Assembly (NCBI GenBank): GCA_964571255.1 | Contig: CAZNAA010000002.1 | Span: 28,746 to 92,745 of the forward strand | Direction: 5' to 3' | DNA from: an uncultured Gammaproteobacteria bacterium | Lineage (GTDB): Bacteria; Patescibacteriota; Microgenomatia; Levybacterales; UBA12049 | DNA: 64,000 bases | In this document: positions 1-64,000 of the stretch, one piece after another | Layout of the letters: the number at the start of each line of letters is the position of its first letter | How positions within the stretch are numbered: the stretch's first letter is position 1 | Translations under genes and position numbers: made by a program | The notes under the pieces: model-generated | Seen by the model: only the letters and a program-made list of their open reading frames with translations | Database searches by the model: none | What the model was told of the DNA's origin: nothing

Positions 1-204
1 CAAAAAGCACTCCTCTCAGTTGTAGCAGATAGAAGAAATATTCCATTCATTACTACCTTTGAATATTTAAACCCTCTTTTTGGAATCTCGCTTTTTTATC
101 TCCCAATTTAAGTGATATTTAATATCTATCAATACTACTTAATATCAACTAATAGATCACTACCGAGTGGGAAGATAGCAGGTAAAAGGAGAATATCAAT
201 AAAA

Positions 205-1077
205 CTACTTGCCAGATTTCTTTTGAAAAAGGATACGAAGTTCTGCAAACCAGGTTACGCACACCAACTTGATAAATGACAATAGAGCTACCTGCCTTTT
301 CCATCTCCATGGCTGCTTGATGAGTCGATACAGCCACTCAAACCCAATAAAGCGAATGAGAAAAGGAGCTCTTTTGACCTCTCCACTAAGAAAGTCAAAG
401 CTACCTCCTACTCCCATCGCTACACGAATGGGAAGTATTGGAAGATGGGTATCAATCCACTCTTCCTGCCTTGGAGCTCCAAAGGCAACAAAAAGGATAT
501 CTAGCTCTTTCTTACCTTCTTTATTTCCCGAGGATAATTCGGCAATTGTTTTTTTTACCTCTTCCATATTCCCGAAGTTATCTTCAACTAATCTTTTTGA
601 GAGACTATCAGGAAGCCAGACTCCACTTTCCCACTCCTCACCAAGAAAGGAAACTGTAAGAGATGGGAAGGCAAATTGTAAGCACTGAGCTACTTTGAGT
701 GCTACGTTTTTTCTACCCCCTAAAAAGCCTATTCTAATAGGCTTTATTGCCTTTTGAGTACTGGCTCTCTGAACAAGATTTACCATGAAATCCACCCCAG
801 TTATCCTATACAGGAGTGGTCGTGCGAGAATCCAGCTTGAAATGATTAACCCACTCCCATCAGGAAGAAGGATTGAGCCTCTCTGAAGTATCTCTTGGTA
901 TGCTTTATCCTTTGTTGCTCTGACAATAATCTCAGGGTTTGGGGTATAGATAGAAAGCTTTTTATCAGTATTACCCAATACGTTCAGTATATACTCTAAG
1001 ATATCCTCTTCTGATGAGGAAGTAATGGGTAAATTAAATAATGTATTTTTACTTAATACGTTCATATTACTATACAT
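205..1077 (-). CDS. WecB/TagA/CpsF-family glycosyltransferase (N-acetylmannosaminyltransferase-like)
   Basis: 290 aa ORF. Family motifs are present in the C-terminal half: DILFVAFGAPRQEEWI, MGVGGSFDFLSGEVKRAP and EWLYRL. Confidence 0.8.
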   Translation of the reverse strand: MYSNMNVLSKNTLFNLPITSSSEEDILEYILNVLGNTDKKLSIYTPNPEIIVRATKDKAYQEILQRGSILLPDGSGLIISSWILARPLLYRITGVDFMVNLVQRASTQKAIKPIRIGFLGGRKNVALKVAQCLQFAFPSLTVSFLGEEWESGVWLPDSLSKRLVEDNFGNMEEVKKTIAELSSGNKEGKKELDILFVAFGAPRQEEWIDTHLPILPIRVAMGVGGSFDFLSGEVKRAPFLIRFIGFEWLYRLIKQPWRWKRQVALLSFIKLVCVTWFAELRILFQKKSGK

Positions 1078-1290
1078 CTTTCAGTGGTCTACTTCACTTA
1101 TCTCACTGATCATTCTTGTTCACTTTTACTACTCAAATTACATGCCTATTTTATAAAATCTAGCTCTACGATCCGCTTAGCTCATGTATGTGTTTATATA
1201 TTACTATATAAACACCATCCTTCTCCTCTTTCTGTGAAAATGATGACAACACAGAGAGCACACAAACAGAATAGATTCCTATCGGACTAT

Positions 1291-2349
1291 TTATTTCCTA
1301 TTAATACTTCTCTTATAGAGCTCAATATTTTCAATAGCAACTCCAGTTCCCCTCGCAACACAAAGCAAAGAATCCTCAGCAACGTGACAAGGAACTCCAG
1401 TTATTTGAGTCATTAACTTATCAAAGTTTTTCAGAAGTGAAGTTCCCCCACTCATGACAATCCCTTTATCAATAATGTCACTGGCAAGCTCTGGTGGACA
1501 CTGCTCTAAGACACTTTTTGCTCCCCCAATCATCTCCATCAGAATAGGTTGGATAGCATCACTAATAAGTCCCTCATCAACGACAATAGTTCGAGGAAGA
1601 CCGGTGATATTATCTCGTCCTCGCACTTCAACAGATTTAATCTTTTCACTTTTACGCACTTCTTCGGTTACCAATGCATTTCCTATCTCAATCTTAATCC
1701 ACTCAGAAGTTGTTTCTCCAATGAGAAGATTAAACTTCTTTTTAATAAATGCCGCTATGGCTTCATCAATTTTGGTTCCTGCTACTCGGATTGAGCTGTG
1801 TACCACAACTCCACCAAGGGAGATTACTGCAGACTCTGTGGATCCTCCCCCAATATTGACAATCATATGCCCTGCAGGTTGAGCAATGGGGATTTTGGCT
1901 CCAATAGCTGCAGCAAGCGGTTCATCAATAAGGTAAGCTATTTTGGCTCCAGCTGACATCGTGGCATCCAGAACTGCTCTTCTTTCAACTTGCGTTACTC
2001 CACTGGGGATACATACCATAACTTCTGGTTTAATAAAACGAGAAGACCCACAGGCTTTATCAATAAAGTAAGAAAGCATCGCCTCAGTAATCGTATAATC
2101 AGCAATCACTCCATCTCGAAGAGGACGAAGCGCAATGACGTTTCCTGGAGTTCGCCCTAACATTTCTTTGGCCTCTTTCCCAACCGCCACCACTCGATTC
2201 TCCTCAGCTGTTACCGCAACTACAGTTGGTTCGTTCAGAACAATTCCTTCTCCTGCAACATAGACCAATGTATTAGCCGTTCCTAAGTCAATACCAATTC
2301 GCTTGGGGGTAAAAAGAGAGGAAGGAATAAATGAAGAAAAGTCTAGCAT
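1291..2349 (-). CDS. mreB: rod shape-determining protein MreB
   Basis: 352 aa actin-like ATPase with the GIDLGTANTLVYV phosphate-1 motif and IGGGSTE. Full length and unmistakable. Confidence 0.95.
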   Translation of the reverse strand: MLDFSSFIPSSLFTPKRIGIDLGTANTLVYVAGEGIVLNEPTVVAVTAEENRVVAVGKEAKEMLGRTPGNVIALRPLRDGVIADYTITEAMLSYFIDKACGSSRFIKPEVMVCIPSGVTQVERRAVLDATMSAGAKIAYLIDEPLAAAIGAKIPIAQPAGHMIVNIGGGSTESAVISLGGVVVHSSIRVAGTKIDEAIAAFIKKKFNLLIGETTSEWIKIEIGNALVTEEVRKSEKIKSVEVRGRDNITGLPRTIVVDEGLISDAIQPILMEMIGGAKSVLEQCPPELASDIIDKGIVMSGGTSLLKNFDKLMTQITGVPCHVAEDSLLCVARGTGVAIENIELYKRSINRK

Positions 2350-2467
2350 AGTAATAAAAAAAGAGTACCACCATTTAAGAAATGTTGCAAGAATACTAGG
2401 TCAAACTACTATGTTTGTCTATCAAAAATAGCTGAATGGCAGAAGTCTAGAAAAATCTAAAAACGTG

Positions 2468-2743
2468 TTATTTTGAATAGACCTCATCATGCGTTCCAAT
2501 ATCGGTAAATAAAACTGTCTCCTCGTTTAGAACGGTATATATCATTCGAATACTCATAGTTATTGAAATACTCCAGAGTACGTGTGAACCACCTGAAATT
2601 TTATGAAGTCGTAAAGAAGGATGAGTGGGGTCTATTATAAACAGTTTTAGTTTTTTTTGAATTCTTAAAAGAAGTTTCTGATCTTTTTTAGACGCTTTGT
2701 TGAAATAATCTTCAACACGAGATGAAAAAACAACTTTTTTCAC
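2468..2743 (-). CDS. type II toxin, RelE/ParE superfamily
   Basis: 91 aa. Overlaps the upstream small RHH ORF by 4 nt. The C-terminal pattern LWSISI...RMIYTV...HDEVY is typical of RelE/YoeB-like mRNA interferases. Confidence 0.6.
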   Translation of the reverse strand: MKKVVFSSRVEDYFNKASKKDQKLLLRIQKKLKLFIIDPTHPSLRLHKISGGSHVLWSISITMSIRMIYTVLNEETVLFTDIGTHDEVYSK

Positions 2744-2991
2744 TTTTTTTGGTCAAAATATGTATCTAAATCAGTTACCGTTTTTAAAGAAGGAAGTTCT
2801 TTTAAAGCATCTTTCAAGGCTTTCTTTGTTCTTTCAGAGGCGTCAAAAGTAGGTATCTCATCCACTTCTTTAATAATTAAGTGTTTGACATATTGTGTCA
2901 CTGGCAAACCTACATTTGCTGCCTTTTGCTTTAATAGCTGATTCAGTTGTTCAGATAAACTAAGACGAATTTGTATTTGTGCTGTAGCCAT
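2740..2991 (-). CDS. antitoxin, ribbon-helix-helix (RelB/DinJ/CopG-like)
   Basis: 83 aa. The N-terminus QIQIRLSLSEQLNQLLKQKAANVGLPVTQYVKHLI has an RHH signature. It sits immediately upstream of the toxin and is translationally coupled to it. Confidence 0.55.
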   Translation of the reverse strand: MATAQIQIRLSLSEQLNQLLKQKAANVGLPVTQYVKHLIIKEVDEIPTFDASERTKKALKDALKELPSLKTVTDLDTYFDQKK

Positions 2992-3115
2992 AAATCACTC
3001 CTATTGTACTTATTTTAGCCTTATTCTACCCCTTTGTCAATCTCTCTTGAGGAGTGTGAACCTCATTCATTACATTGACTTGTTTGCAAATAAAAAAACA
3101 GGCTATAATAGAAAG

Positions 3116-4351
3116 ATGAAGAAACAGTTCCTACTCTCTTTCCTTATTCTTCTTATCCTTATTGCAATCACTTCAAGTGTTGTTTTATATGCCAATGGCT
3201 ACCGCTTCAATACCGCTAATGGGAAACCAAGCCTAGATAAAACCGGCATTCTAAACGTTGCCTCCCTTCCCAAAGGTGCCCAAGTCTATATAAATGGCAA
3301 CCTCACCAGTGCCACCAATAATGCTATTAACCTAGCTCCTGGTAAATACACCGTTACCATGAGTAAGGATGGGTATAATAATTGGCAAAAAGACATGCTA
3401 GTTCAGGAACAAATTGTGGCCAATGCAGATGCAACTCTTTTCCCCAGTGCTCCAACTCTTCAGAGTATCTCAACAGTTGGCGTCTTCTCACCTCTTATTG
3501 ATCCTTCAGGAACCAAACTGGCCTTTAAAATCGCTTCCCAATCAGCTAAAAGAAATGGCATTTATGTACTCGATATGACCAATCGAATTTTCCCAGTTCT
3601 TGCTCTCCAGTCCTCCTCAACTCAGTTAGCAGATGATACTGAAGCAGACTTTTCAACAGCTCGGATCAGTTGGTCACCAGATGGACTCCAAATTATGGCG
3701 AGTATCCCCTCTAAAATCTCAACGACAAGTGCCACAACCTACCTTTTGCAAGCTAATACCTTTAACGAAACTCCAAAAAACGTTACTGCTACTCTTCCAA
3801 CAGTCATATCAGAATGGGATCAAAAACTGAGTGAAAAAGAAAAAGCACTCTATGACTCCTATCCCCAAGCAGTGCAGCGTATCATTACAGAACACATGAG
3901 GATTTTGGCCGTATCTCCTGATGATACAAAGCTTCTCTATATGGCCTCCACCTCAGCTGAACTTCCCCTTATCCTTTCTCCTCGCCGGATTGGCAACAAT
4001 TTATTATATGAAAATAGATCCCTTAAAAAAGACAGTATCTATGTCTATGACATTCGAGAAGACGTAAATACCAAAATTCTGGATATTGCACCTCAAGAGC
4101 CGTGCATGAAGGGAGAATTGGATTGTTTATATCCATTAACGTTTATGCCTGATAGCAAGCATCTTCTCTATATGAATGATAGGAAAATTAGTATTGTTGA
4201 AACTGACGGGTCCAATATGACGCTTATCTACGCAGGACCCTTTATTGAACCCTACGTCTATGCCTGGCCAGATGGATCCAAGATTGTTATTATTACTAAC
4301 TTGAATAACCTTACTATCCCACCAACTCTTTATACCATTGGGATCAGATAA
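3116..4351 (+). CDS. PEGA-domain membrane-anchored protein
   Basis: The ORF is open from 3047. The start is placed at the internal ATG at 3116 (MKKQFLLSFLILLI, a signal/TM segment). A PEGA-like beta domain follows (VYINGNLTS...LAPGKYTVTMSKDGY). Confidence 0.6.
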   Translation: MKKQFLLSFLILLILIAITSSVVLYANGYRFNTANGKPSLDKTGILNVASLPKGAQVYINGNLTSATNNAINLAPGKYTVTMSKDGYNNWQKDMLVQEQIVANADATLFPSAPTLQSISTVGVFSPLIDPSGTKLAFKIASQSAKRNGIYVLDMTNRIFPVLALQSSSTQLADDTEADFSTARISWSPDGLQIMASIPSKISTTSATTYLLQANTFNETPKNVTATLPTVISEWDQKLSEKEKALYDSYPQAVQRIITEHMRILAVSPDDTKLLYMASTSAELPLILSPRRIGNNLLYENRSLKKDSIYVYDIREDVNTKILDIAPQEPCMKGELDCLYPLTFMPDSKHLLYMNDRKISIVETDGSNMTLIYAGPFIEPYVYAWPDGSKIVIITNLNNLTIPPTLYTIGIR

Positions 4352-4353
4352 CT

Positions 4354-4929
4354 ATGGAAACTGGCCCTTCTAAGGAGATACCCTCTGTTGCCTCTCTTAT
4401 CACGACAGCCTTAGCAGAATATACTCCCGGTATTCCTTTTGAGAGAACGGTTGATTACCAAGGAGTACCTATTACTATCCGTTTAACAGATTCACAAATT
4501 GACGTTCAAGCGCACTCATCTGAAACGGTCTATCACTACACTGCTAATCGAAAAGAAGACACGATGGATCAATCTTCCCGCTTGGTCATTCTTGATGAGA
4601 AGAGACAAGACAAAAGAGGCCCTCTTCCCCACCTTACAGAGCTCACAGGACTGGCTCTCACCCATTTAGAACGAGATACCCCAGTACAAAAGCTCGCATC
4701 AGACTGGATGGATATGCCAACTCCAAATACACGAAATGTCAATTTCAATACCTATCAAGAAGCTAAAAAATCTCTTCCTCCCGAAGAAGCAGCTTTCCAA
4801 ACTCCTTCAGGAAAGGTAGCCAGACGATATGGCTTTACTCAGGTTGAGGTTACTGAAACAAGCTATGGACAAATTCCTGTTATTAGAACTCTTTTTTCCC
4901 GACCAACTCCCGATCCAAAGACCCCTTGA
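4354..4929 (+). CDS. hypothetical protein (191 aa)
   Basis: Begins 2 nt after the PEGA gene stop on the same strand, which looks operonic. No recognisable motif. Confidence 0.45.
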   Translation: METGPSKEIPSVASLITTALAEYTPGIPFERTVDYQGVPITIRLTDSQIDVQAHSSETVYHYTANRKEDTMDQSSRLVILDEKRQDKRGPLPHLTELTGLALTHLERDTPVQKLASDWMDMPTPNTRNVNFNTYQEAKKSLPPEEAAFQTPSGKVARRYGFTQVEVTETSYGQIPVIRTLFSRPTPDPKTP

Positions 4930-5129
4930 CTTGACAACTATAGGATTTCTTGCTAGATTAGAGGAACATGTTTTTAAGCTTTTCGCTTGAAACTATGTAT
5001 TGCACTTTTACAACACAGACTGATGACTCAGACCAAAAGTTTGAGTAGATACTAGAATGTGTATCAGAATACTGATTAATAGATCACTCAGCCACGATCA
5101 TATTGTGTATGCACCAAAATGCATATAGA

Positions 5130-5665
5130 GTGTGGTCGTGGATATGAAGGGTCCACGACACATCGGCCAATCTGGGCCAAATGAACTCCCTTCAGGAGGT
5201 TACATGGACGAGCAAAACGAACGTCTTATCCCAATGATTGACCCTAGCCTTCGCAGGCCGGGGTTTGGTATGCCGATGGAGCAGGAGGAAAGCCCGGCTT
5301 CCCCACAAGGAAGCCCAACCGATCCGACCCCTGATATGCTGGAGAGCGATCGCCAGCCGGACGGAATCGAGCCGTGGCTCCGCACAAATCATGGTGGCGG
5401 TGGGCCGCGATGAGTGCAAACACAAACAAGGAAGGGCGAAACCCCGAGTGGGACCAGGAATGGCCGCCTGAAGAGACTGCACCTCTAGATGTGCGGTCCG
5501 CAAGGGAATTGGCCATGGGGGATAAATACCCCCGCCTTCCAGAAACGTCTCCCCGACAACGTGCCGAGGAAGATGAAGCGGGAGAATGGATGAATCCACT
5601 CTTCCCGTTGGCACTATCACAATTCCAGCGATAACCTTTCTGGGGAGCCGGGACCGCCGGCTCCC
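5130..5665 (+). ncRNA. candidate GC-rich structured RNA, unit 1 (class unknown; contains an RNase P CR-I-like string)
   Basis: There is an abrupt GC shift. Only overlapping multi-frame ORFs with Pro/Arg/Gly-rich junk translations are present. The string GGAGGAAAGCCCGGCUUCC lies at 5284-5302. The unit ends in a 9-bp GC hairpin (GGGAGCCGG/CCGGCUCCC, 5643-5665). The 5' boundary is uncertain. Confidence 0.3.
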
Positions 5666-5837
5666 TTCTAGTTATCAGATGGGAAATCATTTAGAGTAGT
5701 ATTTCTTTAGTAACGATTGCGTTTTTAAAGAAAAATACACCTGAGTTTTTTCTTGTTTCCATCAGTCTGTTGTTTGTTCTACTCTCTTTCTTATTCTTTT
5801 CTTACCCCTTCATGCCTATAAATATAATTTTTCCCCC

Positions 5838-5865
5838 TTGCATTTTCACTAATTGGTCTTATAAT
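5838..5865 (+). promoter_or_regulatory. sigma70-like promoter (TTGCAT-16 nt-TATAAT) for GC-rich unit 2
   Basis: TTGCAT lies at 5838-5843 and TATAAT at 5860-5865, followed by ACAG. The paralogous promoters at 6812 and 59238 have the same architecture. Confidence 0.5.
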
Positions 5866-5869
5866 ACAG

Positions 5870-6593
5870 AAATACGTGTGGACTAGCACAACTAGTCCAT
5901 GAGTATAGTTCTTTAACAAGGCACAAAGTAAGTAATAGATACGTATTTTCGTATCCACTTCAGAGAATTTATTTTTTTAGGTGTGTATTTTGTTGATACT
6001 TCGTAATCACCGAGCATGGGTATACTTCTTGTACCTATCCTCGGTGGTTACACGTGTGGCGAAAGCCATATACGTATCATTTATTGTTCACGCTAGGCTT
6101 CGCCTTGCGTGTAACCACCTGCTTCCAACGTCGGTGTTTTGTACGTTTAGTACCTGGCCTACGTAGGCAGAAGGAGGAGGATTTCACCTAACATAGCGCA
6201 GTTCAATCTGCCGTCTGCAACAGAAGCCTTCAACTGAAGGCCACCCAGAGACGGGTAAACTGCAGCGGAAGCGACCCCAGATCACCGGCCAGTTGTGTTC
6301 ATAAGCATCCTGACGTCATCGCCCCTGGCGATGACGATCAAGCACCCCCTGTTGGTTCCACGTGTACCTACGAATGGACGACCAAGGAGTGTGAGAGATG
6401 ATGTCATACCCATGCCCAGCATTTCCAGGCGATGATGGCGACAGCGGGCATCCAATGCCCTATCCAGTCGAAGCGAACGGCAGCAACACCGTGCCCATCC
6501 CCGGCTTCCCGATCCCGTAGTCACACGAAGGACACAGGCGGAAGCTGGGATTTGTCTCTCTGAGGTGGGTGGGGCGCGATGCGCCCTACCCAC
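5870..6593 (+). ncRNA. candidate GC-rich structured RNA, unit 2
   Basis: The leader carries the conserved box GTTCTTTAACAAGGCACA (5908-5925) and GTGTGTATTTTG (5981-5992). A long imperfect helix pairs 6046-6067 with 6096-6116. A terminal 13-bp GC hairpin lies at 6566-6593. There is no coherent ORF. Confidence 0.35.
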
Positions 6594-6811
6594 AAACAAT
6601 CTAAGAAAACCATTTTAAGAAATCAAAAATATCCTAACTCGGCAATTGCGTCGCTTTCTGGAGATTTTTTCTCCAAATGGCCCCTTTCTTATTTTGTCTT
6701 TCTTTGTGCCTGTCTAACCCTTAGAAATAAGACTTTGTTTCTAGAGATTAGGCATTTTGTTATCTCCCCTATTTTTGTTTCCAATTTATTTTTTCTCTAG
6801 ATTCTTCCCTC

Positions 6812-6839
6812 TTGAATTTTTTCCAAAAATGATAATAAT
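6812..6839 (+). promoter_or_regulatory. sigma70-like promoter (TTGAAT-16 nt-AATAAT) for GC-rich unit 3
   Basis: TTGAAT lies at 6812-6817 and AATAAT at 6834-6839, followed by ACAG. It is a paralogue of the promoter at 5838. Confidence 0.45.
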
Positions 6840-6844
6840 ACAGG

Positions 6845-7359
6845 AGACGGTTTCTTTACTCTTTTGTGAAAAAATCGATGTTCTTTAACAAGGCACAGAC
6901 TATTTTCTTGAATTTAGGAAGAGGAGGTATCGCGCAGCGTGTGTATTTTAGTACATAGGTTGTGCGGTCATCTCCTCTTCTGTAAACCAGTTGTTCCCCT
7001 GGGGGATTTGCCCATCCCCAGAAGAGGAGTAGACCGCACTCAACACTTTGGAAGTCCCCATGGCCCCATGCCAATCGGATGAGAAGAGTGTGTGGCGGCA
7101 CTCTTCTTTTTCGCAACGCGTGTTTCTGGTTGGAAGGCTGTCCAATCAGAATTCCTTCGCAAGGAGGAGGACGTGGTGATTTCATATGGAGAGCCGGATG
7201 TCTCGATCCAGGGGAGGTGCCTACCCCTTGGTCGAGCACCCGGCACTCCTATCTCTGGTTTTCAGAGGGATAATACTATCGTATTGCAAAGGTTTTGCAA
7301 CGGAAATGGCGGCGTCCCTCCTGGTGGAGTGGAGTCGGAAGGCGAGCCCGACTCCACTC
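6845..7359 (+). ncRNA. candidate GC-rich structured RNA, unit 3 (paralogue of unit 2)
   Basis: Same leader boxes as unit 2: GTTCTTTAACAAGGCACA at 6880-6897 and GTGTGTATTTTA at 6939-6950. The GC-rich body lacks an ORF. A terminal 12-bp hairpin (GAGTGGAGTCGG/CCGACTCCACTC) lies at 7327-7359. Confidence 0.35.
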
Positions 7360-7486
7360 AAAATAATTCAAGAAAGAAAAACAATATCCAAGTAGGAAAG
7401 TGAGTTTTACTCAAGTAAACAATTGCGTTTTTTTGAGGAGAGATCCTTTTTTACTCCGTGGCACGTTTTTTTTCCTAGTCTGTGCC

Positions 7487-8191
7487 TTATCCTTTTTTGG
7501 GAACTGCTGTTACATAAATTCTCTTCCACGTCGTTCCAGGAGGCCAACAGGTCTGCAAGATGAGTTTTTCCTCTGTCGTATGAGCATCAGTTAAAAACTG
7601 AACTTCATTTGCTTCTCCAACCCGCTGCTCAACTACTCTATAGTCATACCGTCTATCTTCAAAAAAGAGAGTGATATCGTCTCCCTTTTTCAAGTCTTTC
7701 AGGAGATAAAAAATGGCATTATATCGTCCTACATTCCAAAAATTATCCGTTGAGTGAGCGAAAAGATACGTATTGCCTTTCATTCCAGGAAAGACTGTCC
7801 CCTTAGCATGCGCTACTCCTTCTGTTAGGACAGGCAGGAACTCGTCCGATTTTTCTGGATCAATATTTGGAAAGATCTTAGCACTTGCCCCTATTTTTGG
7901 GATCAAAATACTAAATTGTGTATCAGATGGGATCAATATTTGCTCTTTGCTTCCAGATAAAATTTGTCCAAAGCCAATCGATGGAGTCGTTGCGGCACTT
8001 CTCGTAGCAACGTCAATATGTTCAATATCAGCAACCGCAAAGGTTACTCCTCTGTATTTAATCACTTGGTATTGAGCTTCGTAATAGAAAGCAGGTCCAA
8101 AGGTTGCCCCTACTCCATAGAGAGCAAAGAGAAGTAAAAAGTTACCAATTGTTCTGAGGATAAGATATTTTGTAATCTCTGACTTATTCAT
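7487..8191 (-). CDS. sortase (transpeptidase)
   Basis: 234 aa with an N-terminal TM segment. The catalytic LILQTCWP (LxTC) motif is followed by the conserved Arg region. Confidence 0.8.
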   Translation of the reverse strand: MNKSEITKYLILRTIGNFLLLFALYGVGATFGPAFYYEAQYQVIKYRGVTFAVADIEHIDVATRSAATTPSIGFGQILSGSKEQILIPSDTQFSILIPKIGASAKIFPNIDPEKSDEFLPVLTEGVAHAKGTVFPGMKGNTYLFAHSTDNFWNVGRYNAIFYLLKDLKKGDDITLFFEDRRYDYRVVEQRVGEANEVQFLTDAHTTEEKLILQTCWPPGTTWKRIYVTAVPKKG

Positions 8192-8271
8192 TCTCTTTTA
8201 TCATACTCAAAATTGGAGTATACTTGAAGAGGAAAAGTGACTAGAACTTACTAGTTCAAAGAAGATCTTTT

Positions 8272-8343
8272 GTCCCTGTAGCTCAATGGATAGAGCAGAC
8301 CCGTCCTAAGGGTAAAATGGAGGTTCGATTCCTCTCGGGGATA
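8272..8343 (+). tRNA. tRNA-Arg (anticodon CCT)
   Basis: Cloverleaf: acceptor GTCCCTG/CGGGGAT, D-arm GCTC/GAGC, anticodon loop GTCCTAA and T-arm GGAGG-TTCGATT-CCTCT. CCA is not encoded. One G27·A43 mismatch lowers confidence slightly. Confidence 0.7.
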
Positions 8344-8351
8344 CGTATATT

Positions 8352-8894
8352 ATGAATGAAATTGAAGTAAAAGCCAAAGTATCAGATCTCCCTTCTCTTC
8401 TAAAAAAGTTAGAAGACTTAGGATGTATTCTTTCTTCTCCTCTTTCTCAACAAGACCGTATTTTTATTCCTATTGGTGCCTCTATCCCAACCAAATCAGG
8501 TGAAGCAGCACTTCGAATCAGAGAACAGAATGGAAAGTATCTCTATACTGTCAAACAAACGAAATCAAATGATTTAGATTGTATTGAAAAAGAAATGGAA
8601 GTTTCCAAAGAGCAATCAGGTATGCTTTTAGAAACATTTCCTCTTATTGGATTTAGAGAGGTAGAATCAGTATCAAAGGTCAGACGAAAAACAACCTATA
8701 AAGAGCTTGAGATTTGTATTGATGAAGTAGAGGAACTGGGGACTTTTATTGAAGTTGAGAAACTAAGTACGGAGGAAAATGGGGAAGAAGTTCAGGAAGA
8801 ACTTTTTGTCTTTTTAGAAAGCTTAGGAGTAAAAAGAGAAGAGCGAGCACTTCACGGATATGACATTCTTCTTCACCAAAAGCATACTGCTTAG
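8352..8894 (+). CDS. CYTH-domain protein (CyaB-like triphosphate tunnel metalloenzyme)
   Basis: 180 aa. The N-terminal EIEVKAKV strand is characteristic of CYTH/class IV adenylate cyclase-like proteins. An acidic C-terminal region is present. Confidence 0.65.
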   Translation: MNEIEVKAKVSDLPSLLKKLEDLGCILSSPLSQQDRIFIPIGASIPTKSGEAALRIREQNGKYLYTVKQTKSNDLDCIEKEMEVSKEQSGMLLETFPLIGFREVESVSKVRRKTTYKELEICIDEVEELGTFIEVEKLSTEENGEEVQEELFVFLESLGVKREERALHGYDILLHQKHTA

Positions 8895-8908
8895 ATTAAG
8901 CAATGAGG

Positions 8909-9166
8909 TTATATTTTTTCGTACACAGTAGATCTATGCCCTGCTGAAATAACCGATATATTTTTATCCTTTTCATCGACAAAATAAATAATTCTAAATA
9001 CCCCAACCCGAAGTGAGTACATATTTGTCAGATTTGCTTTTAAAGGTTTTCCTGAAAATGGATCTTCTTTAAGTTCTTTTAATGCAGATATAATTGCTTG
9101 TCGATGCAATTGTTTAATTACTTTGAGTTCTCTTGCAGCAGGTTTGGTAATAATCAGCTTATACAT
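8909..9166 (-). CDS. type II toxin, RelE/ParE family
   Basis: 85 aa. The pattern LRVGVFRIIYFVDEKDKNISVISAGHR is typical of RelE/ParE. Overlaps the upstream antitoxin ORF by 8 nt. Confidence 0.7.
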   Translation of the reverse strand: MYKLIITKPAARELKVIKQLHRQAIISALKELKEDPFSGKPLKANLTNMYSLRVGVFRIIYFVDEKDKNISVISAGHRSTVYEKI

Positions 9167-9428
9167 GGAGAGATGCTTCGAGTTCTTCTAACGTAATGGT
9201 TTCTCCTTGTGCGAGATCCTTTAATCCCTGTTCAATGCTTGCCATTAAGGAGGAATCTCCCATAATTTCCATTGTTTCTTTCCAGGACTCATACTCTTCA
9301 GACGAAATAAGTACAGCTGAGGGTACTCCGTTTACCGTAATAATATATTCATTTAGTTTAACTTTGGCGTTTTCAACTAACTCTGGTAATTCTTGTCTTA
9401 CTTTACTAATGGGAAGTGTTTGAATCAT
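9159..9428 (-). CDS. antitoxin, Phd/YefM family
   Basis: The ORF is open to 9509, but the likely start is the internal Met at 9428 (MIQTLPISKVRQELPELVE...VLISSEEYESWKETMEI), which is a YefM/Phd fold. An operator palindrome lies immediately upstream. Confidence 0.65.
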   Translation of the reverse strand: MIQTLPISKVRQELPELVENAKVKLNEYIITVNGVPSAVLISSEEYESWKETMEIMGDSSLMASIEQGLKDLAQGETITLEELEASLHV

Positions 9429-9431
9429 GAG

Positions 9432-9459
9432 CTTATTGTACAGAATAATGTACAATAAG
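9432..9459 (-). promoter_or_regulatory. perfect 11-bp inverted repeat (CTTATTGTACA-N6-TGTACAATAAG), putative TA operator
   Basis: Seen directly in the sequence, 4 nt upstream of the antitoxin start codon. Confidence 0.5.
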
Positions 9460-9468
9460 TCAAGAGAC

Positions 9469-9774
9469 TTATTGTAACTTCTCACCCCACTCATTGAGTT
9501 GACTGACAATCTTTTTTAAACCTATGCCTTTTTCAGTTAACGAATACTCTACTTGGAGTGGTTTTTTAGAGACTACTTCACGCACAAGAATATTGTATTT
9601 TTCTAAAGTCCTCAATCTTTGCGTCAATGTCTTCGTACTTACCATTTCTAAGCTCCTGTGGAGCTCACCAAACCGTTTTTTCCCAGAACATAACTGATGG
9701 ATAAGAAGAAGAGTCCATTTGCTTCCTATGACTTTTAGTGCCTTTTCAACCCCACAATTTTTACAACTATCCAT
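9469..9774 (-). CDS. HxlR-family winged-helix transcriptional regulator
   Basis: 101 aa. SKWTLLLIHQL...KKRFGELHRSL...TLTQRLRTLEKYNIL is canonical HxlR/MarR-like. Confidence 0.75.
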   Translation of the reverse strand: MDSCKNCGVEKALKVIGSKWTLLLIHQLCSGKKRFGELHRSLEMVSTKTLTQRLRTLEKYNILVREVVSKKPLQVEYSLTEKGIGLKKIVSQLNEWGEKLQ

Positions 9775-9779
9775 ATACT

Positions 9780-9816
9780 AGTTACTTTAAAGTAACTACT
9801 TTACTTTGTAAAGTAG
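9780..9816. promoter_or_regulatory. twin palindromes in the divergent hxlR-like / FMN-reductase intergenic region
   Basis: AGTTACTTTAAAGTAACT is an 18-bp perfect palindrome at 9780-9797. CTACTTTAC-TTT-GTAAAGTAG lies at 9796-9816. Confidence 0.5.
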
Positions 9817-9834
9817 TCAGAGTATGCTTACTTC

Positions 9835-10413
9835 ATGACAATTCAAATTATTCTAGGGAGTACAAGAGAGGGGAGATTTGGCGAGGCAGTTGCTAAATAT
9901 GTTCTCTCCCAAGCAGAAAAATTCAAAACAGCAGAGATTAAATTTGACTATATCGATTTAAAAGAACATCCTCTTCCCTTTTTTGCTGATGAAAAAGCTC
10001 CTTCTTTTGTTCTAGATGGAAAATACCCAACCAAAGAACATACCCAGTGGGGAAAAAGAATTGCCAAAGGAGACGGATATATTATCCTTACTCCAGAATA
10101 TAATCATGGCTATCCAGCCGTTCTCAAAAATGCACTTGACCATTTGTATCACGAATGGGGAAATAAACCGGTTGCTTTTATTGGCTATGGAGGACTAGCA
10201 GGTGGAGCACGAAGCGTTGAACAGTTAAAACAAGTAGTAACAGAGCTACGTATGATCCCCATTCGTGAAGGATCTCTGATTCAGCACGTTTATGGAGTAT
10301 TTCAAAAAGACGGAACAATTCAACAGGAGTCCGCTCTTCCCCATTTAGATAAAGTCTTTGAGGATCTGATTGACTGGACGAAAAAATTGAAAAAACTTCG
10401 TGAGGAAAAATAG
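9835..10413 (+). CDS. NAD(P)H-dependent FMN reductase-family oxidoreductase
   Basis: 192 aa. The IILGSTREGR flavodoxin-like N-terminus and the YNHGYPAVLKNALD motif are present. The divergent pairing with an HxlR regulator is a classical arrangement. Confidence 0.75.
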   Translation: MTIQIILGSTREGRFGEAVAKYVLSQAEKFKTAEIKFDYIDLKEHPLPFFADEKAPSFVLDGKYPTKEHTQWGKRIAKGDGYIILTPEYNHGYPAVLKNALDHLYHEWGNKPVAFIGYGGLAGGARSVEQLKQVVTELRMIPIREGSLIQHVYGVFQKDGTIQQESALPHLDKVFEDLIDWTKKLKKLREEK

Positions 10414-10707
10414 TTATTTTCTTGCCGTTATTCCATGAGAGGAGGCAAATCCTCTTAATTGTTTTACCGTAATTCCTCCAAATTCTTCCCCAAGACCACT
10501 AGCAATTTGCTCATAGTCTAACCCTTGTGCACGTGCTTGTATAAGAAGAGTTTTTAGCAACACTGCTTTTTCAGGAGTTAATTTGAGACGTCCTCCTGGT
10601 TGGTCTGGAGCTTTATCAGAAGAATTTTCTTGCTCTTCTCTCCTGCGCTCTCTTATTTGAGCAATTCTTCTTTCTTTATAGCTAAGATAGGGACGATTTT
10701 CACTCAT
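10414..10707 (-). CDS. hypothetical small basic/acidic protein (97 aa)
   Basis: ORF only. A possible HTH-like segment is present (DYEQIASGLG). Confidence 0.35.
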   Translation of the reverse strand: MSENRPYLSYKERRIAQIRERRREEQENSSDKAPDQPGGRLKLTPEKAVLLKTLLIQARAQGLDYEQIASGLGEEFGGITVKQLRGFASSHGITARK

Positions 10708-10771
10708 TTGTAGGTATTTTAACGTATTTTTTCATTTTTGCAAGCTATTTTTAGCTTTGGAGTAAGAAATA

Positions 10772-11053
10772 CTATTTTTTATATTGTCTTTTTCCTCCTT
10801 TACGCTTCCACCATCTTACCTGTATATCAGTTGAAGACTTAACCATATGTAGGCAGTGTGACGCAATAAAGATATGCAAGTGATCTACGCTCAGACCTAC
10901 TTCTTTCGCAATTTGACTTCGTGGTTTCTTGTCAAGTATATCTTGCACAACTTGTCTTTTTAGCTCAGCTAACGCTTCAGGTGTCCGGCTAATATTGACT
11001 CTTCCAGTTTCAGGAGGAATAGGTCTATTGCTTCTGAGGTCTCTTTCTGCCAT
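10772..11053 (-). CDS. hypothetical protein (93 aa), possible HTH
   Basis: ORF only. SQIAKEVGLSVDHL is a helix-turn-helix-like segment. Confidence 0.3.
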   Translation of the reverse strand: MAERDLRSNRPIPPETGRVNISRTPEALAELKRQVVQDILDKKPRSQIAKEVGLSVDHLHIFIASHCLHMVKSSTDIQVRWWKRKGGKRQYKK

Positions 11054-11070
11054 AGAGAGGGTAATTACAG

Positions 11071-11577
11071 TTATTTCTTTAACTGAGTATGTTTTTCGTG
11101 AGAGAGATCATAGGAGAAAAGTTCACTTTCTGAAAACCAATGAGCAATCTCTAAGGTTGCTTCGTCAGGATCTCCTGATGCATGTAAAAGGTTTGGAAGG
11201 CCAGTATCTTGCTTATCAGCGTAATCAAAACTAGCATGAGCAAAATCTCCTCTGATAGTTCCAGGCAGAGCAGATTTGGGCTCGGTTGTTCCAACCATTT
11301 TTCGAACAGTTCCAACAGCTTCTACTCCTTCAAGAACAAATGCAAGAACTGGTCCTTGAGTCATCATGGAAAGAGTCACATCAAACGCTTTTTGTCCACG
11401 TCTGGAAATCATTTTGCCAATGTTTTCGTAGTGGTGGAAAAAGTGATCATAATTTGGAGAAAGCATTTTTGCTCCAACAAGTTTGAGTCCAGCTCTCTCA
11501 AATCGAGTGAAGATTTCTCCAACAATCCCTCTTTGGATTGCATCTGGCTTAAAAATAATGAGAGTTCTTTGTAACAT
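11071..11577 (-). CDS. ndk: nucleoside-diphosphate kinase
   Basis: IIFKPDAIQRGIVGEI and the NLLHASGD active-site His region are present. 168 aa, with a short C-terminal extension. Confidence 0.9.
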   Translation of the reverse strand: MLQRTLIIFKPDAIQRGIVGEIFTRFERAGLKLVGAKMLSPNYDHFFHHYENIGKMISRRGQKAFDVTLSMMTQGPVLAFVLEGVEAVGTVRKMVGTTEPKSALPGTIRGDFAHASFDYADKQDTGLPNLLHASGDPDEATLEIAHWFSESELFSYDLSHEKHTQLKK

Positions 11578-11624
11578 CTATGGATAAGTATATCAGCTTT
11601 TTCTTTTTTTGACTAGAGAATCCT

Positions 11625-12899
11625 CTACATCTTAGCAAGAGATTCTAGCTTTTCTGTTGTAAAGGTATTTCCAATCACCGCAATATTCAAAGTATCATTC
11701 TTTACGTACTCTTTTCCAACACGTTCTATATCAGAAACGGTCACATTATCAATTCGTTTGAGGACTTCATCTGGATTTAGCATCTCATTCTCAATCAACT
11801 CTTGATGGGCATAGAAAACAGCAACTGAGCGGCTATCTTCCAGATCCAGTACCAAATGCCCCTTCAGATACTCTTTGGCTTTGGTTAACTCCTCCTCAGT
11901 AAGAAGCATCTTTCCTTCCTTCACCTTGGCTAGCTCTTCAAGAATCACTTTCATTGCGTCCTCTGCTCGTTTTGGATCAACTCCTGCAGTTGCAACTAAA
12001 CTCCCACAATCTTTATATTCATCTGAGTTGGCCCGAACATAATACGCTAGTCCCCTTTTCTCCCGTACTTCGGTAAACAAACGGGAACTCATCCCTCCTC
12101 CAAGAATGGCGGCAAGAACAGAAATGGGATAGTGTCTTGGGTCTTCAATCGAAACCGTTCGAACCCCAATGGCCATATGGACTTGTTCAGTTTTTTTCTC
12201 TTTGATAAAAACGTGTGGAGACGTTTGTTTTTCACTAACTGGTAAGGGCGTAACGGTTTTAAATGTAGGCATTTCTCCAAAGTATGAGAGAACTAATTTT
12301 TCTACCTCTTCAATGCTTGTTCCTCCAGCTACAACAATAGTCATATTATCAGCACTATATAAGGAGTTCATATAGTCAACAAAATCCTCTCTTTTGGTTT
12401 TCATAATGACCTTTTTGTCTCCGGCAATGTCCCACCCCATGGGAGTATCTCCGTACAAAAGTGACTCATACACGTCACCTAGTTTTCTCATCGGCAAATC
12501 TTCATACATGTTAATCTCCTCAATAATGACGCCCTTTTCTTTATCAATCTCCGTTTGTTCTAGCTTTGAATGAAGGAGCATATCAGAGAGGATATCTAGT
12601 GAAAGAGAAAGATTAGCTTTAGCTGATTTTATATAATACGCAGTGGTTTCTTTCCCAGTAAAAGCATTAAACTCTCCTCCCATCCCGTCAATTTGGCTTG
12701 AAATAATCTGTGCGCTAGGACGCTTCTCTGTTCCTTTAAATGCCATGTGTTCAAGAAAATGGGAAATTCCTGAGTTTTTCTTATTTTCGTATCTACTTCC
12801 TGCCCCAACCATGACCATAGCCGTGACACTTTCTAAGCCAGGCATTGGGATAGTGATTAATCGCAGACCATTAGGAAGAAGAGAGCGGTGATATTGCAT
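11625..12899 (-). CDS. M16-family (pitrilysin/insulinase-like) zinc peptidase
   Basis: 424 aa. Carries the inverted zinc-binding motif HFLEHMAFKGT (HxxEH). Confidence 0.85.
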   Translation of the reverse strand: MQYHRSLLPNGLRLITIPMPGLESVTAMVMVGAGSRYENKKNSGISHFLEHMAFKGTEKRPSAQIISSQIDGMGGEFNAFTGKETTAYYIKSAKANLSLSLDILSDMLLHSKLEQTEIDKEKGVIIEEINMYEDLPMRKLGDVYESLLYGDTPMGWDIAGDKKVIMKTKREDFVDYMNSLYSADNMTIVVAGGTSIEEVEKLVLSYFGEMPTFKTVTPLPVSEKQTSPHVFIKEKKTEQVHMAIGVRTVSIEDPRHYPISVLAAILGGGMSSRLFTEVREKRGLAYYVRANSDEYKDCGSLVATAGVDPKRAEDAMKVILEELAKVKEGKMLLTEEELTKAKEYLKGHLVLDLEDSRSVAVFYAHQELIENEMLNPDEVLKRIDNVTVSDIERVGKEYVKNDTLNIAVIGNTFTTEKLESLAKM

Positions 12900-12961
12900 G
12901 AGATTGAGTATAACACACCAAATGTGAAAAATTAGGAAGAAAAGAGAGACTCTTTTGAATA

Positions 12962-13474
12962 CTATTTATTATCAAGCTTGTTTTCAGAAGGAGTGTATCG
13001 TAATCCTTGTCCAGCAACAGCAGTAATGTGTCTTCGAAAGTCAGGATTAAGTAGACCTAGCTGATAGACAACTTTTCTTACTTCGTCTGGCCCTACATCT
13101 TTTCCTCTCCAAACAACTTCTATAATTGTATAATGGGAGACAATTTCTCCAGGATAGGCCTCAAGTAACGACATAAGCCTCCCATACTTTGTTGGAACGT
13201 CCTCCCAGGGTTTTTTCTCTTTCGTTTCTTTACTTCCTATATGAGGATATACATACGGACACACTCGCCGATTACGCTCACGAGTTGGAGCAGTACAGAG
13301 AAGATTCTCTCCTAAATAGGGACAGCTTAGTTGAATAGTCTTATTTGTTAGTACTCCTAAAAATACGGGAACAGGTTTTTTCTTACGAGGAAGAGAACCG
13401 TCTACTGATACTCCTTCACAATCAAAAGGATGTATGTTCTTTATCCGGGGCTCACGCAGTTCTTTTTCAGGCAT
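12962..13474 (-). CDS. Cys-rich protein with OmpR/PhoB-type winged-helix (trans_reg_C-like) C-terminus, no receiver domain
   Basis: 170 aa. LMSLLEAYPGEIVSHYTIIEVVWRG...VRKVVYQLGLL matches the wHTH pattern. Several Cys residues lie in the N-terminal half (CEG...C-PY...C...C). Confidence 0.45.
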   Translation of the reverse strand: MPEKELREPRIKNIHPFDCEGVSVDGSLPRKKKPVPVFLGVLTNKTIQLSCPYLGENLLCTAPTRERNRRVCPYVYPHIGSKETKEKKPWEDVPTKYGRLMSLLEAYPGEIVSHYTIIEVVWRGKDVGPDEVRKVVYQLGLLNPDFRRHITAVAGQGLRYTPSENKLDNK

Positions 13475-13530
13475 AGAGGGAATATAGCGTATTTTCTCTA
13501 GTAATGCAACTTAAGAGTCTTATCTACACG

Positions 13531-15222
13531 CTACATTCGTTCTGGAGCCTGGATACCAAGAAGATATAATCCTTTTTTGAGCACTTCTCCTGTTTTTTCT
13601 GTCAAAAAGAGTCTGGTTTGAGTTACATCCTCTGCTTGGTTAAGAATAGGACATTTTTGATAGAACAGATTAAATTGTTGAGCCAGTTCATAGAGATAGG
13701 TACATAAAAGATTGGGACTATATGTCTTTGCCGCTTGAGAAGTAATCTCATCAAATCGAGACAAAAGGCGAAGGAGAGTACTTTCCTCTTTTGAGAGAGG
13801 AGTATGTTTCATTTCTCCCTTTTTCCCGTCCCCTTTTTTCAAGACACTTTGGGTTCTGACAAAAGTATATTGCAAGTATGGCCCAGAGGAGCCGTCAAAA
13901 GAGATTGAGTCTTCAAAAGAAAACTCTACGTCCTTTCCGACTCCACTTTTCAAAAGTGCATATTTTATTGCAGCTTGTCCTATCTGTTCTGCTGTCTCTT
14001 CCCCTATCCCTTCACTTTTCTGACTTGAGGCAAGAATCTCGCTTGATCTTCTTTTGGCCTCGTCCAGTAGCCACTCCCCCGTTACAACTTTTCCTGTTCG
14101 GCTGGACATTTTCCCTTCAGGAAGTCTCACCATTCCGTGTGTTATGTGTTTAGTTTTTTCCGAGAGATCGGGACGAATTAAAGAGAGCGACTTGAGAAGC
14201 ACTTTAAAATACTCTGCTATCTCATTTCCCGTCACAATAACAGATAACGTATAGGGGAAATAGGTATACTTTAAAGGAGCTAATCCTAGCTCTTTAGCTT
14301 CATAGGTCGGAAGTCCTAAAGAGTTGATAAACACTCTACTATGCAACCCGTACTGCTCACCTGGGAAAATGACTGCTCCTTCACTTTCTTTAAAAATTCC
14401 CTTCTCTTTATACTCTAAAACGAGTTTTTTCCCTGCTTCTCCTACTTCACTCTCAAAAAAGAAGCGGTCAAAGCTACTTCCTAATCTGGCGTATAACTGA
14501 TCAAAATATTCAAGACTCCACTGTCTTCCTATTGTATAGAGCTCCATGATAGAGGACTCTTTCGCATAGACTGCTTTATTGATCTCAATGATCTCTTTTT
14601 TGGCTTCCTCTGATACTTCGTAATCCTTAGAACCAAGTGCATAACACTCTCCTAAGAACTGGGCTTTTTCTGAGACTGTTTTTCTCTCATATGAAGAAAG
14701 TATTACTCCGTCTTTTTCTTTTTGTTTTATTCCCCACAAAGATTTGGCAACGTGTAATCCAACGTCTCCTTGATAGGTAACTCGCTTCACCTGCGCTCCT
14801 GTATATTCAAATAATCTGCTCAAAGATTCTCCAACGATATTCGTATAGACGTGTCCTATATGAAACTCTTTAAAGGGATTTGGATCCGTATACTCAACAA
14901 TAACCTTCTCCCCTGTCATTTCTTTCTCAGGTGTATGCGTAATTTGGGAAACAAGAAATGATTGAGAAAGCGTAATGTTTATAAATCCAGGAGCAACAGA
15001 CTTGACTGACTCAATCCCTAATTCCTGTTTTTGAATCTCAAGTTGGCTAGCTATTTCCTGCGCAATCTCTAATGGGTTTCTTTTGAGTTCTTTGGAAAGA
15101 ACCATGGCAATATTGGTTGTGTAATCTCCATGAGAAAGATCAGAAAGAATGACTGTAGGATGAGTACTACTGCCCATCTGAGAGACAATTTCTTTGAGTA
15201 CTAGTTCAAGCTGTTTTTTCAT
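13531..15222 (-). CDS. argS: arginine--tRNA ligase
   Basis: 563 aa class I aaRS with the HIGH motif (FHIGHVYTNIVGE). The length and anticodon-binding C-terminus are typical of ArgS. Confidence 0.93.
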   Translation of the reverse strand: MKKQLELVLKEIVSQMGSSTHPTVILSDLSHGDYTTNIAMVLSKELKRNPLEIAQEIASQLEIQKQELGIESVKSVAPGFINITLSQSFLVSQITHTPEKEMTGEKVIVEYTDPNPFKEFHIGHVYTNIVGESLSRLFEYTGAQVKRVTYQGDVGLHVAKSLWGIKQKEKDGVILSSYERKTVSEKAQFLGECYALGSKDYEVSEEAKKEIIEINKAVYAKESSIMELYTIGRQWSLEYFDQLYARLGSSFDRFFFESEVGEAGKKLVLEYKEKGIFKESEGAVIFPGEQYGLHSRVFINSLGLPTYEAKELGLAPLKYTYFPYTLSVIVTGNEIAEYFKVLLKSLSLIRPDLSEKTKHITHGMVRLPEGKMSSRTGKVVTGEWLLDEAKRRSSEILASSQKSEGIGEETAEQIGQAAIKYALLKSGVGKDVEFSFEDSISFDGSSGPYLQYTFVRTQSVLKKGDGKKGEMKHTPLSKEESTLLRLLSRFDEITSQAAKTYSPNLLCTYLYELAQQFNLFYQKCPILNQAEDVTQTRLFLTEKTGEVLKKGLYLLGIQAPERM

Positions 15223-15385
15223 ATTGGTAGTATATCACTGAGTCTTTAAAAGCAGAATACAGGGTTTTTAATAGAAAAATAGGATATGCATGTTTATCTA
15301 AAAGCATACAATCGTATGCAAATTACTTTTTCTCCCGTCTTAATCCTACTTAGCAGACTCCTCTCTATTCCGATAGAAATTCTCT

Positions 15386-16111
15386 TTGACAGTAACATCA
15401 CTTCTTCTTATAATACGCTCCATGTCATCTTCACCAGAATATCCTTCTTCAGAAGAGCCTAAAAAAAGTCGAGTAGAACTTTGGACTACTCTTCTAGGAA
15501 AGGTAGAAGAGGATATTTCGGAAAATTGGGGATTTCAATTTCTACCCGAAATGGAGCTACCCCTTTCTACCACATGTCAGGTTATAACCGGAGAAATGAT
15601 TATCCCTGAAGTCTACTACCGCTATCCTCATCCTGGAATTCTATACAACCCAAATGCAAGTAGTATAGAAAGATTTTATGGTTATATGTGTGTTATTGCT
15701 GATGTGGTACAAGGAGTGTATCACCCACAAGCTTTATTTGATGTAGAAGAATATACTGGCAGAATTGGGCTTCTTGAAGAGATTAGATTAACAGAGACAG
15801 TAGAAGATTATACAGATGCGGGAAGAGGAAATTTGGAACTTCTCTCGAGAAGTTTTGTTTTAGAAACCAGTGAGGAAGAGTGGGAAAGACTTATTGAAAT
15901 ATCCCTTAACTCACGCCTGGCTATCACCCTGACCAGAGACACCATTCCTGATGCCGAAGCTATAGAGATACTTGTAAGAGAGGATTTTTCTCGAGCCAGA
16001 CAAATTGGCAAGAGACTAAAAGAGCCTGAGAATCAACCTCTGTTCTCTGAAATGGAAAGGTATCTCACTTTTGAGTTGGGAAGACTTGAACCTGAAGAAC
16101 CTTTCCCTTAG
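15386..16111 (+). CDS. hypothetical acidic protein (241 aa)
   Basis: ORF only. The start is uncertain. Overlaps the convergent neighbour by about 47 nt. Confidence 0.35.
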   Translation: MTVTSLLLIIRSMSSSPEYPSSEEPKKSRVELWTTLLGKVEEDISENWGFQFLPEMELPLSTTCQVITGEMIIPEVYYRYPHPGILYNPNASSIERFYGYMCVIADVVQGVYHPQALFDVEEYTGRIGLLEEIRLTETVEDYTDAGRGNLELLSRSFVLETSEEEWERLIEISLNSRLAITLTRDTIPDAEAIEILVREDFSRARQIGKRLKEPENQPLFSEMERYLTFELGRLEPEEPFP

Positions 16112-16943
16112 TATTAAACGTCACCTCTCCATCTTTATCTGTGCGATACATTTTTATTTTATTCTTCTCAAGTAAAGAAATCATCTCTTTTGATGGATGC
16201 CCATATTTGTTCTTCCCTACAGAAAAAACTGCTATCTCAGGCTTAATAAGATCAAGTATTTCTTGACTTAGACCACTTTTAGATCCATGGTGAGGAACTT
16301 GGAGAACATCAATATCCCCTGTAAACCCCTCAAGTGCATCTGTTAACCCCTCCACTTGACTATCTCCTGTAAAAAGAATCGAGGTGTCCTTATACTCAAG
16401 GAGTAAAACGAGGTTTCCAAAACCTTCACTTTCATTAATTTCCCCCGTTGGCGCAGTTTGCACTAAAAACTCCTTACTTGGGCCCAAAACAGTGAGCGAT
16501 ACTCCCTCACTCGTTTGATATGAGTCACCCTTCCACAAGTAGTTAATCAAGATGCTTTGGTCTGCTAAAGTACTCATCAAACTCAAGAATTCATCGGTCT
16601 GATTTGTCACTTTTTCTGTATCAAAACTCTTAATACTATATCGATAAATAACACTTTCAAGCCCTGCTAAGTGGTCTAAATGGGGATGAGTGAGAAAAAC
16701 AACGTCCAAGGTTCGGTCCCAAAAAGGAAGATGAGAAAGAAGACAAGAATGAATTGATTCGTTTGGCCCTCCATCAATGATAAATTGACTTCCTTTAGGA
16801 GTTCTAATAACAATAGCATCTCCCTGCCCCACGTTACAAAAAGTAACCGTGAGCCCTTCTGATCTGACAATCTGAAGTCCTTGATACAGCCCAAATCCAA
16901 GCATAAATAGGCCACTAAGAATGAGAAGAGGAAGTTTTTTCAT
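16065..16943 (-). CDS. MBL-fold metallo-hydrolase, ComEC C-terminal-domain-like
   Basis: 292 aa with an N-terminal TM segment. Carries the HPHLDHLAG (HxHxDH) motif. Overlaps the comEC-like ORF by 29 nt on the same strand. Confidence 0.75.
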   Translation of the reverse strand: MKKLPLLILSGLFMLGFGLYQGLQIVRSEGLTVTFCNVGQGDAIVIRTPKGSQFIIDGGPNESIHSCLLSHLPFWDRTLDVVFLTHPHLDHLAGLESVIYRYSIKSFDTEKVTNQTDEFLSLMSTLADQSILINYLWKGDSYQTSEGVSLTVLGPSKEFLVQTAPTGEINESEGFGNLVLLLEYKDTSILFTGDSQVEGLTDALEGFTGDIDVLQVPHHGSKSGLSQEILDLIKPEIAVFSVGKNKYGHPSKEMISLLEKNKIKMYRTDKDGEVTFNTKGKVLQVQVFPTQK

Positions 16944-18153
16944 ATGAGTTTCTATACAACACTAAATACAGCCAGACTGCAAGCAGATACCATCCAATAG
17001 AGAAGAATATCGAATCAATCTCAACAGTCAGTGAGAAAGGAGCAAAAAACAGCACTACTTGAGTAAAAAACCAGAGAAAAGGTACGCTAAGTGTTGCAAT
17101 AAGTGAGCCTAGAAGTGGAAAGACCAAACTTACCCCTCCACTTACTCCTCCAACAAGCATGAGAAGTGGCATCATCCAGAGAACTAAGGTATTCGTGAGA
17201 AGAGAAAAGAAATTAAGCTGGCCAAAGGTAAAAAGCAGAACAGGAAGGGTAAGGATTTGGGCACAAAACGTGATTAAGAGATCTGATATTCCCACAATTC
17301 CTTTGATATACCTTTCAAGAAACGGTTGATAGAGCAAAATACCCAGAGTTGAAAGAAAAGACAATTGAAACCCCAGATCAAAAAGTAAAAAAGGCTGAAA
17401 TATCACCATCCCATATCCAGCCAGGCATAATAACCAGACACCTCTAGTCTGCCTGCCCCATACTCCGCCAAGCAGAGTAATGCTTCCCATAATCGTAGCC
17501 CGCAGAATGCTTGCTTGAGCTCCTGCAAAGAAGAAATACAAAATAAGTACGCCTATACTCAAAAGGATTGCTGTTTGCCGCCTTGTTACACGCAGGAAAA
17601 GACTCATTAGCAGTCCTGCAAGAAGAGTAACATTCATGCCTGATGCAACAGTAATATGAGAAACTCCAGTTGATCTAATTGCCTCTTTCAGAGAGGGAGT
17701 AAGCGGCTGATTCACTCCAAAAGTAATCCCCGTTAGAAGCCCCACGTGATCAGAAGAGAGAAAATAAGACATTCTTTGCTTCACTTCTTGTTGAAAAGTA
17801 ATCAAAGAAGAGAGAAAAGGAGAAGAAGATAGGACTCTCACTTCATTTGCAGAGACTGAATACCAGACTCTTCCCCTGTCGTCTTTTCTTTCTTTAAAGA
17901 CTCCTTTTATACCTATTTTGTCTCCATAAGAAAGTCTTATTGTTTTCTTTGCAATGATAAAGACACGAAATTGCCCATTAGCAATCACGCTAAACGATTG
18001 ATACTCTGGTTTCTCCTCAGGGACGGAAAGAAGCGTTGCTTCAAAAAAAACCTCACGTTCTGGAGTGAAAGGAAGAGGAGTTGAGAAAAAAAGAAATAAA
18101 CGAAGAGATAAAAGAGAAAGTCCAACTAAACAGATTCCTAAAAAAAGCTTCAT
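16915..18153 (-). CDS. comEC: ComEC/Rec2-family competence membrane channel (N-terminal and competence domains only)
   Basis: 412 aa polytopic membrane protein with competence-domain-like TM topology. Directly downstream of comEA. Confidence 0.75.
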   Translation of the reverse strand: MKLFLGICLVGLSLLSLRLFLFFSTPLPFTPEREVFFEATLLSVPEEKPEYQSFSVIANGQFRVFIIAKKTIRLSYGDKIGIKGVFKERKDDRGRVWYSVSANEVRVLSSSPFLSSLITFQQEVKQRMSYFLSSDHVGLLTGITFGVNQPLTPSLKEAIRSTGVSHITVASGMNVTLLAGLLMSLFLRVTRRQTAILLSIGVLILYFFFAGAQASILRATIMGSITLLGGVWGRQTRGVWLLCLAGYGMVIFQPFLLFDLGFQLSFLSTLGILLYQPFLERYIKGIVGISDLLITFCAQILTLPVLLFTFGQLNFFSLLTNTLVLWMMPLLMLVGGVSGGVSLVFPLLGSLIATLSVPFLWFFTQVVLFFAPFSLTVEIDSIFFSIGWYLLAVWLYLVLYRNSYEKTSSSHS

Positions 18154-18767
18154 TAGAGTGTAATCATATTCCGTATCTTCTCAAAAACCCCTACTGATAC
18201 CACTTTTTTCTCAGTAAGCTCTTCAAGAGCACTATATGGCCTAGCTGATATGATTTTCTGTGCTGTTTGTACCCCAATTCCAGGCAGCGTATCCAACTGT
18301 GCCGCTGAGGCTGTATTCATAGAGATAAGACCATCTTTGCTTCCTAAAACACTGGTAGTAGAAATTACTACCTCTTCTCCTTCAAAAGGAATATATAACT
18401 TCATTCCATCAGTGAGTTTCTGAGCTAAGTTTATTTCTCTAGCAATGAGAGCTTTATTTGCATTTAGAGCAAATCCTCCAGCCATTTCAACCACTTCCCC
18501 CACTCTGCTCTCCTCAGAAACTGAATATAGTCCAGGAGAGACCACGGCACCAGAGAGATCAATAACAATTGTCTTAGGAGTTGCTGCAGAAGAAGAAACA
18601 GACTGGGACTCTTGCCCTCTGGTAAAGATAACCTCTGAAGACTCACGAGGAATAAAATACTGCATCAAACCGTATAGTAATAGACCAATTCCTATCAAGC
18701 CAATGATTGTTACCAAGCCGTATTTGCGAAGAGTAAGAAGAAATGAAGACTCAAAGTCATCATCCAT
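18153..18767 (-). CDS. comEA: competence protein ComEA (SLBB + helix-hairpin-helix DNA-binding)
   Basis: 204 aa with an N-terminal TM segment. The C-terminal LDTLPGIGVQTAQKIISARPY...VGVFEKIRNMI segment is a tandem HhH. Confidence 0.8.
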   Translation of the reverse strand: MDDDFESSFLLTLRKYGLVTIIGLIGIGLLLYGLMQYFIPRESSEVIFTRGQESQSVSSSAATPKTIVIDLSGAVVSPGLYSVSEESRVGEVVEMAGGFALNANKALIAREINLAQKLTDGMKLYIPFEGEEVVISTTSVLGSKDGLISMNTASAAQLDTLPGIGVQTAQKIISARPYSALEELTEKKVVSVGVFEKIRNMITL

Positions 18768-18816
18768 ATATGACTAGCGTAGCAAAAGGAAGAGAGATTG
18801 CAAGAGAGAAAAGGAG

Positions 18817-21288
18817 TTAGATAACAAAGTTAAGAACTCTTCCAGGAATAAAGATTACGTTTTTAATCTCTTTCCCTTCCAAGTACTTTTGTACTTTCTC
18901 ACTAGCTCTTGCCACTTCTTCTACGTTCTTTTGCTCTTTGCTTTCTTCACTCTCCATCTCAAAAACATCTCGCATCTTGCCATTAATCATAATCGTCATT
19001 GTGACTCTCTCTTCCTGAAGATACACTTCTGAAACATGGGGCCAATGATCACTATGAATACTATCCAGGTGTCCTAATTGATGCCACAATTCCTCTGAAA
19101 TATGAGGAGCAAAAGGAGAGAGAAGCATGAGCAGTGTTTCAATGGCTTTTTGCCAAGAATCTTGGCTTTCAAAGCCTTTCATCTTGAAACGATATAAGTC
19201 ATTAGTAAGTTCCATGAGCGAGGCAATTGCTGTGTTGTAATGCTGCTCTTCTAAATCTTCTGTTACTTTTTTAGCAGTTTTATGAGAAATCTTTAGCACT
19301 TCTCTATCTTCCTTGCTATCTCCCTTTTCCGAAGCTAAATACTCTTGTACCAAGTTCCATACTCGAGTAAGAAAGCGATATGAAGCGGGAACTCCCTGCT
19401 CCTCCCATTTGATCCATACTTCCAAAGGGGCTGCGAACATAAGATAAAGCCTGAGTGAATCTGCTCCATAGCCTTGACTAATAATTTCAAGAGGATCTAC
19501 TCCATTTCCTTTACTCTTACTAAACATTTGTCCGTCCGATCCTGTCACTTTTCCATTAAAAAGAAACTTTTTAAACGGTTCGGGAGTATTAAGAAGTCCC
19601 TTCTTATAGAAAAAGCGAGTGACAAATCGAGCATAAATCATATGAGCTGTGGCATGATCTGCTCCGTTATAGAAGTCAATTGGCATCCATTTGTTGATTA
19701 TGTTACTGTCAAAAATCTTTTTTGTATTTTGAGGATCAAAATACCTGAGCATATACCAACTACTACAAATATAGGTATCAAGCGTATCTGTCTCTCGCTC
19801 TCCTTCTTTTCCACACTGAGGACAAACTGATCTTACCCACTCACCTGCTCTAGCTAACGCACTTCTCCCGTCTCCTGAAGGAGCAAAATCTTTGAGTTCT
19901 GGAAGAAGAATTGGTAACTCACTATCTGGAACAAGAACTGGTCCACAATCAGGACAGTAAACAATTGGAATTGGAGCACCCCAATATCTTTGTCTACTGA
20001 CACTCCAGTCACGCATTTTGTAATTGATCTTTTCCCTTCCTTTTCCCTGCTTACTAAGCTCAGCTACAATCTTTTCTCGAGCTTCACTACTGGAAAGTCC
20101 TGTATAGTCTCCTGAGTTACTAAGAGTCCCTTCTCCCGTAAAGACCACTTTTTCTTCTCTATCTTCCTCAGTTTCACCTTGAATAACAAAGGTGATTGGC
20201 AAATCAAATTTTTTAGCAAACTCCAAATCGCGCTCATCATGAGCAGGAACTGCCATAATTGCTCCTGTTCCATAGTTCATCAGGACATAATCTGCCACCC
20301 AAACAGGCAGTCTTTCTCCACTTAGCGGATTTATGGCATAACTGCCAGTAAAAACGCCTGTTTTTTCTTTATTCGCTTGTCTTTCAACTTCTGATCTTCT
20401 TAAGCTCTCTTTAATATATGTTTCAACTGCCTTTTTGTTCTCCTCAGTGGTAAGAGAAGAAATAGATTCATTTTCTGGGGCCAAAACGAGAATAGTTGCT
20501 CCAAAAAGCGTATCAGGACGAGTTGTAAAGACAGTTATGTCCTTCTCTTTCCCTTCAATAGAAAAAGTAATTTCCGCACCAATTGACTTGCCAATCCAGT
20601 TTTTCTGAGCCAATTTGACACTTTCTGTCCAGTCAAGCTCATCAATTGCCTGCAGCAGCTCATCTGCATACTCAGTAATCCGGAAAAACCATTGTTTTAC
20701 TTCTTTTTGACTGACTTCTAAATCGTCTTGACTATCATGCCTCCAACATTTGTTGTTAATCACCTGTTCATTAGCCAAAACTGTTTGGCACTTATCACAC
20801 CACCACTGCATTCGAGCATCTTGATAGGCTAATCCCGATCGGTGCATCTCGCTAAAAATCCACTGAGTCCATTTGTAATATTCAGGCGTATGAGCGGCAA
20901 TTTCTTTACTCCAATCATTACTCCACCCCATGGCTTTATATTGAATATGATAATTAGGAATGATTTGCTCCATGGAGGCCTGAGGAGAAACTCCAGCCTT
21001 GATGGCATAATTCTCAGCAGGAAGACCAAAACTATCCCAGCCAACGGGATGATAACTTTCAAATCCCTGCTGTCTCTTAAACCGTGCTAAAACGTCACTA
21101 ATCGTATAATTCATCGCGTGTCCAATGTGAATTCCCGCTCCACTAGGATAATTAAACATACTCATGGAGATATATTTGGGTTTCGTACTCGCCAGGTTAG
21201 CTTTATACGTTTGCTTTTCATCCCAGTATGATTGCCATTTGGACTCAATTTCTTTAGGAAGATATTTACTCTTTTTTGTACTTGTCAT
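18817..21288 (-). CDS. leuS: leucine--tRNA ligase
   Basis: 823 aa. HIGH motif (GAGIHIGHAMNYT) and a KMSKS-like motif (MFSKSKGN) are present. An editing-domain insertion is present. Confidence 0.95.
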   Translation of the reverse strand: MTSTKKSKYLPKEIESKWQSYWDEKQTYKANLASTKPKYISMSMFNYPSGAGIHIGHAMNYTISDVLARFKRQQGFESYHPVGWDSFGLPAENYAIKAGVSPQASMEQIIPNYHIQYKAMGWSNDWSKEIAAHTPEYYKWTQWIFSEMHRSGLAYQDARMQWWCDKCQTVLANEQVINNKCWRHDSQDDLEVSQKEVKQWFFRITEYADELLQAIDELDWTESVKLAQKNWIGKSIGAEITFSIEGKEKDITVFTTRPDTLFGATILVLAPENESISSLTTEENKKAVETYIKESLRRSEVERQANKEKTGVFTGSYAINPLSGERLPVWVADYVLMNYGTGAIMAVPAHDERDLEFAKKFDLPITFVIQGETEEDREEKVVFTGEGTLSNSGDYTGLSSSEAREKIVAELSKQGKGREKINYKMRDWSVSRQRYWGAPIPIVYCPDCGPVLVPDSELPILLPELKDFAPSGDGRSALARAGEWVRSVCPQCGKEGERETDTLDTYICSSWYMLRYFDPQNTKKIFDSNIINKWMPIDFYNGADHATAHMIYARFVTRFFYKKGLLNTPEPFKKFLFNGKVTGSDGQMFSKSKGNGVDPLEIISQGYGADSLRLYLMFAAPLEVWIKWEEQGVPASYRFLTRVWNLVQEYLASEKGDSKEDREVLKISHKTAKKVTEDLEEQHYNTAIASLMELTNDLYRFKMKGFESQDSWQKAIETLLMLLSPFAPHISEELWHQLGHLDSIHSDHWPHVSEVYLQEERVTMTIMINGKMRDVFEMESEESKEQKNVEEVARASEKVQKYLEGKEIKNVIFIPGRVLNFVI

Positions 21289-21668
21289 ACCCTGGATTAT
21301 ACAGCAAGAGATACAAATTAAAAAGAATCTTCTTCCTGGAAATAGATCCGAATACCATTCGGTAATTTCACTTCTTTCTTTTTCACTCCTATATCTATAC
21401 CAAATCAGCCCCTTTTTCCTTCTGCTAAAGCCTTAGGAGGAAAGTACCTCTTCTTTTGTGCCTATTAAGGTCTTGATTCGTATTTTCCTGTATATTTTAC
21501 TCCCCTTTGAGCACTACTATAACTGAAACAGTTAAAAATAGGATCATGACTAAATTATGCATTTCGATATACTTAGATGTATTTCTTTTCCTGATTCCCG
21601 ATAGGCACGTCTAAGTTTGATTCGAGATTTTTCTTGAGTTTCCTCTTCCTTTTCACTACTATGAAGAT

Positions 21669-22304
21669 ATGGACTTAAAACGCTTCTCTCTTCAGTCACT
21701 TCTTGTTCTTTGTGGAGTAGGTTTGGGAGGAATCATGCTTCTTCCTGTCGGAAAAGTCTATCAAGTTCCCCTTATTGGCATACTTACTTTTGCCTATTTA
21801 GTATTGACAATTCACAGAAACCCTTTCAAAAAGACTGTTGGCTCCTGGCATGATGCACCTACTCTTGCTATTCTTGCCTCTATTGTTCTTATTCTTGTCA
21901 TCACAACAGGAGGAAGTGAGAGTCCACTTTTTTTTCTTCTTTCCTTTGTTCTTTTTAGTATTGGCTTTGTGCTGTATCCTGAGATCCTTTTTGTCTTTTT
22001 AGCAGGAGTTCTGCTTCTTTTTTCTCCCCAACTGTTCTCCACTCCGTCCATTTTAGAGCTAGTGAATGCAGGCTCTCTCCTGCTTTTCTCACCTCTCTCC
22101 TACTTTTTTGGCAAGATTTTTCAAAAGGAGGGTGAGCAGGAGGAAGAAAAGACTGAGAGAAAAGAGATTCTGTCCGATGCAACAGAAACTATCCAAGAGG
22201 ACGTCAAAGAGATTATAGAAACTACTCCATTATCTGAGGAAAGCAAACAAAAGCTCGAGGAAATCTCAGAAGCTGCTGATGTGGTTAAAGACGCAACGAA
22301 ATAA
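21669..22304 (+). CDS. polytopic membrane protein with acidic C-terminal tail (211 aa)
   Basis: About five hydrophobic helices followed by an E/K-rich tail. Leads the surface-protein cluster. Confidence 0.5.
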   Translation: MDLKRFSLQSLLVLCGVGLGGIMLLPVGKVYQVPLIGILTFAYLVLTIHRNPFKKTVGSWHDAPTLAILASIVLILVITTGGSESPLFFLLSFVLFSIGFVLYPEILFVFLAGVLLLFSPQLFSTPSILELVNAGSLLLFSPLSYFFGKIFQKEGEQEEEKTERKEILSDATETIQEDVKEIIETTPLSEESKQKLEEISEAADVVKDATK

Positions 22305-22309
22305 GTCCT

Positions 22310-23059
22310 ATGAACAAAACACTTTTTTTCCTAGATCTTCAGATCGTTTTTTTATCTCTCTTTCTTGTTTTATGCGTTATTACCCAAACCTATGCGATCA
22401 CTATGACGAGTGATGACTATATTATTACAGAAGGCAACCTTAACTCGGCAGCAGGCAGGCCAACGAACAGTAATTATAAGTTAGGAGTAACCGTTGGAGA
22501 ATTGGGATCTGGAAGATATAGCGGAACAAATTATACAGTCAGAGCTGGATTTCAATACATTCACTCTATTATCCGCTTCAACTTTACTCTCTCAAGTGTC
22601 TTAATTGACTTTGGAACACTCACACCGACCAATCCAGTGACGAGAACTCAAACGCTAACTATATCTAACGGGTCAGCACATGGATATACGGTTACTGCTC
22701 AAGAAAACCATCCGCTACAGGTTGACTCCAGTGGTGCCCAGATTCCTGATACTACCTGTGACGCAGGGACCTGTACCGAGTCAACAAGTGCTGCTTGGAG
22801 TAATACGCTTACTTATGGCTTTGGCTATCGGTGTGATAACGTATCGGGAACTGATTGTGCTACAGGCTTTACTACAGGAACCTTCTATAAGCAGTTTCCC
22901 AATATGAACGCTAGCGAAACTCCAGTAGGAGTGATGACTGGGGTAAATGTGGGAAGAAACAAGCAAACCCAAATTACGTATAAGGCAAACGTTTCAGGAA
23001 CTCAACCAGGAGGACTCTATCGGAATGTGATTACCTATATTGCCACCCCAACTCTATGA
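22310..23059 (+). CDS. secreted beta-rich surface protein, WxL-domain-like (C-terminus ...YRNVITYIATPTL)
   Basis: 249 aa with an N-terminal signal/TM segment and Thr/Gly/Asn-rich sequence. Its C-terminal motif is shared with the 24101 paralogue. Confidence 0.5.
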   Translation: MNKTLFFLDLQIVFLSLFLVLCVITQTYAITMTSDDYIITEGNLNSAAGRPTNSNYKLGVTVGELGSGRYSGTNYTVRAGFQYIHSIIRFNFTLSSVLIDFGTLTPTNPVTRTQTLTISNGSAHGYTVTAQENHPLQVDSSGAQIPDTTCDAGTCTESTSAAWSNTLTYGFGYRCDNVSGTDCATGFTTGTFYKQFPNMNASETPVGVMTGVNVGRNKQTQITYKANVSGTQPGGLYRNVITYIATPTL

Positions 23060-24066
23060 AACACCTACTCCTTCTTATTACCATTCTGACTATCTTTACT
23101 TTTTTCTTTCCAAGTATGTCTAGTGCACAAGAGATTGGACTAGGAATATACCCACCCATTAGCACTATCGATGCAACACCGCCAGCGACTATTTTAGTAC
23201 CTCTGAGTGTTGAAAACAGCAGTAGTGAACCTTTGACTGTTGAGATGGAGCTCAAACCATTTGCTCCCTCATCTTCAGAGGACGGGACAGTTACCTATCT
23301 ATCAGATGATACCGTCTTTCCGAGTGGAGACATCTTGCTTCTTCAGCGGATTCGAATCATTCAAAACAAGAAACAAGTGAGCAAGTTACTTCTTGCCCCC
23401 AAAGAGATTGCCGAAGTTGATGTTTCTATTCCCCTCTCTAAACAAACGGTTCCAGGAGATTATTACTTCTCTGTTATCTTTACAGGACACCCATCTCTTC
23501 CTGGACCAGAGCAAAATACCCAGTCATCAGTCTCGCAAGCTGGGATTGCCAGCCACATCTTACTCTCTGTAGGGCCAAAAGGAAAGGCTCAAGGAGAAAT
23601 AAAAGAGTTTTCCAGTCCTTTTTTCCTGACACAAGGCCCAGTTCCCTTCACGCTTCGTATAACCAATACCTCTGCTCACACGATTGCCCCAACCGGATCA
23701 CTCTATATAACCAATATGTTTGGTCAAACAGTGGGAAAGGTAGATATTCTCCCTGTTCATGTTCTTTCAAACAGCACCAGACTTACTCCTGACAGGAAGC
23801 AAACAAATGATAATGGAGAGGTCAAAGAAGCACTCTATGAGGAATTTCTCTCTCATGGACCACGAGTTTTATGGCAAGAATCTTTTTTACTGGGAGTGTA
23901 TCAGGCAACGGTTAAAGTAAAATTATCAGAAAACGGTCCTCTTGTTTCAAAGTCCACTACCTTTATTGCTTTTCCTCTCCCACTTCTGATTGGATTTGGG
24001 GTCGTTATTCTTCTCGTTATCACCATTATTCAGAGAGTACGCCTGAAGATAAAATATTCGTATTGA
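23056..24066 (+). CDS. DUF916/DUF3324-like cell-surface protein with C-terminal TM anchor
   Basis: 336 aa. Has a signal peptide and a C-terminal TM segment followed by a basic tail (LLIGFGVVILLVITIIQRVRLK). Size and topology match CscA-like partners of WxL proteins. Confidence 0.5.
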   Translation: MKHLLLLITILTIFTFFFPSMSSAQEIGLGIYPPISTIDATPPATILVPLSVENSSSEPLTVEMELKPFAPSSSEDGTVTYLSDDTVFPSGDILLLQRIRIIQNKKQVSKLLLAPKEIAEVDVSIPLSKQTVPGDYYFSVIFTGHPSLPGPEQNTQSSVSQAGIASHILLSVGPKGKAQGEIKEFSSPFFLTQGPVPFTLRITNTSAHTIAPTGSLYITNMFGQTVGKVDILPVHVLSNSTRLTPDRKQTNDNGEVKEALYEEFLSHGPRVLWQESFLLGVYQATVKVKLSENGPLVSKSTTFIAFPLPLLIGFGVVILLVITIIQRVRLKIKYSY

Positions 24067-24100
24067 CAAGACTTTCTCACACAAAGCATACTGTCAGTAT

Positions 24101-25513
24101 ATGGAAAAATATTTCTCTTTCCTTCGTTACGTTGTCATTACCCTTATTCTGATAACAGGAATGAATCTCGCCACAAAAGACGTCCACGCCTTAGGAACTC
24201 TGGCTAATTTAAAAGATACCATTACGACATCTCGTCCATCCGCTTCATCCCCTTTAACGGCTGATGAAGGAACAAGTTCCTCTATTATTGATATTGCAAA
24301 TAATGGCTCCAGATATTTTGCCTCAGATTCTGCCAAAATTGTCAGAACCTCTAGTGGAGCACAAATTGTCGGAGGACTCTTTGTTGCCTCTCAATCTGCT
24401 GACCTTACTGATGTATATTTGACCACTACTACGGGAACTGCAGCACAAGCTGCAACTGATGTTTTAGTGACTAATATTACTGCACTCCACACGATTCAAT
24501 TTACGACAGCTACTGCTATTCCAACTAGTGGAACGATTGTCATTACTTTTCCAGGAGGTGCCTCAAATATAGCCTCTCCGAGTGCTACTACGTTTTCTTT
24601 TAATGGAATGAGTACATCTAATCCTTCTGACGTGTTATTTAATAATGCCACCTGTTCATCAGTCACTGTCTCTGCACCAACGATTACCTGTACCCTTTCT
24701 GGAGGAGTATCTGCAAGTACAACCGTCACTGTTCTTATTGGGTGCACATCTCAATCAAGTGGAGCATGTACCGTTCAAGCTCCCCGCCTTATTAACCCAA
24801 TTAAGACCAATAGTGCTGGAAACAGAGATTTGTGGACGGTCAATGTCAAAACAACAGATGGAGCAGCTGATTTAGATACGGGAAAAGCACTCATTGGCAT
24901 TATTGAATCAGTTGAGGTGAAAGCTGCGGTTGATAATAGCTTAACCTTTACCATTACAGGAGGATTCTCTAGTGGAACAGCTATAAATAATGGAAATAGC
25001 ACCGGCTGTACGAATAGTGAAACGGTTACTTCAAGTGTTGGCGCAACCAGTACCTCTACCCTGGTTGACTTAGGTATTCTAACCACGAGTGCGATAAATA
25101 TCCATGCTCAGCGAATCAATATCACAACCAATGGGCTTGGAGGATATACTCTCACCGCAACGTCATCAGGACATTTGATTAATAACGCCACAGGATACTT
25201 CATTCCTGATAGTACAACCCCAACAGCAATGACTGCAGGGACAGCCTGGTTTGGACTTCATGCCTGTGGGCTAGATGTAGCAAGTGGAACCTGGGGAACA
25301 GGAGCAACAGGAGGAGGAGCAGGAGCCTTATACGGCTGGCCAACCAAAACCACTGCAGTTACCCTTGCTACAGATTCAACAGGCCCAGTTGATACTTCTC
25401 TTGCAACTGGTAATGGAATAACAAGTGTAGAATATGCAGCTACTGTGTCTGCTGCAATCCCAGCTGGAGCCTATCAAGCTTATGTTACATACGTAGCAAC
25501 ACCAACCTTTTAA
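24101..25513 (+). CDS. secreted beta-rich surface protein, WxL-domain-like (C-terminus ...YQAYVTYVATPTF)
   Basis: 470 aa with a signal peptide and Thr/Ser/Gly-rich sequence. Its C-terminal motif is paralogous to the 22310 protein. Confidence 0.5.
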   Translation: MEKYFSFLRYVVITLILITGMNLATKDVHALGTLANLKDTITTSRPSASSPLTADEGTSSSIIDIANNGSRYFASDSAKIVRTSSGAQIVGGLFVASQSADLTDVYLTTTTGTAAQAATDVLVTNITALHTIQFTTATAIPTSGTIVITFPGGASNIASPSATTFSFNGMSTSNPSDVLFNNATCSSVTVSAPTITCTLSGGVSASTTVTVLIGCTSQSSGACTVQAPRLINPIKTNSAGNRDLWTVNVKTTDGAADLDTGKALIGIIESVEVKAAVDNSLTFTITGGFSSGTAINNGNSTGCTNSETVTSSVGATSTSTLVDLGILTTSAINIHAQRINITTNGLGGYTLTATSSGHLINNATGYFIPDSTTPTAMTAGTAWFGLHACGLDVASGTWGTGATGGGAGALYGWPTKTTAVTLATDSTGPVDTSLATGNGITSVEYAATVSAAIPAGAYQAYVTYVATPTF

Positions 25514-25515
25514 CT

Positions 25516-26517
25516 ATGAACTACCTGCCGCACCTATCACTACTCAAAATTGGACTCACCACATTCTCATTTGGCCTTGTTGTTTCTCTCGTTACTGCCC
25601 CTCTCACTCTCGCTCAAGAATCACGATCTTTTACGGTTATTCCTCCAAGTATCTCTCATAGATTGAATCCTGGAGAAACAACTGAGGGAGTATTACGAGT
25701 CATTAATGACAGTGCAGAACCTCTTACTTTCTCACTCAGTATTCAAGACTATATCGTAGAGGATAATAATGGAACACCTACCTTTGTAACAGACGGAAAA
25801 CTAAGTAACAAGTATTCTGCTGCTTCCTGGATTGGCGTTAGTCCAAATCGATTTACCCTTGCTCCAAAACAAAGAGAAGATCTTGCCTACTTGATTAAAA
25901 TCCCAAAAGATGCTCGTCCTGGAGGACATTATGCAGCTGTAACGTATACTCCTGATGCGAAAGGTACTACCACAGGTTCTGGAACAGCCGTATCAACAGT
26001 TGTTGGAACTCTGATGTATATTGATGTGAATGGAGAGATTGTTGAAAAAGCCAGTGTAAAAGAGTTCTCTTCTCCTGGTTTTTCTGAATATGCCCCGATA
26101 TCTCTTCATACAATTATTCGAAATGAAGGAGACTTACACATTGCTCCCTACGGAACTATCGTTGTTAAAAACATGTGGGGAAAAGTCATTTCCACTCAAG
26201 CTATTTTGAGTAAAAATATTTTTCCTCAAGCTGTACGAGAATTTGAAAATATTGTTGATCGAAAATGGATGTTTGGAAGCTATACAGCTGAATTTACTGC
26301 AAAATATGGACGACAAAATGCCCTCTCTCTCACTGCTTCTTCTACGTTTTGGGTTATTCCTTGGAAAATGATTGTCATCATTATTCTCGCTGTTGCTGTA
26401 GGTATCTTGGGAGTTCTTATGATTAATAAGAAAAAAACGAATTCAGAAGAGACAAAAGAAACAGAAGGAAATGAAGCAAAAGTGGAAGAGACTCCTTCTG
26501 AAACCACCTCTCTCTAA
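25516..26517 (+). CDS. DUF916/DUF3324-like cell-surface protein with C-terminal TM anchor (paralogue of 23056)
   Basis: 333 aa. Has a signal peptide, the FTVIPP...EPLTF architecture also seen in 23056, and a C-terminal TM segment followed by a K-rich tail. Confidence 0.5.
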   Translation: MNYLPHLSLLKIGLTTFSFGLVVSLVTAPLTLAQESRSFTVIPPSISHRLNPGETTEGVLRVINDSAEPLTFSLSIQDYIVEDNNGTPTFVTDGKLSNKYSAASWIGVSPNRFTLAPKQREDLAYLIKIPKDARPGGHYAAVTYTPDAKGTTTGSGTAVSTVVGTLMYIDVNGEIVEKASVKEFSSPGFSEYAPISLHTIIRNEGDLHIAPYGTIVVKNMWGKVISTQAILSKNIFPQAVREFENIVDRKWMFGSYTAEFTAKYGRQNALSLTASSTFWVIPWKMIVIIILAVAVGILGVLMINKKKTNSEETKETEGNEAKVEETPSETTSL

Positions 26518-26921
26518 TTTTTCTTGTTTTGCTACACGTACTCCAACTGGAATAGTAATCTAGTAACCCTTTTTTGAAAATCTCTGTATATCTAACGTAT
26601 CTTTTTTTTAGTACGCACTCTATTGAGCTCAAGAAGGAAAAGGAGCTACATTTAGTCACTCAGATCCAAAAGTCTTGTCTCAGCCCTTCCTACGCCCCTA
26701 CAAAGGATATTTTAGACCAGAGAGATCTTCTTTCATGGAAGAGGATATATTTCGTTTTGAAAGAGAGAAAAGCACAAAGAGATGAAGAGGCTTCTTCACC
26801 TACACTTCCTGGATATCCAGAAGGAATATACTAATACAGATAATTAACGGTAATTCTCCTGACGACAGTCATGCCTTTATCCTTTTTTAGCCAAGACTAA
26901 AAAGAAGAAGCTAGATAAAAT

Positions 26922-27812
26922 CTAATACCCGACGAACCAGGCATGATGCAATTTTTTCTTTGACGAACCAAACAAAAAGGAGAAAAGACGACTGGAATAA
27001 ATAAAGGTAAAGTGTTGAGGCCAGAGTTTAACAATGAGGATAATAATGAGGATAATCAAGGGTATTCCTACCCACAATAATCCCAATCCTGAGCCTATAA
27101 AAACTCCAATAAGTATCTCCCACATTTTCTGCAGAAACCGGAGAAATTGCTCCCATAACCCAAGCGCTTTTAAAGTAAGAAAACGTGAAGGGGCAACTGA
27201 TGGTTGCCCATTATAAGTCGCATCTGCATAGAGCTGATATACTCCAGCTGGCAAATCAGCAACCGTCACTTCATAATAGCCTTCTGTATCTGCAGTAACA
27301 GTAATACTTCGTCCTCCAACGTGAACGGTTACTTTTGCACCTGGCATAGAATAACCAAAAGCCAAAACGCTTGATCCCGCCGCAATTTCTGACCGTTGTA
27401 ATGCTATCGTAGGAGGGAGAAAGATATTGTCTTTTCGCATACTTGCAATCAGAGGTGGAAAAGTAAAGCAACTATATGATTCTCCTAAGTTGTGATAATC
27501 CTTTGCTTGAAGACAGAAACTTGTTAGTCCTCTATTGATTCGTACTTGAGAGATAGAAAATCTTCCATCAGCCCCTGCTACCGTCCCTCTGTAATATACC
27601 CCATCTATCAATAATCCAACGGAAGCATAGGGAGAAATAAAACCAGAAACAGATAAGAAAAATTCTCCCACCTCTGCACCCACTTTTATTTCTGCTTTTC
27701 CTTGAGGAACATAGGCATGGGTGACTGTTAACGAAAGAGAAAAGAAAAAGATACTCAAAAGAGTACAAAAAAGAACCAATGTAACTAGGGATACAGGCAG
27801 CTTGTTGAACAT
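26922..27812 (-). CDS. membrane-anchored secreted protein with prealbumin/CarboxypepD_reg-like beta domain
   Basis: 296 aa with a signal peptide and a C-terminal TM segment. VTVHVGGRSITVTADTEGYYEVTV is typical of Ig-like transthyretin-fold domains. Confidence 0.45.
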   Translation of the reverse strand: MFNKLPVSLVTLVLFCTLLSIFFFSLSLTVTHAYVPQGKAEIKVGAEVGEFFLSVSGFISPYASVGLLIDGVYYRGTVAGADGRFSISQVRINRGLTSFCLQAKDYHNLGESYSCFTFPPLIASMRKDNIFLPPTIALQRSEIAAGSSVLAFGYSMPGAKVTVHVGGRSITVTADTEGYYEVTVADLPAGVYQLYADATYNGQPSVAPSRFLTLKALGLWEQFLRFLQKMWEILIGVFIGSGLGLLWVGIPLIILIIILIVKLWPQHFTFIYSSRLFSFLFGSSKKKLHHAWFVGY

Positions 27813-28389
27813 ATAAGATATATTTGTATCTAGTCAAAAGGTGAATCCTTTTAAGATGACTCATTTTATTATACGATATCTTGTTATTTGTCACTATCTC
27901 CTTCTTTGAGAAAAAAGAAAGAGATAGATCGTTTTTTTCAGACACTATTTCTTAGATAGCACTTACTTATTTCTTGTGCTAAAGTTTTATTTTTATGACT
28001 CTCAAGATATTGACTGGTTTTGAGCTATTTTTCTTACAAAAGTGTTTTTTCTCTTTTATCATCTATTCTCTTTTTATCATTCAATACTTTATACGAACGA
28101 TCATGCCTGCGCTCTGTAAAAATCAAATACTATCCTTCTTTTTTCTTGTTTTTTTCAGGAATAATAAATATATCAAAATGGGTCATTTAGCCACGAGTTA
28201 GCCTATTACCAAAGTATTGACAGACCCTCTTTTCTCCCTCAAAATAAAGAGTGAACTTTGAAATTTCTGAAGAAAGTGAATAGCCAAGATAATCGGTATA
28301 ATCCGTATAATCTTGAAGCTAGAAAGGTTTCTCTTGTGAAAATCAGAAGACTGCCTTACTTCCCCCACTTTTCACAGAAAGGAGCAATC

Positions 28390-28527
28390 ATGAAAGGATA
28401 CAAAGTCGGCAAAGACGCCATCATTATTAAACAAGCAGATCAATTTGGATTCTCTAGAACCTTCTGGATTTTAAGTGCTGTTTCTTTTAGCTATTTTCTT
28501 AGCCAGAGTATTCTCCTGTTTATTTAA
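28390..28527 (+). CDS. small membrane protein (45 aa) upstream of the giant genes
   Basis: A strong SD (AAAGGAG, then 5 nt, then ATG at 28390) lies inside the longer ORF 28258-28527. A C-terminal TM helix is present. Confidence 0.35.
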   Translation: MKGYKVGKDAIIIKQADQFGFSRTFWILSAVSFSYFLSQSILLFI

Positions 28528-28637
28528 TTCCCTATGAAACACTTATTTTTCTCAAAGACCAAATTGTGCCTAAAAATAAATACATATATTAATAAACACT
28601 TCCAGGCAGGAAGATAAACAAAAATGCGAGAGATCGC

Positions 28638-31600
28638 ATGGAACACATAGAAAATTTTCAGTTATATTTAATTCAAAAAGGTTCTTCTCGTCCTACCGTA
28701 AAAAACTACATAGCTGATATTCGAAAGTTTATTAAGTTTCTAGAAACCACTAGCTCTTTCTCTCCAAGTGCTATCACCTCTGACTCAATTGCTGCCTATA
28801 AAACCCATCTTTCCTCCCTTCAGACCTCTCCTTCATCAATTGACAGATATCTCTCCAGTCTTCGTAAATTCACCAGTTTTTTGAGTGAAAAAAAACTTTT
28901 AGCCATTAATCCATTTCTGATTACTGAAGAAAAAGAGGTGGATATCTGGGAGTTGGGTGGATTTAAAAACGCGCTCCATACCCAGCACGTTTCTCCACTC
29001 ACCGTCAAAAATTACTTTCTAGACATCAAACAATTCCTCTCTTGGATAGAGAAAGTGGATACAAACATAACAAAAGATAACAATATCTCCCGCATCACAC
29101 CTGAAGTTGTAGAAACATATAAATCTCGCCTTCTTTCTCAAATGGAGCTCTCTCCTCTATCTGTAAATCGAAAACTTTCTTCCCTTCGAAAATACCTTTC
29201 CTATCTCTATGCAGGAGGACATCTAAATACGCTTCCTCAGATTAAAAACCAGCTAGAAGCAGAGCTTATAGATCAAAAAGGCTCAGAAGATATCATTGAA
29301 TTCCCGGTTATTACAGAAACCCCTCACACTCCTGAGGCCACACCGGTAGTTCCCTCTTCTTTTGCACCTATTCGTCTCACTAGGGCAAGTAAGAAGGGAC
29401 TCAATTACCTTTTTGATCTAGCGGTTATTACTCCTTTAGCCTCACTTTACAGTAAAGGACACATTCTTTTTAGAAAATCTCAAGGAAAAAATGGTTTATT
29501 TGAAGCAAAACAAATCAAAAAGTCTTTTGCTCTTTCCTCTTTTCTTCCAAGTAATAAGAAATTTGAAATATTCCATACCTTTATCACCAAAAATCCAAAA
29601 CAGCTGTTTAAAGGACAAATTTCCAATATCTCAAAGTCATTTTACGCTCCCCTGTCTCTCTCAACCACAGAGTTTCCCCTCCATAAAAAGATTTGGCATC
29701 ACCTACGTCATACTCGTCCAGCCTGGTATGACAAATATCACTCCTATCCACTCACTCACTACTTCCACTTTGCCGTACTCATGATTGTCATCACCATTGT
29801 GGGAACAGGCATGTACTCAGTTCTTTTTGACTCTGGAAAGAAAAACCCTGCACTCGCAGCACTGCCTACTGCCCCACCCCGTATTCTGTCCTTCCAAGGA
29901 AGGCTCACTGACTCTTCTGATAACCCCATTACGACGTACAAAAACGTCCGTTTTTCTATTTATGATGACAGCGCAGCAACTGGTTCAGGAAACCTGCTAT
30001 GGCAAGAGCTTCAAGGAGTAACGCCTGATGAAGATGGAGTTTTTTCCGTTCTAATGGGAAATACCGTTACAACGTGTGCCAACCCATTAACTGTGGCCAC
30101 GGGACCTTGTGCTATTCCCTCAACTCTTTTTACCGAGAACGCCACACTTTATTTGGGAGTAACCATTGAGAATGATAGTGAGCTAACACCTCGACAACAA
30201 GTCGCAACCGTTGCCTATGCAACTAATTCAGAAACACTCCAAGGACTTCCTCCATCAACAGCAGCAGGCGCCGCAACCAATAACGTTGTGCTGGCACTAG
30301 ACTCAAGTGGGAACTTGACCATTGGCGGAAGTGCTACCCCTACCTTCCAAGCCTCAGGAGGGCAGTTCACACTGTCAGGAACGGTACTTAAGATAACAAC
30401 AACAGCTGGAAGTAACAGTAATGTTCAAATCACTCCTGATGGACTTGGAAAAGTCGATATTCAAAAATCGATTATAAACTCTGGCGTTAATGGACCTTTG
30501 ACTACAGCTGCAGGCGCAGTCCAGGTTGATGACTTATTTGCTGTTAACGCAACCTCTTCTGGTCAATCTGCCTTCACACTCAATCAAGATGGAGCAGGAT
30601 CTCTTTTCTCTGCATCAGCATCTGGAGTCAATCGATTTGTCATTCGAAACGATGGAAATGTAGGCATTGGCTCAACAACACCAACAGCTACACTTGACGT
30701 CGTAGGAACAACGAAACTATCTAGTACCCTCACCCTTTCCTCACTCACTGCTAACGGTGGAGTTATTTACACTAACGGCTCAGGAGTTGTTGCCCAAACT
30801 GCAGTTGGATCTAGTGGCGAGTGTCTTCAATCAATTGGTGGAGGAACACCTATCTGGGGAAGCTGCACAGGAAGTAATGGGAGTAAATGGACTATTACGG
30901 CTGGTGCAATTCATCCTAATAACGTAACACTTGACGCACTTATTGGTGGAAACAGTACAGCGAGTGCTAAGTTTGGCTTTATTAACGTAGCAGGAGGAAC
31001 ACCTACTGCTACCATTTCTGGAAACCTTGCACTTGCTGTCCCAACAGGAGCAGATCCTGCTACTACCTACTCAGTTCTTAACGGAGGAACAATTAATTTT
31101 CGAACCAGTGTGGGTGGAGACAGCGGATTATCCAGCAGATTATACATTGCCAATGCAGGAAACGTTGGGATTAACTCTACATCTCCAACCAATGGCTATA
31201 TTCTTGATGCTGTAGGACGGGGAAGATTTTCAACAGGTTTATCTGTTGGAACAACAGCAACAACAAACACGGTAGAGATTGTGGGAACAGTAAATCAAGC
31301 TACTGGACAAGTAACGTTTGGAGGAAATGTTGATGCCACCTCAGGGGTTGACGTAACAGGAGCCTCACTAACTGTTGGTGGAGCTAACTTTTCTGTCACT
31401 ACTGCAGGCTTAGTCACCACAGCTGATGACGTGGCTATCAACGGAGGAGACATCACAACCAGTGGTACATCTTTCAATCTCCTTAACACAAATGCAACCT
31501 CTATTAACTTCGCCGGAGCTGCTACTGGTACTTTAGCTATTGGAAATACCTCTGGCACTACTAATCTTCTTGGTGCCAATGTTCGATTAGGAGATACCTC

Positions 31601-34600
31601 AAATGGAGTTAATATAACTAGCGCTGGTATTATTTCTGATTTGAATGGGAACGTTACGGTTCAGGATCATTTGGTTCCTCAAGCAGATGCTACGTACGAT
31701 TTAGGAACCACAGGACTCCAATGGAGAAATGCCTATGTATCTGGAAGTATTTGTTTTGCTGGAGGAACTGACTGTACCTCTTCCTTTTCTAGCTTAGGAG
31801 TTAACTACTGGAATATCACTTCAGGGACCCTGCAACCCAAAAATGCAACACTTGATCTTTTAATCGGAGGAACAGCAACAACGAGTGCTGATTTTGCCTT
31901 CATTAATGTTGATAGCGGAAATCCCACTGCTTCCATTGGTGCTAATTTAGCTATTGCTGTCCCAACTGGTGCTAATCCTGCAACCACGTATTCTGCTTTT
32001 AACGGAGGAACAATTAATTTTCGAACCAGTGTTGGTGGAGACAGCGGGGCTACGAGCAGGCTCTTTATTGCGAATAATGGAAATATTGGAATTGGAACAA
32101 CTACTCCTGGGCAAGAGTTAGATGTAAATGGCGATATTTTAGTGGGCGCTGGAAGTACTATTGATACTCGAGCTGCAGGTACTCTGACTATTGGTGGAAC
32201 TACCCAAACGGGATTAACAGTTGGAAGAACTGGCACTTCAACAGCAATTGCTGGTAACTCTTCTTCCTCAATTGACTTTGGTAACTTTGATGTAACGGCA
32301 GCAGGACTAGTGACAACAGCTGATGATGTGGCTATTAACGGAGGAGACTTAACAACCTCTGGTTCTTCTTTCAACCTTTTAAATGCTACAGCAACGAGTA
32401 TCAACTTCGCTGGTGGAGCAACAGGAACATTGGCTATTGGAAATACCTCTGGCACTACGAATCTTCTTGGTGCCAATGTTCGATTAGGAGATACCTCAAA
32501 TGGAGTTAATATAACTAGTGCTGGAATCATTACTGATTTAAATGGAAATGTGACGGTTCAAGACCATTTGGTTCCCCAAGCAGATAATACGTATGACCTT
32601 GGGACAACAACACTCCAGTGGAGAACTATTTATGCAGGAACGAGTATTTGTTTTGCTGGAGGAACTGATTGTACCTCCTCATTCTCGACTCTTGGGGTGA
32701 ATTACTGGAATCTCGCCTCAGGTACTCTTCAACCGAAGAACAGCACCCTTGATTTACTAGTTGGCGGAACAGCAACAACGAGTGCTAAGTTTGGCTTTAT
32801 TAACGTAAATAGCGGAACTCCAACCGCTACTATTTCTGGAAACCTTGCCCTTGCTGTCCCAACTGGAGCTGATCCTGCCACTACCTACTCTGCTTTTAAT
32901 GGAGGGTCAATTAATTTCAGAACCAGTGTTGGAGGAGATGCTGGGGCAACAAGTAGACTCTTTATTGCCAACCTTGGAAACGTTGGAATTGGCTCAACCA
33001 GTCCCACGCAAGCACTTGACGTTGTGGGAAACATTACTCTAAGCGGGACATCAGGACTTGCTCTTACGGGATCTGATGCTGATTTGACATTCTCAGGAAC
33101 AAGTAATCACGATATTACCGCTAGCAGTGGAACTCTTCGAATAGGAGCTGCCACTCTTACTGGAGCTCTGAATGCAAGTTCTAATACTATCACCAATGCC
33201 ACTTCCTATAACGGACTTGTTATTACTGCCAATACAGGAGTTATCACCACTGGAACATGGAATGGAACTGCAGTTGGTGCTACGTATGGAGGAACTGGAA
33301 TCAATACCAGTGGATCAACAGGAGTTCCCTATATCACAAGTGGAACCTGGAGTGTGGATACCAACGCCCTCACTGCGCCTCACGGAGGAACAGGACAAAC
33401 TATTTATGCAGTAGGAGATACCTTGTATGCCTCAAGTACTACTGCCCTATCAAAACTCACCATTGGCTCAACCGGACAAGCCTTAACTGTTTCTGGAGGC
33501 ATACCTGCCTGGGCAAATACCAATACTTCAGCATTTGGGTTGTGGGACCAAGCGAGTGGAGTGATTAACCCAAAAAACAGTACCCTTGATTTACTAGTTG
33601 GCGGTAGTGCGACAACGAGTGCTAAGTTTGGCCTTATTAATGTCAATAGTGGAACTCCAACGGCTACTATTTCTGGAAATCTTGCCATTGCTGTCCCAAC
33701 TGGATCAAACCCTGCAACCACCTACTCTGCTTTCAATGGAGGGTCAATTAACTTCAGGACTTCCGTTGGTGGAGATACTGGGGCAACGAGCAGACTATAT
33801 ATTGAAAATCTAGGTAACGTAGGAGTTGGAACAACGACACTTGATCGAAAAATGTCAGTAGCTGGAGACTTTATTGCTGGAGGAACCGGTACTGGACTCA
33901 TCATGACAGGAACAACGTTAACATCAGGCTTTTACCCAGGTGCTTCTGTTGTTGATCACGATATGATCATAAAAAACGGGACAATTAATGGAAATATCTT
34001 TTTTCAAACAGGAGCAGCTACTACGAGACTAGCAATTGATAATGTAGGCACTCTTACAGCTTCAGCCTATACAACAAATGGAGGACTTCTATATACCAAT
34101 GGCTCAGGTGTTTTTAGCCAAACTGCAGCAGGAAGCAGTGGTCAGTGTCTCCAATCCAATGGAGGTGGAGCTCCTACCTGGATCACCTGTGCAACTGGCA
34201 GTAAATGGACAATTACAGCAGGAGGAATTCATCCTAATAATGCAACACTTGATCTCTTTATCGGAGGAACTGCAACTGCTTCATCAAAATTTGCTTTTAT
34301 TAATGTCAATAGTGGAACTCCAACTTTTAGAGCCTATAACTCAACCAGTGCTCAATATCTCTCTCTTAATCATGATGGGACAGATGGAAATATTACCGCC
34401 TCAACCGGAACCATTAACATTGGACAAGGTGGAGGAACGCTTTACTTAGAAACAGATATCAAAAACGATACGACCAATTATGCAGGATTTGTTCAGATCA
34501 GTGATAAATTATTGGTTCAAGGACCAACTGAGGCGAGTGCTAATTCTCTGGCTATTTTAGATAACACAACAGCAGGTGCTGATATTTTAACTGCCTCAAG

Positions 34601-37600
34601 TGCGGGAACTACTCGGTTTGTCCTCACTGGTGTTGGAAACGTTGGGATTGGGACTAATCTTCCCCGAGCAAGCTTAGAAGTTGTGGGAGATGCGAGTGCA
34701 TCAGGATCACTCGTTTTGAGAAACGCCTCAAGTAATCAGATTGAATCCATGAATGGCTCTCCCCTTTCTTTTTGGACTTCAGTGGGTGGAGATACAGGAC
34801 TCACTGAGAGAATGAGAATAACGAGTAGTGGAAATATTGGGATTAACTCTACCTCTCCAACCACAGGCTATATTCTTGATGCTGTAGGACGGGGAAGATT
34901 TTCAACTGGTTTATCTGTTGGAACAACAGCGACAACGAATACCTTTGAGCTTGTTGGCACCATGAATCAAGCCAGTGGTCAAGTCACCTTTGGTGGGAAT
35001 GTAGATGCCACGAGTGGATTAGATATAACAGGATCCTCTCTTACTGTTGGAGGATCTAACTTTTCTGTCACTACTTCTGGTGCTGTTACTGCAGAAGACA
35101 TCGCAGTGAATGGTGGAGATATCACAACTGATGAGACTACATTTAATTTAGTGAATGCTACAGCAACGAGTATCAACTTCGCTGGTGGAGCAACAGGAAC
35201 ATTAGCCATTGGAAACACTTCTGGCACTACTAATCTTCTTGGTGCTAACATCCGATTAGGATCCAGTAGTACGGGGATTAATATCACCAGTGCTGGTATC
35301 ATCAATGACATTGATGGAAATGTAGTGGTTCAAGATCATGTAGTTCCTCAAGCCAATAATACGTATGATTTAGGAACAGCCAGCTTGCAATGGAAAGATT
35401 ATTATGGCATTGGTACTGCATATTCAGCTGATTTTAAAGATACCAATAATACTGCCTATTACCTAGATCCTGCAAGTACCACAGATTCACTTGTCATCAA
35501 TGGACAAGTACGAATTGGAGGAAGTTCAACTGGTGCTGGAGGAGTAACTCTTGAAGATAACGAACAAGAAGGAGTCCCAGGAAGTATAAAAAGTGGTGCT
35601 GGAAGAAACAATCTTTTGGCAACTGCAGGATATATCATGTCTCCATTTGGAGGATTTGGAAGATACGAAAACTACGTGAGATATTCTGAACAATTTGACA
35701 ACCAAGGATTTTGGGCTCGAAGCGGATTAAGTGTTGTTCCAGATGCCGTGCAAGGACCAAATAGTCACGATACTGCTCTAGTAACCGCTGATGTGATTAG
35801 TGATGATGGGACACCTAACGGAACACTCACTCAATCATATCCTGGGACCATAACAGGAAGTACTGTTTGGACTTTTTCTGTTTGGCTTCGAAACGTACGA
35901 GCAGCTGAATCAAGTTATCAAGCTGCCACGGGGAATGTCATTTTAAGCTTAGTAAGTAATGGAGCTGGAGCTAGTGCTGCAACGACAACGATTGCTGTCC
36001 CTTCAACTTCCTGGAAAAGATATAGTGTTACCTATACTGTCAATGGAACATCCCCCACTGCACTCATTGCTCAAATTGACTACCAAGGGGGAGCTAGTAC
36101 AGAAGTTGCAGTCTGGGGAGCACAACTTGAAAAACAAGCAGCACCAAGTGTCTATGCACAAACAACTGATAAATTTATTCCAACCGGCCGAGGCTTAGTA
36201 GCAACAGGAGTTGGCCCACATCTTCTCCAAACAGGCAACGGAGGGACAGCTACGCCTTCGGCTAGTGGCGTATTTGTAGCAGCTTCAGGGGGAGTATACC
36301 AAACAAGTCCAAACAAGAATATTTTTGAACTCTATAATAGTGATGCAAGTGCAACTAACAATACCTCAAGTATTGGCTTTTTGGCTAACAGAGCGGGAAA
36401 TACTGCTACTCAAATTGCTTCCGTTTCTGCAATTATGACTGATGCCACTGCTACTGCCTATACTGGAGCACTCTCCTTCTCGACCATGGCGAGTGCAGGA
36501 ACTGGACCAACAGAAAAACTCCGAATTACTGGAGATGGAAATGTGGGGATAGGTACTACATCAATTGGATCTAAACTCACTGTTGTCGATAACTCGACAA
36601 CATACGCTCAAAACATAGCCCAAAATAACACCTCTGGACATGGTTTATATCTTTGGACCAATAACAATTCAACTTTTGATTCAATCCTAGTCCAAAATAG
36701 CGCTTCACAAAACATACTTAACCTAAAATCAAATGGCAATTTAGGAATTGGAACAAATAGTCCGGATGAAAAACTCCATATCTCAGGATCTAGTGCTGGT
36801 GATGGAGCTCATATTGGTAATATTTATACTGGAGTCTGGGATAATAATACCGATTATGGAGTATTTGTCCATAATTCTATAAAAGCAACGTCTGGTAGCT
36901 ATGCCCTACTCCAACAATCCAACGGTGCCACTTTTCTTAACGCAGCCTCAGGCCAAGCTATTAAGTTTAGGATTAACAACTCTGATTATATGGCTCTTGA
37001 CTCTGGTGGCAATGTTGGCATTGGCACTACAGGATCTTCTTACGGAAAATTACAGGTTTCAGGCGGTGATATTGTGCTTGACGGAGCTAATACTAACGGA
37101 GGTGAATTATTTGTATCAGCAAATGGCAACGGTATTATAGGAGCATCAGTTAGAGCAAACTATGGAGATTTACTTCTTGGCTATAATCTCAGAGGTCAAG
37201 CTGGTAATGATAACTACTATACAAACTCAACAGGATCTGCAGGCTATGGAGGTATCGAGGTTGCCTACCAAGGAAGGATTAGTTTTTATGGTGCTAATGT
37301 TTCAACCACTGCAGGATCTACTGTAACACCAACAGAACGTATGCGCATTGATACGGCAGGCAATGTTGGCATAGGGACTACCACAACAAGTTCATATAAA
37401 CTTACTGTTAATGGAGGTATCCAATCACTCGACTATGGTGCTGCAGGCACGGCCAATATTATCATCGGTGATGACTCGTTTTTTACTGATATCGATACGA
37501 GCAATGCCGTGGGACTATATGGTACTAGCGATAATACAAAAGGTTGTCTAAGACTAGGCAATACCTCTGGACAGGAACTTTGTGGTAGTAGCGGAAATAT

Positions 37601-39770
37601 TGGAATAGGGACAACAGCAGCACGAAGAAAACTGTCCCAAGTATATACCTGTGACGGATGTTCTTCAACATCGTTTGTTAACTACCATACCGATGATGAC
37701 TCAAATCAAGGAGTACTTCTTCTAGGTATTGGTACAGCTAGTACAGGAACAGGTACTCGTTTTGTTAAATTTTTTGCAGGAATTGATGATGGAACTGATG
37801 ATTATGGACAAGCGAGTGCTGATGGTGTCGGAAATATTCATATCAATAATAATTCTGTTGTTTTTGACACCGCAGGTACAGCTGATTTTGGAGAATATAT
37901 GGAGATGGGTGAAACTGTCGAAGCAGGCGATATCATATCTGAAACAAGTAATAAAGGGACAAAAGCAAAAGAAGTGGATCATGCAATTGGAGTTATCTCA
38001 CGAACCACAAGCTTTCTGGGAAATAGTCGAATAAGCAATAATCCTAATACAGATATTGTAGGATATGTCGGGCAAATCGAAACGAAAGTTTCAACAGTAA
38101 ATGGGACCATTCACCGTGGAGACAGAATTACGACAAGCAATATCCCGGGAATAGGACAAAAAACTACAAGTGCAGGACAAATTGTCGGAGTAGCTCTGGA
38201 AGATTTTGATTCAAATAATCCTTCTCAAATTATCCCTTGTCCAGATGGTACGGATCCATCCATCAAGTGCGGAAAAATCATGCTCTATGTAAATCCATCT
38301 TGGTATGATCCAGACGTTTATATTACCAGCGCAGGTGATCTTAATGTTTCTTTTGAAAACAATCAATACGTTGCGAGAAACGAAGGTTCATTAGTAACGC
38401 GAATGGGTTCTTTTGCAACAGCTGTTGTTGCCAATCTTACAGCAGGAGCAATCCAAGCTCAATCACTCACTGTTTCTGGCCTTAGCACTCTGACTACTCT
38501 TTCTGCTCAAACTATTACTGTCTCTGGAAATTTCACTACGTCTTCACTCTCTGTTGCAACAAACAGTATTACGATTGCTGGACAGTCTCTTAATGACTAT
38601 ATTGATAGCAGGATTAGTAGCGCCATTGAATCAGGAGAACTTGTTTCTCCACTCGCCTCTGATTCAGCAACAGTAAAAGCAGGGAAAGTAATTATTAAGC
38701 CTCTTATCGCAACGACTGAACCTGTTTTGGAAGTTGAAGGAAATGCCTCAATCACTGGCCAATTAGCTACGAATAGCTTAACGACAACGGATGCTACAGT
38801 TTCAGGAACTCTCCGAGTAGATACGCTCATTGCTGATAACTTGAGTGCTCTTGAGGCACAAGTTGCCTCCCTCTCTGCTGGATCAACTGCTATTACCCTA
38901 CCAAGTGAAGAGTCGATTGCATCACTTATTGCAACAGGGATTCAATCAACGTATGCTGAGATTGCCTCCCTTTCTGCTGGAGTGGCTTTTGTTCCTGATC
39001 TTAAAACAGACTTTCTGCAAGTAAACCAAGGATTGATCGCACTTGCTCCATCTAGTCTTTCAGATACTTCAATTACGGGACAACTCTCTATCAATGGCTC
39101 ACTCATTCTAAGCGAAAATAGTGTAAACGTACTTGGAGCTGACTTTCATATCCAACCCCTCAGACAAGGCGGAGTCTCCTTTGAGGGAGGACTCATCACG
39201 ATGGATACTGATGGAAACTTGTATACAGCAGGAAACGCAACCTTTGCTAAAAATGTAACTGTTGGAGGGAATCTGGCAACAAATTTCCTGTCTCCTATTC
39301 CGGGAAATGACTTAGAGATCACTCTTCCTGCAACCAGTACTCAACTAGCCCAAGGCACCGGCTCAAGTTTCGTAGTCAAAAACGCCTCTGGATCAGGAGT
39401 ATTATCGATAAATCAACTAGGAGACCTCGTTGCTAGTGGAGCTGGACAGTTTAAAGAATTAGCAGCTTCATCTCTTAATATTGTTAGAGGAGCACAGGCT
39501 GATACCTCCTTTAACGAGACAGTTGCCTCTGGATCTGCTGGGACAGGAATTGTCACTGCTTACTATACAGAAAGAACCATTGTGTCACCTTTTGTTACAG
39601 AAGATTCACTGATTTATATTACACCAACATCAGATACAAGTGGCATTACTCCCTATGTTTCTCGCCAAGTAGCACATGATGCTCAGAACGAAGTTCAAGG
39701 CTCATTCACCGTTACTCTTCCCCAAACAAGTGTCAGCGATATCAAGTTTAACTGGTGGATTGTGAACTAG
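28638..39770 (+). CDS. giant (3710 aa) membrane-anchored surface-fibre protein
   Basis: A single uninterrupted ORF. The cytoplasmic N-terminus carries two tandem phage-integrase-N-terminal SAM-like (core-binding) domains at aa 1-95 and 105-200. One TM segment (HYFHFAVLMIVITIVGTGMYSVLF) lies at about aa 385-408. About 3300 aa of Thr/Gly/Asn-rich extracellular repeats follow. NVGIGTTxPxxKL tail-fibre-like motifs recur in the C-terminal third. Confidence 0.85.
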   Translation: MEHIENFQLYLIQKGSSRPTVKNYIADIRKFIKFLETTSSFSPSAITSDSIAAYKTHLSSLQTSPSSIDRYLSSLRKFTSFLSEKKLLAINPFLITEEKEVDIWELGGFKNALHTQHVSPLTVKNYFLDIKQFLSWIEKVDTNITKDNNISRITPEVVETYKSRLLSQMELSPLSVNRKLSSLRKYLSYLYAGGHLNTLPQIKNQLEAELIDQKGSEDIIEFPVITETPHTPEATPVVPSSFAPIRLTRASKKGLNYLFDLAVITPLASLYSKGHILFRKSQGKNGLFEAKQIKKSFALSSFLPSNKKFEIFHTFITKNPKQLFKGQISNISKSFYAPLSLSTTEFPLHKKIWHHLRHTRPAWYDKYHSYPLTHYFHFAVLMIVITIVGTGMYSVLFDSGKKNPALAALPTAPPRILSFQGRLTDSSDNPITTYKNVRFSIYDDSAATGSGNLLWQELQGVTPDEDGVFSVLMGNTVTTCANPLTVATGPCAIPSTLFTENATLYLGVTIENDSELTPRQQVATVAYATNSETLQGLPPSTAAGAATNNVVLALDSSGNLTIGGSATPTFQASGGQFTLSGTVLKITTTAGSNSNVQITPDGLGKVDIQKSIINSGVNGPLTTAAGAVQVDDLFAVNATSSGQSAFTLNQDGAGSLFSASASGVNRFVIRNDGNVGIGSTTPTATLDVVGTTKLSSTLTLSSLTANGGVIYTNGSGVVAQTAVGSSGECLQSIGGGTPIWGSCTGSNGSKWTITAGAIHPNNVTLDALIGGNSTASAKFGFINVAGGTPTATISGNLALAVPTGADPATTYSVLNGGTINFRTSVGGDSGLSSRLYIANAGNVGINSTSPTNGYILDAVGRGRFSTGLSVGTTATTNTVEIVGTVNQATGQVTFGGNVDATSGVDVTGASLTVGGANFSVTTAGLVTTADDVAINGGDITTSGTSFNLLNTNATSINFAGAATGTLAIGNTSGTTNLLGANVRLGDTSNGVNITSAGIISDLNGNVTVQDHLVPQADATYDLGTTGLQWRNAYVSGSICFAGGTDCTSSFSSLGVNYWNITSGTLQPKNATLDLLIGGTATTSADFAFINVDSGNPTASIGANLAIAVPTGANPATTYSAFNGGTINFRTSVGGDSGATSRLFIANNGNIGIGTTTPGQELDVNGDILVGAGSTIDTRAAGTLTIGGTTQTGLTVGRTGTSTAIAGNSSSSIDFGNFDVTAAGLVTTADDVAINGGDLTTSGSSFNLLNATATSINFAGGATGTLAIGNTSGTTNLLGANVRLGDTSNGVNITSAGIITDLNGNVTVQDHLVPQADNTYDLGTTTLQWRTIYAGTSICFAGGTDCTSSFSTLGVNYWNLASGTLQPKNSTLDLLVGGTATTSAKFGFINVNSGTPTATISGNLALAVPTGADPATTYSAFNGGSINFRTSVGGDAGATSRLFIANLGNVGIGSTSPTQALDVVGNITLSGTSGLALTGSDADLTFSGTSNHDITASSGTLRIGAATLTGALNASSNTITNATSYNGLVITANTGVITTGTWNGTAVGATYGGTGINTSGSTGVPYITSGTWSVDTNALTAPHGGTGQTIYAVGDTLYASSTTALSKLTIGSTGQALTVSGGIPAWANTNTSAFGLWDQASGVINPKNSTLDLLVGGSATTSAKFGLINVNSGTPTATISGNLAIAVPTGSNPATTYSAFNGGSINFRTSVGGDTGATSRLYIENLGNVGVGTTTLDRKMSVAGDFIAGGTGTGLIMTGTTLTSGFYPGASVVDHDMIIKNGTINGNIFFQTGAATTRLAIDNVGTLTASAYTTNGGLLYTNGSGVFSQTAAGSSGQCLQSNGGGAPTWITCATGSKWTITAGGIHPNNATLDLFIGGTATASSKFAFINVNSGTPTFRAYNSTSAQYLSLNHDGTDGNITASTGTINIGQGGGTLYLETDIKNDTTNYAGFVQISDKLLVQGPTEASANSLAILDNTTAGADILTASSAGTTRFVLTGVGNVGIGTNLPRASLEVVGDASASGSLVLRNASSNQIESMNGSPLSFWTSVGGDTGLTERMRITSSGNIGINSTSPTTGYILDAVGRGRFSTGLSVGTTATTNTFELVGTMNQASGQVTFGGNVDATSGLDITGSSLTVGGSNFSVTTSGAVTAEDIAVNGGDITTDETTFNLVNATATSINFAGGATGTLAIGNTSGTTNLLGANIRLGSSSTGINITSAGIINDIDGNVVVQDHVVPQANNTYDLGTASLQWKDYYGIGTAYSADFKDTNNTAYYLDPASTTDSLVINGQVRIGGSSTGAGGVTLEDNEQEGVPGSIKSGAGRNNLLATAGYIMSPFGGFGRYENYVRYSEQFDNQGFWARSGLSVVPDAVQGPNSHDTALVTADVISDDGTPNGTLTQSYPGTITGSTVWTFSVWLRNVRAAESSYQAATGNVILSLVSNGAGASAATTTIAVPSTSWKRYSVTYTVNGTSPTALIAQIDYQGGASTEVAVWGAQLEKQAAPSVYAQTTDKFIPTGRGLVATGVGPHLLQTGNGGTATPSASGVFVAASGGVYQTSPNKNIFELYNSDASATNNTSSIGFLANRAGNTATQIASVSAIMTDATATAYTGALSFSTMASAGTGPTEKLRITGDGNVGIGTTSIGSKLTVVDNSTTYAQNIAQNNTSGHGLYLWTNNNSTFDSILVQNSASQNILNLKSNGNLGIGTNSPDEKLHISGSSAGDGAHIGNIYTGVWDNNTDYGVFVHNSIKATSGSYALLQQSNGATFLNAASGQAIKFRINNSDYMALDSGGNVGIGTTGSSYGKLQVSGGDIVLDGANTNGGELFVSANGNGIIGASVRANYGDLLLGYNLRGQAGNDNYYTNSTGSAGYGGIEVAYQGRISFYGANVSTTAGSTVTPTERMRIDTAGNVGIGTTTTSSYKLTVNGGIQSLDYGAAGTANIIIGDDSFFTDIDTSNAVGLYGTSDNTKGCLRLGNTSGQELCGSSGNIGIGTTAARRKLSQVYTCDGCSSTSFVNYHTDDDSNQGVLLLGIGTASTGTGTRFVKFFAGIDDGTDDYGQASADGVGNIHINNNSVVFDTAGTADFGEYMEMGETVEAGDIISETSNKGTKAKEVDHAIGVISRTTSFLGNSRISNNPNTDIVGYVGQIETKVSTVNGTIHRGDRITTSNIPGIGQKTTSAGQIVGVALEDFDSNNPSQIIPCPDGTDPSIKCGKIMLYVNPSWYDPDVYITSAGDLNVSFENNQYVARNEGSLVTRMGSFATAVVANLTAGAIQAQSLTVSGLSTLTTLSAQTITVSGNFTTSSLSVATNSITIAGQSLNDYIDSRISSAIESGELVSPLASDSATVKAGKVIIKPLIATTEPVLEVEGNASITGQLATNSLTTTDATVSGTLRVDTLIADNLSALEAQVASLSAGSTAITLPSEESIASLIATGIQSTYAEIASLSAGVAFVPDLKTDFLQVNQGLIALAPSSLSDTSITGQLSINGSLILSENSVNVLGADFHIQPLRQGGVSFEGGLITMDTDGNLYTAGNATFAKNVTVGGNLATNFLSPIPGNDLEITLPATSTQLAQGTGSSFVVKNASGSGVLSINQLGDLVASGAGQFKELAASSLNIVRGAQADTSFNETVASGSAGTGIVTAYYTERTIVSPFVTEDSLIYITPTSDTSGITPYVSRQVAHDAQNEVQGSFTVTLPQTSVSDIKFNWWIVN
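30880..35400 (+). repeat. five or more tandem coding repeats (~920 nt / ~307 aa) inside giant protein 1
   Basis: Near-identical nucleotide blocks recur at about 31561 and 32461 (CTTCTTGGTGCCAATGTTCGATTAGGAGATACCTCAAATGGAGTTAATATAACTAG). The peptide KWTITAG.IHPNN.TLD...FINV..GTPTA...FRTSVGGD recurs. Confidence 0.8.
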
Positions 39771-39840
39771 AAAAACCCGTATTGAAATCTATGTTTTTAG
39801 CTATAAAAACGATATACTATAGATATACATTTCTGCCCAA

Positions 39841-42800
39841 ATGAAATACCTAAACTATCTTTCACTTTTACGGCACATCTTACGAACAAAAAAAGTCTTG
39901 CTAGCAGGACTCTTGGCTCTTAGCTTACTTCTTGGTCCTCTTATTCCTTTCTTCTCTTTTCATAATTCCTCTAAACAAGAAACACCAAAGTATTTTGCCT
40001 CGGAATTGACGATGCGATCAAAAAAGACTCTCTTTACCCCTGTTGAGAAGCCAACATTTAAGATTGGCATAGGAAAACCTGTCACTCAAGATGGAAAAGT
40101 GCTAGAGAAGATTTCAGGCACGAATGTGTTTATTTCTGAAGTACATGCACAGGAGACTTCCCTTCCAGAACTTCAGATCAAGGCTAGTAGAACAATCAGA
40201 GAGACAGATATAGTCCAAATGGTGGCTAATCGAACAGCCCCTGACGAGATCGAAATCAAAGTAGCAGACGCAGTCTCTTTCCGTCCCGGAAAATATAGGA
40301 TGTCTATTACTTCAGGCAATCGAAATATTGAACAAGATTTTACCTGGGGCGTTTTGGCTGTTAACACAAACAAATCAGTCTATTCTCCAGGAGAAACTGC
40401 AAAAATAGGAATGGCTGTATTAGATGATATAGGTCGTACAAAATGTATGACTGGAGCTTATGCTGAATTTAATAAAGGGAAAGTGTGGCTAACTATTACC
40501 GATCCTTTAGGCAAAAAAACTGAGCATTCTTCAGAAAACGGACTTGTTATAGGAAGTCCTGAGTGTGAAGAACATTCAGTTACTAATGAAGCTGACTTTC
40601 AAACAACGTATAAAACTACGACTCCCGGGATCTATCAGATAGATCTTATTGGGGAAAATCAAAATGGGAAAAAATCAATTGCAGATTACTTTGAAGTAAA
40701 GAGCGACCAATCCGTTATCGTAGAGCGCATATCTCTCCCTACTCGTATTTTCCCTGCATCAGACTATAGCGCTTCTATATCAGTAACCACTAAAGGTCCT
40801 TTTAAAGGACAGATCATAGAAACTACTCCTGCTTCATTTATTATCACCTGTGATGGTTGCCAAGTACTTGGAGAGAACTCACTAAACGATGCGAGTGAAC
40901 CAGCAGATCGAAAAGCCACTCATACCATTGTTTGGGATGTTGATTGGAAAACTGGAGGATCTCATACCCTTTCGTATACTATTAACCCTCCTAATGTCAG
41001 TCCTGAATTTTTCTTACTAGGCCCTCTTACCCTTTCTCAAGGGAAAAATATCCTTTTTAAAGAAGTAAGACAATGGCAGATTGCTTCTGACGCACTCATT
41101 ACGTGGAATGGGAATGGAGCTTCTGTAAACTGGAGTGTCGCTGGAAACTGGTCAACAGGAGCAGCTCCAACAACAGCAGCAAATGTAGTCCTTGACGGAG
41201 TAGCATCACCAAATGGGAATGCAAACTCGACTATTAATAATGCTACGGTAGGAGCCGTAACTGATATCACCATTAATGGATATACAGGAACAGTAACTCA
41301 AGGTGCTGCTATTGCAACAAGTGGAACATCTGGAATTACTGTTACATCTGGAACACTCACGGGCGCAACACAGGCAATCACCCTCACAGATGGATCATTG
41401 ACCGTTAATGGTGGTGTCTTTACGACAACAACAGGTGCTGTAAGTATACAACTAAATCTCACTTTCTCTAGTGGGACACTTACAAATAATGCGAGTGGAA
41501 TCAATTTTACTGATAATACGAGTGCTGATGACTCAACGCTTAGTTGTAGCTCTACACTTTCAGGTACTTGGAGAATTAATAAAACTAGTGGAGGTGATTT
41601 TGCACTAGGATCAGGCTGTACTGTGAGCATGAGTGAGAATGTGACTTCAAGCGTAGGATTATTGACAAATGATGGAACATTGACTATTACTGGAGCTTCA
41701 ACTGTTTTAAACATTGTTGATAACAATATTGATAATAATTCAAGCTTAACCGTTGATAGTTCAGGAGCACGTGTCACTGTTGAGAGAAATTTTGATAATA
41801 CAGGAGGAACATTAACTAACAATGGAACTATTGATTTTCCTGATAGCACAAATGCTGACGATAGCACGCTTACCTGTGGAAACACACCAGGTGGAACTTT
41901 CCGAATTAATAAAGCACAAGGTTCTGACTTTACTCTTTCATCTAGTTGTACTATCACGGCAACTGAAAATGTTACCAGTAGTCTTGGTAGGCTTACCAAC
42001 AATGGCACACTTACTCTTGATAATGGAACATTTGTTTTTGGACAAACGGATACTACCTTATCAGTTGATAATAATTCCTCACTCACTCTTGATACAGACG
42101 CAATTATTACTCTTCAGAGAAACTTTGATAGTACTGGTGGAAGTATCACCAATAATGGAAATATCAACTGGATTTCAGATGAAGCAGGAGCAACTGATAG
42201 TCCAGATCTAACGTGTAATAGTTCACTTGGAGGGTCTGGTAGTTATAATCTTAATTTTGCTGCTGCTGCTGATTTTACCCTTTCTTCCAGTTGCACAGTT
42301 ACTATGTCTGAAAGCCTTGCAGGGGTTGCGCCAATGGGACTACTCACGAACAATGGGGTACTCACGCTAGCCGGGAGTGGAGCAAGCTTTGACTTTAACA
42401 GCACCTCCCCAACCTTGCTCCTTGATAATAATAATACTCTTTCTCTTGGATCTGGAGCAACCATTACTATTCAAAGAAACTTCGACAATACTGGTGGAAG
42501 TTTCTCAAATAGTGGAACAGTTATCTTTGATGCTGATGAAGCAACTGATGACTCTACGTTTACTTGTGGAAACACACCAGGTGGTACTTTCCGAATAGAC
42601 AAGACACTCGCTTCTGATTTTACTCTTTCATCAGGATGTACTATCTCAGCATCAGAAAATGTAACATCTAGCTTAGAAGTTCTTACCAACAATGGCAATC
42701 TTACTCTTACAGGTACTTCAAGCTTTGTCTTCACTACAACCTCTACAAATCTTCAAATTGATAATAACGGGACAATGACTATTGATAGCAGTGTTACTGT

Positions 42801-45800
42801 CTCACTCCACCGAAATTTTGACAACACAGGAGGTACATTAACTAATAGCGGAACAGTTGTCTTTAATTCTGATGAAGCAACTGATGACTCTACGTTTACT
42901 TGTGGAAACACACCAGGTGGTACTTTCCGAATAGACAAGACAACCGGTGGTACTACATTTACCCTTTCTAGTGGCTGTACTGCTTCATTTACTGAATCAG
43001 CTACTGTGGCAATGGAGCAAATAACCAATAACGGAACGATGACTCTAACAGGAGGCAGTAGTTCCTGGCCTCTTACCACTACAAGTGTTACAGATCAGGT
43101 AGTCAATACCGGAACTCTTAATATAACAGGAGGTGCTGCTCTTTCTCTCCATCGAAGTTTTAATGATACAGGAACCGTGAGTAATAGTGGGGGATCAATC
43201 TCATTTCTTTCAGATGAAGCAACTGTTGATGATACTACACTTACTTGTGGAGGCAGTAGTGATTTTGGAGATGTGACAATTAATAAAACAAGTAGTGGGT
43301 CTACATTTACCATCTCCAGCAACTGTGTCTTTAATGATTTTATCTATACCAGTAGTTCAGCTGAATTTTCTAATCCAGGATCTGCCCGTACCCTTAGTGT
43401 TACGGGTAATTTCACGATGGACGATATACAAAATTTGGGTGGAGCAAACTTAACTGTTGAGTTCAGTAGTACTGGGACTCAAACAATCAATAAAAGTAGT
43501 ACAGGCCTTTTTCAGTCTAAATTTTCAGTTAATAAGACAGCAGGAGGCAACTCTGTAGGGCTTGCTACTGCCTTAACAGTCACCACAGAAACGTGCAACA
43601 TTGTTGAAGGAACTTTTGAAACTAACGGCTTTACCTTTACGTGTGCCGGTGGGTTTACCGTTCAAGATGGAGGTAACCTACAAATGCACGGGTCCGAAAC
43701 ACCTACTTCCCCCACTCTCAATTCAGGTTCAACTGTTACCTATGAAGGTAATGGAGATGGAGTTGCAGATACACGAACAATGAAAGCCTATGTTTACCAC
43801 CATTTAACTGTCAATAGTTCAGTAGGTACTGCAGACACCTTTCAACCCCCAAATGCATTCACCGGTGCAAACGATATCAATGGAAATCTTACTATTACAG
43901 ATGGGACATTTGATGTGATTAGCGGAACAAATTATGGAGTTGACGTTGTTGGGAGTTTTAGCATTGCAACAGACGGCATATTTTTAGCTCAAGCGGGAAC
44001 CCTTAAAATCGGTGACGACTTCACAAACAACGGAACCTTTACTGCTGGTACTGGAACAGTGGAGTTAAATACCGCCACTACAGCTACTCTTAATGGTTCA
44101 GGAAGTCCTGCTGTCACGTTTAATAACTTTACCGTAACGACTGCTGCAAAAACAGTTCAATTCACAGCCAGTAAGACGTTTCGTATTAATGGACTGCTTA
44201 CTATTACTGGAACTGCTGGAAATGAGGTTGTTATTAATTCAACAAGTGGCACACAGTGGCTTATTAATCATCAAGGAACAGAAAACGTTACGTATGCAAA
44301 TGTAACCAATTCTGGCTGTGATGGGACTAGTACAACTATCACCATTGATGCTACGAGTATTAATAATGGAAATAACGGAACCTGTTGGGATTTTCCTATC
44401 CTCAATATCACCGTCTCTGGAAATATTTATAGTGATGAAGGAAGTAGCGCCTATGACTGCTCGGCAAACAATATTACGGTGTATACATCAGTCAATGGAG
44501 CTGCAAATGATACACCTGGAACATGTACGCTCAATACTGGCGCTTTCTCTATCACTGCTACTAAACCCACAGCGGCAGCCCAACCTATCGTTATTTTCAT
44601 CGATTCCGGAGAATCAATTAAGGCAACAACTGTCACACTCACTGCCGATGCGACATCTAATATCACTGGTCTTAAGCTCTATGTCGACCACCTCGTTCTT
44701 ACCCACGAAGACTCAGGACCGATGACAAATGCAAAATTAGCAACGGGTGATAACGCTGATGCTGGGATTCGGTATAGCGTCGCAAGTAGCAATTTGACTG
44801 TTGAATCAGGCATAGAACTGTTTGTTTATAACAGTAAAACCTTCACTCCAGGTGGTACGGTTACGACCCAGGGGTCACTTGGTGACTTTCAGCTGGGCAC
44901 ATCAGCTACTGCCACCCTGGGAACAGCAACCAATACCATATCAAATGATATCCTAATAGGGACTTCTGCAACATTAAACGTGAATACAGACACCATAGTA
45001 GCTGGTGGAGACATCACAGCAACAGGTACACTCAACACAACCTCAGGTACACCCACTATCACGATGCGTGGAACAGGGAGTATCTCAGGAGCTGGGTCAA
45101 AAACAGTCTATACCCTACTCATTGGCGATGGAACAACAGCTACCACTACCCTTTCTGGAACACTCACTGCCAATAATGATGTAACTGTTGGAACAGGTTC
45201 TACATTCAATCAAAATGCAAGTTTAAATATTAGTGGTGGAGATTTTACGACAACAACAACTGGAATCGTCAATACGACCAGTGGAACAGGAACAGTCACT
45301 ATAACAGGTACAGGGAATGTCGGAGCAGGGTCTGGTGGATCATTCACTGTTTATAACCTTGCAGCAAACGGTACTCAGACTTTAATCTCAGATATCGTAA
45401 CAACAAACAACATCTCTATCGCCACTGGTGGATCACTCGCACTAGCCAGCAAAAATGTGACAGTTTCTGGTGGAACGGTGAGTACTGCAGGTACGGGAGC
45501 CATCACCTGCTCTGCCTGTTCTGCTGGGACTGTGACTATTTCTGGTACTGGAAATATCGGTGGAGGGGGAACTGTTACTGTGTATAACCTACAAATAAAT
45601 GGAACCCAAACGCTTGCCTCAGCTTTAACAGTTTCTAACGATGCCGTTGTAGGTACTGGAGGGATACTTGATTTAGGAAGTCAGAATATGACCGTAACTG
45701 GTGGAGACTTTACCAATACTACGACAGGGATTATTCGATGCAACAGCTGCTCTGCTGGAACTTTGACCATGCCTGCAACTGGGAATCTTGGGAGTGGCAG

Positions 45801-48800
45801 TGGAGATATTACGCTCTATAACCTAGCAACGAGTGGAACTGGAACTACCACCTTTTCTGGAAGTGGAACAAATACAGTAAGTAACAATGTAACCGTCGGA
45901 GCAGGAACCACTCTTGCCATTAACTCCAGTATTTCTATCACAGGAAGTTTTGCCAATACAACAACTGGGATTATCACAACCACCAGTGGAAATCCAACAG
46001 TAACCGTTTCTGGAGCAACGATTGGCGGAGGAAGTGGAGCTATTACCTTTTATGATCTCACTAAAGCAGGAGGTGGAACCACTACGTTTTCTGGTGCTGG
46101 AACGAACACCGTAAACAACAATTTATCTATATCAAATGGTACCTTTACTCAATCAGATAGCCTTACGGTGACAAACGATATTAGCGTTGCAACAGGAGCA
46201 ACGTATAACAATAATGCAACACTTGCTGTCAATGGAGGAGACTTCACAACAACAAGTACTGGTGTCATCAATACGACCAGCGGTACCCCTACTCTCACCA
46301 TTTCAGGAACAGGGAGTTTGGGTGGAGGAAATGGAAATATTACCCTTTATAATCTGACAACTACTGGATCAGGAACAACTACTTTTTCAGGAGGCGGAAC
46401 TAACACGATAAATAATAATGTCTCAGTTGGGGCAGGAACTACTTTAAATATTAACTCTACAATTGGCATTACAGGAAATCTGACGAACACTTCAACTGGA
46501 ATAATTGGCACAACGAGTGGAACTCCAACGGTAACAGTTTCAGGAACAACGATTGGTGGAGGAAGTGGCGCTATAACTATTTATACGCTTGCCAAAGCTA
46601 CCGCATCAACTACAACTTTTTCAGGAGGCGGAACTAACACTCTTTCACAAAATCTCACAGTTTCTGCAGGGACACTCACTATCTCAAATGATTTGAGTAT
46701 TGGAAATGACGTTTCTGTTGCAACGAGTAGTACGTTAAATCTCAATGGAAACACTTCAATTGGCGGAGGAGATGCAACAACTGCTGGCACTGGGATTATT
46801 AGTACGACAAGTGGTACTCCTACTCTTTCAGTTTCAGGTACAGGAACTGTTGGAGGTGGCGGAGCTGTTAGCGCCTATAACTTAACAATTTCTGGAAGTC
46901 AAACGATCTCTTCAGCCACAACGGTTTCAAATGATTTGAACATTAATGGAACCATGTCTGGTTCTTCAACAGTAACCGTGAATGGCAATTTAGTAGGAAT
47001 TGGAGCCGTTTCTCACGGAGGAACCGTTGAGCATCGAATAGGAAGTGATAAAAACTTTGGAGCAACGAGTGGAAGTGGAACATGGGCATTTACTACGCTC
47101 AAATTTACCAACTCAAGTGGTTCAACCAAAACCATTACCACCCAAACTGGCGGAGCAGGAGGAGTGAGTGCAGCAACTGTTCTTCAAGTTGGAGAAACCG
47201 ATGATTCAGCTGGGATTAACTTAGATGCAGGGAACAAAACATGGACTCTTTCTGGAACAAGTGGAGCTCCATTAAGTATTGAGGATGGAAGTATTGCAGC
47301 AGCGACCTCAACATTTGTGTTTAGCGGAAATAACGGTGGTGGGAATACAACGATTAATGACATTACCTATTACCGGTTAACGGTAAATAACGGCTCAGAA
47401 ACGTTTGTTCTAGCAGCCTCCCCCCTTCTTGTTACCAATACGTTAACAATCAGCGCAGGCACTCTTTCTGTCAGTACAAACTCCGTAACTGTTGGCTCCT
47501 CAAGTGTATCGAATTCTGGGAGTATTTTAAATTCAGGAACCTATTCCCAATCTGCTGGAGGAACAACAACGGTGAAATCCTCTGCCGGGGGAAGCAGCAC
47601 AATTGGAGGAAGCGGAACAACTACTTTTTATAATTTAAGTATTGCTCCAGATGCTGCTTCTGCTCCAACAATTACTCTTGGATCTGCAGGAAGTCAAACA
47701 ATCACTGTTTCCAATAATCTAGGAATTGGAGATGGATCAAACTCAGTAATAGTAACAGCGAACACAAATAACCCTGCGCTTGATGTGAATGGGAATTTTA
47801 CGATTAATACTAGTGCTACTTTTACTGCTCCCCCATCAGCTAGTTTTACTATTGCTGGGAATATGACAAATGATGGAACTTTTACTCATAATAATGGAAC
47901 CGTTACTCTGGATACGACAACAACTGCTACGCTTACAGGAAGTGGCTCTACTGCTATTACGTTTTATAACTTAACTTCAACTACAGCAACCAAAACAATC
48001 CTTTTTACTAGTACAAAAACTTTTAAAACTGATGGCCTCGTTACCTTAACAGGAAGTAGTGGGAATAATATTACAGTTGATGCAACAAGCAACGGGTCCC
48101 AATGGTTAATTAACCATCAAGGAACAGAGAATATTACCTATACCTCTGTCCAAGATTCAGGCTGTGATGGAGCAAGTACTACTATTACGTTGGGAACAAC
48201 GAATACGAATAATGGCAATAATTCCTCCTGTTGGGTCTTTACGATGGATGTAACGGGAAATGTGTATACAGATGAAGGAAGTAGTGCGTATGACTGTTCC
48301 TCAGATAATTTAACCATTCATATCTCAGTCAATGGAGCAGCCAGCACAACAACTACCTGCACCTTAAATACTGGAGCCTTTAGCTTTTCAGGAGTCACTA
48401 AACCGTCAAATGGAACTCCTATTGTTCTGTATATTGATAGTGGAGAAACACCAAAAGCAACAACTGTTACTCTTGCCGATTCCAGTTTAACTGGAGTAAA
48501 AATCTATCAAAACCATGTGAACTTAACTCATGAAAATGCAGGACCTATTACCAATACCAACCTTTCAACAGCTGATAATGGAGATAGCGGAATACGATAC
48601 AACGTCAGTAGCGGAAATGTCACGTTTGATACAGATATGGAGGCTCATGTCCTTGGAAGTAAAACGTATACACCTGGAGGAAATGTGACTACACAAGGAA
48701 GCGCTGGAGATTTTCACCTTGCCTCAAGTAGTACTGCCACTCTTGGAGGAATAACAACACTTTCTGGTGACGTGCAGGTTGATACAGGAGCCACGCTTAC

Positions 48801-50604
48801 TATCAACGCTGATACAGCTGTTTCTGGAGGAGCAGTAGCAACAAGCGGGACAGGAAGTGTTACGACCAGCAGTGGAACACCTACTCTGACCATTAGTGGA
48901 ACAGGAAATATTGGGGGTGGAGGAAGTGTCACCGCTTATAATTTGACAGTATCAGGTACTCAGACACTTCAATCAAATCTGATTGCAAATAATGATATTA
49001 GTGTTTCAAACGGAGCTTCCCTTGCCCTTAACGGAAAAGATACGACAGTGACTGGTGGCGACTTTACTACGACAGGAACTGGTGCTATTACTTGTTCTGG
49101 ATGTAGTGCTGGAACAACTACTATTAACGGAGGAGCAGCAAGTGGACTGGGAGGAGGAGGAGCAGTTACTGTCTATAATCTCACTATTGGCGGAACAGTA
49201 CCTCTTCTTTCTACCCTTACTGCGCTTAATACCTTAACCGTGAATGGAACATTCTCCGGCTCTTCCAATGCAACCGTGAATGGAAGTATTGCAGGAACTG
49301 GGACAATCATTTTTTCTGGAGGAACAGTTGATCAACGAGTGGGAGCTTCTCAAAACTTTGGAACAACGAGTGGGAGTACTAACTGGACTTTTTCGACACT
49401 TATTTTCTCAAACTCCAGCGGAACGAGCAAAACTGTTACTACCCAAACTGGAGGAAGTGGAACAGTCACTGCCTCAACCCTTCTCCAAATTGGCAAAGGA
49501 GGAGACAGTGCAGCCACAGTACTTGACGCTGGAAATAGAAATTGGATTGTTCAAGGAACAAGTGGTACTCCTCTAACTCTCCCTCAAGGAAGTGTTACGG
49601 CCAACACCTCAACAGTTAGTTATACAGGAAATAATACTGGTGGAAATACCACTATTGCAACTATCACCTACTACTCCCTCCTCGTAAATAACAGTTCAGA
49701 AACCTATACCCCGTCCACCACTCTTGCTATTGATAATGGATTAACCGTTACATCAGGAACGCTTGATCTTGGCACGAATGATACAACCATTGGATCAACT
49801 GGCGTATCAAACTCAGGAGGAGTCTCTGTTCTTGGTACCCTTACGCAATCTTCCAGTGCAACCACTACTATTCGAACCTCTGCTAGCGGAGCTAGCACTG
49901 TTGGAGGAAGTGGTAGTATCACCTTTTACAACCTTTCTTTGGCTCCTGCTGCTAATAGTGGAGTAATCACACTAGGATCTGCCACCAGTCAAACGATTAC
50001 TGTTTCAGGTACACTTACTATTGGAAACGGCAGTAACTCTGTGACTGTGACTGCTAATACGAATAACCCCACCATTGATGTCAATGGCAGCCTGACAATC
50101 AATACAAGTGGAACCTTGGTTGCACCACCTTCCTCTATCCTCTCCATTGCTGCAAATATGACAAATGACGGAACCTTTACAGCCAATGGAGGAACTGTTC
50201 GAATTGACGGTTCAGGAACATCAGTTCTCAATGGCTCCTCAAGTCCTGCTATCATCTTTGCCAACTTTCTCTCAAGTACAGCAGGAAAGACTATTCAATT
50301 CACCGCATCCAAAATTTTCCGAATAACAGGCTCACTTACCATTACTGGAGCTACAGGAAATACAATCGCTATTCAATCAACAAGCGGGACACAATGGCTT
50401 ATCGATCACCAAGGGACAGAAAGCGTAACGAACGCAACCATTACCAACTCAGGCTGTGATGGAGCCAGTACAGATATCACCCTTGGGTTTAGTAATTTTA
50501 ATGGAGGAAACAATGGAGTGTGTTGGGTCTTTACTGCTGGAGGAGCGATACAGTCACGCGTGAAAGGAACAACTCGAGTAGGAGGAAATGCTCGGATCCA
50601 ATAA
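39841..50604 (+). CDS. giant (3587 aa) secreted surface protein with beta-helix-like repeats
   Basis: Has a signal/TM N-terminus (LLAGLLALSLLLGPLIPFF). Repeated TNNGTLTLTG...FDNTGG...DEATDDSTFTCGNTPGGTFRIDKT units are present. About seven ~90-aa GTG...VYNL...GTQT repeats follow. A ~130-aa Cys-containing module (QWLI[ND]HQGTE...SGCDG...CW.F) occurs three times. Confidence 0.85.
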   Translation: MKYLNYLSLLRHILRTKKVLLAGLLALSLLLGPLIPFFSFHNSSKQETPKYFASELTMRSKKTLFTPVEKPTFKIGIGKPVTQDGKVLEKISGTNVFISEVHAQETSLPELQIKASRTIRETDIVQMVANRTAPDEIEIKVADAVSFRPGKYRMSITSGNRNIEQDFTWGVLAVNTNKSVYSPGETAKIGMAVLDDIGRTKCMTGAYAEFNKGKVWLTITDPLGKKTEHSSENGLVIGSPECEEHSVTNEADFQTTYKTTTPGIYQIDLIGENQNGKKSIADYFEVKSDQSVIVERISLPTRIFPASDYSASISVTTKGPFKGQIIETTPASFIITCDGCQVLGENSLNDASEPADRKATHTIVWDVDWKTGGSHTLSYTINPPNVSPEFFLLGPLTLSQGKNILFKEVRQWQIASDALITWNGNGASVNWSVAGNWSTGAAPTTAANVVLDGVASPNGNANSTINNATVGAVTDITINGYTGTVTQGAAIATSGTSGITVTSGTLTGATQAITLTDGSLTVNGGVFTTTTGAVSIQLNLTFSSGTLTNNASGINFTDNTSADDSTLSCSSTLSGTWRINKTSGGDFALGSGCTVSMSENVTSSVGLLTNDGTLTITGASTVLNIVDNNIDNNSSLTVDSSGARVTVERNFDNTGGTLTNNGTIDFPDSTNADDSTLTCGNTPGGTFRINKAQGSDFTLSSSCTITATENVTSSLGRLTNNGTLTLDNGTFVFGQTDTTLSVDNNSSLTLDTDAIITLQRNFDSTGGSITNNGNINWISDEAGATDSPDLTCNSSLGGSGSYNLNFAAAADFTLSSSCTVTMSESLAGVAPMGLLTNNGVLTLAGSGASFDFNSTSPTLLLDNNNTLSLGSGATITIQRNFDNTGGSFSNSGTVIFDADEATDDSTFTCGNTPGGTFRIDKTLASDFTLSSGCTISASENVTSSLEVLTNNGNLTLTGTSSFVFTTTSTNLQIDNNGTMTIDSSVTVSLHRNFDNTGGTLTNSGTVVFNSDEATDDSTFTCGNTPGGTFRIDKTTGGTTFTLSSGCTASFTESATVAMEQITNNGTMTLTGGSSSWPLTTTSVTDQVVNTGTLNITGGAALSLHRSFNDTGTVSNSGGSISFLSDEATVDDTTLTCGGSSDFGDVTINKTSSGSTFTISSNCVFNDFIYTSSSAEFSNPGSARTLSVTGNFTMDDIQNLGGANLTVEFSSTGTQTINKSSTGLFQSKFSVNKTAGGNSVGLATALTVTTETCNIVEGTFETNGFTFTCAGGFTVQDGGNLQMHGSETPTSPTLNSGSTVTYEGNGDGVADTRTMKAYVYHHLTVNSSVGTADTFQPPNAFTGANDINGNLTITDGTFDVISGTNYGVDVVGSFSIATDGIFLAQAGTLKIGDDFTNNGTFTAGTGTVELNTATTATLNGSGSPAVTFNNFTVTTAAKTVQFTASKTFRINGLLTITGTAGNEVVINSTSGTQWLINHQGTENVTYANVTNSGCDGTSTTITIDATSINNGNNGTCWDFPILNITVSGNIYSDEGSSAYDCSANNITVYTSVNGAANDTPGTCTLNTGAFSITATKPTAAAQPIVIFIDSGESIKATTVTLTADATSNITGLKLYVDHLVLTHEDSGPMTNAKLATGDNADAGIRYSVASSNLTVESGIELFVYNSKTFTPGGTVTTQGSLGDFQLGTSATATLGTATNTISNDILIGTSATLNVNTDTIVAGGDITATGTLNTTSGTPTITMRGTGSISGAGSKTVYTLLIGDGTTATTTLSGTLTANNDVTVGTGSTFNQNASLNISGGDFTTTTTGIVNTTSGTGTVTITGTGNVGAGSGGSFTVYNLAANGTQTLISDIVTTNNISIATGGSLALASKNVTVSGGTVSTAGTGAITCSACSAGTVTISGTGNIGGGGTVTVYNLQINGTQTLASALTVSNDAVVGTGGILDLGSQNMTVTGGDFTNTTTGIIRCNSCSAGTLTMPATGNLGSGSGDITLYNLATSGTGTTTFSGSGTNTVSNNVTVGAGTTLAINSSISITGSFANTTTGIITTTSGNPTVTVSGATIGGGSGAITFYDLTKAGGGTTTFSGAGTNTVNNNLSISNGTFTQSDSLTVTNDISVATGATYNNNATLAVNGGDFTTTSTGVINTTSGTPTLTISGTGSLGGGNGNITLYNLTTTGSGTTTFSGGGTNTINNNVSVGAGTTLNINSTIGITGNLTNTSTGIIGTTSGTPTVTVSGTTIGGGSGAITIYTLAKATASTTTFSGGGTNTLSQNLTVSAGTLTISNDLSIGNDVSVATSSTLNLNGNTSIGGGDATTAGTGIISTTSGTPTLSVSGTGTVGGGGAVSAYNLTISGSQTISSATTVSNDLNINGTMSGSSTVTVNGNLVGIGAVSHGGTVEHRIGSDKNFGATSGSGTWAFTTLKFTNSSGSTKTITTQTGGAGGVSAATVLQVGETDDSAGINLDAGNKTWTLSGTSGAPLSIEDGSIAAATSTFVFSGNNGGGNTTINDITYYRLTVNNGSETFVLAASPLLVTNTLTISAGTLSVSTNSVTVGSSSVSNSGSILNSGTYSQSAGGTTTVKSSAGGSSTIGGSGTTTFYNLSIAPDAASAPTITLGSAGSQTITVSNNLGIGDGSNSVIVTANTNNPALDVNGNFTINTSATFTAPPSASFTIAGNMTNDGTFTHNNGTVTLDTTTTATLTGSGSTAITFYNLTSTTATKTILFTSTKTFKTDGLVTLTGSSGNNITVDATSNGSQWLINHQGTENITYTSVQDSGCDGASTTITLGTTNTNNGNNSSCWVFTMDVTGNVYTDEGSSAYDCSSDNLTIHISVNGAASTTTTCTLNTGAFSFSGVTKPSNGTPIVLYIDSGETPKATTVTLADSSLTGVKIYQNHVNLTHENAGPITNTNLSTADNGDSGIRYNVSSGNVTFDTDMEAHVLGSKTYTPGGNVTTQGSAGDFHLASSSTATLGGITTLSGDVQVDTGATLTINADTAVSGGAVATSGTGSVTTSSGTPTLTISGTGNIGGGGSVTAYNLTVSGTQTLQSNLIANNDISVSNGASLALNGKDTTVTGGDFTTTGTGAITCSGCSAGTTTINGGAASGLGGGGAVTVYNLTIGGTVPLLSTLTALNTLTVNGTFSGSSNATVNGSIAGTGTIIFSGGTVDQRVGASQNFGTTSGSTNWTFSTLIFSNSSGTSKTVTTQTGGSGTVTASTLLQIGKGGDSAATVLDAGNRNWIVQGTSGTPLTLPQGSVTANTSTVSYTGNNTGGNTTIATITYYSLLVNNSSETYTPSTTLAIDNGLTVTSGTLDLGTNDTTIGSTGVSNSGGVSVLGTLTQSSSATTTIRTSASGASTVGGSGSITFYNLSLAPAANSGVITLGSATSQTITVSGTLTIGNGSNSVTVTANTNNPTIDVNGSLTINTSGTLVAPPSSILSIAANMTNDGTFTANGGTVRIDGSGTSVLNGSSSPAIIFANFLSSTAGKTIQFTASKIFRITGSLTITGATGNTIAIQSTSGTQWLIDHQGTESVTNATITNSGCDGASTDITLGFSNFNGGNNGVCWVFTAGGAIQSRVKGTTRVGGNARIQ
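44900..46900 (+). repeat. tandem ~270-nt coding repeats inside giant protein 2
   Basis: Peptide units of the form ...TSGTPT(V/L)T(V/I)SGTG..GGG....YNL...GT.T.. recur about seven times. Confidence 0.7.
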
Positions 50605-50657
50605 GAGGTTATCCTTGACTTTATACATTTAGCTTTGTTACAGTTTATGGATACTCT

Positions 50658-52775
50658 ATGACTGATTCAAAAAAAGAACTCCTTTCCTATTTAGAAAACA
50701 TGTCTCTTCTTTTCTTAGGAATTCTCTTTCTAGCTTTTCCTTTGATTTTCTCTCAACAAACGACTGAGACCTTTGTCCTTCCAAAACAAATCCTTCTGGG
50801 AAGTACTGTTTTAGTAAGCTTTTTGTTTTTTGGAGTCCGAATGCTTCTCGAAGGACGAGTGAGACTCAAAACAACTCCGTTTGACCTACCTCTTTTTTTC
50901 ATGACCGTAACGTTTGCCCTTTCTTCTTATTTATCACTCAATAAGTTTGATGCACTTATCGCCTATATCCCCTTCCTTTTTGGCATTTTAGTTTACTTTA
51001 TCGTAGTTAACGTTGTAACAGGAAGGAATGCAACACTTTTTCTTCTGGGCTCACTCGTTACAGGGGCAGCACTCAGTAGCGTACTCACTATCCTTGCTTC
51101 TCTCAAAGTCACTTTTTTCCCTTTCACCCAAGTACTTGCCCAAACACAAACTACCATGGGATCTCTATTGGATCAAAGCATGTATCTAGCAGTCGTTGCT
51201 ACAATTGCCGGATATGTTGCGTATCCTCTGTTTGAAGGGAGAAAAGCAACTCAGGAGCAAAAGCCTCTTTTTGCTGCGTTTGCAGCCATGGGAGTTTTGA
51301 TTGTAATTGGCCTTTTGGTAACTCTATTTCTCCTCTTCAAGCAAAAACCAGCTCTTCTTCCTTTCTCAACAGGATTTCAAACTGCCTTTGCTGCTATCTC
51401 ACAAGATGGTGGACGTCAACTTATGAGTTTTCTATTTGGCAGTGGATTTGGAACTTTTGTGACCGTCTTTACTAAATTCAAACAAGCGACGTATAATGCG
51501 TTTCCCACTCTTTGGTCAATAACCTTTTTTAGATCAAGTAGTTTTATACTAGAACTTTTAGCTACAACAGGATTTCTTGGCTTCTTAAGCTTTATGCTCC
51601 TTCTCTATCGATTCATTCGCACTCGAGTTTTTTATCTGCCACTTATCTTAGTTTTTGCAGCAGCGTTTCTTCTTCCCTTCTCCTATAACTCCCAAATGCT
51701 TCTTTTCTTTGTCCTTGCAGTATTTGCCATCCTTCATAGTAGAGATAACGAAAGACTCTATCAGAACTTGGAATTCTATTTTGTGGCTCTTAAAAGAGGC
51801 TTAGTCACCACAGAAGATGCTCCAATAAGACAATATGAAGAAAAAGGAGCGAAGATTCTTCCTATTATCCTCTTTGTTATCCTTGCTGGACTTTTTGGAG
51901 GACTTGCATATATCTCCACTCGATTTGTGATCTCAGACGTGTTATTTAAAAAGTCCTTTGTAGCAGCTTCGAAAAATGACGGACTTACTACCTACAGACT
52001 CCAAGAAAGTGCTCTCAAAACCTTTTTGTACAAAGATACATATCACTCCATCTTTGCTCAAACAAATCTAGCACTTGCTAACTCAGTTGCAAATTCTCAA
52101 CCAAAAAACTCCTCTCCTAGCGCGCAGACAAGTCAACAGATATTAGGATTTATTCAGCAATCAATTAATGCAGGAAAGTCAGCAACAGCAATTTCTCCTC
52201 TTACTGCATCCAACTGGAATAACCTATCAAGCATTTATAGATCTCTTATAGGTTTTGGACAAAATGCAGAAGTCTTTGCCAGAGATGCGAATCTGCAAGC
52301 CATTCAACTTGACTCAACTAACCCACAACAATATATCAATCTAGGTGGTATCTACTACCAACTGCAACAATGGGATTTGGCTGAGCAAGCATTTATTCGA
52401 GCAATTGATTTAAAATCTGACTATGCTAATGCATACTATAACCTTGGTCATACCATGGAAAACAAAGGGGATTTAAGTGGCGCTTTGAGACAATACCAAG
52501 TAGTTGAGCAACTCGTTAAAGCCCAAAAGGAGGATATAACAAAGATTCAAGAAGAGATAAAAGTCCTTCAAGCAAAAATAGCCAAACAAACTCCCCCTCA
52601 GTCACAAGCTGAAGACCAAACAGGAACGGATGATCTTTCCATCAATCAACCAGAAACCACTCTTCCTGAGCAAAAAGAGAAAGCACCAATTGACGGACCT
52701 GAAGTAAAATTAACCCCTACCCCAACACCAAGTACTCCTCCTTCAAAAACCCCATCACCTTCTCTAAGTAACTAA
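50658..52775 (+). CDS. polytopic membrane protein (O-antigen-ligase/Wzy_C-like) with C-terminal TPR repeats and Pro/Thr tail
   Basis: 705 aa. About 12 TM helices in the first ~430 aa. TPR-like repeats follow (YINLGGIYYQLQQWDLAEQAFIRAIDLKSDYANAYYNLGHTMENKGDLSGA). The protein ends TPTPTPSTPPSKTPSPSLSN. Confidence 0.5.
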   Translation: MTDSKKELLSYLENMSLLFLGILFLAFPLIFSQQTTETFVLPKQILLGSTVLVSFLFFGVRMLLEGRVRLKTTPFDLPLFFMTVTFALSSYLSLNKFDALIAYIPFLFGILVYFIVVNVVTGRNATLFLLGSLVTGAALSSVLTILASLKVTFFPFTQVLAQTQTTMGSLLDQSMYLAVVATIAGYVAYPLFEGRKATQEQKPLFAAFAAMGVLIVIGLLVTLFLLFKQKPALLPFSTGFQTAFAAISQDGGRQLMSFLFGSGFGTFVTVFTKFKQATYNAFPTLWSITFFRSSSFILELLATTGFLGFLSFMLLLYRFIRTRVFYLPLILVFAAAFLLPFSYNSQMLLFFVLAVFAILHSRDNERLYQNLEFYFVALKRGLVTTEDAPIRQYEEKGAKILPIILFVILAGLFGGLAYISTRFVISDVLFKKSFVAASKNDGLTTYRLQESALKTFLYKDTYHSIFAQTNLALANSVANSQPKNSSPSAQTSQQILGFIQQSINAGKSATAISPLTASNWNNLSSIYRSLIGFGQNAEVFARDANLQAIQLDSTNPQQYINLGGIYYQLQQWDLAEQAFIRAIDLKSDYANAYYNLGHTMENKGDLSGALRQYQVVEQLVKAQKEDITKIQEEIKVLQAKIAKQTPPQSQAEDQTGTDDLSINQPETTLPEQKEKAPIDGPEVKLTPTPTPSTPPSKTPSPSLSN

Positions 52776-53033
52776 TACTATATCCATATAGATCATTTTT
52801 TCGTTTATACTGCCTCTATGGGAAATAAAGAAGCACTTAGGCTTGCAAAAAAAGATCGTATTGACAAGTTTCTCAGACACAATGCAGAGGTATATCAAGG
52901 AGAAGAAAGAAGATGGAGGATTAATTTTATTACTGAAAACACAAGGGAAATGTTAGAACTATTTCCAGAACAACAAAAAAAGATATCCTCTCTCAAAGAC
53001 TGCGTTACTAGCAGTATTCATTTTTATGATGTT

Positions 53034-53306
53034 CTATCGATACAATTGGCTATGAGTTCCTAGTAATTCAAAATAGTACTCTTGTTTTGATCCTTGAGTT
53101 GTCCGGATAGAATAAATAGCTCTCCAATATCCTGTAATATTTATACTTCGTAAACCGTGAAACTTTCCAGTAAGAGCATGGTTATTCAGAGTTTTATCCA
53201 TCGGGCTTTGAATAAAGAGATCGAGTCTTATTTTTACTTTCTTTTGTACTTGTAGAGGAGTTTTTTTATATTGCTTCTGAAATGTAGTTGAATACTTAAT
53301 ATTCAT
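53034..53306 (-). CDS. type II toxin, RelE/ParE family
   Basis: 90 aa. LTGKFHGLRSINITGYWRAIYSI is the RelE/ParE core. Confidence 0.7.
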   Translation of the reverse strand: MNIKYSTTFQKQYKKTPLQVQKKVKIRLDLFIQSPMDKTLNNHALTGKFHGLRSINITGYWRAIYSIRTTQGSKQEYYFELLGTHSQLYR

Positions 53307-53314
53307 GATCTATT

Positions 53315-53596
53315 TCAACTATCTAACCATTTAAAAGAATCTCTCGTATTTGTAAAAGAAGGTGAAGCCTTCCCTTCTTTATATTCATAGTCAGAAGATT
53401 TTAATGCCTGTATCATATACTCTGAGGGTTCTTCTTCATCAAGACTTACTGATAAGCGTTTTGTTCGAATAAACTGCTTGAGAAGTACCTTCATTACAGC
53501 ACTTAAAGAAAGCCCTAGCTCCTCAGCTGTTTGTTGAGCTTGTTTTTTGATATTTGCTTCCAATTTTATATGCACAGATGTAATATTCATATACAC
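53315..53596 (-). CDS. antitoxin, RelB/DinJ family (RHH)
   Basis: 93 aa. VHIKLEANIKKQAQQTAEELGLSLSAVMKVLLKQFI is DinJ-like. Sits immediately upstream of the toxin. Confidence 0.65.
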   Translation of the reverse strand: MYMNITSVHIKLEANIKKQAQQTAEELGLSLSAVMKVLLKQFIRTKRLSVSLDEEEPSEYMIQALKSSDYEYKEGKASPSFTNTRDSFKWLDS

Positions 53597-53660
53597 GTAA
53601 CATACACAACGTGGTCTATTTTGTCAATAGCTCTACGTCTGTTCGTTTAAAATACATAAG

Positions 53661-53731
53661 TGGACCCGAAGGGAATCGAACCCTCTATTTCGCTATGCCA
53701 TAGCGATGTGTTACCGGTATACCACGGGCCC
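53661..53731 (-). tRNA. tRNA-Ala (anticodon GGC)
   Basis: The reverse complement folds as a cloverleaf: acceptor GGGCCCG/CGGGTCC with the G3:U70 Ala identity pair, anticodon loop ATGGCAT, and T-arm GAGGG-TTCGATT-CCCTT. 71 nt. CCA is not encoded. Confidence 0.75.
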
Positions 53732-54859
53732 TTATGGTAAATATACCATAGGATTAACTAATGCTCCGTTTTTCTGTAATTCAAAATGTAAGTGAGCCCC
53801 CGTTGTTCTTCCCGTTAACCCCACCCAACCAACCACTGTTTTTCCAGCATACACGCTTTGTCCGGCTGAGACATTAAGCCCTGACATATGAGCATAATGG
53901 GTTGCTGACCCACTACCATTATCCACCCAGACATTCGTTCCGTATCCATAATCCCACGTTCCACTCGAAACCCTTGTTACTGTTCCATCTTGTGCTGCAT
54001 AGATAGGAGTCCCAACAGAACTGGTGATATCAAGTGCCATATGATACCAAGAAGCAAATTGAGAAATTCCTCCTCGAAGTGGCCAGGAGAATCCTCCTCC
54101 AGATACTTTTCCAACAGGAGCTGAGGCGATATACGTTTGTCGAGCAATTCGAGGAGTGGCTGGTTTAATAATCTCTCCATCAGGAACTACTAACATTTGT
54201 CCTTCAACGAGTGAGAAAGTCTCAGGATTGGCAAAATCATTAAAAGGAAAATCTACTATTTTTTGGGCTTCCGTATTATACTTTTTGGCAATCGTCAAAA
54301 CTGTTTCTCCTTTAGCAACTTTGTGCCGTACTCCTGTAACAGGGAGAATTTTCAACTCTTCTCCAACAGTTACGTTATCTGAAGTTAAATTATTTGACCA
54401 TTTAATCGTATCAACTGATACGTCAAACTTTTTAGCAATCGTTGATAGCGTATCTCCTTTTTCTATGGTATACACGACTACTTGGTCTCTCACTTTTTGT
54501 GAAATTTGGGTAGCAAAGATATCCTCTCCTACTTCAATTGATTGTTGCTCAGACGCCACTAAGACTTGTTGGGAAGAAGTGTCTGAGGAGAAAACCGGGT
54601 AGGTGTCTGCAAGAAAGGGAGCAATGAGTACGCCAAAACCTAGTACTCCCATAGTGGCAAAATGTAAAAAAGGACGATTGTATCTCCCCCGTTTCATGAG
54701 AAGAAAGCGAACGAGTACATTCTTATACTCTTCAAACCTTTTACTTGCTTTTAAAATGTTTTTTTTGAAATAAGAGAGGAAGAAAAGAAGGAAAAGGACA
54801 AATTCTTTTTTCAAGAAGGAAGACGTTTCTGACAAGGTCGTTTTTATCCGATTGATCAT
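53732..54859 (-). CDS. LysM-domain M23-family peptidoglycan endopeptidase
   Basis: 375 aa. Two LysM repeats (YTIEKGDTLSTIAKKF..., HKVAKGETVLTIAKKY...) and an M23 C-terminus (HYAHMS...GLTGRTTGAHLHFEL). The true start may be the downstream Met (MKRGRYNRPF...). Confidence 0.85.
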   Translation of the reverse strand: MINRIKTTLSETSSFLKKEFVLFLLFFLSYFKKNILKASKRFEEYKNVLVRFLLMKRGRYNRPFLHFATMGVLGFGVLIAPFLADTYPVFSSDTSSQQVLVASEQQSIEVGEDIFATQISQKVRDQVVVYTIEKGDTLSTIAKKFDVSVDTIKWSNNLTSDNVTVGEELKILPVTGVRHKVAKGETVLTIAKKYNTEAQKIVDFPFNDFANPETFSLVEGQMLVVPDGEIIKPATPRIARQTYIASAPVGKVSGGGFSWPLRGGISQFASWYHMALDITSSVGTPIYAAQDGTVTRVSSGTWDYGYGTNVWVDNGSGSATHYAHMSGLNVSAGQSVYAGKTVVGWVGLTGRTTGAHLHFELQKNGALVNPMVYLP

Positions 54860-54920
54860 AAAGGAGGGTGTGTGGATCTCTCAAGTGTAGCAAATATTGG
54901 TGTTTTGAGTCAATTCTTCT

Positions 54921-56228
54921 CTATTTTCCAAGAGTCTCGAGAAACTCATCATTTGATTCCGTTTGGCTCAATCTCTCAATTAAAATACTCGTTCTTTCAT
55001 CAGGTCCAAGCATATCAATCATTCGTCTCATGGTAACCATTTTCTTATACGTTGGGTCATCAAGCAGCAACTCTTCTTGTCTAGTTCCTGATCTTTCGAC
55101 ATTAATCGCAGGATAAATTCGGCGCTCTGCCAGTCTGCGATCTAAATGCAACTCCATATTTCCCGTTCCCTTAAACTCTTCATAGACCAAGTCATCAAGT
55201 CGGGATCCCGTATCAATCAGAGCTGTTCCAATAATGGTGAGAGAACCTCCGTCTTTGCAGTTTCGAGCTGCTCCAAAAATTCTTTTAGCTGGCCAGAGAG
55301 CAGCTGGATCAAATCCTCCGGAAAGGGTTCGTCCACTAGGCGCAACGGAAAGATTATAGGCACGAGCAAGTCTCGTGATTGAATCTAAAAGAACAATCAC
55401 GTCTTTGCCTGTTTCAACAAGTCGTTTCGCTCGCTCCAGAGCAATTTCAGCAATTCGGGTTTGATCCTCTGGTGGTTCATCAAAGTTTGAGGCAACTACT
55501 TCTCCGTGAACTGATGAGGAAATATCTGTTACTTCCTCAGGACGCTCTCCAACTAAAACGGCCATTAAGAAAGAATCAGGAAAGTTTTTGGCAATTCCTG
55601 CGGCCAAGTCTTTGAGAATGGTTGTCTTTCCTGCTTTTGGAGGAGAAACGATCATTCCACGCTGTCCAAATCCAATAGGAGCTACTAAATCAATAATCCG
55701 AGTTGAAAGAGGCAGTTTGCCTGTTGAAAGAGTAATTTGTTTATTAGGATAAATTGGCGTCAGATCCTCAAACCAAGGTCTATTATATGACTCCTCCCCT
55801 GTTTGTCCATTTACTTTCTCGACCTTTAATAAGCCGTAATATCTTTCATTGTCTTTGGGAGGACGAGCAACTCCTTCAACCAAATCTCCTCCACGCAGCG
55901 CAAACCTTCTAATTTGAGATTGAGAGATATAAATATCACGATTGGAGGGAACAAATTTAGGACGCAAAAACCCATGTCCTTCAGGCTGTAAGTCTAAATA
56001 TCCTTTTACTTCCTCAGTTGGACCTTGTTGAACTGCAGGATATGAGGAAGAATAACCTCCACCATTACCATTTTGACCTCCTTGATCATCATAGGATTGG
56101 TTTGAAGAAGATTGGCTAGATGAGTTTTCCTGAAAATCATCATTTGGAGACACACGACGAGGACGGAGTGTTTTACCCACAAAATCAGCTGCAGAACTTG
56201 AGGAAACTGGTTTTCTTGTATATGGCAT
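54921..56228 (-). CDS. rho: transcription termination factor Rho
   Basis: 435 aa. Has an RNA-binding OB fold and RecA-type ATPase motifs (GQRGMIVSPPKAGKTT; LLDSITRLARAYN). A Q/S/G/N-rich low-complexity insertion lies near the N-terminus. Confidence 0.9.
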   Translation of the reverse strand: MPYTRKPVSSSSAADFVGKTLRPRRVSPNDDFQENSSSQSSSNQSYDDQGGQNGNGGGYSSSYPAVQQGPTEEVKGYLDLQPEGHGFLRPKFVPSNRDIYISQSQIRRFALRGGDLVEGVARPPKDNERYYGLLKVEKVNGQTGEESYNRPWFEDLTPIYPNKQITLSTGKLPLSTRIIDLVAPIGFGQRGMIVSPPKAGKTTILKDLAAGIAKNFPDSFLMAVLVGERPEEVTDISSSVHGEVVASNFDEPPEDQTRIAEIALERAKRLVETGKDVIVLLDSITRLARAYNLSVAPSGRTLSGGFDPAALWPAKRIFGAARNCKDGGSLTIIGTALIDTGSRLDDLVYEEFKGTGNMELHLDRRLAERRIYPAINVERSGTRQEELLLDDPTYKKMVTMRRMIDMLGPDERTSILIERLSQTESNDEFLETLGK

Positions 56229-56366
56229 AGGAAATTTAACTTAGAAGGGAATTTAGTACCATTTTATCTGTAAACAGAAGCGGTAATATGTGTATTATAT
56301 CGTATATGTAAGACTTGTCAAGATCCTTCCCTTGACAAACCAGGTGTCTCGATCAATAATCCATGC

Positions 56367-57050
56367 ATGAGAAAATGGATTATTCTAGCACTTCTTTTTG
56401 TTTTAGCTGCACTCATTCCCTCTTTCGCTTTTGCTGATACCGCCTGTCAACCTAGATACGGGGGAGGCGTAACGTGTGATAAGAATACAACAGTTGTGGA
56501 TAAAAAGGTAAAAAATCCCCAAACCAACCTCTATGTAAATACCCTTGATACCAAAGGCCCACTCTTTACACCTACTGACACGGTCATGTTTCGAATAAGT
56601 GTTACCAATATCGGAACGACTGCTCTAACCAATATCCCCTTGGTAGATAACTTTCCTAAGTATCTAACTCACGTAAAGGGCGGAACATGGGATGCTAGTA
56701 AGCGACAAGTGAAGTTTATGATCACCAGACTCGCAGCCAATGAAACTAAGACGTTTGAAATAGAAGCACTTTTATCAGATAAAGAAACTATTTCAGAAAC
56801 AGCCAGTCTGTTTTGTCTCTCCAATACTGCCTCCACGACTCTTTTGGAACAAACCTTTCAAGACAGTGCTCAGTTTTGTATAGAAAAAGAAGGAGAGGAA
56901 ACAATTCCTTCTCAATCTAAAGGTGGACTTCCCGTCTTTACTCCTCAAAAGGGAACTCCTTCTCACACTCCAAAAACCGGAGCAGAAGTAACACTGCTTC
57001 TTCCCATTCTTGGAGGACTAGGGTATTTTCTGAAAAGAAGAACTAACTAA
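56367..57050 (+). CDS. DUF11-like surface protein with C-terminal sorting signal (TPKTGAE + TM + KRRTN)
   Basis: 227 aa with a signal peptide. The DUF11-type repeat domain is (SVTNIGTTALTNIPLVDNFPKYL...W...ANETKTFEIEA). It ends HTPKTGAEVTLLLPILGGLGYFLKRRTN. Confidence 0.6.
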   Translation: MRKWIILALLFVLAALIPSFAFADTACQPRYGGGVTCDKNTTVVDKKVKNPQTNLYVNTLDTKGPLFTPTDTVMFRISVTNIGTTALTNIPLVDNFPKYLTHVKGGTWDASKRQVKFMITRLAANETKTFEIEALLSDKETISETASLFCLSNTASTTLLEQTFQDSAQFCIEKEGEETIPSQSKGGLPVFTPQKGTPSHTPKTGAEVTLLLPILGGLGYFLKRRTN

Positions 57051-59199
57051 CCTTTTTTCCAAATCGCTCACGAGAAACTCTCATGACTTTTTCCTTATTT
57101 TGAGATCTGGAATTAGGAAGTGGCAAAGTGTAGCAGAAGAACGGACTACTCGTTGTTCCATCAATACAAAGTTTTAACATTGCTTGATAGTTTCCTAGAG
57201 CCAAGATATCCTCTTCTTTAAATCTCTCCTTAAACTCTTTGGCCAAATACGTGGCATCATTTGCTCCAACCAGAAAAGTCATCAGAGTCCCTGCATTTCC
57301 AAAAATAGCTGATCTGATATCCTCTTGGACTTGATCAATGTATTGATTTGCTAAAATCAAGCTTAAACGAAACTTTCGAGCTTCAGAGAGAATTTTGATA
57401 AAAGAGGTTGTGGCAAAGTTTTGGAACTCATCAACGTACAAGTAAAAGTCCCGTCTCTCCTCCTCCGGAATAGAAACTCGATTCATTGCGGCCAGTTGAA
57501 TTTTGGTAATAATCATAGCACCAAGTAGTGCTGCATTATCTTCTCCCAAATGACCTTGGGACAAGTTTAAAATAAGAATTTTTCCTTCATTCATGATTTT
57601 TTCTAAATCAATGGTCGATTTGGGATGTCCTATGATATTTCTAATTGTTTTACTTGAGGTAAATTGGCCTACTTTATTAAGAATAGGCGCAACAGCCTCA
57701 GTCATCATCTTTGGATCCATGGCATTAAACTCTTTTTCCCAAAAGTTAATAAGCACTGGATCTGTTAAGTTATCAATCACTTTTTTTCGAAAAGCTGCAT
57801 TGGTCAAAACGTCAGGAACCATAAGAAGAGTTGCATCAGGCATTTCAATAATCGAAACAATCGTGTTTCTTAAAATATACTCAAGCCGAGGCCCCCAGCT
57901 TGTTCCATAGAGTTTTTTGAAAATAGCTACAATTCCTGAAGCAACGAGTTCTTTTTGCGCATCATTCGTTACTTCAAGTGGATTAATCGCAAATTGATAC
58001 TCCGTATCGGCTGGATTCATATAGGCAATATCATTCACCCTATATGAAGGGACAAATTCTAAAATATGCTCACATAAGTCACCGTGTGGATCAATGACAC
58101 AAAACCCACGTCTTTTTCTCAAATCATCAATCGCCATATTGGCAATAAAAGTTGATTTACCCGTACCTGACTTTCCAATGACATACAAGTGACGCCTTCT
58201 ATCCACTTTCTTAATGCCAAAGTTTGTTAACTTATTCTTATATTCAGTCTTTGCAAAAAAGTTAATGTCTTGTAACTCCTCTTCTGTTTTTCCTTCAGAA
58301 ACTGGAAGTGTTTCTGGTGCATCGGAAAGAATTACTCTATGCCAGGCCAAGTTATGAATAGTAGATAGTTTGATATTGGGAAAATGGAAGATACTCGCTA
58401 TTTCCCAGACGTTTAAGATTTGTCCTAAGGGAATAAACTTTCTAGAGCGAGTCACAATAGATTGAATAAGTTGGTCTTTTTGCCAAAATAGAGGTTTTTT
58501 TGTTATCAAGCTATTTGCTGAAGGATGAGCAAAGGTGGCAAAACTTTGCGTGATTTCTGAGAGGTATTTTGAGCCTCTATGACTATCATCACTACTCACG
58601 AGAACTCTAATCCCTGTATTAAACCCAACAACAGATACCTTTTCGGTAATGAGAGCTGCGTAAGGGTTAGGAGAAGTTGTGCCATCACTACTCGTTACCT
58701 TTCCATTAGCAACACCTCTCCCCTTTGACTGCCAGGATGAAGAAACAGGCACCAAAAGATACTGCACCACTGCACTATCCCCCGGCTGACACTTTGAGAG
58801 AATACTCAATACACTGGAGAGTGGATCAACATCTTTGAATTCCCTGACTGTTTTTAATGGATAAATAGAAGGATGAGACAACGTCAAACTCGAAGCAAGC
58901 TTATGAGAAGCTTGTAACATTTCCGGCATATAGTCCTTAACTGCTGAAATGAGTGCTTTGGGGTATTGAGAAAGAAGCTGACTCTCAACAAAAATACGAG
59001 AGGATTCAGGAATGGTGAGATAGAAATGAACGATCTGGTCAATTACGGCAATTTCTAAAGTAATAGGAATTCCCTTTTTCCAAAAATACCTTACTCGAGT
59101 TTTAAGCGTTGTTAAGGTGGTTAAAAACTGCACCATAGCCTCAACTGTTTCTTCTCCAGTCCGGCTTGTTTTGATTTCTAGAACAACTTTCTCACTCAT
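57043..59199 (-). CDS. P-loop ATPase of the FtsK/HerA/TraG-VirD4 (DUF87-like) clade
   Basis: 718 aa. Walker A (VIGKSGTGKSTFIANM) and Walker B (FYLYVDEFQNF) motifs, plus a downstream ARKFRLSLILANQ segment typical of T4SS coupling-protein-like ATPases. Confidence 0.6.
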   Translation of the reverse strand: MSEKVVLEIKTSRTGEETVEAMVQFLTTLTTLKTRVRYFWKKGIPITLEIAVIDQIVHFYLTIPESSRIFVESQLLSQYPKALISAVKDYMPEMLQASHKLASSLTLSHPSIYPLKTVREFKDVDPLSSVLSILSKCQPGDSAVVQYLLVPVSSSWQSKGRGVANGKVTSSDGTTSPNPYAALITEKVSVVGFNTGIRVLVSSDDSHRGSKYLSEITQSFATFAHPSANSLITKKPLFWQKDQLIQSIVTRSRKFIPLGQILNVWEIASIFHFPNIKLSTIHNLAWHRVILSDAPETLPVSEGKTEEELQDINFFAKTEYKNKLTNFGIKKVDRRRHLYVIGKSGTGKSTFIANMAIDDLRKRRGFCVIDPHGDLCEHILEFVPSYRVNDIAYMNPADTEYQFAINPLEVTNDAQKELVASGIVAIFKKLYGTSWGPRLEYILRNTIVSIIEMPDATLLMVPDVLTNAAFRKKVIDNLTDPVLINFWEKEFNAMDPKMMTEAVAPILNKVGQFTSSKTIRNIIGHPKSTIDLEKIMNEGKILILNLSQGHLGEDNAALLGAMIITKIQLAAMNRVSIPEEERRDFYLYVDEFQNFATTSFIKILSEARKFRLSLILANQYIDQVQEDIRSAIFGNAGTLMTFLVGANDATYLAKEFKERFKEEDILALGNYQAMLKLCIDGTTSSPFFCYTLPLPNSRSQNKEKVMRVSRERFGKKVS

Positions 59200-59237
59200 A
59201 TCATTATTTTACCTCTTTTTTCTCTCCCACACAAACT

Positions 59238-59265
59238 TGCACATTCACAAATAGTAGCCTATAAT
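59238..59265 (+). promoter_or_regulatory. sigma70-like promoter (TTGCAC-16 nt-TATAAT-ACA), third copy of the cassette seen at 5838 and 6812
   Basis: TTGCAC lies at 59238-59243 and TATAAT at 59260-59265. A leader box CTTAACAAGG (59323-59332) matches CTTTAACAAGG of the other two copies. Confidence 0.5.
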
Positions 59266-59453
59266 ACAACTAGCTTTTCTCCCATTGTATGCAATGGAGG
59301 AGAAAAAGCACTCTTTTAGCACCTTAACAAGGTATCCACAACATCATCCAGCCTCACATTCTGTACCCTATTCCTTTTAGTATATAGAATGTGTGGCGCA
59401 TGGATGATGCCACAAAGTAACGATTTTACCAATACGCACAGAAGGAGTATCCC

Positions 59454-60506
59454 ATGTCAAAACGGCGACGGATCACAATCGGCCTCATTGGGTTGTTAGT
59501 TTTTAGCCTGCTCTTCCCTCTTAGGGTTGGAGCAGATGACATCCCTCCACGAGAGCTAGCACCCACTATGCATAAAACGCGGTGCGTGCCAAATCAAACA
59601 GTTGGAGATGGAATTCCTACCATTCTTGACGGAGGGGATGGGCACTACGTAGTCCACCCTGAGCTGGCCCCCATCCTGAAACGCGAAGGGGGATTTTGCG
59701 AGATCAAGGCTCTAACCAGCGAATACTCGGAGATCCGCATCACCAGTGCCTCTCCCATCATGGCCATGACTGAGAAAGTACGCCATGAGAAAGTGAAAGA
59801 TATCACTCTGACCGGTAGGACAATAGCGATCTGGATTGACAAGGGCGCAGATGCGTCCAAGATCCTGATCACCGTTCAGTCTGTATTCCTGGACCTGGAT
59901 CCACGAATCGGGGGCGAAAAGTATAATACCCCCGGCTCAACCTACTTCCCGCAAACTGGCCAGAGGATTTCAGAAAAGTTCCTCAAGGCCTGGGAAACTA
60001 ACGGGGGGCTTACCCAGTTCGGCTTCCCTACCTCTCCGGAGGGATTGGAGAGGCTCGAAGACGGCAAGCTCTACAAAATACAGTACTTCGAGCGCGCCCG
60101 ATTCGAGCACCATCCCGAAAACGCGGGGACACGATACGAAGTGATGCTCGGTCAATTCGGCCGACGAATTCATGGGAAGATAGATCCTAACGCCGAGCGG
60201 GCGAAGGATCATACCTGCAGCTATTTCCAGCTTACGTTGGATATAGGCCACAATCTCTGTGGCTCCTTCAACGAGTACTGGGTAACCCATGGCGGGCTTG
60301 CCCAATTCGGGTTCCCGATCACCGAGGAATTCGAAGAAACGCTGGAGGATGGTAAAACCTATCGGGTTCAGTACTTCGAGCGCGCCCGATTCGAGCACCA
60401 TCCAGAGAACCCAGCTCCCTATAACATTCTCCTCGGCCAATTCGGCCGAAGGATTCTAGCTGACTTAGCAAACCAACGCCTAACAAGCGCTGGTAACAAT
60501 AAGTAG
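59454..60506 (+). CDS. GC-rich secreted tandem-repeat protein (350 aa), probably horizontally acquired
   Basis: Strong SD (AGAAGGAG, then 7 nt, then ATG). Has a signal peptide. Two ~100-aa repeats of the form ...GGL.QFGFP...EDGK.Y..QYFERARFEHHPEN...LGQFGRRI. GC is far above the genome background. Confidence 0.65.
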   Translation: MSKRRRITIGLIGLLVFSLLFPLRVGADDIPPRELAPTMHKTRCVPNQTVGDGIPTILDGGDGHYVVHPELAPILKREGGFCEIKALTSEYSEIRITSASPIMAMTEKVRHEKVKDITLTGRTIAIWIDKGADASKILITVQSVFLDLDPRIGGEKYNTPGSTYFPQTGQRISEKFLKAWETNGGLTQFGFPTSPEGLERLEDGKLYKIQYFERARFEHHPENAGTRYEVMLGQFGRRIHGKIDPNAERAKDHTCSYFQLTLDIGHNLCGSFNEYWVTHGGLAQFGFPITEEFEETLEDGKTYRVQYFERARFEHHPENPAPYNILLGQFGRRILADLANQRLTSAGNNK

Positions 60507-60555
60507 ATTCACTCTGCGCAGTATTGGGATCAGCTCAAAAGAATGGAGCTGGACC

Positions 60556-60573
60556 GGAGAGGAAAACCTCTCC
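60556..60573 (+). terminator. stem-loop GGAGAGG-AAAA-CCTCTCC downstream of the GC-rich gene
   Basis: Perfect 7-bp stem seen in the sequence. The following sequence is only weakly T-rich. Confidence 0.3.
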
Positions 60574-61686
60574 TGCGCATCCCTTTGTGGGAAAAGATCA
60601 ATCAATTCTTCTTCTTCTCAAAGTAGCAATAGCGCTTATCTGAGAAAATGCAGACAGGATTGACCTTTAGGATACCTTGTAAACATCCGTTTTCTTCCTC
60701 AGAACTTGACAATCCCAACAAAAATAGTACAATACTATAAGTCTTGATGTTTTTATGCTCTTTTGGGCGTAAAATCTATTAGACACGCACATTTACAATA
60801 TACAGGGTCTAATAAAACCCACGTACTGGAGATAAGCTTCTTAGTATCATAAGAGTCTTTTCTCCGGTATGTGGACAGCTGATTGACAGCTTTTCCACTC
60901 TGGATACTGAGGCCACAAGCCTCAAGGAGCCATCAGTGGCACGAAAACCCAAGACACCGGTCCCAGTAATACGACGGGAGACCTTTCCAGTATGGAAGGA
61001 AAACTTAGTAAAAATAGGAGTAATAATCCTACTTCTCTCAATTCCAACCCTAATCTTCCTCTCCTACTTGGCAAGGTAGAACTTCCTCTTCCCCTTCGGG
61101 GACCTGGTCCAGGTGCACAACGAAGTGCAGCTGGGAGGGTTCAAATCCCTCAAGAGGAACCGCTGCAAAGCGCATGTGCGCATGGCAGAAAACTGGGAGG
61201 GACAAATGACGCCATACGGTCGGTTCGAGGAGCTGATAAAACGTCTTTTTGGGCCACTCTTGGCCCGAATGAACCACGCAACAGAGTGGTTCGTCAACCA
61301 CTTTGGCTTCTTCAGCGAAAGGAGGGATGTCGACAATGAGTAGGATGCCAGGAGGGTGTGTTGTCCTCCTTATTAGTGCCTTACTCCTTCTAGGAGCGAT
61401 CCTGGAGGGAGTGGGAATCATTGTCCCGTGAGAAACAGATCGGGTGAGCTCCGGTAAAGCAAGCTCAATCAGCCTTTAGAGGAAAGAAATGAACAAAAAA
61501 AAACGGTATCAATTGCGATACCTTAGAGTTTTCCGTTTTCTTCTCTTCCTGGCACACATTTGTGCCCCCTGTATATTCAACCAACAACAATACAATAAAG
61601 ATTCACCTCTAAATGGCTCATAGTCCTTATTTCCCTAACTCCTTGACATATCCTATAATCTTTTGCTATACTCTGTTTGAGGTTAT

Positions 61687-62373
61687 ATGACAACTACATT
61701 TCTCTCTGCATCTACTCTCGTAATTGGAGCTTTCCTGCTCTCTTCTTCTGTGGTTTCAGCAGCAGGATCTGTTTATGGTGGAGGCTATGGATACGGAAAT
61801 AATCCTCAACAAACAGGTAAAAAAATCTCCATTGATAAAAAAGTAAAAAATCCAACGAACGAAAAGTATGTTGACCATTTGAGTGTCAACGATCCAAAAC
61901 ACAGTGCAGATCAAGAAATTTTCTTCCAGATTACCGTCAAAAACACTGGAGGAGTTGAGTTAAAAGATGTGATTGTGAAAGATGTTGTACCTCAATACCT
62001 CACTATTACGAGTGAAGCAACGTATGATAAGAATACGAAAACATACTTCTTCAAAATCCCCTCTTTAGGAATAAATGAAACCAAAGTACTTGATATTAAA
62101 GGAAAAATTGCTAGTGCGAATCAACTCCCCGTTGATGATGGAATCTTTTGTTTAATTAATCAAGCAGTTGTCACAGTTGATGACATGAAAGTCCAAGATA
62201 ACTCTCAATTCTGTGTCCAGCGCCAAGTTGTTGGAAAAACAAAAGGCGGACTTCCTGTCTTTGCTGCAGCAACTGTGAAGAAAACACCTGATACTGGAGC
62301 TGAATCTCTTGTCCTTCTTACTCTTCCTGCACTCAGTGCAGCTGGAGTATTCCTCAGACGAAAAAGTGCGTAA
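61687..62373 (+). CDS. DUF11-like surface protein with C-terminal sorting signal (TPDTGAE + TM + RRKSA); paralogue of 56367
   Basis: 228 aa with a signal peptide. The QITVKNTGGVELKDVIVKDVVPQYL...NETKVLDIKG DUF11-type domain is present. It ends KTPDTGAESLVLLTLPALSAAGVFLRRKSA. Confidence 0.6.
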   Translation: MTTTFLSASTLVIGAFLLSSSVVSAAGSVYGGGYGYGNNPQQTGKKISIDKKVKNPTNEKYVDHLSVNDPKHSADQEIFFQITVKNTGGVELKDVIVKDVVPQYLTITSEATYDKNTKTYFFKIPSLGINETKVLDIKGKIASANQLPVDDGIFCLINQAVVTVDDMKVQDNSQFCVQRQVVGKTKGGLPVFAAATVKKTPDTGAESLVLLTLPALSAAGVFLRRKSA

Positions 62374-62376
62374 GTG

Positions 62377-63498
62377 TTACTTCTCTTTTTGTAAATAGGT
62401 ATACATCTGTTTACTGATTTCTTTCCAACTAAAATTCTTTTGAATATGCATATAGAAGTTTTTGGAGAGTCTTTCTCTCTCTTTTTTATCCTTCCCTAAG
62501 CTCACCAGAGCCTTTTCAAGCCCCACTTTGTCCTTCATTGGTAAAAGGATCCCTGTTTCTCCATTGATAATCATTTCCCTTGTTCCTCCGGTATCTGTTG
62601 CAATCACAGCAAGCTTCATGGCTCCGGCTTCAAGAATAATATTAGGAAACCCTTCATGGTGATATGAAGGGTGAACAAAGATGTCAGTGTTTTTTAAAAG
62701 GCTAATCACGTCCTCTTTGCTTTGTCCCCCTTTAATCAAGATATGGGTACGCTTTTCTTTTTGAACTCTTTCCTTTAAAGGCTCTACTAACTCTCCAGGA
62801 CCGGCAAAGACAAAATCAAATTCAGGATGCAATGTGGCAATATCAAAAAGAAACTCAACTCCTTTTGAAGGAATCATTCGCCCAATATAGGTAACAGTGA
62901 CTTTTTTCCCTTTCTTTTTCTCTTGGGGAATAAACTTACTTGTATCTACTCCTCCATACATAACAATACTATTAATACCTAAGGAATCCTTTAAAAAGGC
63001 CTGAGTTGCTTTATTGGTGGCAAAAACAGTGGTATACCACTTCATACAGAACCGAACGAGAGTAAGATCAAGAAGTTTTGAAATCGTACTCACAAACGCA
63101 CTGGCATGGACTGGGTGAAAGGCACAGTGATCTGTTAGGACAATCGGAGTTTTGGTAAGACGGGCAAAAAGAGGCATATACCAGGCTGTGTCAAAAAAAC
63201 GAGTAGAAACATGAATAAGATCATACGCATTTCTTTTCTTCCAAAGGAATAAGAAAAGTTCAATGGGATGCGGGAGGGCAAATTGTCCAGGAAGAAGAGA
63301 AAGACAAGGGATCCGATACACACTCATTCCCCGATATACTTCTCTTTGTACAGTCTTATCCGTGTTATAGCACAACACGTCAACAGAAAGCTCTGGATGA
63401 TCCATTAAAAGAGATGCATACAGATCTTCCATATACTGCTGACTCCCCCCAATGTGAGGAGCAAAAAAAGGAGTAACGATTAAAATACGCTGTTTCAT
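62377..63498 (-). CDS. GT4-family (GT-B) glycosyltransferase
   Basis: 373 aa. The C-terminal EGFPNIILEAGAMKLAVIATDTGGTREMI (E-x7-E region) and overall layout are typical of group-1 glycosyltransferases. Confidence 0.8.
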   Translation of the reverse strand: MKQRILIVTPFFAPHIGGSQQYMEDLYASLLMDHPELSVDVLCYNTDKTVQREVYRGMSVYRIPCLSLLPGQFALPHPIELFLFLWKKRNAYDLIHVSTRFFDTAWYMPLFARLTKTPIVLTDHCAFHPVHASAFVSTISKLLDLTLVRFCMKWYTTVFATNKATQAFLKDSLGINSIVMYGGVDTSKFIPQEKKKGKKVTVTYIGRMIPSKGVEFLFDIATLHPEFDFVFAGPGELVEPLKERVQKEKRTHILIKGGQSKEDVISLLKNTDIFVHPSYHHEGFPNIILEAGAMKLAVIATDTGGTREMIINGETGILLPMKDKVGLEKALVSLGKDKKERERLSKNFYMHIQKNFSWKEISKQMYTYLQKEK

Positions 63499-63914
63499 AA
63501 TTCAAATAGTACCATTTCTGAGTTGGCATAGACTGGAATAAGTCCTGCATCTAAGTATTTTTGAATCACTAGATTGTCCTCAACACTCAACTCTCGTGGC
63601 TTCCAAATGTTAAAGTAAAAACTCTCTCGTTGCCACTGCGGAAGTCTGAGCCAAGCAAAATATCTTCCACTCAAGACCAAGTAGCGAGTCGTAAACTTCT
63701 TGTCTTGCAACTCATCCGTTACTGATAAAAGTAACTCTTTCGTATCTGCTTCATCAATTTCTGATAAATGAGAAAGTGTTTTTCTCGATGCTTCACTCAT
63801 ATAGACCCCTCCTTGAGAATCTGCATTTCCCACGGCTTCCAATACTCCTTGAGTAGCTGGATCACTAATAAGAAAGACTCCTTTTTTACTTTGTAAAAAC
63901 TTTCCTGCATCCAT
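63495..63914 (-). CDS. hypothetical protein (139 aa)
   Basis: ORF only. Overlaps the glycosyltransferase start by 4 nt, so possibly co-transcribed. Confidence 0.35.
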   Translation of the reverse strand: MDAGKFLQSKKGVFLISDPATQGVLEAVGNADSQGGVYMSEASRKTLSHLSEIDEADTKELLLSVTDELQDKKFTTRYLVLSGRYFAWLRLPQWQRESFYFNIWKPRELSVEDNLVIQKYLDAGLIPVYANSEMVLFEL

Positions 63915-64000
63915 CTCTAGAGGAGAAACGTGTGATTCTACCCCAGAGTGATAGAGAAATTGTTTGTAGGTTACTTGATTGGCATAAAAGATACTTGTCA

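Follow-up and report, generated by a model that had tools for sequence, protein, structure and literature searches.

Does an abrupt switch to GC-rich DNA in an AT-rich bacterial genome mark a set of RNA genes, or small coding genes of foreign type? Composition alone does not separate the two, and the question arises at positions 4931-7488 of the window, the 64,000-nucleotide stretch of DNA analysed here. An initial annotation had described tandem GC-rich units without a believable open reading frame (ORF) behind paralogous promoter/leader cassettes, and had proposed a family of large structured RNAs. The abrupt switch and the repeated units are as described: three GC-rich bodies (~5130-5665, 6000-6595 and 6950-7360) have a GC content of 0.55-0.61 against a background of ~0.39, and the spacers separating them have 0.31-0.33. 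The cassettes are also real, and the region looks like three autonomous transcription units whose leaders resemble those of rRNA operons. It had been thought to start at 5130; the promoter and leader of unit 1 begin upstream of that position (Table 1). The promoter-like sites of units 2 and 3 were found at the expected places, as were the long helix of unit 2 (6043-6063/6099-6119) and the GC hairpins taken for the ends of the units. However, the units run ~100-130 nt beyond these hairpins, which lack a T-tract and are therefore not canonical terminators.

The window was compared with two to three related metagenome genomes, between which 40-70% of silent sites differ (pS 0.4-0.7). Unit 1 (4931-5770) is, judged by its sequence, an mRNA whose two overlapping reading frames encode small, translationally coupled proteins (69 and 74 amino acids), so that the claimed lack of a believable ORF fails here. 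ORF1 and ORF2 are conserved coding genes. The indels in ORF1 measure 15 and 6 nt, 30 of its 49 differences fall at codon position 3, and its dN/dS is 0.09-0.26; ORF2 has indels of 9 and 3 nt and a dN/dS of 0.33-0.53. A retained ORF, indels in multiples of three, third-position bias and a dN/dS below 1 were found together in unit 1 only. The sole homologue of ORF1 among 1.84 billion representatives is an orthologue. Searches with the ORF2 product and with a flanking protein of 191 amino acids likewise returned only orthologues from the same narrow lineage. A match to a 4419-amino acid repeat protein in the homologue searches is a low-complexity artefact. From the position of the −10 box, transcription would start near 4966. 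The 22-bp leader hairpin is rich in U·G pairs and thus works on the plus strand only; the leader hairpins carry two wobble-to-Watson-Crick changes in relative L004, and the leader has a folding z-score of −5.2 on the plus strand and −3.3 on the minus strand. The GC hairpin and ~90 nt downstream of it are nearly 100% identical in three genomes.

Unit 2 (5838-6711), with a putative start near 5872, consists of ~530 nt of folded non-coding RNA and ends in an ORF of 31-40 amino acids that may be translated. The structured domain at 6003-6268 carries compensatory changes in the relatives. Its indels measure 1, 3, 2, 7, 4, 1 and 2 nt, codon periodicity is absent, and its folding z-scores are −6.6 to −7.0. 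The combination of coding signatures seen in unit 1 does not extend to positions 6000-6390. The initial annotation had seen no ORF in this unit either; the small ORF at its end shares the motif MM-YP-CPAFP-DDG-HP with its counterpart in L004 and has a dN/dS of ~0.2 over 28 codons, which faintly suggests a peptide. At the terminal GC hairpin the sequence of L004 differs and a GC hairpin still forms.

Unit 3, which would start near 6846, has no conserved ORF and therefore looks like a candidate non-coding RNA, of ~520-640 nt and of no known family. It is ~88% conserved over the whole 520 nt in the two genomes that cover it, with eight frame-breaking indels and no third-position bias, and none of its ORFs is conserved. 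Its folding z-score is −9.65. A single double compensatory change was found, at 7217/7229, and covariation does not support the overall fold, which is predicted only: when the minimum free energy structure of the window was transferred to L004, 15 changed pairs were kept and 20 were broken, and mRNA controls did as well. A consensus fold with 0 broken pairs is biased by construction, and two-sequence shuffle controls lack power for these pair counts. Cross-alignment of the bodies of units 2 and 3 revealed no real homology past the box and an AAGGAGG...GATTTCA motif. The reading as RNA genes rather than coding sequences thus survives for the ~530 nt with which unit 2 opens and for unit 3, and is lost for unit 1.

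Table 1. Features of the five units, in positions of the window.
Unit	Feature	Position	Strand	Details
1	Promoter-like site, TTGACA-17-TAGATT	4931-4959	+	TG before −10; conserved in L004
1	5′ hairpin	4966-4998	+	Precedes boxA-like box
1	boxA-like box, GCACTTTTACAA	5002-5013	+	Two mismatches to GYTCTTTAANA
1	Leader strand	5015-5031	+	ACAGACTGATG pairs with 5760-5770; ACTCAG pairs with 5741-5746
1	Leader hairpins	5092-5159	+	22-bp (5092-5113/5120-5141) overlapping 8-bp (5135-5142/5152-5159)
1	ORF1, 69 aa	5204-5413	+	RBS AGGAGG, 5194-5199; kept in three genomes
1	ORF2, 74 aa	5410-5634	+	Start overlaps ORF1 stop (ATGA); overlap kept in three genomes
1	Terminal GC hairpin	5643-5665	+	No T-tract
1	Hairpin, loop GATTGC (relatives: AATTGC), then T-run	5702-5733	+	
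1	Trailer strand	5741-5770	+	Complement of 5015-5031
2	Promoter-like site, TTGCAT, 16 nt, TATAAT	5838-5865	+	Identical in L004 and L046
2	5′ hairpin	5872-5906	+	Occupies boxB position of rRNA leaders
2	boxA-like box, GTTCTTTAACAA	5908-5919	+	Exact GYTCTTTAANA; 100% conserved in three genomes
2	Leader strand	5919-5932	+	Pairs with 6698-6711
2	Structured non-coding domain	6003-6268	+	Hairpins 6007-6050, 6043-6119, 6226-6241; helix 6211-6219/6261-6268
2	Hypervariable segment	6270-6390	+	~33% identity to L004, the random-sequence level
2	Small ORF, 40 aa (L004: 31 aa)	6398-6520	+	RBS AAGGAG, 6378-6383
2	Terminal GC hairpin	6566-6593	+	No T-tract
2	Hairpin, loop AATTGC	6640-6653	+	
2	Trailer strand	6698-6711	+	
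3	Promoter-like site, TTGAAT, 16 nt, AATAAT	6812-6839	+	
3	5′ hairpin	6849-6876	+	Precedes box
3	boxA-like box	6880-6891	+	Consensus matched exactly
3	Leader strand	6890-6914	+	6890-6902/7476-7488, 13/13; 6904-6914/7365-7375, 11/11
3	GC-rich body, candidate non-coding	6916-7322	+	Competing helices 6916-6937/6962-6982 or 6962-6982/7019-7039
3	Terminal GC hairpin	7327-7359	+	No T-tract; U-A to A-U swap in L004
3	Trailer	7365-7488	+	Strands 7365-7375 and 7476-7488 flank AATTGC-loop hairpin 7410-7437
4	Whole unit	59238-60680	+	Promoter, 5′ hairpin, box GCACCTTAACAA (59319)
4	Leader strand	59327-59337	+	
4	ORF, 350 aa	59454-60506	+	
4	Trailer strand	60670-60680	+	
5	Whole unit	60709-61577	+	Promoter, box GCACATTTACAA (60787), ORFs of 47, 45 and 31 aa
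5	Leader strand	60797-60807	+	
5	AATTGC hairpin	61505-61522	+	
5	Trailer strand	61567-61577	+	

Two sister units lie elsewhere in the window, giving a five-member paralogous family that was seen in three to four related genomes only. Unit 4 carries a gene for a protein of 350 amino acids with a domain that occurs in thousands of Chloroflexota proteins, and unit 5 carries three small ORFs; the family is therefore not an RNA-gene family as such, as had been proposed. The small ORFs gave no match in Pfam, PHROGs or PADLOC. In three genomes the GC content at third codon positions (GC3) is 0.5-0.72 for the cassette ORFs compared with 0.28-0.39 for native genes, and the cargo is best read as GC-rich, partly foreign genes and RNAs with foreign-type codon usage.

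All five units share the order sigma-70-type promoter, 5′ hairpin, boxA-like box, leader strand and GC-rich body. On the 3′ side come the GC hairpin, which lacks a U-tract, a second, small hairpin whose loop reads AAUUGC, and a trailer strand. The boxes are all in unit leaders on the plus strand, 34-47 nt after the putative start and behind a hairpin, in five of five units and in the distant relative L045. A degenerate pattern derived from the five sites matched nowhere else on the two strands of the 64-kb window, so that there is no sixth unit. Exact copies of GTTCTTTAACAAGGCACA, the longer sequence that had been noticed in unit 2 and in unit 3, lie at 5908 and 6880; two matches were obtained in 0 of 100 shuffles. 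The shared box within it, GTTCTTTAACA, is exactly the published boxA antitermination consensus GYTCTTTAANA, a gammaproteobacterial sequence that may not be the host's, boxA varying with phylogeny. Matches to this consensus are not significant by themselves in such an AT-rich window (0.76 expected; at least two in 17 of 100 shuffles), and the two exact copies are paralogues. The boxes of units 1, 4 and 5 have 2-3 mismatches to it, and that of unit 5 is changed at two positions in L044. A GU-rich boxC, which in rRNA leaders lies 18-19 nt downstream of boxA and within the leader-trailer helix, was not found in the units examined. The second box that had been reported, GTGTGTATTTT, is present at 5981 and 6939, 59-73 nt downstream of boxA, but is lost from unit 2 of L004. 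Exact scans with GTTCTTTAACAAGGCACA gave 8 matches in GTDB genomes, 28 in JGI metagenomes and 2 in IMG/VR, all of them chance matches within unrelated genes. The boxes of the five units may function as boxA.

The insignificance of the boxA match alone would suit ordinary mRNAs that have long structured 5′ UTRs and encode fast-evolving small proteins, the box being a lineage-specific regulatory site other than boxA. ORFs with ribosome binding sites in units 1, 2, 4 and 5 agree with this explanation, under which unit 3 would also encode a peptide, for instance from the GTG at 7173/7176 behind AAGGAGGAGG (VVISYGEPDVSI...); L004 retains this strong purine tract, the GTG GTG start and the opening 12 codons, with one synonymous change. 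However, the frame of 76 codons in the window stops after 18 in L004 and frame-shifting indels follow, the third-position bias is missing from unit 3, and the purine tract recurs in unit 2, where a start codon is lacking. Moreover, unit 3 is conserved over all 520 nt and not merely near a short ORF. We consider this explanation unlikely.

The 10-14 nt that follow each box pair with a unit-specific segment ~100-130 nt past the GC hairpin. The exact complements measure 11, 10, 13 (plus 11), 11 and 11 nt in units 1 to 5, and in a matrix of all leaders against all trailers the cognate trailer gave the best duplex in five of five rows. The arms are unit-specific and were kept in every orthologue seen, including L004 for unit 3. 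In L045, a distant relative, the helix measures 14 bp and includes a compensating change. Flanking complementarity, as in precursors of stable RNAs, was found for five of five units, and compensating changes were seen in L045 and L004. The cores are short (10-14 bp, compared with 25-40 bp in enterobacterial rRNA) and perfectly Watson-Crick. For most of them, pairing at the RNA level looks no different from an inverted repeat in the DNA. In the 6-bp part of the unit 1 helix, L004 has a G-C to A-U and an A-U to G·U change. A T-rich AATTGC hairpin precedes the trailer strand and could end transcription first; the transcript ends and processing given here are putative.

That perfect 10-14 bp inverted repeats bracket each body with the promoter outside might also mean that the arms act as DNA, either in site-specific inversion of the body relative to a fixed promoter or as the ends of mobile cassettes. 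The cargo varies between units and looks foreign, and strains differ in a segment of unit 2 that is either replaced or hypervariable. Yet all seven independent assemblies over the region (L001-L003, L007, L004-L006) are collinear, a partial check noticed no recombinase beside either cluster, and each unit has its own pair of arms instead of a recombinase site common to all. The arms of units 1 and 3 are split by one-sided insertions of 14 and 100 nt, which are typical of RNA helices, the substitution in L004 yields a G·U pair allowed in plus-strand RNA only, and the arm directly follows the boxA-like box, as in rRNA leaders. A role as DNA therefore appears very improbable.

Leaders, spacers and unit 3 are 88-100% identical between the genomes, and the non-coding parts of units 2 and 3 have 0.09-0.15 substitutions per nucleotide compared with a silent-site pS of 0.4-0.7. 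Fold z-scores were computed from dinucleotide-preserving shuffles of homogeneous pieces, so that GC content is controlled; they run from −5 to −9.7 in non-coding parts, whereas native coding sequences stay between 0 and −0.9, and several helices in the non-coding parts carry compensatory changes. That the bodies are functionless, decaying fragments of horizontal origin behind duplicated promoters, with folds as a by-product of GC content, could draw on the foreign-like composition, the lack of homologues of the unit 1 proteins outside the lineage and the hypervariable middle of unit 2, but is hardly credible given this identity at 40-70% silent-site divergence, the control for GC, the purifying selection on the unit 1 ORFs and a high GC3 maintained in three diverged genomes.

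Kinship with GOLLD, ROOL, HEARO, RNase P, tmRNA or 6S RNA, which had been suggested, found no backing in the Rfam scan that had been proposed as a check: no known family was assigned to any unit. At the gathering score the whole window contained two tRNAs only, and at E ≤ 10 positions 4900-7600 matched no credible family (GOLLD, ROOL, HEARO, OLE, RNase P, tmRNA and 6S included), the best match being to a miRNA model, whose 31.7 bits (threshold 80) reflect merely a hairpin. Phage genomes contained nothing that units 2-3 matched by blastn. Unit 3 and the leader of unit 2 are like GOLLD, ROOL, HEARO, OLE, raiA, RNase P, tmRNA, 6S and SRP RNAs in their size of ~500 nt, high GC content within an AT-rich genome, strong predicted folding and lack of an ORF. 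They differ from them in matching no covariance model, in their very narrow distribution and in a fold that covariation does not support.

The arrangement is closer to that of rRNA leaders, in which boxB-boxA-boxC antitermination signals precede 16S and 23S rRNAs flanked by leader-trailer helices (PMC10250234). Shared with these are the promoter, the hairpin, boxA and a helix strand on the 5′ side, with its 3′ partner on the far side of a structured GC-rich RNA, as well as a box that equals the boxA consensus in units 2 and 3 and a genome that contains Rho (window positions 54921-56228, minus strand). Unlike in rRNA operons, the cargo is not rRNA according to Rfam, some units encode proteins and each has its own promoter. 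The helices are also shorter, at 10-14 bp (in unit 3, 24 bp in two parts), and their strand begins right at boxA; in rRNA leaders it lies 18-19 nt further downstream, in boxC, of which no convincing example was seen here. BoxA is known to shield other long untranslated RNAs from Rho. Outside rRNA, it occurs in the suhB 5′ UTR and CRISPR array leaders, and a role in controlling termination by Rho on such RNAs has been proposed for it (PMC5725501, PMC7665894). Those cases share a boxA in a non-rRNA leader but are single sites without a leader-trailer helix, whereas the units here form a paralogous cassette family. Here the box lies 190-490 nt upstream of any ORF; the suhB-type search looked within 50 nt. 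In RNase III-processed precursors, such as those of stable RNAs and the early mRNAs of phage T7, the 5′ and 3′ flanks are paired. The units share such flanking complementarity, which could define ends and leave protective hairpins. Their helices are close to the minimum length of an RNase III substrate.

Our preferred explanation, which we regard as about evenly poised between right and wrong, is that the units are expression cassettes built like rRNA operons and resistant to Rho, with GC-rich, partly foreign genes and RNAs as their cargo. NusB and NusE (S10) would load on boxA and render RNA polymerase resistant to Rho, allowing a long untranslated, structured GC-rich RNA to be completed. The leader-trailer helix would then close the transcript, as in pre-16S and pre-23S rRNA, and aid folding, end protection or RNase III processing. 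Because codon usage is of foreign type and unit 4 has a Chloroflexota-type domain, the cassettes may be what lets an AT-rich, Rho-containing genome express acquired or structured genes of high GC content. A fuller version is possible though doubtful: this AT-rich, Rho-containing uncultivated bacterium, probably a member of the candidate phyla radiation, would keep a dedicated set of cassettes that mimic rRNA operons, by boxA antitermination and a closing helix, to express GC-rich, partly acquired cargo that Rho would silence, unit 3 would now be a new non-coding RNA of ~0.5 kb, and the high GC3 would be selected through the mode of expression. The part played by the unit 3 RNA is likewise conjectural. 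Both antitermination at boxA and the leader-trailer helix count as hallmarks of rRNA synthesis; boxA elsewhere is a recent finding, at a few loci such as suhB and CRISPR arrays. If the explanation is true, the whole architecture of rRNA leaders has been reused to express small proteins, a secreted foreign protein and an RNA without an ORF, extending an rRNA-type mechanism to general gene expression. It would also suggest how an AT-rich genome with Rho expresses GC-rich acquired genes, and a little-studied lineage would gain a candidate for a new large non-coding RNA.

Several other candidates were rejected. Native genes read normally in table 11, which argues against an alternative genetic code; both an attC-like core and an integrase, as expected of integron cassettes, are absent; CsrA sites lack their GGA; and MITEs were dismissed on the arms only, which are unit-specific. 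The initial annotation had described neither the boxA match nor the leader-trailer pairing. The sequence GTGTGGCG recurs in units 2, 3 and 4, at variable distances and in different contexts. The trailer of unit 3 overlaps the stop codon of a convergent sortase gene.

The best-supported model from our sequence comparisons is that five units of the window form a family of rRNA-operon-like cassettes, each with a promoter and leader, a GC-rich body and a trailer. Three bodies lie together between a 191-aa ORF and a sortase gene; they have 0.55-0.61 GC, compared with a genome background of ~0.39 and 0.31-0.33 in the spacers between them. The initial annotation had described this region as a candidate family of large structured RNAs, and its observations were largely right. 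The 18-nt box that it reported is present in two exact copies and the GTGTGTATTTT motif likewise in two, the promoter-like sites that it named were confirmed, and its long unit 2 helix and three terminal GC hairpins were all found. The known RNA classes that it suggested were not borne out: an Rfam scan of the whole window returned two tRNAs only, and a scan of 4900-7600 at E<=10 gave no credible match.

The lineage is thinly sampled, and exact look-ups provided four sets of related sequence: the window's own genome in Logan assemblies (L001-L003 and L007), a related genome (L004, L005 and L006 with L044, from ENA ERZ15185638), a third genome represented by a 1.3-kb contig (L046), and a more distant contig covering unit 4 only (L045). 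As the yardstick for constraint we used the silent-site divergence of six flanking genes between the window and L004 (40-62% of silent sites differ; dN/dS 0.04-0.10). Between genomes, identity in the spacers, promoters and leaders is 88-100%, far beyond what neutral divergence would leave, in comparisons that rest on two or three close genomes.

Alignment of the leaders revealed a separate promoter (4931-4959) and box (5002) for unit 1, and two more units in another GC-rich area at 59.2-61.6 kb. A degenerate pattern derived from the five leaders themselves, GYWCNTTWACAA, has five sites in the window, all in unit leaders and on the plus strand; since it has no further match on either strand, the window holds no sixth unit. 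In units 2 and 3 the box, GTTCTTTAACA, matches exactly the published boxA consensus GYTCTTTAANA (gamma-proteobacterial, and varying with phylogeny), a match that is not significant alone, and units 1, 4 and 5 have degenerate boxes. Every unit has a 5' hairpin followed by the box, an order that mirrors boxB-boxA in rRNA leaders. We put the chance that the box works as boxA at about even.

Positions of the cassette units, their leader and trailer strands, and associated genes and hairpins
Feature	Position	Leader strand	Trailer strand	Remarks
191-aa ORF	4354-4929			flanks the GC-rich bodies on one side
Unit 1	4931-5770	5015-5025	5760-5770	
ORF1 (unit 1)	5204-5413			69 aa; ribosome-binding site AGGAGG
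ORF2 (unit 1)	5410-5634			74 aa; overlaps ORF1 by ATGA
Unit 2	5838-6711	5919-5928	6702-6711	
Unit 3	6812-7488	6890-6902	7476-7488	
Unit 3, second segment		6904-6914	7365-7375	
Sortase gene	7487-8191			minus strand, convergent; other flank of the bodies
(A/G)ATTGC hexaloop hairpin	5712-5723			stem AAC/GTT
(A/G)ATTGC hexaloop hairpin	6640-6653			stem CGGC/GTCG
(A/G)ATTGC hexaloop hairpin	7417-7430			stem AAAC/GTTT
(A/G)ATTGC hexaloop hairpin	61505-61522			stem GGTATC/GATACC
Rho termination factor gene	54921-56228			minus strand; Rho_RNA_bind and ATPase domains
TrwB/HerA-like ATPase gene	57043-59199			minus strand
Unit 4	59238-60680	59327-59337	60670-60680	
Unit 4 protein	59454-60506			350 aa; signal peptide
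Unit 5	60709-61577	60797-60807	61567-61577	

Unit 1 carries two small ORFs that are retained, together with their ATGA overlap, in three genomes. The indels within them (15, 9, 3 and 6 nt) are all multiples of three, 30 of the 49 differences in ORF1 fall at third codon positions, and dN/dS is 0.09-0.26 for ORF1 and 0.33-0.53 for ORF2. Judged by these patterns, the products are real, fast-evolving small proteins, and it is very likely that unit 1 is coding; on the cassette model it is best described as a bicistronic small-protein mRNA. Homologue searches with the two proteins found none outside the lineage, and family searches gave no match. The leader hairpin of unit 1 is rich in U.G pairs and is therefore specific to the plus strand; two of its wobbles are replaced by Watson-Crick pairs in L004.

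In unit 2, the region from ~5872 to 6397 has indels of 1, 3, 2, 7, 4, 1 and 2 nt and substitutions without periodicity. Compensatory changes were found in several of its hairpins, among them G-C to A-U at 6007-6050, two adjacent double changes at 6043-6119, and U-A to C-G at 6226-6241. A stretch of 120 nt (6270-6390) is unalignable between strains, its ~33% identity to L004 being at the random level; L004 and L046 are alike here and the flanks are well conserved, which suggests that the segment was replaced locally or has diverged very fast in the window's strain. The terminal ORF of unit 2 (40 aa in the window, 31 aa in L004) has motifs and a ribosome-binding site in common between the two, a weak indication of coding. 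Under the cassette model, unit 2 would best be read as a long structured leader followed by a tiny ORF.

Unit 3 shows about eight indels (1, 3, 1, 1, 1, 1, 2, 1, 1 and 14 nt; one a multiple of three), substitutions without periodicity at 0.09-0.15 per nt, and no ORF that is kept in L004. Because frame-breaking indels and the lack of both periodicity and a conserved ORF go together with few substitutions, unit 3 appears constrained and non-coding, and we regard it as likely that it is a functional non-coding element; the cassette model would make it an ORF-less RNA of no known family. To extend the small-protein mRNA reading of unit 1 to all units, including unit 3 with its frame-breaking indels, is unlikely to be correct. 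The earlier proposal of RNA genes has to be given up for unit 1; it fits unit 3 and the greater part of unit 2.

Fold z-scores, obtained with dinucleotide-preserving shuffles on compositionally homogeneous pieces, were -9.65 for the unit 3 body, -7.0 for the unit 2 5' domain, -6.6 for the unit 2 body, -5.2 for the unit 1 leader, -2.5 for the unit 1 coding region and 0 to -0.9 for four native coding regions. When the single-sequence MFE structure of unit 3 was transferred to L004, 15 of the 35 changed pairs were kept and 20 were broken, a ratio within the range of mRNA controls and no better than these, so that individual helices are supported and the global fold is not. An alifold of unit 3 ('0 broken pairs') is biased by construction, and two-sequence shuffle controls of structure have no power.

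Directly after the box, each unit has a segment of 10-14 nt whose exact complement lies ~100-130 nt past the GC hairpin of the same unit. These arms are unit-specific, with the leader preferring its own trailer in five of five rows, and are kept in all orthologues. In L045 the helix is 14 bp long, with G-C in place of an A.A mismatch, and a 6-bp extension in unit 1 of L004 shows G-C to A-U and A-U to G.U. The helices are short; their bracketing geometry is that of the 16S and 23S rRNA leader-trailer helices, and pairing of the arms at the RNA level seems fairly likely. That the arms are instead DNA inverted repeats or invertons is very improbable, given the collinearity of seven assemblies, the strong conservation, and helices that are split and contain G.U pairs. 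The same observations leave even less room for the bodies being decaying foreign DNA.

On the cassette model, boxA would recruit Nus factors and so allow a long untranslated, structured GC-rich RNA to escape Rho; closure or processing of the transcript would fall to the leader-trailer helix. Escape from Rho mediated by boxA is known for rRNA (PMC10250234) and CRISPR arrays; outside rRNA, boxA elements are described in the suhB 5' UTR and in CRISPR array leaders (PMC5725501, PMC7665894). The cassettes would represent a new element, in which an rRNA-like leader and trailer architecture is reused for non-rRNA cargo. None of the GC hairpins carries a T-tract or was called as a terminator. A small AATTGC-loop hairpin with covarying stems, located between the GC hairpin and the trailer strand of each unit, could serve to terminate transcription or to bind a protein. 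This (A/G)ATTGC hairpin is often followed by a T-run, and the unit 3 loop is AGAAGC in L004.

Units 4 and 5 adjoin the TrwB/HerA-like ATPase gene and genes for DUF11 surface proteins, with synteny retained in L044 and L045. The GC3 of cassette ORFs is 0.5-0.72 versus 0.28-0.39 for native genes, alike in the window, L044 and L045, and that of the unit 4 protein (0.60-0.72) is maintained in three genomes. In its C-terminal half, this protein is built of a tandem repeat (motif ...GGLxQFGFP...YFERARFEHHPEN...) that lacks a Pfam match and shares 55-64% identity with a domain present in thousands of Chloroflexota proteins; this suggests a horizontal origin, and the domain was probably acquired in that way. 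The three small ORFs of unit 5 show coding-type divergence, and two look membrane-like. A non-coding block of ~100 nt between two of them (61098-61200) is ~97% identical to L044, above the conservation of the ORFs. Within it, 61135-61151 (GAGGG-TTCAAAT-CCCTC) resembles a tRNA T-arm; the block was uncalled by Rfam and by the tRNA model.

Several smaller features were also noted. The unit 4 leader contains a hairpin, TGTGGC-GCATGGATGAT-GCCACA (59392-59414), ~35 nt upstream of the ribosome-binding site; it is near-invariant in the window, L044 and the distant L045, and the surrounding leader has diverged. The GTGTGGCG motif occurs also in units 2 and 3 (four matches in the window versus 0.39 expected). 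AAGGAGGAGGA with a following GATTTCA(C/T) is common to units 2 (6170-6186) and 3 (7160-7184), the unit 3 copy being 7-9 nt longer; this motif lies 190-220 nt downstream of GTGTGTATTTT and is kept in relatives, and no start codon follows the unit 2 copy. Segment 5135-5141 of unit 1 is common to two competing hairpins. In unit 3, 6916-6937 and 7019-7039 compete as mutually exclusive partners for segment 6962-6982, and 6916-6927 is also able to pair with the leader strand. The competing helices of these two units (5092-5159 and 6916-7039) suggest a co-transcriptional switch. Elsewhere, the N-terminus of the window's Rho is extended by a long S-, Q- and N-rich stretch; on the minus strand, 2468-2991 and 8909-9509 each hold a pair of small overlapping ORFs that are toxin-antitoxin-like by translation; and two giant ORFs (3710 and 3587 aa) lie next to each other on the plus strand at 28638-50604.

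Follow-up and report, generated by a model that had tools for sequence, protein, structure and literature searches.

A probable Pam-type pilus operon with WxLIP-related helper proteins in a Levybacteria-like Microgenomatia bacterium

Organization of the locus

Two secreted proteins encoded in the window (the whole 64,000-nt stretch of DNA that was analyzed) end in closely similar sequences, and each of their genes is followed by one for a membrane-anchored helper, which raises the question of what kind of surface structure is specified here. An earlier note on this DNA took it to be a counterpart of the WxL/DUF916 surface-complex loci of Firmicutes. From the genes and the predicted structures, we consider it probable (roughly three chances in four) that in these four genes a Levybacteria-like Microgenomatia CPR bacterium has a compact operon for a Pam-type pilus. 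This reading is directly supported by gene order, homology of the C-terminal domains, NCBIfam Pam homology and synteny across CPR genomes, and by the two-Ig-plus-TM fold of the helpers, with its likeness to WxLIP and to chaperone-usher chaperones.

The four ORFs all lie on the + strand between 22310 and 26517, in the two successive pairs that the earlier note described. In the first, the gene for a PamT-like protein (22310–23059, 249 aa) overlaps by 4 nt that of a class 1 helper (23056–24066, 336 aa); in the second, the gene for a pilin (24101–25513, 470 aa) is separated by 2 nt from that of a class 2 helper (25516–26517, 333 aa). Each pair thus specifies a Thr/Gly-rich secreted beta-protein and then a helper of about 335 aa that starts with a signal peptide, continues with two Ig-like domains and has its TM helix at the C-terminus. 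This gene order (T-like, chaperone, pilin, chaperone) recurs in roughly 35 of the 71 related loci, virtually all of them from CPR bacteria, where the class 1 gene always directly follows the PamT-like gene, and synteny of the cassette extends over dozens of genomes at protein identities of 27–65%. A consensus scan placed a promoter-like site, TTGACA-18 nt-CATACT (24063–24092, + strand), at the 34-nt gap 5' of the pilin gene; it is possibly an internal promoter for the major subunit, a consensus match being in itself no evidence of function.

The secreted subunits

Both secreted proteins have a hydrophobic, signal-like N-terminal segment, and their Thr/Gly-rich character, already reported from the sequence, is borne out by the composition (T 16.1% and G 9.6% in the 249-aa protein, T 17.9% and G 10.0% in the 470-aa protein). 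In the smaller, a single-domain subunit, the signal peptide (residues ~1–29) and a short N-terminal region lead into a C-terminal domain of the Pam type (~84–249). It matches the NCBIfam models NF058579 (CPR_pilus_PamT; E = 3.8e-15, 56 bits, residues 12–248 on model positions 7–240 of 241) and NF058581 (CPR_Pam_pilin_C; E = 6.9e-6, 26.2 bits). The larger, a PamA-like two-domain pilin, has its signal peptide at ~1–30 and a beta-sandwich N-terminal domain at ~55–260, which a linker joins to a Pam-type C-terminal domain (~275–470), and it matches NF058581 over residues 319–470 (model 3–148 of 148, E = 2.1e-9, 37.6 bits). Both subunits score below the curated cut-offs (240 bits for NF058579 and 55 bits for NF058581), as befits a distant branch, but the models appear to be narrow since Saccharibacterial pilins also fall under the Pam cut-off. 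Loci of the Saccharibacteria type encode pilins of 380–400 aa that end in ...LTYVATP[VIT]F and likewise match Pam_pilin_C.

The PamT-like family comprises 968 cluster representatives at E <= 1e-3, and there are 372 pilin homologues, of which those with a named source all come from Patescibacteria. An N-terminal segment of the pilin family, DTITTSRPSASSPL, is hyper-conserved and is not mentioned in the accessible text of the Pam preprint, and Cys pairs are conserved in the pilin C-terminal domain, as in PamA and PamB according to the same text. An AF2 model of the 470-aa pilin is all-beta (pLDDT 78), and its best Foldseek match in the PDB is a chaperone-usher protein, the CFA/I two-domain adhesin CfaE, with FimA also listed.

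A shared C-terminal domain

The tail of the PamT-like protein, ...GGLYRNVITYIATPTL (residues 234–249; 23009–23056, + strand), and that of the pilin, ...AGAYQAYVTYVATPTF (residues 455–470; 25463–25510, + strand), are as near-identical as the earlier note had quoted them. Their likeness goes well beyond what chance would give, since the homology of the two proteins extends over an entire C-terminal domain of about 160 aa (hhalign Prob 96.7%, E = 3.4e-10, 147 columns). Translated in six frames, the 64-kb window has TY[IV]ATP[TSA][LFY]-stop at these two sites only. Among 150 diverged relatives, taken as representatives of 50%-identity clusters, the motif is a family signature, and over 90% of them have it at the very end of the protein. 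Tyr is present at position -13 in 145/150, Ala at -5 in 130/150, Pro at -3 in 139/150 and a terminal Phe or Tyr in 131/150. In the pilin family alignment, P454, G456, Y458, T463, Y464, A466, T467 and F470 are invariant, and in the AF2 model the motif forms the last beta-strand (residues 462–468).

The motif is the terminal beta-strand of the common C-terminal domain. A role as a non-covalent cell-wall tag, as initially suggested, is unlikely and has been superseded, the NCBIfam PamT and Pam_pilin_C alignments running to the C-terminal end of both proteins. As in chaperone-usher pilins, the strand is conserved and its hydrophobic residues alternate, with an aromatic at the last or last but one position. 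The C-terminal strand of chaperone-usher pilins borders the donor-strand groove and, by analogy with these and with the Pam structures, the strand seen here may take part in strand complementation.

Helper proteins related to WxLIP

The signal peptide, C-terminal TM helix and basic tail attributed to the ~335-aa proteins are seen in both sequences; the N-terminal signal sequences end in A-Q-E, and a hydrophobic helix near each C-terminus is followed by basic residues (...QRVRLKIKYSY and ...NKKKTN...). This plan, including two Ig-like domains, is also that of WxLIP proteins. The class 2 helper has a DUF916-like Ig domain (~38–172), a second Ig-like domain (~178–281), a TM helix (283–312) and a cytoplasmic tail, and its AF2 model (pLDDT 83.8) shows two beta-sandwich domains and the helix. 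The class 1 helper is 26% identical to it and carries two insertions relative to it in the Ig-like domains.

The two helper families are distantly homologous to WxLIP/DUF916. The top Pfam match of each is PF06030 (WxLIP_PGBD), sub-threshold at E = 0.007 (class 1) and 0.003 (class 2), and this model matches 23 of 32 helper family members (best 6.9e-5). When a helper family profile was compared with all PDB sequences, only EfmWxLIP1 of E. faecium was significant (E = 1.9e-4). With hhalign, the N-domain of the class 2 ectodomain aligned with six annotated WxLIPs at 93% (E = 3e-7), the class 1 family (31 orthologues) with the WxLIP N-domain at 94.5% (E = 8e-8), and the two helper families with each other at 100%; unrelated pairs gave P = 0.14–0.6, and reversed-sequence and cross-domain controls were negative. 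Foldseek placed the WxLIP structures 9i25_C and 9i1y on top for the class 2 model (E = 1e-11), followed by the chaperones CfaA, FimC, Caf1M, DraB and CsuC (E = 1e-9 to 1e-8), although no PapD_N or PapD_C Pfam match was found in the helpers. Of the two WxLIP halves that the helpers had been expected to resemble, the DUF916 half is therefore supported, while the DUF3324 half was undetected by sequence (hhalign P = 0.32) and the WxLIP motif NQIDKxxxYFDLK was not found in them.

Alternative readings

How far the WxL analogy reaches was judged against the WxL/WxLIP (Csc) clusters of Lactobacillales and Listeria (PF13731; PF06030, WxLIP_PGBD/DUF916; PF11797, WxLIP_HBD/DUF3324; PDB 9i25 and 9i1y). 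Under a WxL reading, the secreted proteins would be diverged WxL proteins held non-covalently on peptidoglycan by their tails, with WxLIP-like stabilizers and no filament. The kinship of the helpers favors it, as does the logic of the cluster, since published WxL clusters combine a small domain-only protein, a larger one that also carries this domain at its C-terminus, and a TM protein with two Ig domains (PMC10599100), and here a small protein that is nearly all C-terminal domain accompanies a larger one ending in that domain. Landmarks are also collinear (strand-x-FG, G-aromatic-x-L-x-V and Y-x3-h-T-aromatic near the C-terminus). Either C-terminal domain family aligns weakly with a WxL alignment in hhalign (P = 0.015–0.035), with GYxLTA placed on the proximal GWxLxV and YxNxITY on the distal YxTxLTW, the best WxL HMM match among 2040 ORFs is a PamT-like protein, and genuine WxL-annotated proteins sometimes have Tyr or Phe at the distal Trp. 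There is thus some profile similarity to WxL/DUF916 families, and the tail motif does recur in other genomes. However, Pfam WxL (PF13731) matched none of 27 pilin-family members nor the 249-aa protein, and Trp is missing at both motif positions. The resemblance to the distal WxL spacing proved only approximate, with Pro 4 residues after the aromatic rather than 6 and the motif at the very C-terminus. The missing DUF3324 half and NQIDKxxxYFDLK also count against this reading, and the locus, which belongs to a CPR bacterium and not a Firmicute, lacks a small CscD-like (LPXTG) gene. Descriptions of WxL proteins speak of monomers or complexes bound to peptidoglycan and not of filaments, whereas the closest curated models here are those of Pam pili, and proteins with that domain form filaments experimentally, according to the accessible part of the preprint. 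The tail itself has the alternating hydrophobics of a buried-type terminal strand, typical of structure and not of an exposed tag. The helper half of the proposed analogy stands, but we regard a WxL complex as improbable.

Two further explanations carry still less weight. The tail might be a sorting or secretion signal, either beta-signal-like for an insertase or processed by a sortase or exosortase, and no structural pilin strand; its extreme C-terminal position, alternating hydrophobics and terminal aromatic superficially resemble beta-signals of outer membrane proteins, and a sortase gene lies 14 kb upstream. Yet the motif closes a conserved domain that aligns to the last Pam_pilin_C position, it is followed by neither a TM segment nor a basic tail, and LPXTG-like sequence is absent. 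CPR bacteria are, moreover, usually considered to have neither an outer membrane nor the BAM machinery, and we judge this explanation very unlikely. That unrelated beta-rich and membrane proteins are chance neighbors, with tails alike through composition, is suggested by their low-complexity-like, Thr/Gly/Ser/Ala-rich sequences, but is effectively refuted by the position-specific conservation of the motif, the domain-level homology of the secreted proteins and the strict synteny, and by the negative controls, and its probability is close to negligible.

Comparison with Pam pili and a possible assembly pathway

[quoted passage not shown] As far as the accessible text goes, in the cryo-EM filaments of PamA/PamB a linker joins a beta-sandwich N-terminal domain to a truncated Ig-like C-terminal domain that is a donor-strand acceptor; donor-strand exchange is described, the single-domain PamT is the tip, and the chaperones PamC/PamD have a C-terminal TM helix. 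Homologues are reported there from Saccharimonadia and Microgenomatia (~21% identity in the Microgenomatia example), along with a 'tail fibre-like protein' co-localized with pam operons. Judged through the NCBIfam models and this description, the window shares with Pam a single-domain subunit and a two-domain pilin with a common C-terminal domain, helpers with two Ig-like domains and a TM helix, Sec signal peptides on every component, co-operonic genes, a giant fibre-like protein nearby and a CPR-restricted distribution. It differs in being a minimal four-gene cassette with one two-domain pilin instead of PamA, PamB and PamE, and in that each subunit gene directly precedes its own chaperone gene.

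From these likenesses we infer a Pam-type assembly. All four products would be exported by Sec, and the PamT-like protein and the pilin would both carry an incomplete Ig-like C-terminal domain, its final strand being the conserved tail G-x-Y-x3-[IV]-T-Y-[IV]-A-T-P-x-[FL]. The two-Ig-domain chaperone encoded after each subunit gene would serve that subunit, the class 1 helper thus probably being dedicated to the PamT-like protein. A chaperone beta-strand may enter the open groove beside the C-terminal strand, which would hold the subunit at the membrane in a state fit for assembly until the donor strand of the next pilin displaces the chaperone strand. The product would be a thin polymeric filament, formed without usher or outer membrane, with the 249-aa protein probably as its tip or first donor-strand acceptor. 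Unlike chaperone-usher systems (Pap, Fim, CFA/I class 5, Caf1, Csu), the chaperones are membrane-anchored and not soluble, the pilins have two domains, and the donor strand in the Pam structures, as presented in the accessible text, is the inter-domain linker instead of an N-terminal extension. In published AF2 predictions for WxLIP, a beta-hairpin of DUF916 enters the WxL domain (PMC10599100), a principle shared with strand complementation by chaperones. A link between Pam and WxL appears to be unreported in the literature searched.

Neighboring genes

No gene for PamB, PamE or a clear PamR was found at the locus, nor were ATP synthase genes found near the cassette; in both the RbmA-like PamR and the ATP synthase genes it differs from Pam as the accessible text presents it. 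A conserved Ig-like TM protein of 296 aa is instead encoded on the opposite strand (26922–27812); a signal peptide and two Ig-like domains come before its TM helix, and the cytoplasmic end, ...KLHHAWFVGY, is conserved. It matches CarboxypepD_reg and Big domains in Pfam and a Bap-like repeat (E = 1.4e-6). In 39 related loci a homologue is found directly downstream of the cassette, and the protein may be a membrane anchor or terminator, as a candidate analogue of PamR. Upstream, a gene for a multi-pass membrane protein of 211 aa with an acidic C-terminal tail (21669–22304, + strand) stops 5 nt before the first pilus gene. The protein has no informative Pfam or NCBIfam match, but its homologues directly precede the PamT-like gene in 20 related loci and it is possibly an accessory component. 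Further downstream, a giant fibre-like surface protein of 3710 aa (28638–39770, + strand), included for its context and not as a proven part of the system, carries two phage-integrase SAM-like domains in its N-terminal part and, close to the C-terminus, an intramolecular-chaperone domain (Peptidase_G2), and homologues of it are found downstream of the cassette in 24 loci.

Gene content and similarity to the Pam pilus

Four co-directional genes lie close together between 22310 and 26517. The first encodes a PamT-like protein of 249 aa (22310-23059, + strand) and overlaps by 4 nt the gene for a class 1 chaperone-like protein (23056-24066, +; 336 aa); 34 nt further on is the gene for a PamA-like pilin (24101-25513, +; 470 aa), and 2 nt after its stop codon begins the gene for a class 2 chaperone-like protein (25516-26517, +; 333 aa). 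The two chaperone-like proteins are referred to here as helpers. The ORFs were found exactly as an earlier note had described them, namely as two co-directional pairs, each of a secreted, Thr/Gly-rich protein and a protein of ~335 aa with a signal peptide, transmembrane (TM) segment and basic tail. Both secreted proteins carry an N-terminal signal-like segment, contain 16-18% Thr and ~10% Gly, and end in GGLYRNVITYIATPTL (249 aa protein) and AGAYQAYVTYVATPTF (470 aa protein), while in both helpers the signal peptide ends in A-Q-E and basic residues come after a hydrophobic helix at the C-terminus. A near-consensus promoter-like site (TTGACA, 18 nt, CATACT; 24063-24092) is located at the sole sizeable intergenic gap of the cassette, before the pilin gene, and could provide for higher expression of the pilin than of the tip subunit.

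The closest known counterpart is the Pam pilus of the CPR parasite Ca. Mycosynbacter amalyticus, the thin filaments of which were studied by cryo-EM in a 2026 preprint that is also the source of the NCBIfam models (10.64898/2026.03.03.709456). According to that preprint, in the filament subunits PamA and PamB a linker strand joins an N-terminal beta-sandwich domain to an Ig-like domain at the C-terminus, which is truncated and takes up the strand of a neighbour. The operon also specifies the single-domain PamT, which is the proposed tip, and the chaperones PamC and PamD, which are PapD/FimC-like and unusually retain a C-terminal TM helix; homologues were reported in Saccharimonadia and, at ~21% identity, in Microgenomatia (10.64898/2026.03.03.709456).

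Neither secreted protein has a match in Pfam. The NCBIfam model NF058579 (CPR_pilus_PamT) matches residues 12-248 of the 249 aa protein (E = 3.8e-15; model positions 7-240 of 241), but with a score of 56 bits, while the equivalog cut-off is far higher (240), and the protein is a predicted PamT homologue, not a certified equivalog. The model NF058581 (CPR_Pam_pilin_C) matches both the 470 aa protein (E = 2.1e-9, 37.6 bits) and the 249 aa protein (E = 6.9e-6, 26.2 bits; cut-off 55), and both alignments reach the last position of the model. Saccharibacterial pilins in syntenic loci also fall under the 55-bit cut-off (30.2 and 17.3 bits), which suggests that the curated model is narrow; the sub-threshold scores of the window proteins need not then argue against membership.

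Compared through these models and the published description, the cassette corresponds gene for gene to the Pam system (PamT-like, chaperone, PamA-like, chaperone). In both, pilins and chaperones are co-operonic, the window genes being separated by a 4 nt overlap, 34 nt and 2 nt, in an order kept in ~35 loci, and in both the chaperones end in a C-terminal TM helix, which in the window helpers is followed by a basic tail. The cassette differs from the Pam system, which has several pilin classes and PamR, in that just two proteins of the window carry the Pam C-terminal domain (hmmsearch and motif scan); the pilin set PamA, PamB and PamE and the RbmA-like PamR terminator were not found in the window. 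We consider it about 75% probable that the locus specifies a Pam pilus of the known type, of which the minimal-cassette form in Microgenomatia is new. In Microgenomatia this pilus, first described only in a 2026 preprint, would take the form of a minimal cassette of four genes, tightly conserved and with fixed neighbours, and names can now be given to these four 'hypothetical' genes and to hundreds of relatives (372 homologues of the pilin, and 968 clusters of PamT-like proteins at 50% identity).

The AF2 model of the 470 aa pilin (pLDDT 78) is all-beta, with two domains joined by a low-confidence linker at 268-280, which agrees with the two-domain plan of PamA and PamB. Its best PDB match by Foldseek is the two-domain CFA/I adhesin CfaE, and FimA is also listed; by sequence, the pilin, the PamT-like protein and the profiles of their families had no more than chance matches in the PDB. 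The most conserved stretch of the pilin family, DTITTSRPSASSPL, lies directly after the predicted signal-peptide cleavage site (residues 38-51; 24212-24253). Within it, T43, S44, R45, P46, S47 and P51 are invariant in 27 pilin sequences, and a predicted strand (35-41) covers its start. This stretch might serve as an N-terminal donor strand or be a site of processing or glycosylation; no mention of a segment of this type was found in the available portion of the Pam preprint (10.64898/2026.03.03.709456).

The shared C-terminal domain

The near-identical C-termini pointed out earlier were confirmed by a six-frame scan of the 64 kb window, in which the tail TY[IV]ATP[TSA][LFY]-stop occurs at the 249 and 470 aa genes and nowhere else. 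The C-terminal regions of the PamT-like and pilin families align with each other over 147 columns (hhalign, Prob 96.7%, E = 3.4e-10), so the likeness of the two proteins covers ~160 residues, not 8, and the motif is the end of a domain common to both. In the pilin family (27 sequences, 49-65% identical), P454, G456, Y458, T463, Y464, A466, T467 and F470 are invariant, and residues 462-468 form the final beta-strand of the AF2 model. HMMER, run over all 1.84 billion cluster representatives (50% identity clusters), retrieved 968 relatives of the 249 aa protein at E<=1e-3. The tail was found at the extreme C-terminus in the best 150 of these, where its consensus is G(-15) x Y(-13) x N x [IV](-9) T [YF](-7) [IVL] A(-5) x P(-3) x [FY](-1), with Y in 145/150, A in 130/150, P in 139/150 and a terminal aromatic residue in 131/150. 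The terminal strand G-x-Y-x3-[IV]-T-[YF]-[IV]-A-x-P-x-[FY] is a simple sequence marker of Pam-type subunits, and it also picks out giant adhesin-like proteins (1000-2700 aa) with a Pam-type domain at their end.

The C-terminal strand of chaperone-usher pilins flanks the donor-strand groove. By analogy with these and with the Pam structures, the conserved tail would be the final strand of an incomplete Ig-like domain and would line its groove. At the membrane, each anchored helper would complement the subunit encoded upstream of it, the donor strand of the next pilin would then take the place of the helper strand, and the PamT-like protein would cap the distal end of the filament; any polymerisation in this lineage would proceed by donor-strand exchange of this kind. 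Across 116 CPR helpers, Arg241 is the single conserved charged residue (83%), and it is a candidate binder of the subunit C-terminal carboxylate.

Several other roles or origins of the tail were considered. The suggestion that it is a non-covalent wall-binding tag appears unlikely, given that the Pam models match through the last residue. A sortase or exosortase sorting signal was rejected, as neither a TM segment nor a basic tail follows the motif, and so was an outer-membrane beta-signal, the host being monoderm. Compositional coincidence was rejected as the source of the likeness in view of the domain homology and the synteny.

The idea of a wall tag had been put forward together with a proposed likeness of the secreted proteins to WxL-domain proteins. 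The WxL model PF13731 has no match to either protein at E<=10 and none among the pilin-family members (0/27), and comparison of the C-terminal-domain families with a 22-sequence WxL alignment gave hhalign values of P = 0.015 for either family (control with the N-terminal domain, P = 0.42), with no gain from a merged C-terminal-domain profile of 265 sequences (P = 0.035). The dual Trp-x-Leu motifs were not found in the secreted proteins, in which the corresponding positions read GYTVTA/GYTLTA and ITYIA/VTYVA, and the resemblance to the spacing of the distal WxL motif is approximate, with Pro four residues past the aromatic residue here and six in WxL. On the other side, the alignments between Pam and WxL domains are collinear (FxFSIS..IDFG on LSIDYVS.I.FG, GYxVxAxExHPL on GWxLxVxQxxxF, and YxNxITYIAxP on YxTxLTWxLxDxP), and a WxL HMM run against 265 CPR C-terminal domains reached E = 0.0017, compared with only 0.44 for reversed decoys. 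Run against 2040 ORFs of related loci, the same HMM had a PamT-like protein as its best match, and several matches were in the same two-segment register. A WxL protein used as query against PDB sequences had no match. A WxL link of the secreted proteins is only suggestive.

Genuine WxL-annotated proteins, too, sometimes carry Y or F where the distal W is expected. In Enterococcus WxL clusters (L006:5023-5739, L006:6848-11326 and L002:5168-5776, the L-numbers denoting comparison loci), the distal Trp is replaced by Y or F in two proteins (..TTITYNLTADP and ..ANITFDLRSAP), one of which carries a WxL annotation and the other that of a BspA-type LRR protein, and a 'hypothetical protein' beside them ends in ..GTISYQLYNTADAQ. 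Trp is therefore not obligatory in the WxL family.

Relationship of the helper proteins to WxLIP

The helpers had been likened to DUF916/DUF3324 proteins, the WxL-interacting proteins (WxLIP), and a remote relationship was supported for DUF916 but not for DUF3324. PF06030 (WxLIP_PGBD/DUF916) is the top Pfam match of both window helpers, at sub-threshold scores of 16.8 and 18 bits (gathering score 27.3), and matches 23/32 members of the helper family and 7/10 Saccharibacteria-type helpers, the best of the latter reaching 26.3 bits against the gathering score of 27.3. The only significant match of the helper family profile to 177,635 PDB sequences was EfmWxLIP1 (E = 1.9e-4). With signal peptide and TM helix removed, the N-domains of the class 2 helper family and of the independent class 1 family matched the DUF916 region in six WxL clusters annotated on plasmids of Enterococcus and Listeria, with hhalign probabilities of 93% (E = 3.3e-7) and 94.5% (E = 8e-8), respectively; eight unrelated pairs gave P = 0.14-0.6. 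In the AF2 model of the 333 aa helper (pLDDT 83.8), two beta-sandwich domains precede a TM helix (283-312), and a Foldseek search of the PDB placed WxLIP entries (9i25_C and 9i1y) on top at E = 1e-11, followed by CfaA, FimC, Caf1M, DraB and CsuC at E ~1e-9 to 1e-8.

For the second domain, there was neither a Pfam match to DUF3324 nor an hhalign match (P = 0.32), and the correspondence is limited to a generic Ig-like fold and the domain position. The motif NQIDKxxxYFDLK, conserved near the N-terminus of the WxLIP PGBD (PMC10599100), is present in the plasmid WxLIPs and absent from the CPR helper family, which has a shorter, PPT-type segment there. The data support the helpers being remote homologues of WxLIP/DUF916, while membership at the family level is unsupported. 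The likeness to chaperone-usher pili is at the level of the fold only: PapD_N and PapD_C (PF00345/PF02753) matched none of the 32 helper-family members, the one PapD-type Pfam match was to a Saccharibacteria-type helper (E = 0.055), and the window ORFs scanned included no usher-like protein.

In WxL clusters, AF2 modelling predicted that a beta-hairpin of DUF916 inserts into the WxL domain (PMC10599100), which is the same principle as strand complementation by a chaperone. We would give somewhat less than even odds to the tentative idea of a common origin, in which a single ancient monoderm system, with membrane-anchored chaperones for strand-complemented subunits, branched into the Pam pili of CPR bacteria and, in Firmicutes, the WxL/WxLIP (Csc) clusters. 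The correspondence of PamC/PamD-type helpers to WxLIP is supported; for the subunits, a correspondence between the WxL domain and the C-terminal domain of Pam pilins, in which Tyr replaces both signature Trp, is so far only suggestive. If true, both 'WxL motifs' would be structural strands of an incomplete Ig-like fold that is completed by a partner strand, and the WxL proteins of enterococci, listeriae and lactobacilli may be chaperone-complemented, possibly polymerising subunits and not simple peptidoglycan-binding tags. The homology of Pam helpers and WxLIP is a possible bridge to the field of Gram-positive pathogens and probiotics, and if the subunit domains are related too, WxL surface proteins would need to be reinterpreted in terms of donor-strand complementation. 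The Pam preprint has no mention of WxL (10.64898/2026.03.03.709456), and a literature search found no paper on a Pam-WxL link.

Distribution and synteny

Related loci were retrieved with the pilin alignment, scanning one genome per species. The 71 loci found are restricted to CPR/Patescibacteria, apart from a few short or oddly titled MAG contigs labelled otherwise; the closest (up to 56% identity), on which a Levybacteria-like placement of the window is based, are in Levybacteria, and others in Shapiro-, Collier-, Woese-, Pace-, Kaiser-, Lloyd- and Saccharibacteria, and WWE3. ORF calling and HMM classification showed the order T-like (~250 aa), chaperone class 1 (~340), pilin (~480) and chaperone class 2 (~325) in ~35 loci. 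Loci of the Saccharibacteria type have instead the gene for a large protein (440-2700 aa) with the same end domain and tail, followed in order by two chaperone-like genes, a pilin gene and another chaperone-like gene; these pilins are 380-400 aa long, end in ...LTYVATP[VIT]F and match Pam_pilin_C.

The cassette also occurs in records titled candidate division TM6, Planctomycetota, Clostridia and Gammaproteobacteria (L049, CP011212.1; L038; L041; and many TPA MAGs titled 'uncultured Gammaproteobacteria/Pseudomonadales'). The short off-lineage contigs are probably binning contaminants and the TPA titles mislabels. CP011212.1 is a complete 853 kb 'TM6' genome that carries the cassette, and bears on the exclusivity of Pam pili to CPR bacteria.

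Proteins of 2000-2700 aa that end in a Pam-type domain and tail (...Y[IV].[VT]P.[FY]) were seen at L047:104-6805, L061:76-7008, L067:89-8296, L071:3203-10450, L074:3287-10519 and L076:4259-10399, in genomes labelled Saccharibacteria, Kaiserbacteria, WWE3, Patescibacteria or 'bacterium', and chaperone-like genes lie 3' of them wherever neighbouring DNA was recovered. They look like giant tip adhesins, and are paralleled by the large WxL proteins of Firmicutes, in which LRR/internalin domains precede a C-terminal WxL domain.

Neighbouring genes

Directly upstream of the cassette is the gene for a 211 aa membrane protein, a homologue of which is so placed in 20 loci. Just upstream are also genes for ComEC (Competence domain), ComEA (SLBB and HHH) and LeuRS (16915-18767, -; 18817-21288, -), and their homologues keep their place beside the cassette in 15-22 related loci; this adjacency may reflect plain conserved gene order of Levybacteria or a link of the pilus to DNA uptake. 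The window also holds genes for a sortase, two DUF11-domain surface proteins and a TrwB/VirD4-like coupling ATPase (7487-8191, -; 56367-57050, +; 61687-62373, +; 57043-59199, -), which point to other cell-surface or type IV secretion functions with no obvious tie to the cassette. ATP synthase genes were not found in the window.

On the other side, a divergently transcribed gene (26922-27812, -) encodes a 296 aa protein in which a signal peptide and two Ig-like domains are followed by a TM helix and a strongly conserved cytoplasmic end. The second Ig-like domain is Bap-repeat-like (E = 1.4e-6), an invariant FLPPT lies between the domains, and the protein ends ...KLWPExFTFIY...KKLHHAWFVGY. Since its homologues flank the cassette in 39 related loci, making it the most conserved neighbour, it is a candidate anchor or terminator, and no more than a candidate analogue of PamR. 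Beyond it lie genes for two giant proteins. The first (28638-39770; 3710 aa) is fibre-like, with two N-terminal phage-integrase SAM-like domains, then long Gly/Thr/Ser/Ala-rich repeats and, near residue 3100, a Peptidase_G2 domain, which is an intramolecular-chaperone cleavage domain. Its homologues follow the cassette in 24 loci, and it fits the 'tail fibre-like' neighbour mentioned in the Pam preprint (10.64898/2026.03.03.709456). The second (39841-50604; 3587 aa) has no Pfam match and shows a weak likeness to a 2735 aa WWE3 protein that ends in a Pam-type domain.

What the first reader, a model, noticed from the sequence alone, without database searches (positions are those of the whole stretch)
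28258..52775. 24-kb giant-gene locus: small membrane protein, two giants (3710 + 3587 aa), then a Wzy_C-like/TPR membrane protein
Two back-to-back same-strand giant ORFs occupy about 22 kb of a reduced genome. The second giant has a signal peptide and beta-helix/adhesin-like degenerate repeats. A ~130-aa module with a conserved Cys pair (QWLI[ND]HQGTE...SGCDG...CW.F) occurs three times, at about 44.2, 48.1 and 50.4 kb. That module is embedded in larger ~270-aa duplicated blocks. This points to recent intragenic duplication and likely antigenic or length variation. The locus is bracketed by an AT-rich 580-bp promoter region at the 5' end. At the 3' end lie a toxin-antitoxin pair and tRNA-Ala (53.0-53.7 kb), an arrangement reminiscent of a genomic island.
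Basis: seen in the sequence. Interest (0 to 1): 0.65.

Follow-up and report, generated by a model that had tools for sequence, protein, structure and literature searches.

The report
Conserved giant surface-fibre gene locus
Two ~3,600-residue genes in an ultra-small Patescibacteria (Levybacteria-type) bacterium most likely encode membrane-anchored surface fibres, one built like a phage tail fibre with an integrase-type DNA-binding domain on its cytoplasmic end, and they lie in a conserved chromosomal locus beside a pilus operon rather than in a mobile island.

Summary
The ORFs, the three Cys modules, the toxin-antitoxin pair and the tRNA-Ala are all real. An independent assembly matches 42913-60110 exactly.

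- **Duplications:** they are old (64-79% DNA identity, differences mainly at codon position 3). There are no tandem arrays and no DGR.
- **Island:** this is not an island. LeuRS, pam-like pilus genes, the G1 gene and the TPR gene are syntenic across dozens of Levybacteria genomes. Only the TA pair is an indel.
- **705-aa protein:** it shows no Wzy_C similarity. It is an 11-helix membrane protein with an external TPR domain and belongs to a family of at least 859 members.
- **G1:** it belongs to a family found in at least 298 species genomes and usually mis-annotated "site-specific integrase". The family has two cytoplasmic integrase-SAM domains, one TM helix, a variable shaft (1,271 to over 3,800 aa in total) and a phage φ29 gp12-type or endosialidase-type intramolecular chaperone.
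- **cis-element:** a 36-nt element (28288-28323) precedes the gene in 73 of 77 genomes.
- **G2:** it is a lineage-specific insertion from another family. Its Cys module occurs in 1,738 clusters of giant proteins.

Function (host attachment) is inferred, not shown.

The parts
22310..26517 (+). Upstream pam-like pilus gene cluster: PamT-like 249 aa, a 336-aa gene, a 470-aa protein with a Pam-pilin C domain, and a 333-aa protein with a signal sequence plus a C-terminal TM helix (chaperone-like topology).
   Evidence: NCBIfam sub-threshold hits: NF058579 PamT at 56 bits (cut-off 240), NF058581 Pam_pilin_C at 37.6 and 26 bits (cut-off 55). Hydropathy. Homologs lie upstream of G1 orthologs in most loci. 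Pam system as described in bioRxiv 10.64898/2026.03.03.709456.
26922..27812 (-). 296-aa protein with a signal sequence, an Ig-like (CarboxypepD_reg/Big) domain and a C-terminal TM helix. It is divergently transcribed from G1. Homologs are present only alongside long-form G1 orthologs.
   Evidence: Pfam weak hits. Hydropathy. Homolog found with 9 of 12 long-form and 0 of 36 short-form orthologs.
28217..28245 (+). Sigma-70-like promoter: TTGACA, 17 nt, CAAAAT.
   Evidence: Consensus scan. An equivalent TTGAC[AT]-N16-19-TAnnnT lies upstream of the element in 68 of 74 loci.
28288..28323 (+). Conserved 36-nt cis-element GATAATCGGTATAATCCGTATAATCTTGAAGCTAGA. It consists of two to three direct GTATAATCN repeats with a 9-nt period, plus a CTYGARGCTARA box.
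   Evidence: Unique in the window, with 0.01 matches expected by chance. Present upstream of the G1 ortholog in 73 of 77 loci and essentially nowhere else in 1.37 Mb. No consensus RNA structure.
28390..28527 (+). Probable 45-aa small tail-anchored membrane protein, MKGYKVGKD...FWILSAVSFSYFLSQSILLFI. The 89-aa ORF starting at the TTG at 28258 overlaps the cis-element.
   Evidence: Peptide conservation MKG[YF]KVG.D...FW.L.A...S..LSQ..LLF in L009, L031, L073 and L083. AAAGGAG Shine-Dalgarno 7 nt upstream of the ATG. The N-terminal 'peptide' similarity is the DNA element read in frame.
28638..39770 (+). G1 (3710 aa): membrane-anchored, tail-fibre-like giant of the 'SAM-TM-fibre-IMC' family.
28647..29237 (+). 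G1 cytoplasmic tandem integrase N-terminal SAM-like (core-binding) domains, aa 4-85 and about 108-200. No recombinase catalytic domain follows.
   Evidence: Pfam PF02899, PF13495 and PF13102, two stretches, E=4e-20. XerC/D NCBIfam models score 66-73 bits against cut-offs of about 330. PHROG integrase hit on aa 10-94 only.
29751..29807 (+). G1's single TM helix (aa 372-390), preceded by the conserved basic juxtamembrane motif HKK.WHH.R.TRP.WY.KYHSY.
   Evidence: Hydropathy. Family alignment A5.
29850..30623 (+). G1's conserved first ectodomain: PPRILSFQGRLTD..DNPIT...LLWQE...ELTPRQ.VATVAYATN.ETLQG...
   Evidence: Alignments A5 and A8, with 58% mean column identity. No significant PDB match.
30606..35405 (+). 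G1 shaft with in-frame diverged repeats. The best pair, aa 917-1100 and 1216-1399, is 86% identical as protein and 78.5% as DNA.
   Evidence: Chunk BLAST and DNA self-BLAST. Mismatches fall mainly at codon position 3.
37302..37634 (+). G1 segment matching a phage tail-fibre family (aa 2889-2999).
   Evidence: phrog_9942 'tail fiber protein', E=2.8e-8.
37866..38027 (+). G1 Peptidase_G2-type intramolecular-chaperone core, with the putative autocleavage motif D3083-F-G-E-Y at nt 37884-37898.
   Evidence: PF11962 at 32.8 bits (cut-off 25). Ortholog profile A6 hits the phi29 pre-neck appendage protein fragment 3gqh from its residue 1 (DFAEYF), E=2.8e-5. Aligned motif shown. D.AE is present in 34 of 48 orthologs.
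38940..39767 (+). G1 conserved C-terminal domain (aa 3435-3710, ending ...FNWWIVN).
   Evidence: 33-55% identical and terminal in all 48 complete orthologs.
39841..50604 (+). G2 (3587 aa): second giant, from a different family. It is inserted between G1 and the TPR gene only in this lineage.
   Evidence: No G1-G2 similarity at E<=1e-5. No G2N or Cys-module hit between G1 and the TPR gene in 80 loci. The 3' end is present in sister species L007. Family N- and C-termini shown.
39877..39951 (+). G2 N-terminal hydrophobic segment (a signal anchor or a signal peptide).
   Evidence: Hydropathy. The same design appears in tail-A family members.
41440..43419 (+). G2 run of about six 113-aa tandem repeats, each with a Cys pair 24-26 residues apart.
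   Evidence: Chunk BLAST offsets of 111-116 aa. Cys positions. The Logan contig starts at 42913, inside an 88.5%-identical 131-bp pair.
44032..44406 (+). Cys module copy 1 (G2 aa 1398-1522).
47875..48252 (+). Cys module copy 2 (G2 aa 2679-2804).
50170..50544 (+). Cys module copy 3 (G2 aa 3444-3568).
50545..50601 (+). G2 basic C-terminal tail ...AIQSRVKGTTRVGGNARIQ.
   Evidence: The same tail type ([KR][IV].G..[KR][IVF].) closes 14 of 147 top module-bearing proteins.
50658..52775 (+). 705-aa membrane protein, the conserved partner of G1-family genes. It has about 11 TM helices, conserved extracytoplasmic loops, an extracytoplasmic TPR domain (aa ~440-643) and a Pro/Thr/Ser-rich tail.
   Evidence: At least 859 homologs, about 50% identical. 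AF2 model with pLDDT 80.2 and pTM 0.79. TPR in Pfam. Starts within 300 bp after the G1 ortholog in 22 of 41 loci and within 3 kb in 28 of 41. No Wzy_C similarity.
52818..53063 (+). 81-aa ORF of unknown function. Its N-terminal 59 aa are conserved in L007.
   Evidence: tblastn gives 64% identity, E=4e-20.
53034..53596 (-). YafQ-family toxin (53034-53306) and RelB-family antitoxin (53315-53596). A small variable cassette.
   Evidence: Pfam scores of 37.7 and 35.5 bits, above cut-offs. Window 52956-53656 is replaced by an unrelated 450 bp in L007.
53660..53731 (-). tRNA-Ala(ggc), conserved in the sister species.
   Evidence: ARAGORN. Rfam.

Best explanation
The region is the conserved cell-surface-fibre locus of a Levybacteria-type (Patescibacteria/CPR) chromosome. 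It lies directly downstream of a divergent Pam-type pilus operon.

**G1 (shown):** G1 is a member of a large, unrecognised family.

**G1 (inferred):**
- About 370 N-terminal residues stay in the cytoplasm. They carry two integrase core-binding (SAM-like) domains and no recombinase catalytic domain.
- One TM helix anchors the protein.
- About 3,300 residues are exported and form a phage-tail-fibre-like, probably trimeric, shaft.
- Folding is nucleated by a phi29-gp12-type (Peptidase_G2) intramolecular chaperone near the C-terminus.
- That chaperone may then cut itself off at A3082|D3083.
- Shaft length is set by old in-frame module duplications and differs about three-fold between species.

**G2:** G2 is an unrelated, disulfide-rich beta-solenoid giant. 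It has an N-terminal signal anchor, Cys-pair repeats, three copies of a widespread 'Cys module' and a basic C-terminal tail. It was inserted between G1 and its usual downstream partner in this lineage only.

**The 705-aa protein:** this partner has 11 TM helices and an extracytoplasmic TPR domain. Its conserved residues face outward. It most likely acts on the exported fibre, in assembly, anchoring or glycosylation of the Ser/Thr-rich shaft. That last step is the weakest inference.

**Regulation and role:** the genes are probably co-transcribed from a sigma-70-like promoter followed by a family-specific 36-nt element. The biological role, inferred from lifestyle and architecture, is attachment to a host or prey cell.
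For: **Organism and synteny**
- Best homologs of G1 and of the TPR protein are named Levybacteria or Patescibacteria.
- LeuRS, pam-like genes, G1 and the TPR gene recur across 80 loci.

**G1 architecture**
- Two SAM-like domains.
- A single TM helix and paired Cys residues.
- A conserved family alignment.
- At least 298 genomes carry a relative.
- 48 complete orthologs span 1271-3603 aa, all ending in the same C-terminal domain.

**Tail-fibre nature of G1**
- PF11962 scores above its cut-off.
- A PHROG tail-fibre family hits at E=2.8e-8.
- The ortholog profile hits the phi29 gp12 C-terminal fragment from its first residue.
- The DFGEY motif aligns with D[FY]AEY in orthologs.
- Orthologs alternatively carry Peptidase_S74: 5 of 8 tested, E down to 5e-18.
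- The Pam preprint reports a 'tail fibre-like protein' that consistently co-localises with pam operons.

**G2**
- No similarity to G1.
- The Cys module is found in 1,738 representative clusters, almost all giants of 1,000-7,400 aa.
- Family N- and C-termini match G2's design.
- G2 is absent from the G1-TPR interval in 80 loci.

**TPR partner**
- At least 859 homologs, a confident model and adjacency statistics.

**cis-element**
-.
Against: - No structure could be obtained for either giant. The single-sequence AF2 model of the Cys block had pLDDT 50.
- Trimerisation, autocleavage and membrane topology are inferred, not shown.
- G1's cleavage motif has Gly where phi29 and most orthologs have Ala.
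- About 630 residues follow the putative cleavage site, whereas phage IMCs sit at the extreme C-terminus.
- The first ectodomain and the cytoplasmic region have no significant PDB sequence match.
- The pam-like genes score below the curated NCBIfam cut-offs.
- The TPR protein's membrane domain matches nothing, so its role is a guess from position and topology. 13 of 41 evaluable loci have no TPR gene within reach.
- There are no expression or proteomic data.
Confidence: 0.65

Rival explanations
1. One reading: this is a genomic island carrying recently duplicated, antigenically variable or length-variable adhesin genes, bracketed by a promoter region and a TA-plus-tRNA integration site.
For: A TA pair and tRNA-Ala lie at the 3' end. 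Both giants have internal repeats. G2 is absent from this position in 80 other genomes. The TA cassette is an indel relative to L007.
Against: The giants' GC content matches the genome. Flanking and internal gene order is conserved across Levybacteria. There is no integrase catalytic domain. Repeat copies are 64-79% identical at the DNA level, with third-position divergence. The longest perfect repeat is 28 bp and there are no tandem arrays. tRNA-Ala and G2's 3' end are collinear in the sister species.
Confidence: 0.08
2. Prophage remnant: G1 is a degraded fusion of a phage integrase and a tail fibre, and the locus is of phage origin.
For: G1 has integrase SAM-like domains, a Peptidase_G2 IMC and PHROG hits to integrase and tail fibre.
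Against: The same intact architecture (SAM x2, TM helix, ectodomain, IMC, C-terminal domain) is conserved at 33-55% identity in at least 298 species genomes, at the same chromosomal position. No other phage genes are nearby. Divergence follows a purifying-selection pattern.
Confidence: 0.03
3. G1 is primarily a membrane-tethered DNA-binding sensor/regulator with ToxR/CadC-like logic. Its tandem cytoplasmic core-binding domains bind the tandem GTATAATC repeats in its own leader, coupling the state of the extracellular fibre (such as host contact or tension) to transcription.
For: The SAM-like DNA-binding-type domains are cytoplasmic and strongly conserved without a catalytic domain. A family-specific element made of direct repeats sits at the start of the transcript in 73 of 77 loci, with no RNA structure. 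That pattern fits a protein-binding site.
Against: There is no evidence that these domains bind DNA or this element. The TATAAT-like repeats could simply be promoter elements or a site for another regulator, for example the sigma-like 211-aa protein at 21669-22304. There is no PDB-level similarity to guide residue analysis.
Confidence: 0.15
4. The 705-aa protein is a highly divergent O-antigen-ligase/Wzy-type or GT-C-type enzyme that glycosylates the Ser/Thr-rich fibres from a lipid-linked donor.
For: It is a polytopic membrane domain whose most conserved residues lie in extracytoplasmic loops, including an acidic residue just after TM1. It also has an extracytoplasmic TPR substrate-binding domain. 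The giants are 24-31% Ser+Thr. It is tightly linked to G1.
Against: No Pfam, NCBIfam or PDB-sequence similarity to Wzy_C, WaaL or any GT-C family. hhalign against WaaL gives 0.3% probability. Fold comparison of the membrane domain alone could not be run.
Confidence: 0.25
5. Assembly artefact: the giants or their repeats result from mis-assembly of repeat-rich reads.
For: Giant repeat genes commonly break assemblies. 29 of 80 orthologs run off contig or flank ends. The Logan contig breaks at 42913 inside a repeat. G1 has no independent record.
Against: The independent assembly is 100% identical across 42913-60110. All repeats are at most 88.5% identical at the DNA level and in frame. Both ORFs are uninterrupted and carry family-typical N- and C-termini.
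Confidence: 0.04

Closest known systems
Phage phi29 gp12 pre-neck appendage (tailspike) and other tail fibres/tailspikes with C-terminal intramolecular chaperones (Pfam Peptidase_G2 PF11962, Peptidase_S74 PF13884)
   Same: G1 and its orthologs carry a G2-type or S74-type IMC. The D[FY][AG]EY motif aligns with the first residues of the crystallised gp12 C-terminal fragment. A PHROG tail-fibre family hits just upstream. The shaft is long, repeat-rich and Ser/Thr/Gly/Asn-rich.
   Different: G1 is a chromosomal, membrane-anchored cellular protein. It has a cytoplasmic domain and a TM helix, is 2-5 times longer, and is not part of a virion. About 450-500 further conserved residues follow the IMC core. 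Cleavage and trimerisation were not tested.
'Tail fibre-like protein' reported to co-localise with the CPR Pam pilus operon (Troman et al., bioRxiv 10.64898/2026.03.03.709456)
   Same: A tail-fibre-like gene lies next to pam-type pilin and chaperone genes in CPR genomes (Microgenomatia included). The window has PamT-like and Pam-pilin-like genes directly upstream of G1.
   Different: The preprint gives only that phrase. It describes no integrase-SAM/TM architecture, no IMC, no partner protein and no cis-element. Whether its node is the G1 family was not checked. The window's pam-like genes score below the curated cut-offs.
Tyrosine recombinases XerC/XerD and phage integrases
   Same: Two N-terminal SAM-like core-binding domains are recognised by Pfam, NCBIfam and PHROGs. 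Database records name family members 'site-specific integrase'.
   Different: There is no catalytic domain. Scores are about 70 bits against cut-offs of about 330. The domains are fused to a TM helix and a giant ectodomain. G1 is therefore not a recombinase.
Giant repeat adhesins of bacteria (for example Bap/RTX-type adhesins) and the giant proteins of Omnitrophota (West-Roberts et al., bioRxiv 10.1101/2023.11.21.568195)
   Same: Very large, extracellular, repeat-built proteins in (epi)symbiotic or predatory ultra-small bacteria. The Cys module also occurs in Omnitrophota and Peregrinibacteria giants.
   Different: Different domains are involved: no Ig/cadherin/RTX repeats, and no SecA or multi-TM architecture as in the Omnitrophota giants. 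G1 and G2 each have a single N-terminal anchor.
Polytopic membrane enzymes fused to TPR domains (O-antigen-ligase-like + TPR; GT-C enzymes such as TMTC/PMT-type + TPR)
   Same: A multi-helix membrane domain with outward-facing conserved loops, followed by an extracytoplasmic TPR array.
   Different: There is no detectable sequence or profile similarity to any of them. The fold comparison is unresolved.

Membership tests
Tail-fibre/tailspike proteins with intramolecular chaperone (Peptidase_G2 / Peptidase_S74) | An IMC domain recognised by the family profile | tested here: met
   PF11962 at 32.8 bits (cut-off 25) on G1 aa 3077-3130. Orthologs: PF13884 in 5 of 8 and PF11962 in 1 of 8.
Tail-fibre/tailspike proteins with intramolecular chaperone (Peptidase_G2 / Peptidase_S74) | A cleavage-site motif aligned with phi29 gp12 (…|DFAEYF) | tested here: met
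   Profile A6 aligns 'DLAEYY' to residues 1-6 of chain 3gqh_A. G1 has D3083-FGEY with an A-to-G change. The motif occurs in 34 of 48 orthologs.
Tail-fibre/tailspike proteins with intramolecular chaperone (Peptidase_G2 / Peptidase_S74) | IMC located at the extreme C-terminus | tested here: not met
   The motif lies 506-683 aa from the C-terminus in orthologs and 628 aa from it in G1.
Tail-fibre/tailspike proteins with intramolecular chaperone (Peptidase_G2 / Peptidase_S74) | Homotrimeric fibre; autoproteolytic release of the chaperone | not testable with these tools
   No multimer prediction or biochemistry was available.
Tail-fibre/tailspike proteins with intramolecular chaperone (Peptidase_G2 / Peptidase_S74) | Encoded in a phage or prophage as a virion component | tested here: not met
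   Conserved chromosomal synteny and an N-terminal TM anchor, with no phage genes nearby.
Tyrosine recombinase (XerC/XerD/integrase) | An N-terminal SAM-like core-binding domain | tested here: met
   PF02899, PF13495 and PF13102 in two copies.
Tyrosine recombinase (XerC/XerD/integrase) | A C-terminal catalytic domain; full-length match to the equivalog models | tested here: not met
   No catalytic-domain hit anywhere in G1. TIGR02224 and TIGR02225 score 73 and 66 bits against cut-offs of 335 and 330, covering only model positions 3-94.
Wzy_C / O-antigen ligase | A match to PF04932 | tested here: not met
   No hit at E<=10 for aa 1-447. None of 14 family members hits at E<=10. The positive control, E. 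coli WaaL, scores 3.6e-13.
Wzy_C / O-antigen ligase | Profile-level homology to a characterised ligase | tested here: not met
   hhalign of A3 against WaaL gives 0.3% probability and aligns the wrong region. The profile finds no ligase among PDB sequences.
Wzy_C / O-antigen ligase | Ligase fold of the membrane domain | not testable with these tools
CPR Pam pilus system | Pilin, PamT and chaperone genes recognised by the NCBIfam models | tested here: inconclusive
   NF058579 scores 56 bits (cut-off 240). NF058581 scores 37.6 and 26.2 bits (cut-off 55). The 333-aa protein has chaperone-like topology only.
CPR Pam pilus system | G1 or G2 being a structural part of the pilus | not tested
   Only indirect evidence. 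Some Cys-module giants end in a Pam-pilin-type domain: P0006 hits NF058581 at E=7e-4 over the full model, and 16 of 147 have that ending by motif. G2 itself has the basic tail instead.
Genomic island | Atypical composition, mobility genes, and presence/absence next to a tRNA | tested here: not met
   GC of 0.40-0.46 against 0.41 for the window. No recombinase. Conserved synteny. Only the TA cassette is an indel.
Type II toxin-antitoxin YafQ/RelB(DinJ) | An adjacent toxin and antitoxin, both above the Pfam cut-offs | tested here: met
   PF15738 at 37.7 bits (cut-off 30) and PF04221 at 35.5 bits (cut-off 22.4).
Diversity-generating retroelement | RT and Avd genes; a TR/VR pair with adenine-specific mismatches | tested here: not met
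   No Avd homolog, no ORF with RT motifs, and no A bias in six repeat pairs. The RT test was a motif scan only.

The most novel reading that the evidence does not exclude
The G1 family is a new kind of transmembrane signalling fibre. It would be a phage-tail-fibre-derived, host-contacting shaft whose cytoplasmic tandem integrase core-binding domains bind the family-specific tandem GTATAATC element in its own leader. Contact with or tension on the extracellular fibre would then feed back directly on transcription of the attachment locus, with a domesticated recombinase DNA-binding module acting as a membrane-tethered regulator.
Probability: 0.15. Interest if true: 0.85.

Novelty: new variant of a known kind. 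Interest (0 to 1): 0.6.

Why it matters
Patescibacteria (CPR) make up a large share of bacterial diversity and live attached to other cells, yet the molecules that mediate attachment are mostly unknown.

This locus points to several things:
- A widespread, unrecognised family of surface proteins that reuses the phage tail-fibre folding device (an intramolecular chaperone) on a membrane-anchored cellular fibre. It is systematically mis-annotated as 'site-specific integrase'.
- A dedicated 11-TM/TPR partner and a family-specific regulatory element.
- A pilus operon next door.
- An unannotated Cys module that recurs in more than 1,700 clusters of giant proteins in CPR and Omnitrophota, with three alternative C-terminal endings, one of them a pilin-type domain. 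This suggests a shared way of mounting giant adhesins on the cell surface.

Practical consequences:
- Annotation of hundreds of genomes can be corrected.
- Length-variable host-specificity candidates can be picked out for co-culture work.
- The role of the cytoplasmic DNA-binding-type domains becomes a concrete, testable question.

Tried and rejected
- **DGR-driven variation.** This was prompted by a bAvd-like gene upstream of the ortholog in L005. I rejected it because there is no Avd, no RT-motif ORF and no A-biased mismatches.
- **Small ORF as an 89-aa protein with a conserved DN.YNPYNLEA motif.** Rejected. The motif is TATAAT-N3-TATAAT read in frame. The surrounding ORFs are 13-130 aa with no conserved frame.
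- **The 36-nt element as a structured RNA.** RNAalifold predicts 0 pairs across 42 sequences, and Rfam finds nothing beyond the tRNAs.
- **Wzy_C membership of the 705-aa protein.** Rejected at the sequence and profile level.
- **One mis-split giant gene.** Rejected.
- **Prophage origin.** Rejected.
- **G1 and G2 as paralogs.** With composition correction off, only a 22%-identity alignment appears. Nothing is found at E<=1e-5 in chunked BLAST.

**Led nowhere**
- Single-sequence AF2 of the C-terminal Cys block gave pLDDT 50.
- Foldseek against PDB with the 705-aa model returned only TPR hits.
- PDB sequence searches found nothing significant for full-length G1 or G2, the G1 cytoplasmic region or the first ectodomain profile.
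- Segment-wise Pfam, NCBIfam and PHROGs scans left more than 95% of both giants unannotated.
- The word-index search badly underestimated the Cys module: 9 hits against 1,738 clusters in the exhaustive search.
- An exact-product look-up of G1 found no record.
- My recollection that the first ectodomain resembles a tail-fibre N-domain could not be verified.

Full report
**1. The observation**

All four ORFs exist at the stated coordinates. The motif QWLI[ND]HQGTE...SGCDG...CW.F occurs exactly three times in G2, at aa 1472, 2754 and 3518. Aligned as 125-aa modules (nt 44032-44406, 47875-48252, 50170-50544), the copies are 51-58% identical, with an invariant Cys pair and Trp residues.

The modules lie inside larger duplicated blocks. 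G2 aa 2343-2800 matches 3109-3565 at 54-61%, and aa 1319-1800 matches 2596-3095 at 47-59%. G2 also has about six 113-aa tandem repeats (aa 534-1190) and repeats of 77-177 aa (aa 1700-2390).

Both giants are rich in Ser and Thr (24% and 31%), and every Cys sits in a close pair (8 pairs in G1, 17 in G2). That pattern is typical of extracellular proteins. The YafQ/RelB pair and tRNA-Ala are confirmed.

**2. Artefact, and age of the duplications**

A Logan assembly of run SRR8893623 yields a 17,198-bp contig that is 100% identical to window 42913-60110. This covers all three Cys modules and the downstream genes. The contig starts inside the most similar G2 repeat pair (131 bp, 88.5% identical).

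DNA identity between repeat copies is 64-70% for the Cys blocks and at most 78.5% over 735 bp in G1. The mismatches fall mainly at codon position 3 (100 of 159, 30 of 42, 64 of 103), and all copies are in frame. TRF reports no tandem array.

So the duplications are old and the protein sequence is under purifying selection. Collapse or expansion artefacts are unlikely, and so is recombination-driven phase or length variation. The stretch 28.6-42.9 kb lacks an independent assembly.

**3. What G1 is**

Pfam finds two N-terminal integrase SAM-like (core-binding) domains and a Peptidase_G2 IMC domain. More than 95% of the protein has no match.

Hydropathy shows a single TM helix at aa 372-390 and no signal peptide. 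From this I infer that about 370 residues are cytoplasmic and about 3,300 are outside the cell.

The first 520 residues retrieve 51 proteins, 34-53% identical over the full query. Almost all are partial and named 'site-specific integrase', from Patescibacteria, Levybacteria or Microgenomates. A scan of one genome per species finds relatives in at least 298 genomes; the informative record titles say Levybacteria or Levyibacteriota.

The family alignment shows two SAM-like domains, a conserved linker, a basic juxtamembrane motif, the TM helix and a highly conserved first ectodomain. XerC/D models match only their first ~90 positions, at about 70 bits against cut-offs of about 330. No catalytic domain exists, so the family is not a recombinase.

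**4. G1 is tail-fibre-like**

Across 80 loci, 48 orthologs are complete. They range from 1,271 to 3,603 aa and are bimodal (36 short, 12 long). Nine more run off the 10-kb flank, eight of them at over 3,800 aa. All complete orthologs end in the same C-terminal domain as G1 aa 3435-3710.

A profile of the last 760 residues of 35 family members hits the phage phi29 pre-neck appendage protein C-terminal fragment (3gqh) at E=2.8e-5, starting at that chain's residue 1, 'DFAEYF'. From my own knowledge (Xiang et al. 2009), that fragment is the autocleaved auto-chaperone of the phi29 tailspike.

G1 has D3083-FGEY at the aligned column, and 34 of 48 orthologs have D.AE there. Other orthologs carry the alternative endosialidase-type chaperone Peptidase_S74 instead (5 of 8 tested, E down to 5e-18). 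A PHROG tail-fibre family hits G1 aa 2889-2999 at E=2.8e-8.

The 2026 Pam-pilus preprint notes a 'tail fibre-like protein' that consistently sits next to pam operons in CPR genomes.

Two unusual features remain. About 630 residues follow the putative cleavage site, and the family has a cytoplasmic DNA-binding-type domain.

**5. The surroundings**

Upstream genes give sub-threshold hits to PamT and the Pam pilin C domain. Two further neighbours have a signal sequence plus a C-terminal TM helix, like the Pam chaperones and anchor described in the preprint.

ComEC, ComEA, LeuRS, the pam-like genes, G1 and the TPR gene, and often LysM/M23, are collinear in other Levybacteria. A sister species (L007, 84% DNA identity) is collinear from G2's last 210 bp through the TPR gene, tRNA-Ala, LysM/M23 and Rho. 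The exception is window 52956-53656, which holds the TA pair and is replaced there by an unrelated 450 bp.

The giants' GC content equals the window's. The locus is therefore core chromosome rather than an island. Only the TA cassette is mobile-like.

**6. G2**

G2 shows no significant similarity to G1. No G2-like sequence lies between the G1 ortholog and the TPR gene in any of the 80 loci. G2 is thus a lineage-specific insertion, though it is present in the sister species.

The Cys module has no Pfam or NCBIfam model. An exhaustive profile search nevertheless finds it in 1,738 representative clusters (135 at E<=1e-30). Nearly all are proteins of 1,000-7,400 aa with up to 15 copies. The few named ones come from Omnitrophota and Peribacter.

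In 66 of the 147 top proteins, the last module lies within 60 aa of the C-terminus. It is followed by one of three endings: a basic tail like G2's (14 proteins), a Gly-rich '...GGGGGSP' end (39), or a Pam-pilin-type end (16). One fragment, P0006, matches the Pam pilin C model over its full length at E=7e-4. Tail-A proteins share G2's N-terminal signal-anchor design, and G2 is the longest of them.

**7. The 705-aa protein**

It belongs to a family of at least 859 members that are about 720 aa long, about 50% identical, and annotated only as TPR proteins. An MSA-based AF2 model (pLDDT 80, pTM 0.79) shows about 11 TM helices followed by a TPR array. By the positive-inside rule, the TPR domain and the most conserved loops face outward; this is inferred from the sequence.

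No Wzy_C signal exists at any threshold in 14 members, whereas E. coli WaaL scores 3.6e-13. hhalign against WaaL gives 0.3% probability, and a profile search against PDB sequences finds nothing. The fold of the membrane domain could not be compared separately.

The gene starts within 300 bp of the G1 ortholog's stop codon in 22 of 41 evaluable loci, and within 3 kb in 28 of 41. It is therefore G1's conserved partner, and G2 has been wedged between the two.

**8. The leader**

Apparent peptide similarity of the 'small ORF' turned out to be a DNA element, RATAAT-NNG-TATAAT-CNG-TATAAT-YTYGARGCTARA, at window 28288-28323. It is unique in the window, with 0.01 matches expected by chance. It is present upstream of the G1 ortholog in 73 of 77 loci and essentially absent elsewhere in 1.37 Mb. 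In 68 of 74 loci it is preceded by a TTGACA-N17-TAnnnT promoter whose -10 ends 14-60 nt upstream.

It has no consensus RNA structure, which fits an operator-like site. The C-terminal half of the small ORF (45 aa from the ATG at 28390, with a good Shine-Dalgarno sequence) is conserved as a peptide in long-form loci.

**9. Verdict**

The best explanation (confidence 0.65) is a conserved surface-fibre locus with these components:
- a tail-fibre-derived, membrane-anchored giant (G1);
- its 11-TM/TPR partner;
- a lineage-specific second giant adhesin (G2);
- a pilus operon next door.

A role in host attachment is inferred. The most novel reading still open (probability about 0.15) is that G1's cytoplasmic core-binding domains bind the tandem-repeat element and make the fibre a membrane-tethered regulator.

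Noticed in passing
window 28288-28323; equivalent sites in L004, L009-L088: A 36-nt element with two to three phased TATAAT-like direct repeats plus a CTCGAGGCTAAA box. It is specific to the leader of G1-family genes (73 of 77 loci), lies downstream of a canonical sigma-70-like promoter, and has no RNA structure.
   Followed up: yes
G1 family, e.g. P0010-P0054: Hundreds of Levybacteria/Patescibacteria giant-fibre genes are annotated 'site-specific integrase / recombinase XerD, partial' because of their N-terminal SAM-like domains. This is a systematic mis-annotation. Most records are truncated at contig ends.
   Followed up: yes
L013, L034, L048, L061, L062 against L036 and window 37866-38027: Orthologs of one family use either the Peptidase_S74 or the Peptidase_G2 intramolecular chaperone at the equivalent position. 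This is the kind of module swapping seen in phage tail fibres.
   Followed up: partly
P0181-P0327: Giants that carry the Cys module end in one of three recurrent ways: a basic [KR][IV].G repeat tail, a Gly-rich ...GGGGGSP end, or a Pam-pilin-type ...AG.Y..V.Y..TP.F end. These look like alternative surface-mounting signals.
   Followed up: partly
window 24101-25513 and 25516-26517: The Pam-pilin-like protein ends ...AGAYQAYVTYVATPTF. From my own recollection this resembles Gram-positive WxL-domain C-termini. Its neighbour gives a weak WxLIP_PGBD hit. Together these hint at a link between Pam pili and WxL surface-protein loci.
   Followed up: no
window 52956-53656 against L007 2550-2999: The YafQ/RelB cassette is replaced by unrelated sequence in an 84%-identical sister species, while tRNA-Ala and both flanks are collinear.
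   Followed up: yes
L005 8783-9196: A bAvd/23S_rRNA_IVP-like 137-aa gene lies directly upstream of the G1 ortholog in one Levybacteria MAG. No counterpart and no DGR signature exist in the window.
   Followed up: partly
window 21669-22304: A 211-aa protein at the head of the pam-like cluster shows a weak sigma-70 region-4/ECF-like match (E about 0.003-0.008). It is a candidate dedicated regulator of the surface-structure genes.
   Followed up: no
window 57043-59199 (-) and 16915-18767 (-): A VirD4/TrwB-like coupling ATPase (with DUF8128) lies downstream and ComEC/ComEA lie upstream. These are DNA-transfer and DNA-uptake functions typical of Patescibacteria, located near the fibre locus.
   Followed up: no
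L009, L011, L013 and others: Many MAG records that clearly encode Levybacteria-type loci are titled 'uncultured Gammaproteobacteria bacterium'. These are probably placeholder taxonomy from a bulk submission.
   Followed up: no
L013 and L067 (same MAG, CAYWEP01): One genome carries two G1-family genes on different contigs, so paralogs exist.
   Followed up: no
80 loci: G1 ortholog length is bimodal (about 1.3-1.8 kaa against 2.2 to over 3.8 kaa). Only long-form loci also carry homologs of the 296-aa anchor-like protein and the 470-aa pilin-like protein. This could reflect a clade split or functional coupling.
   Followed up: partly
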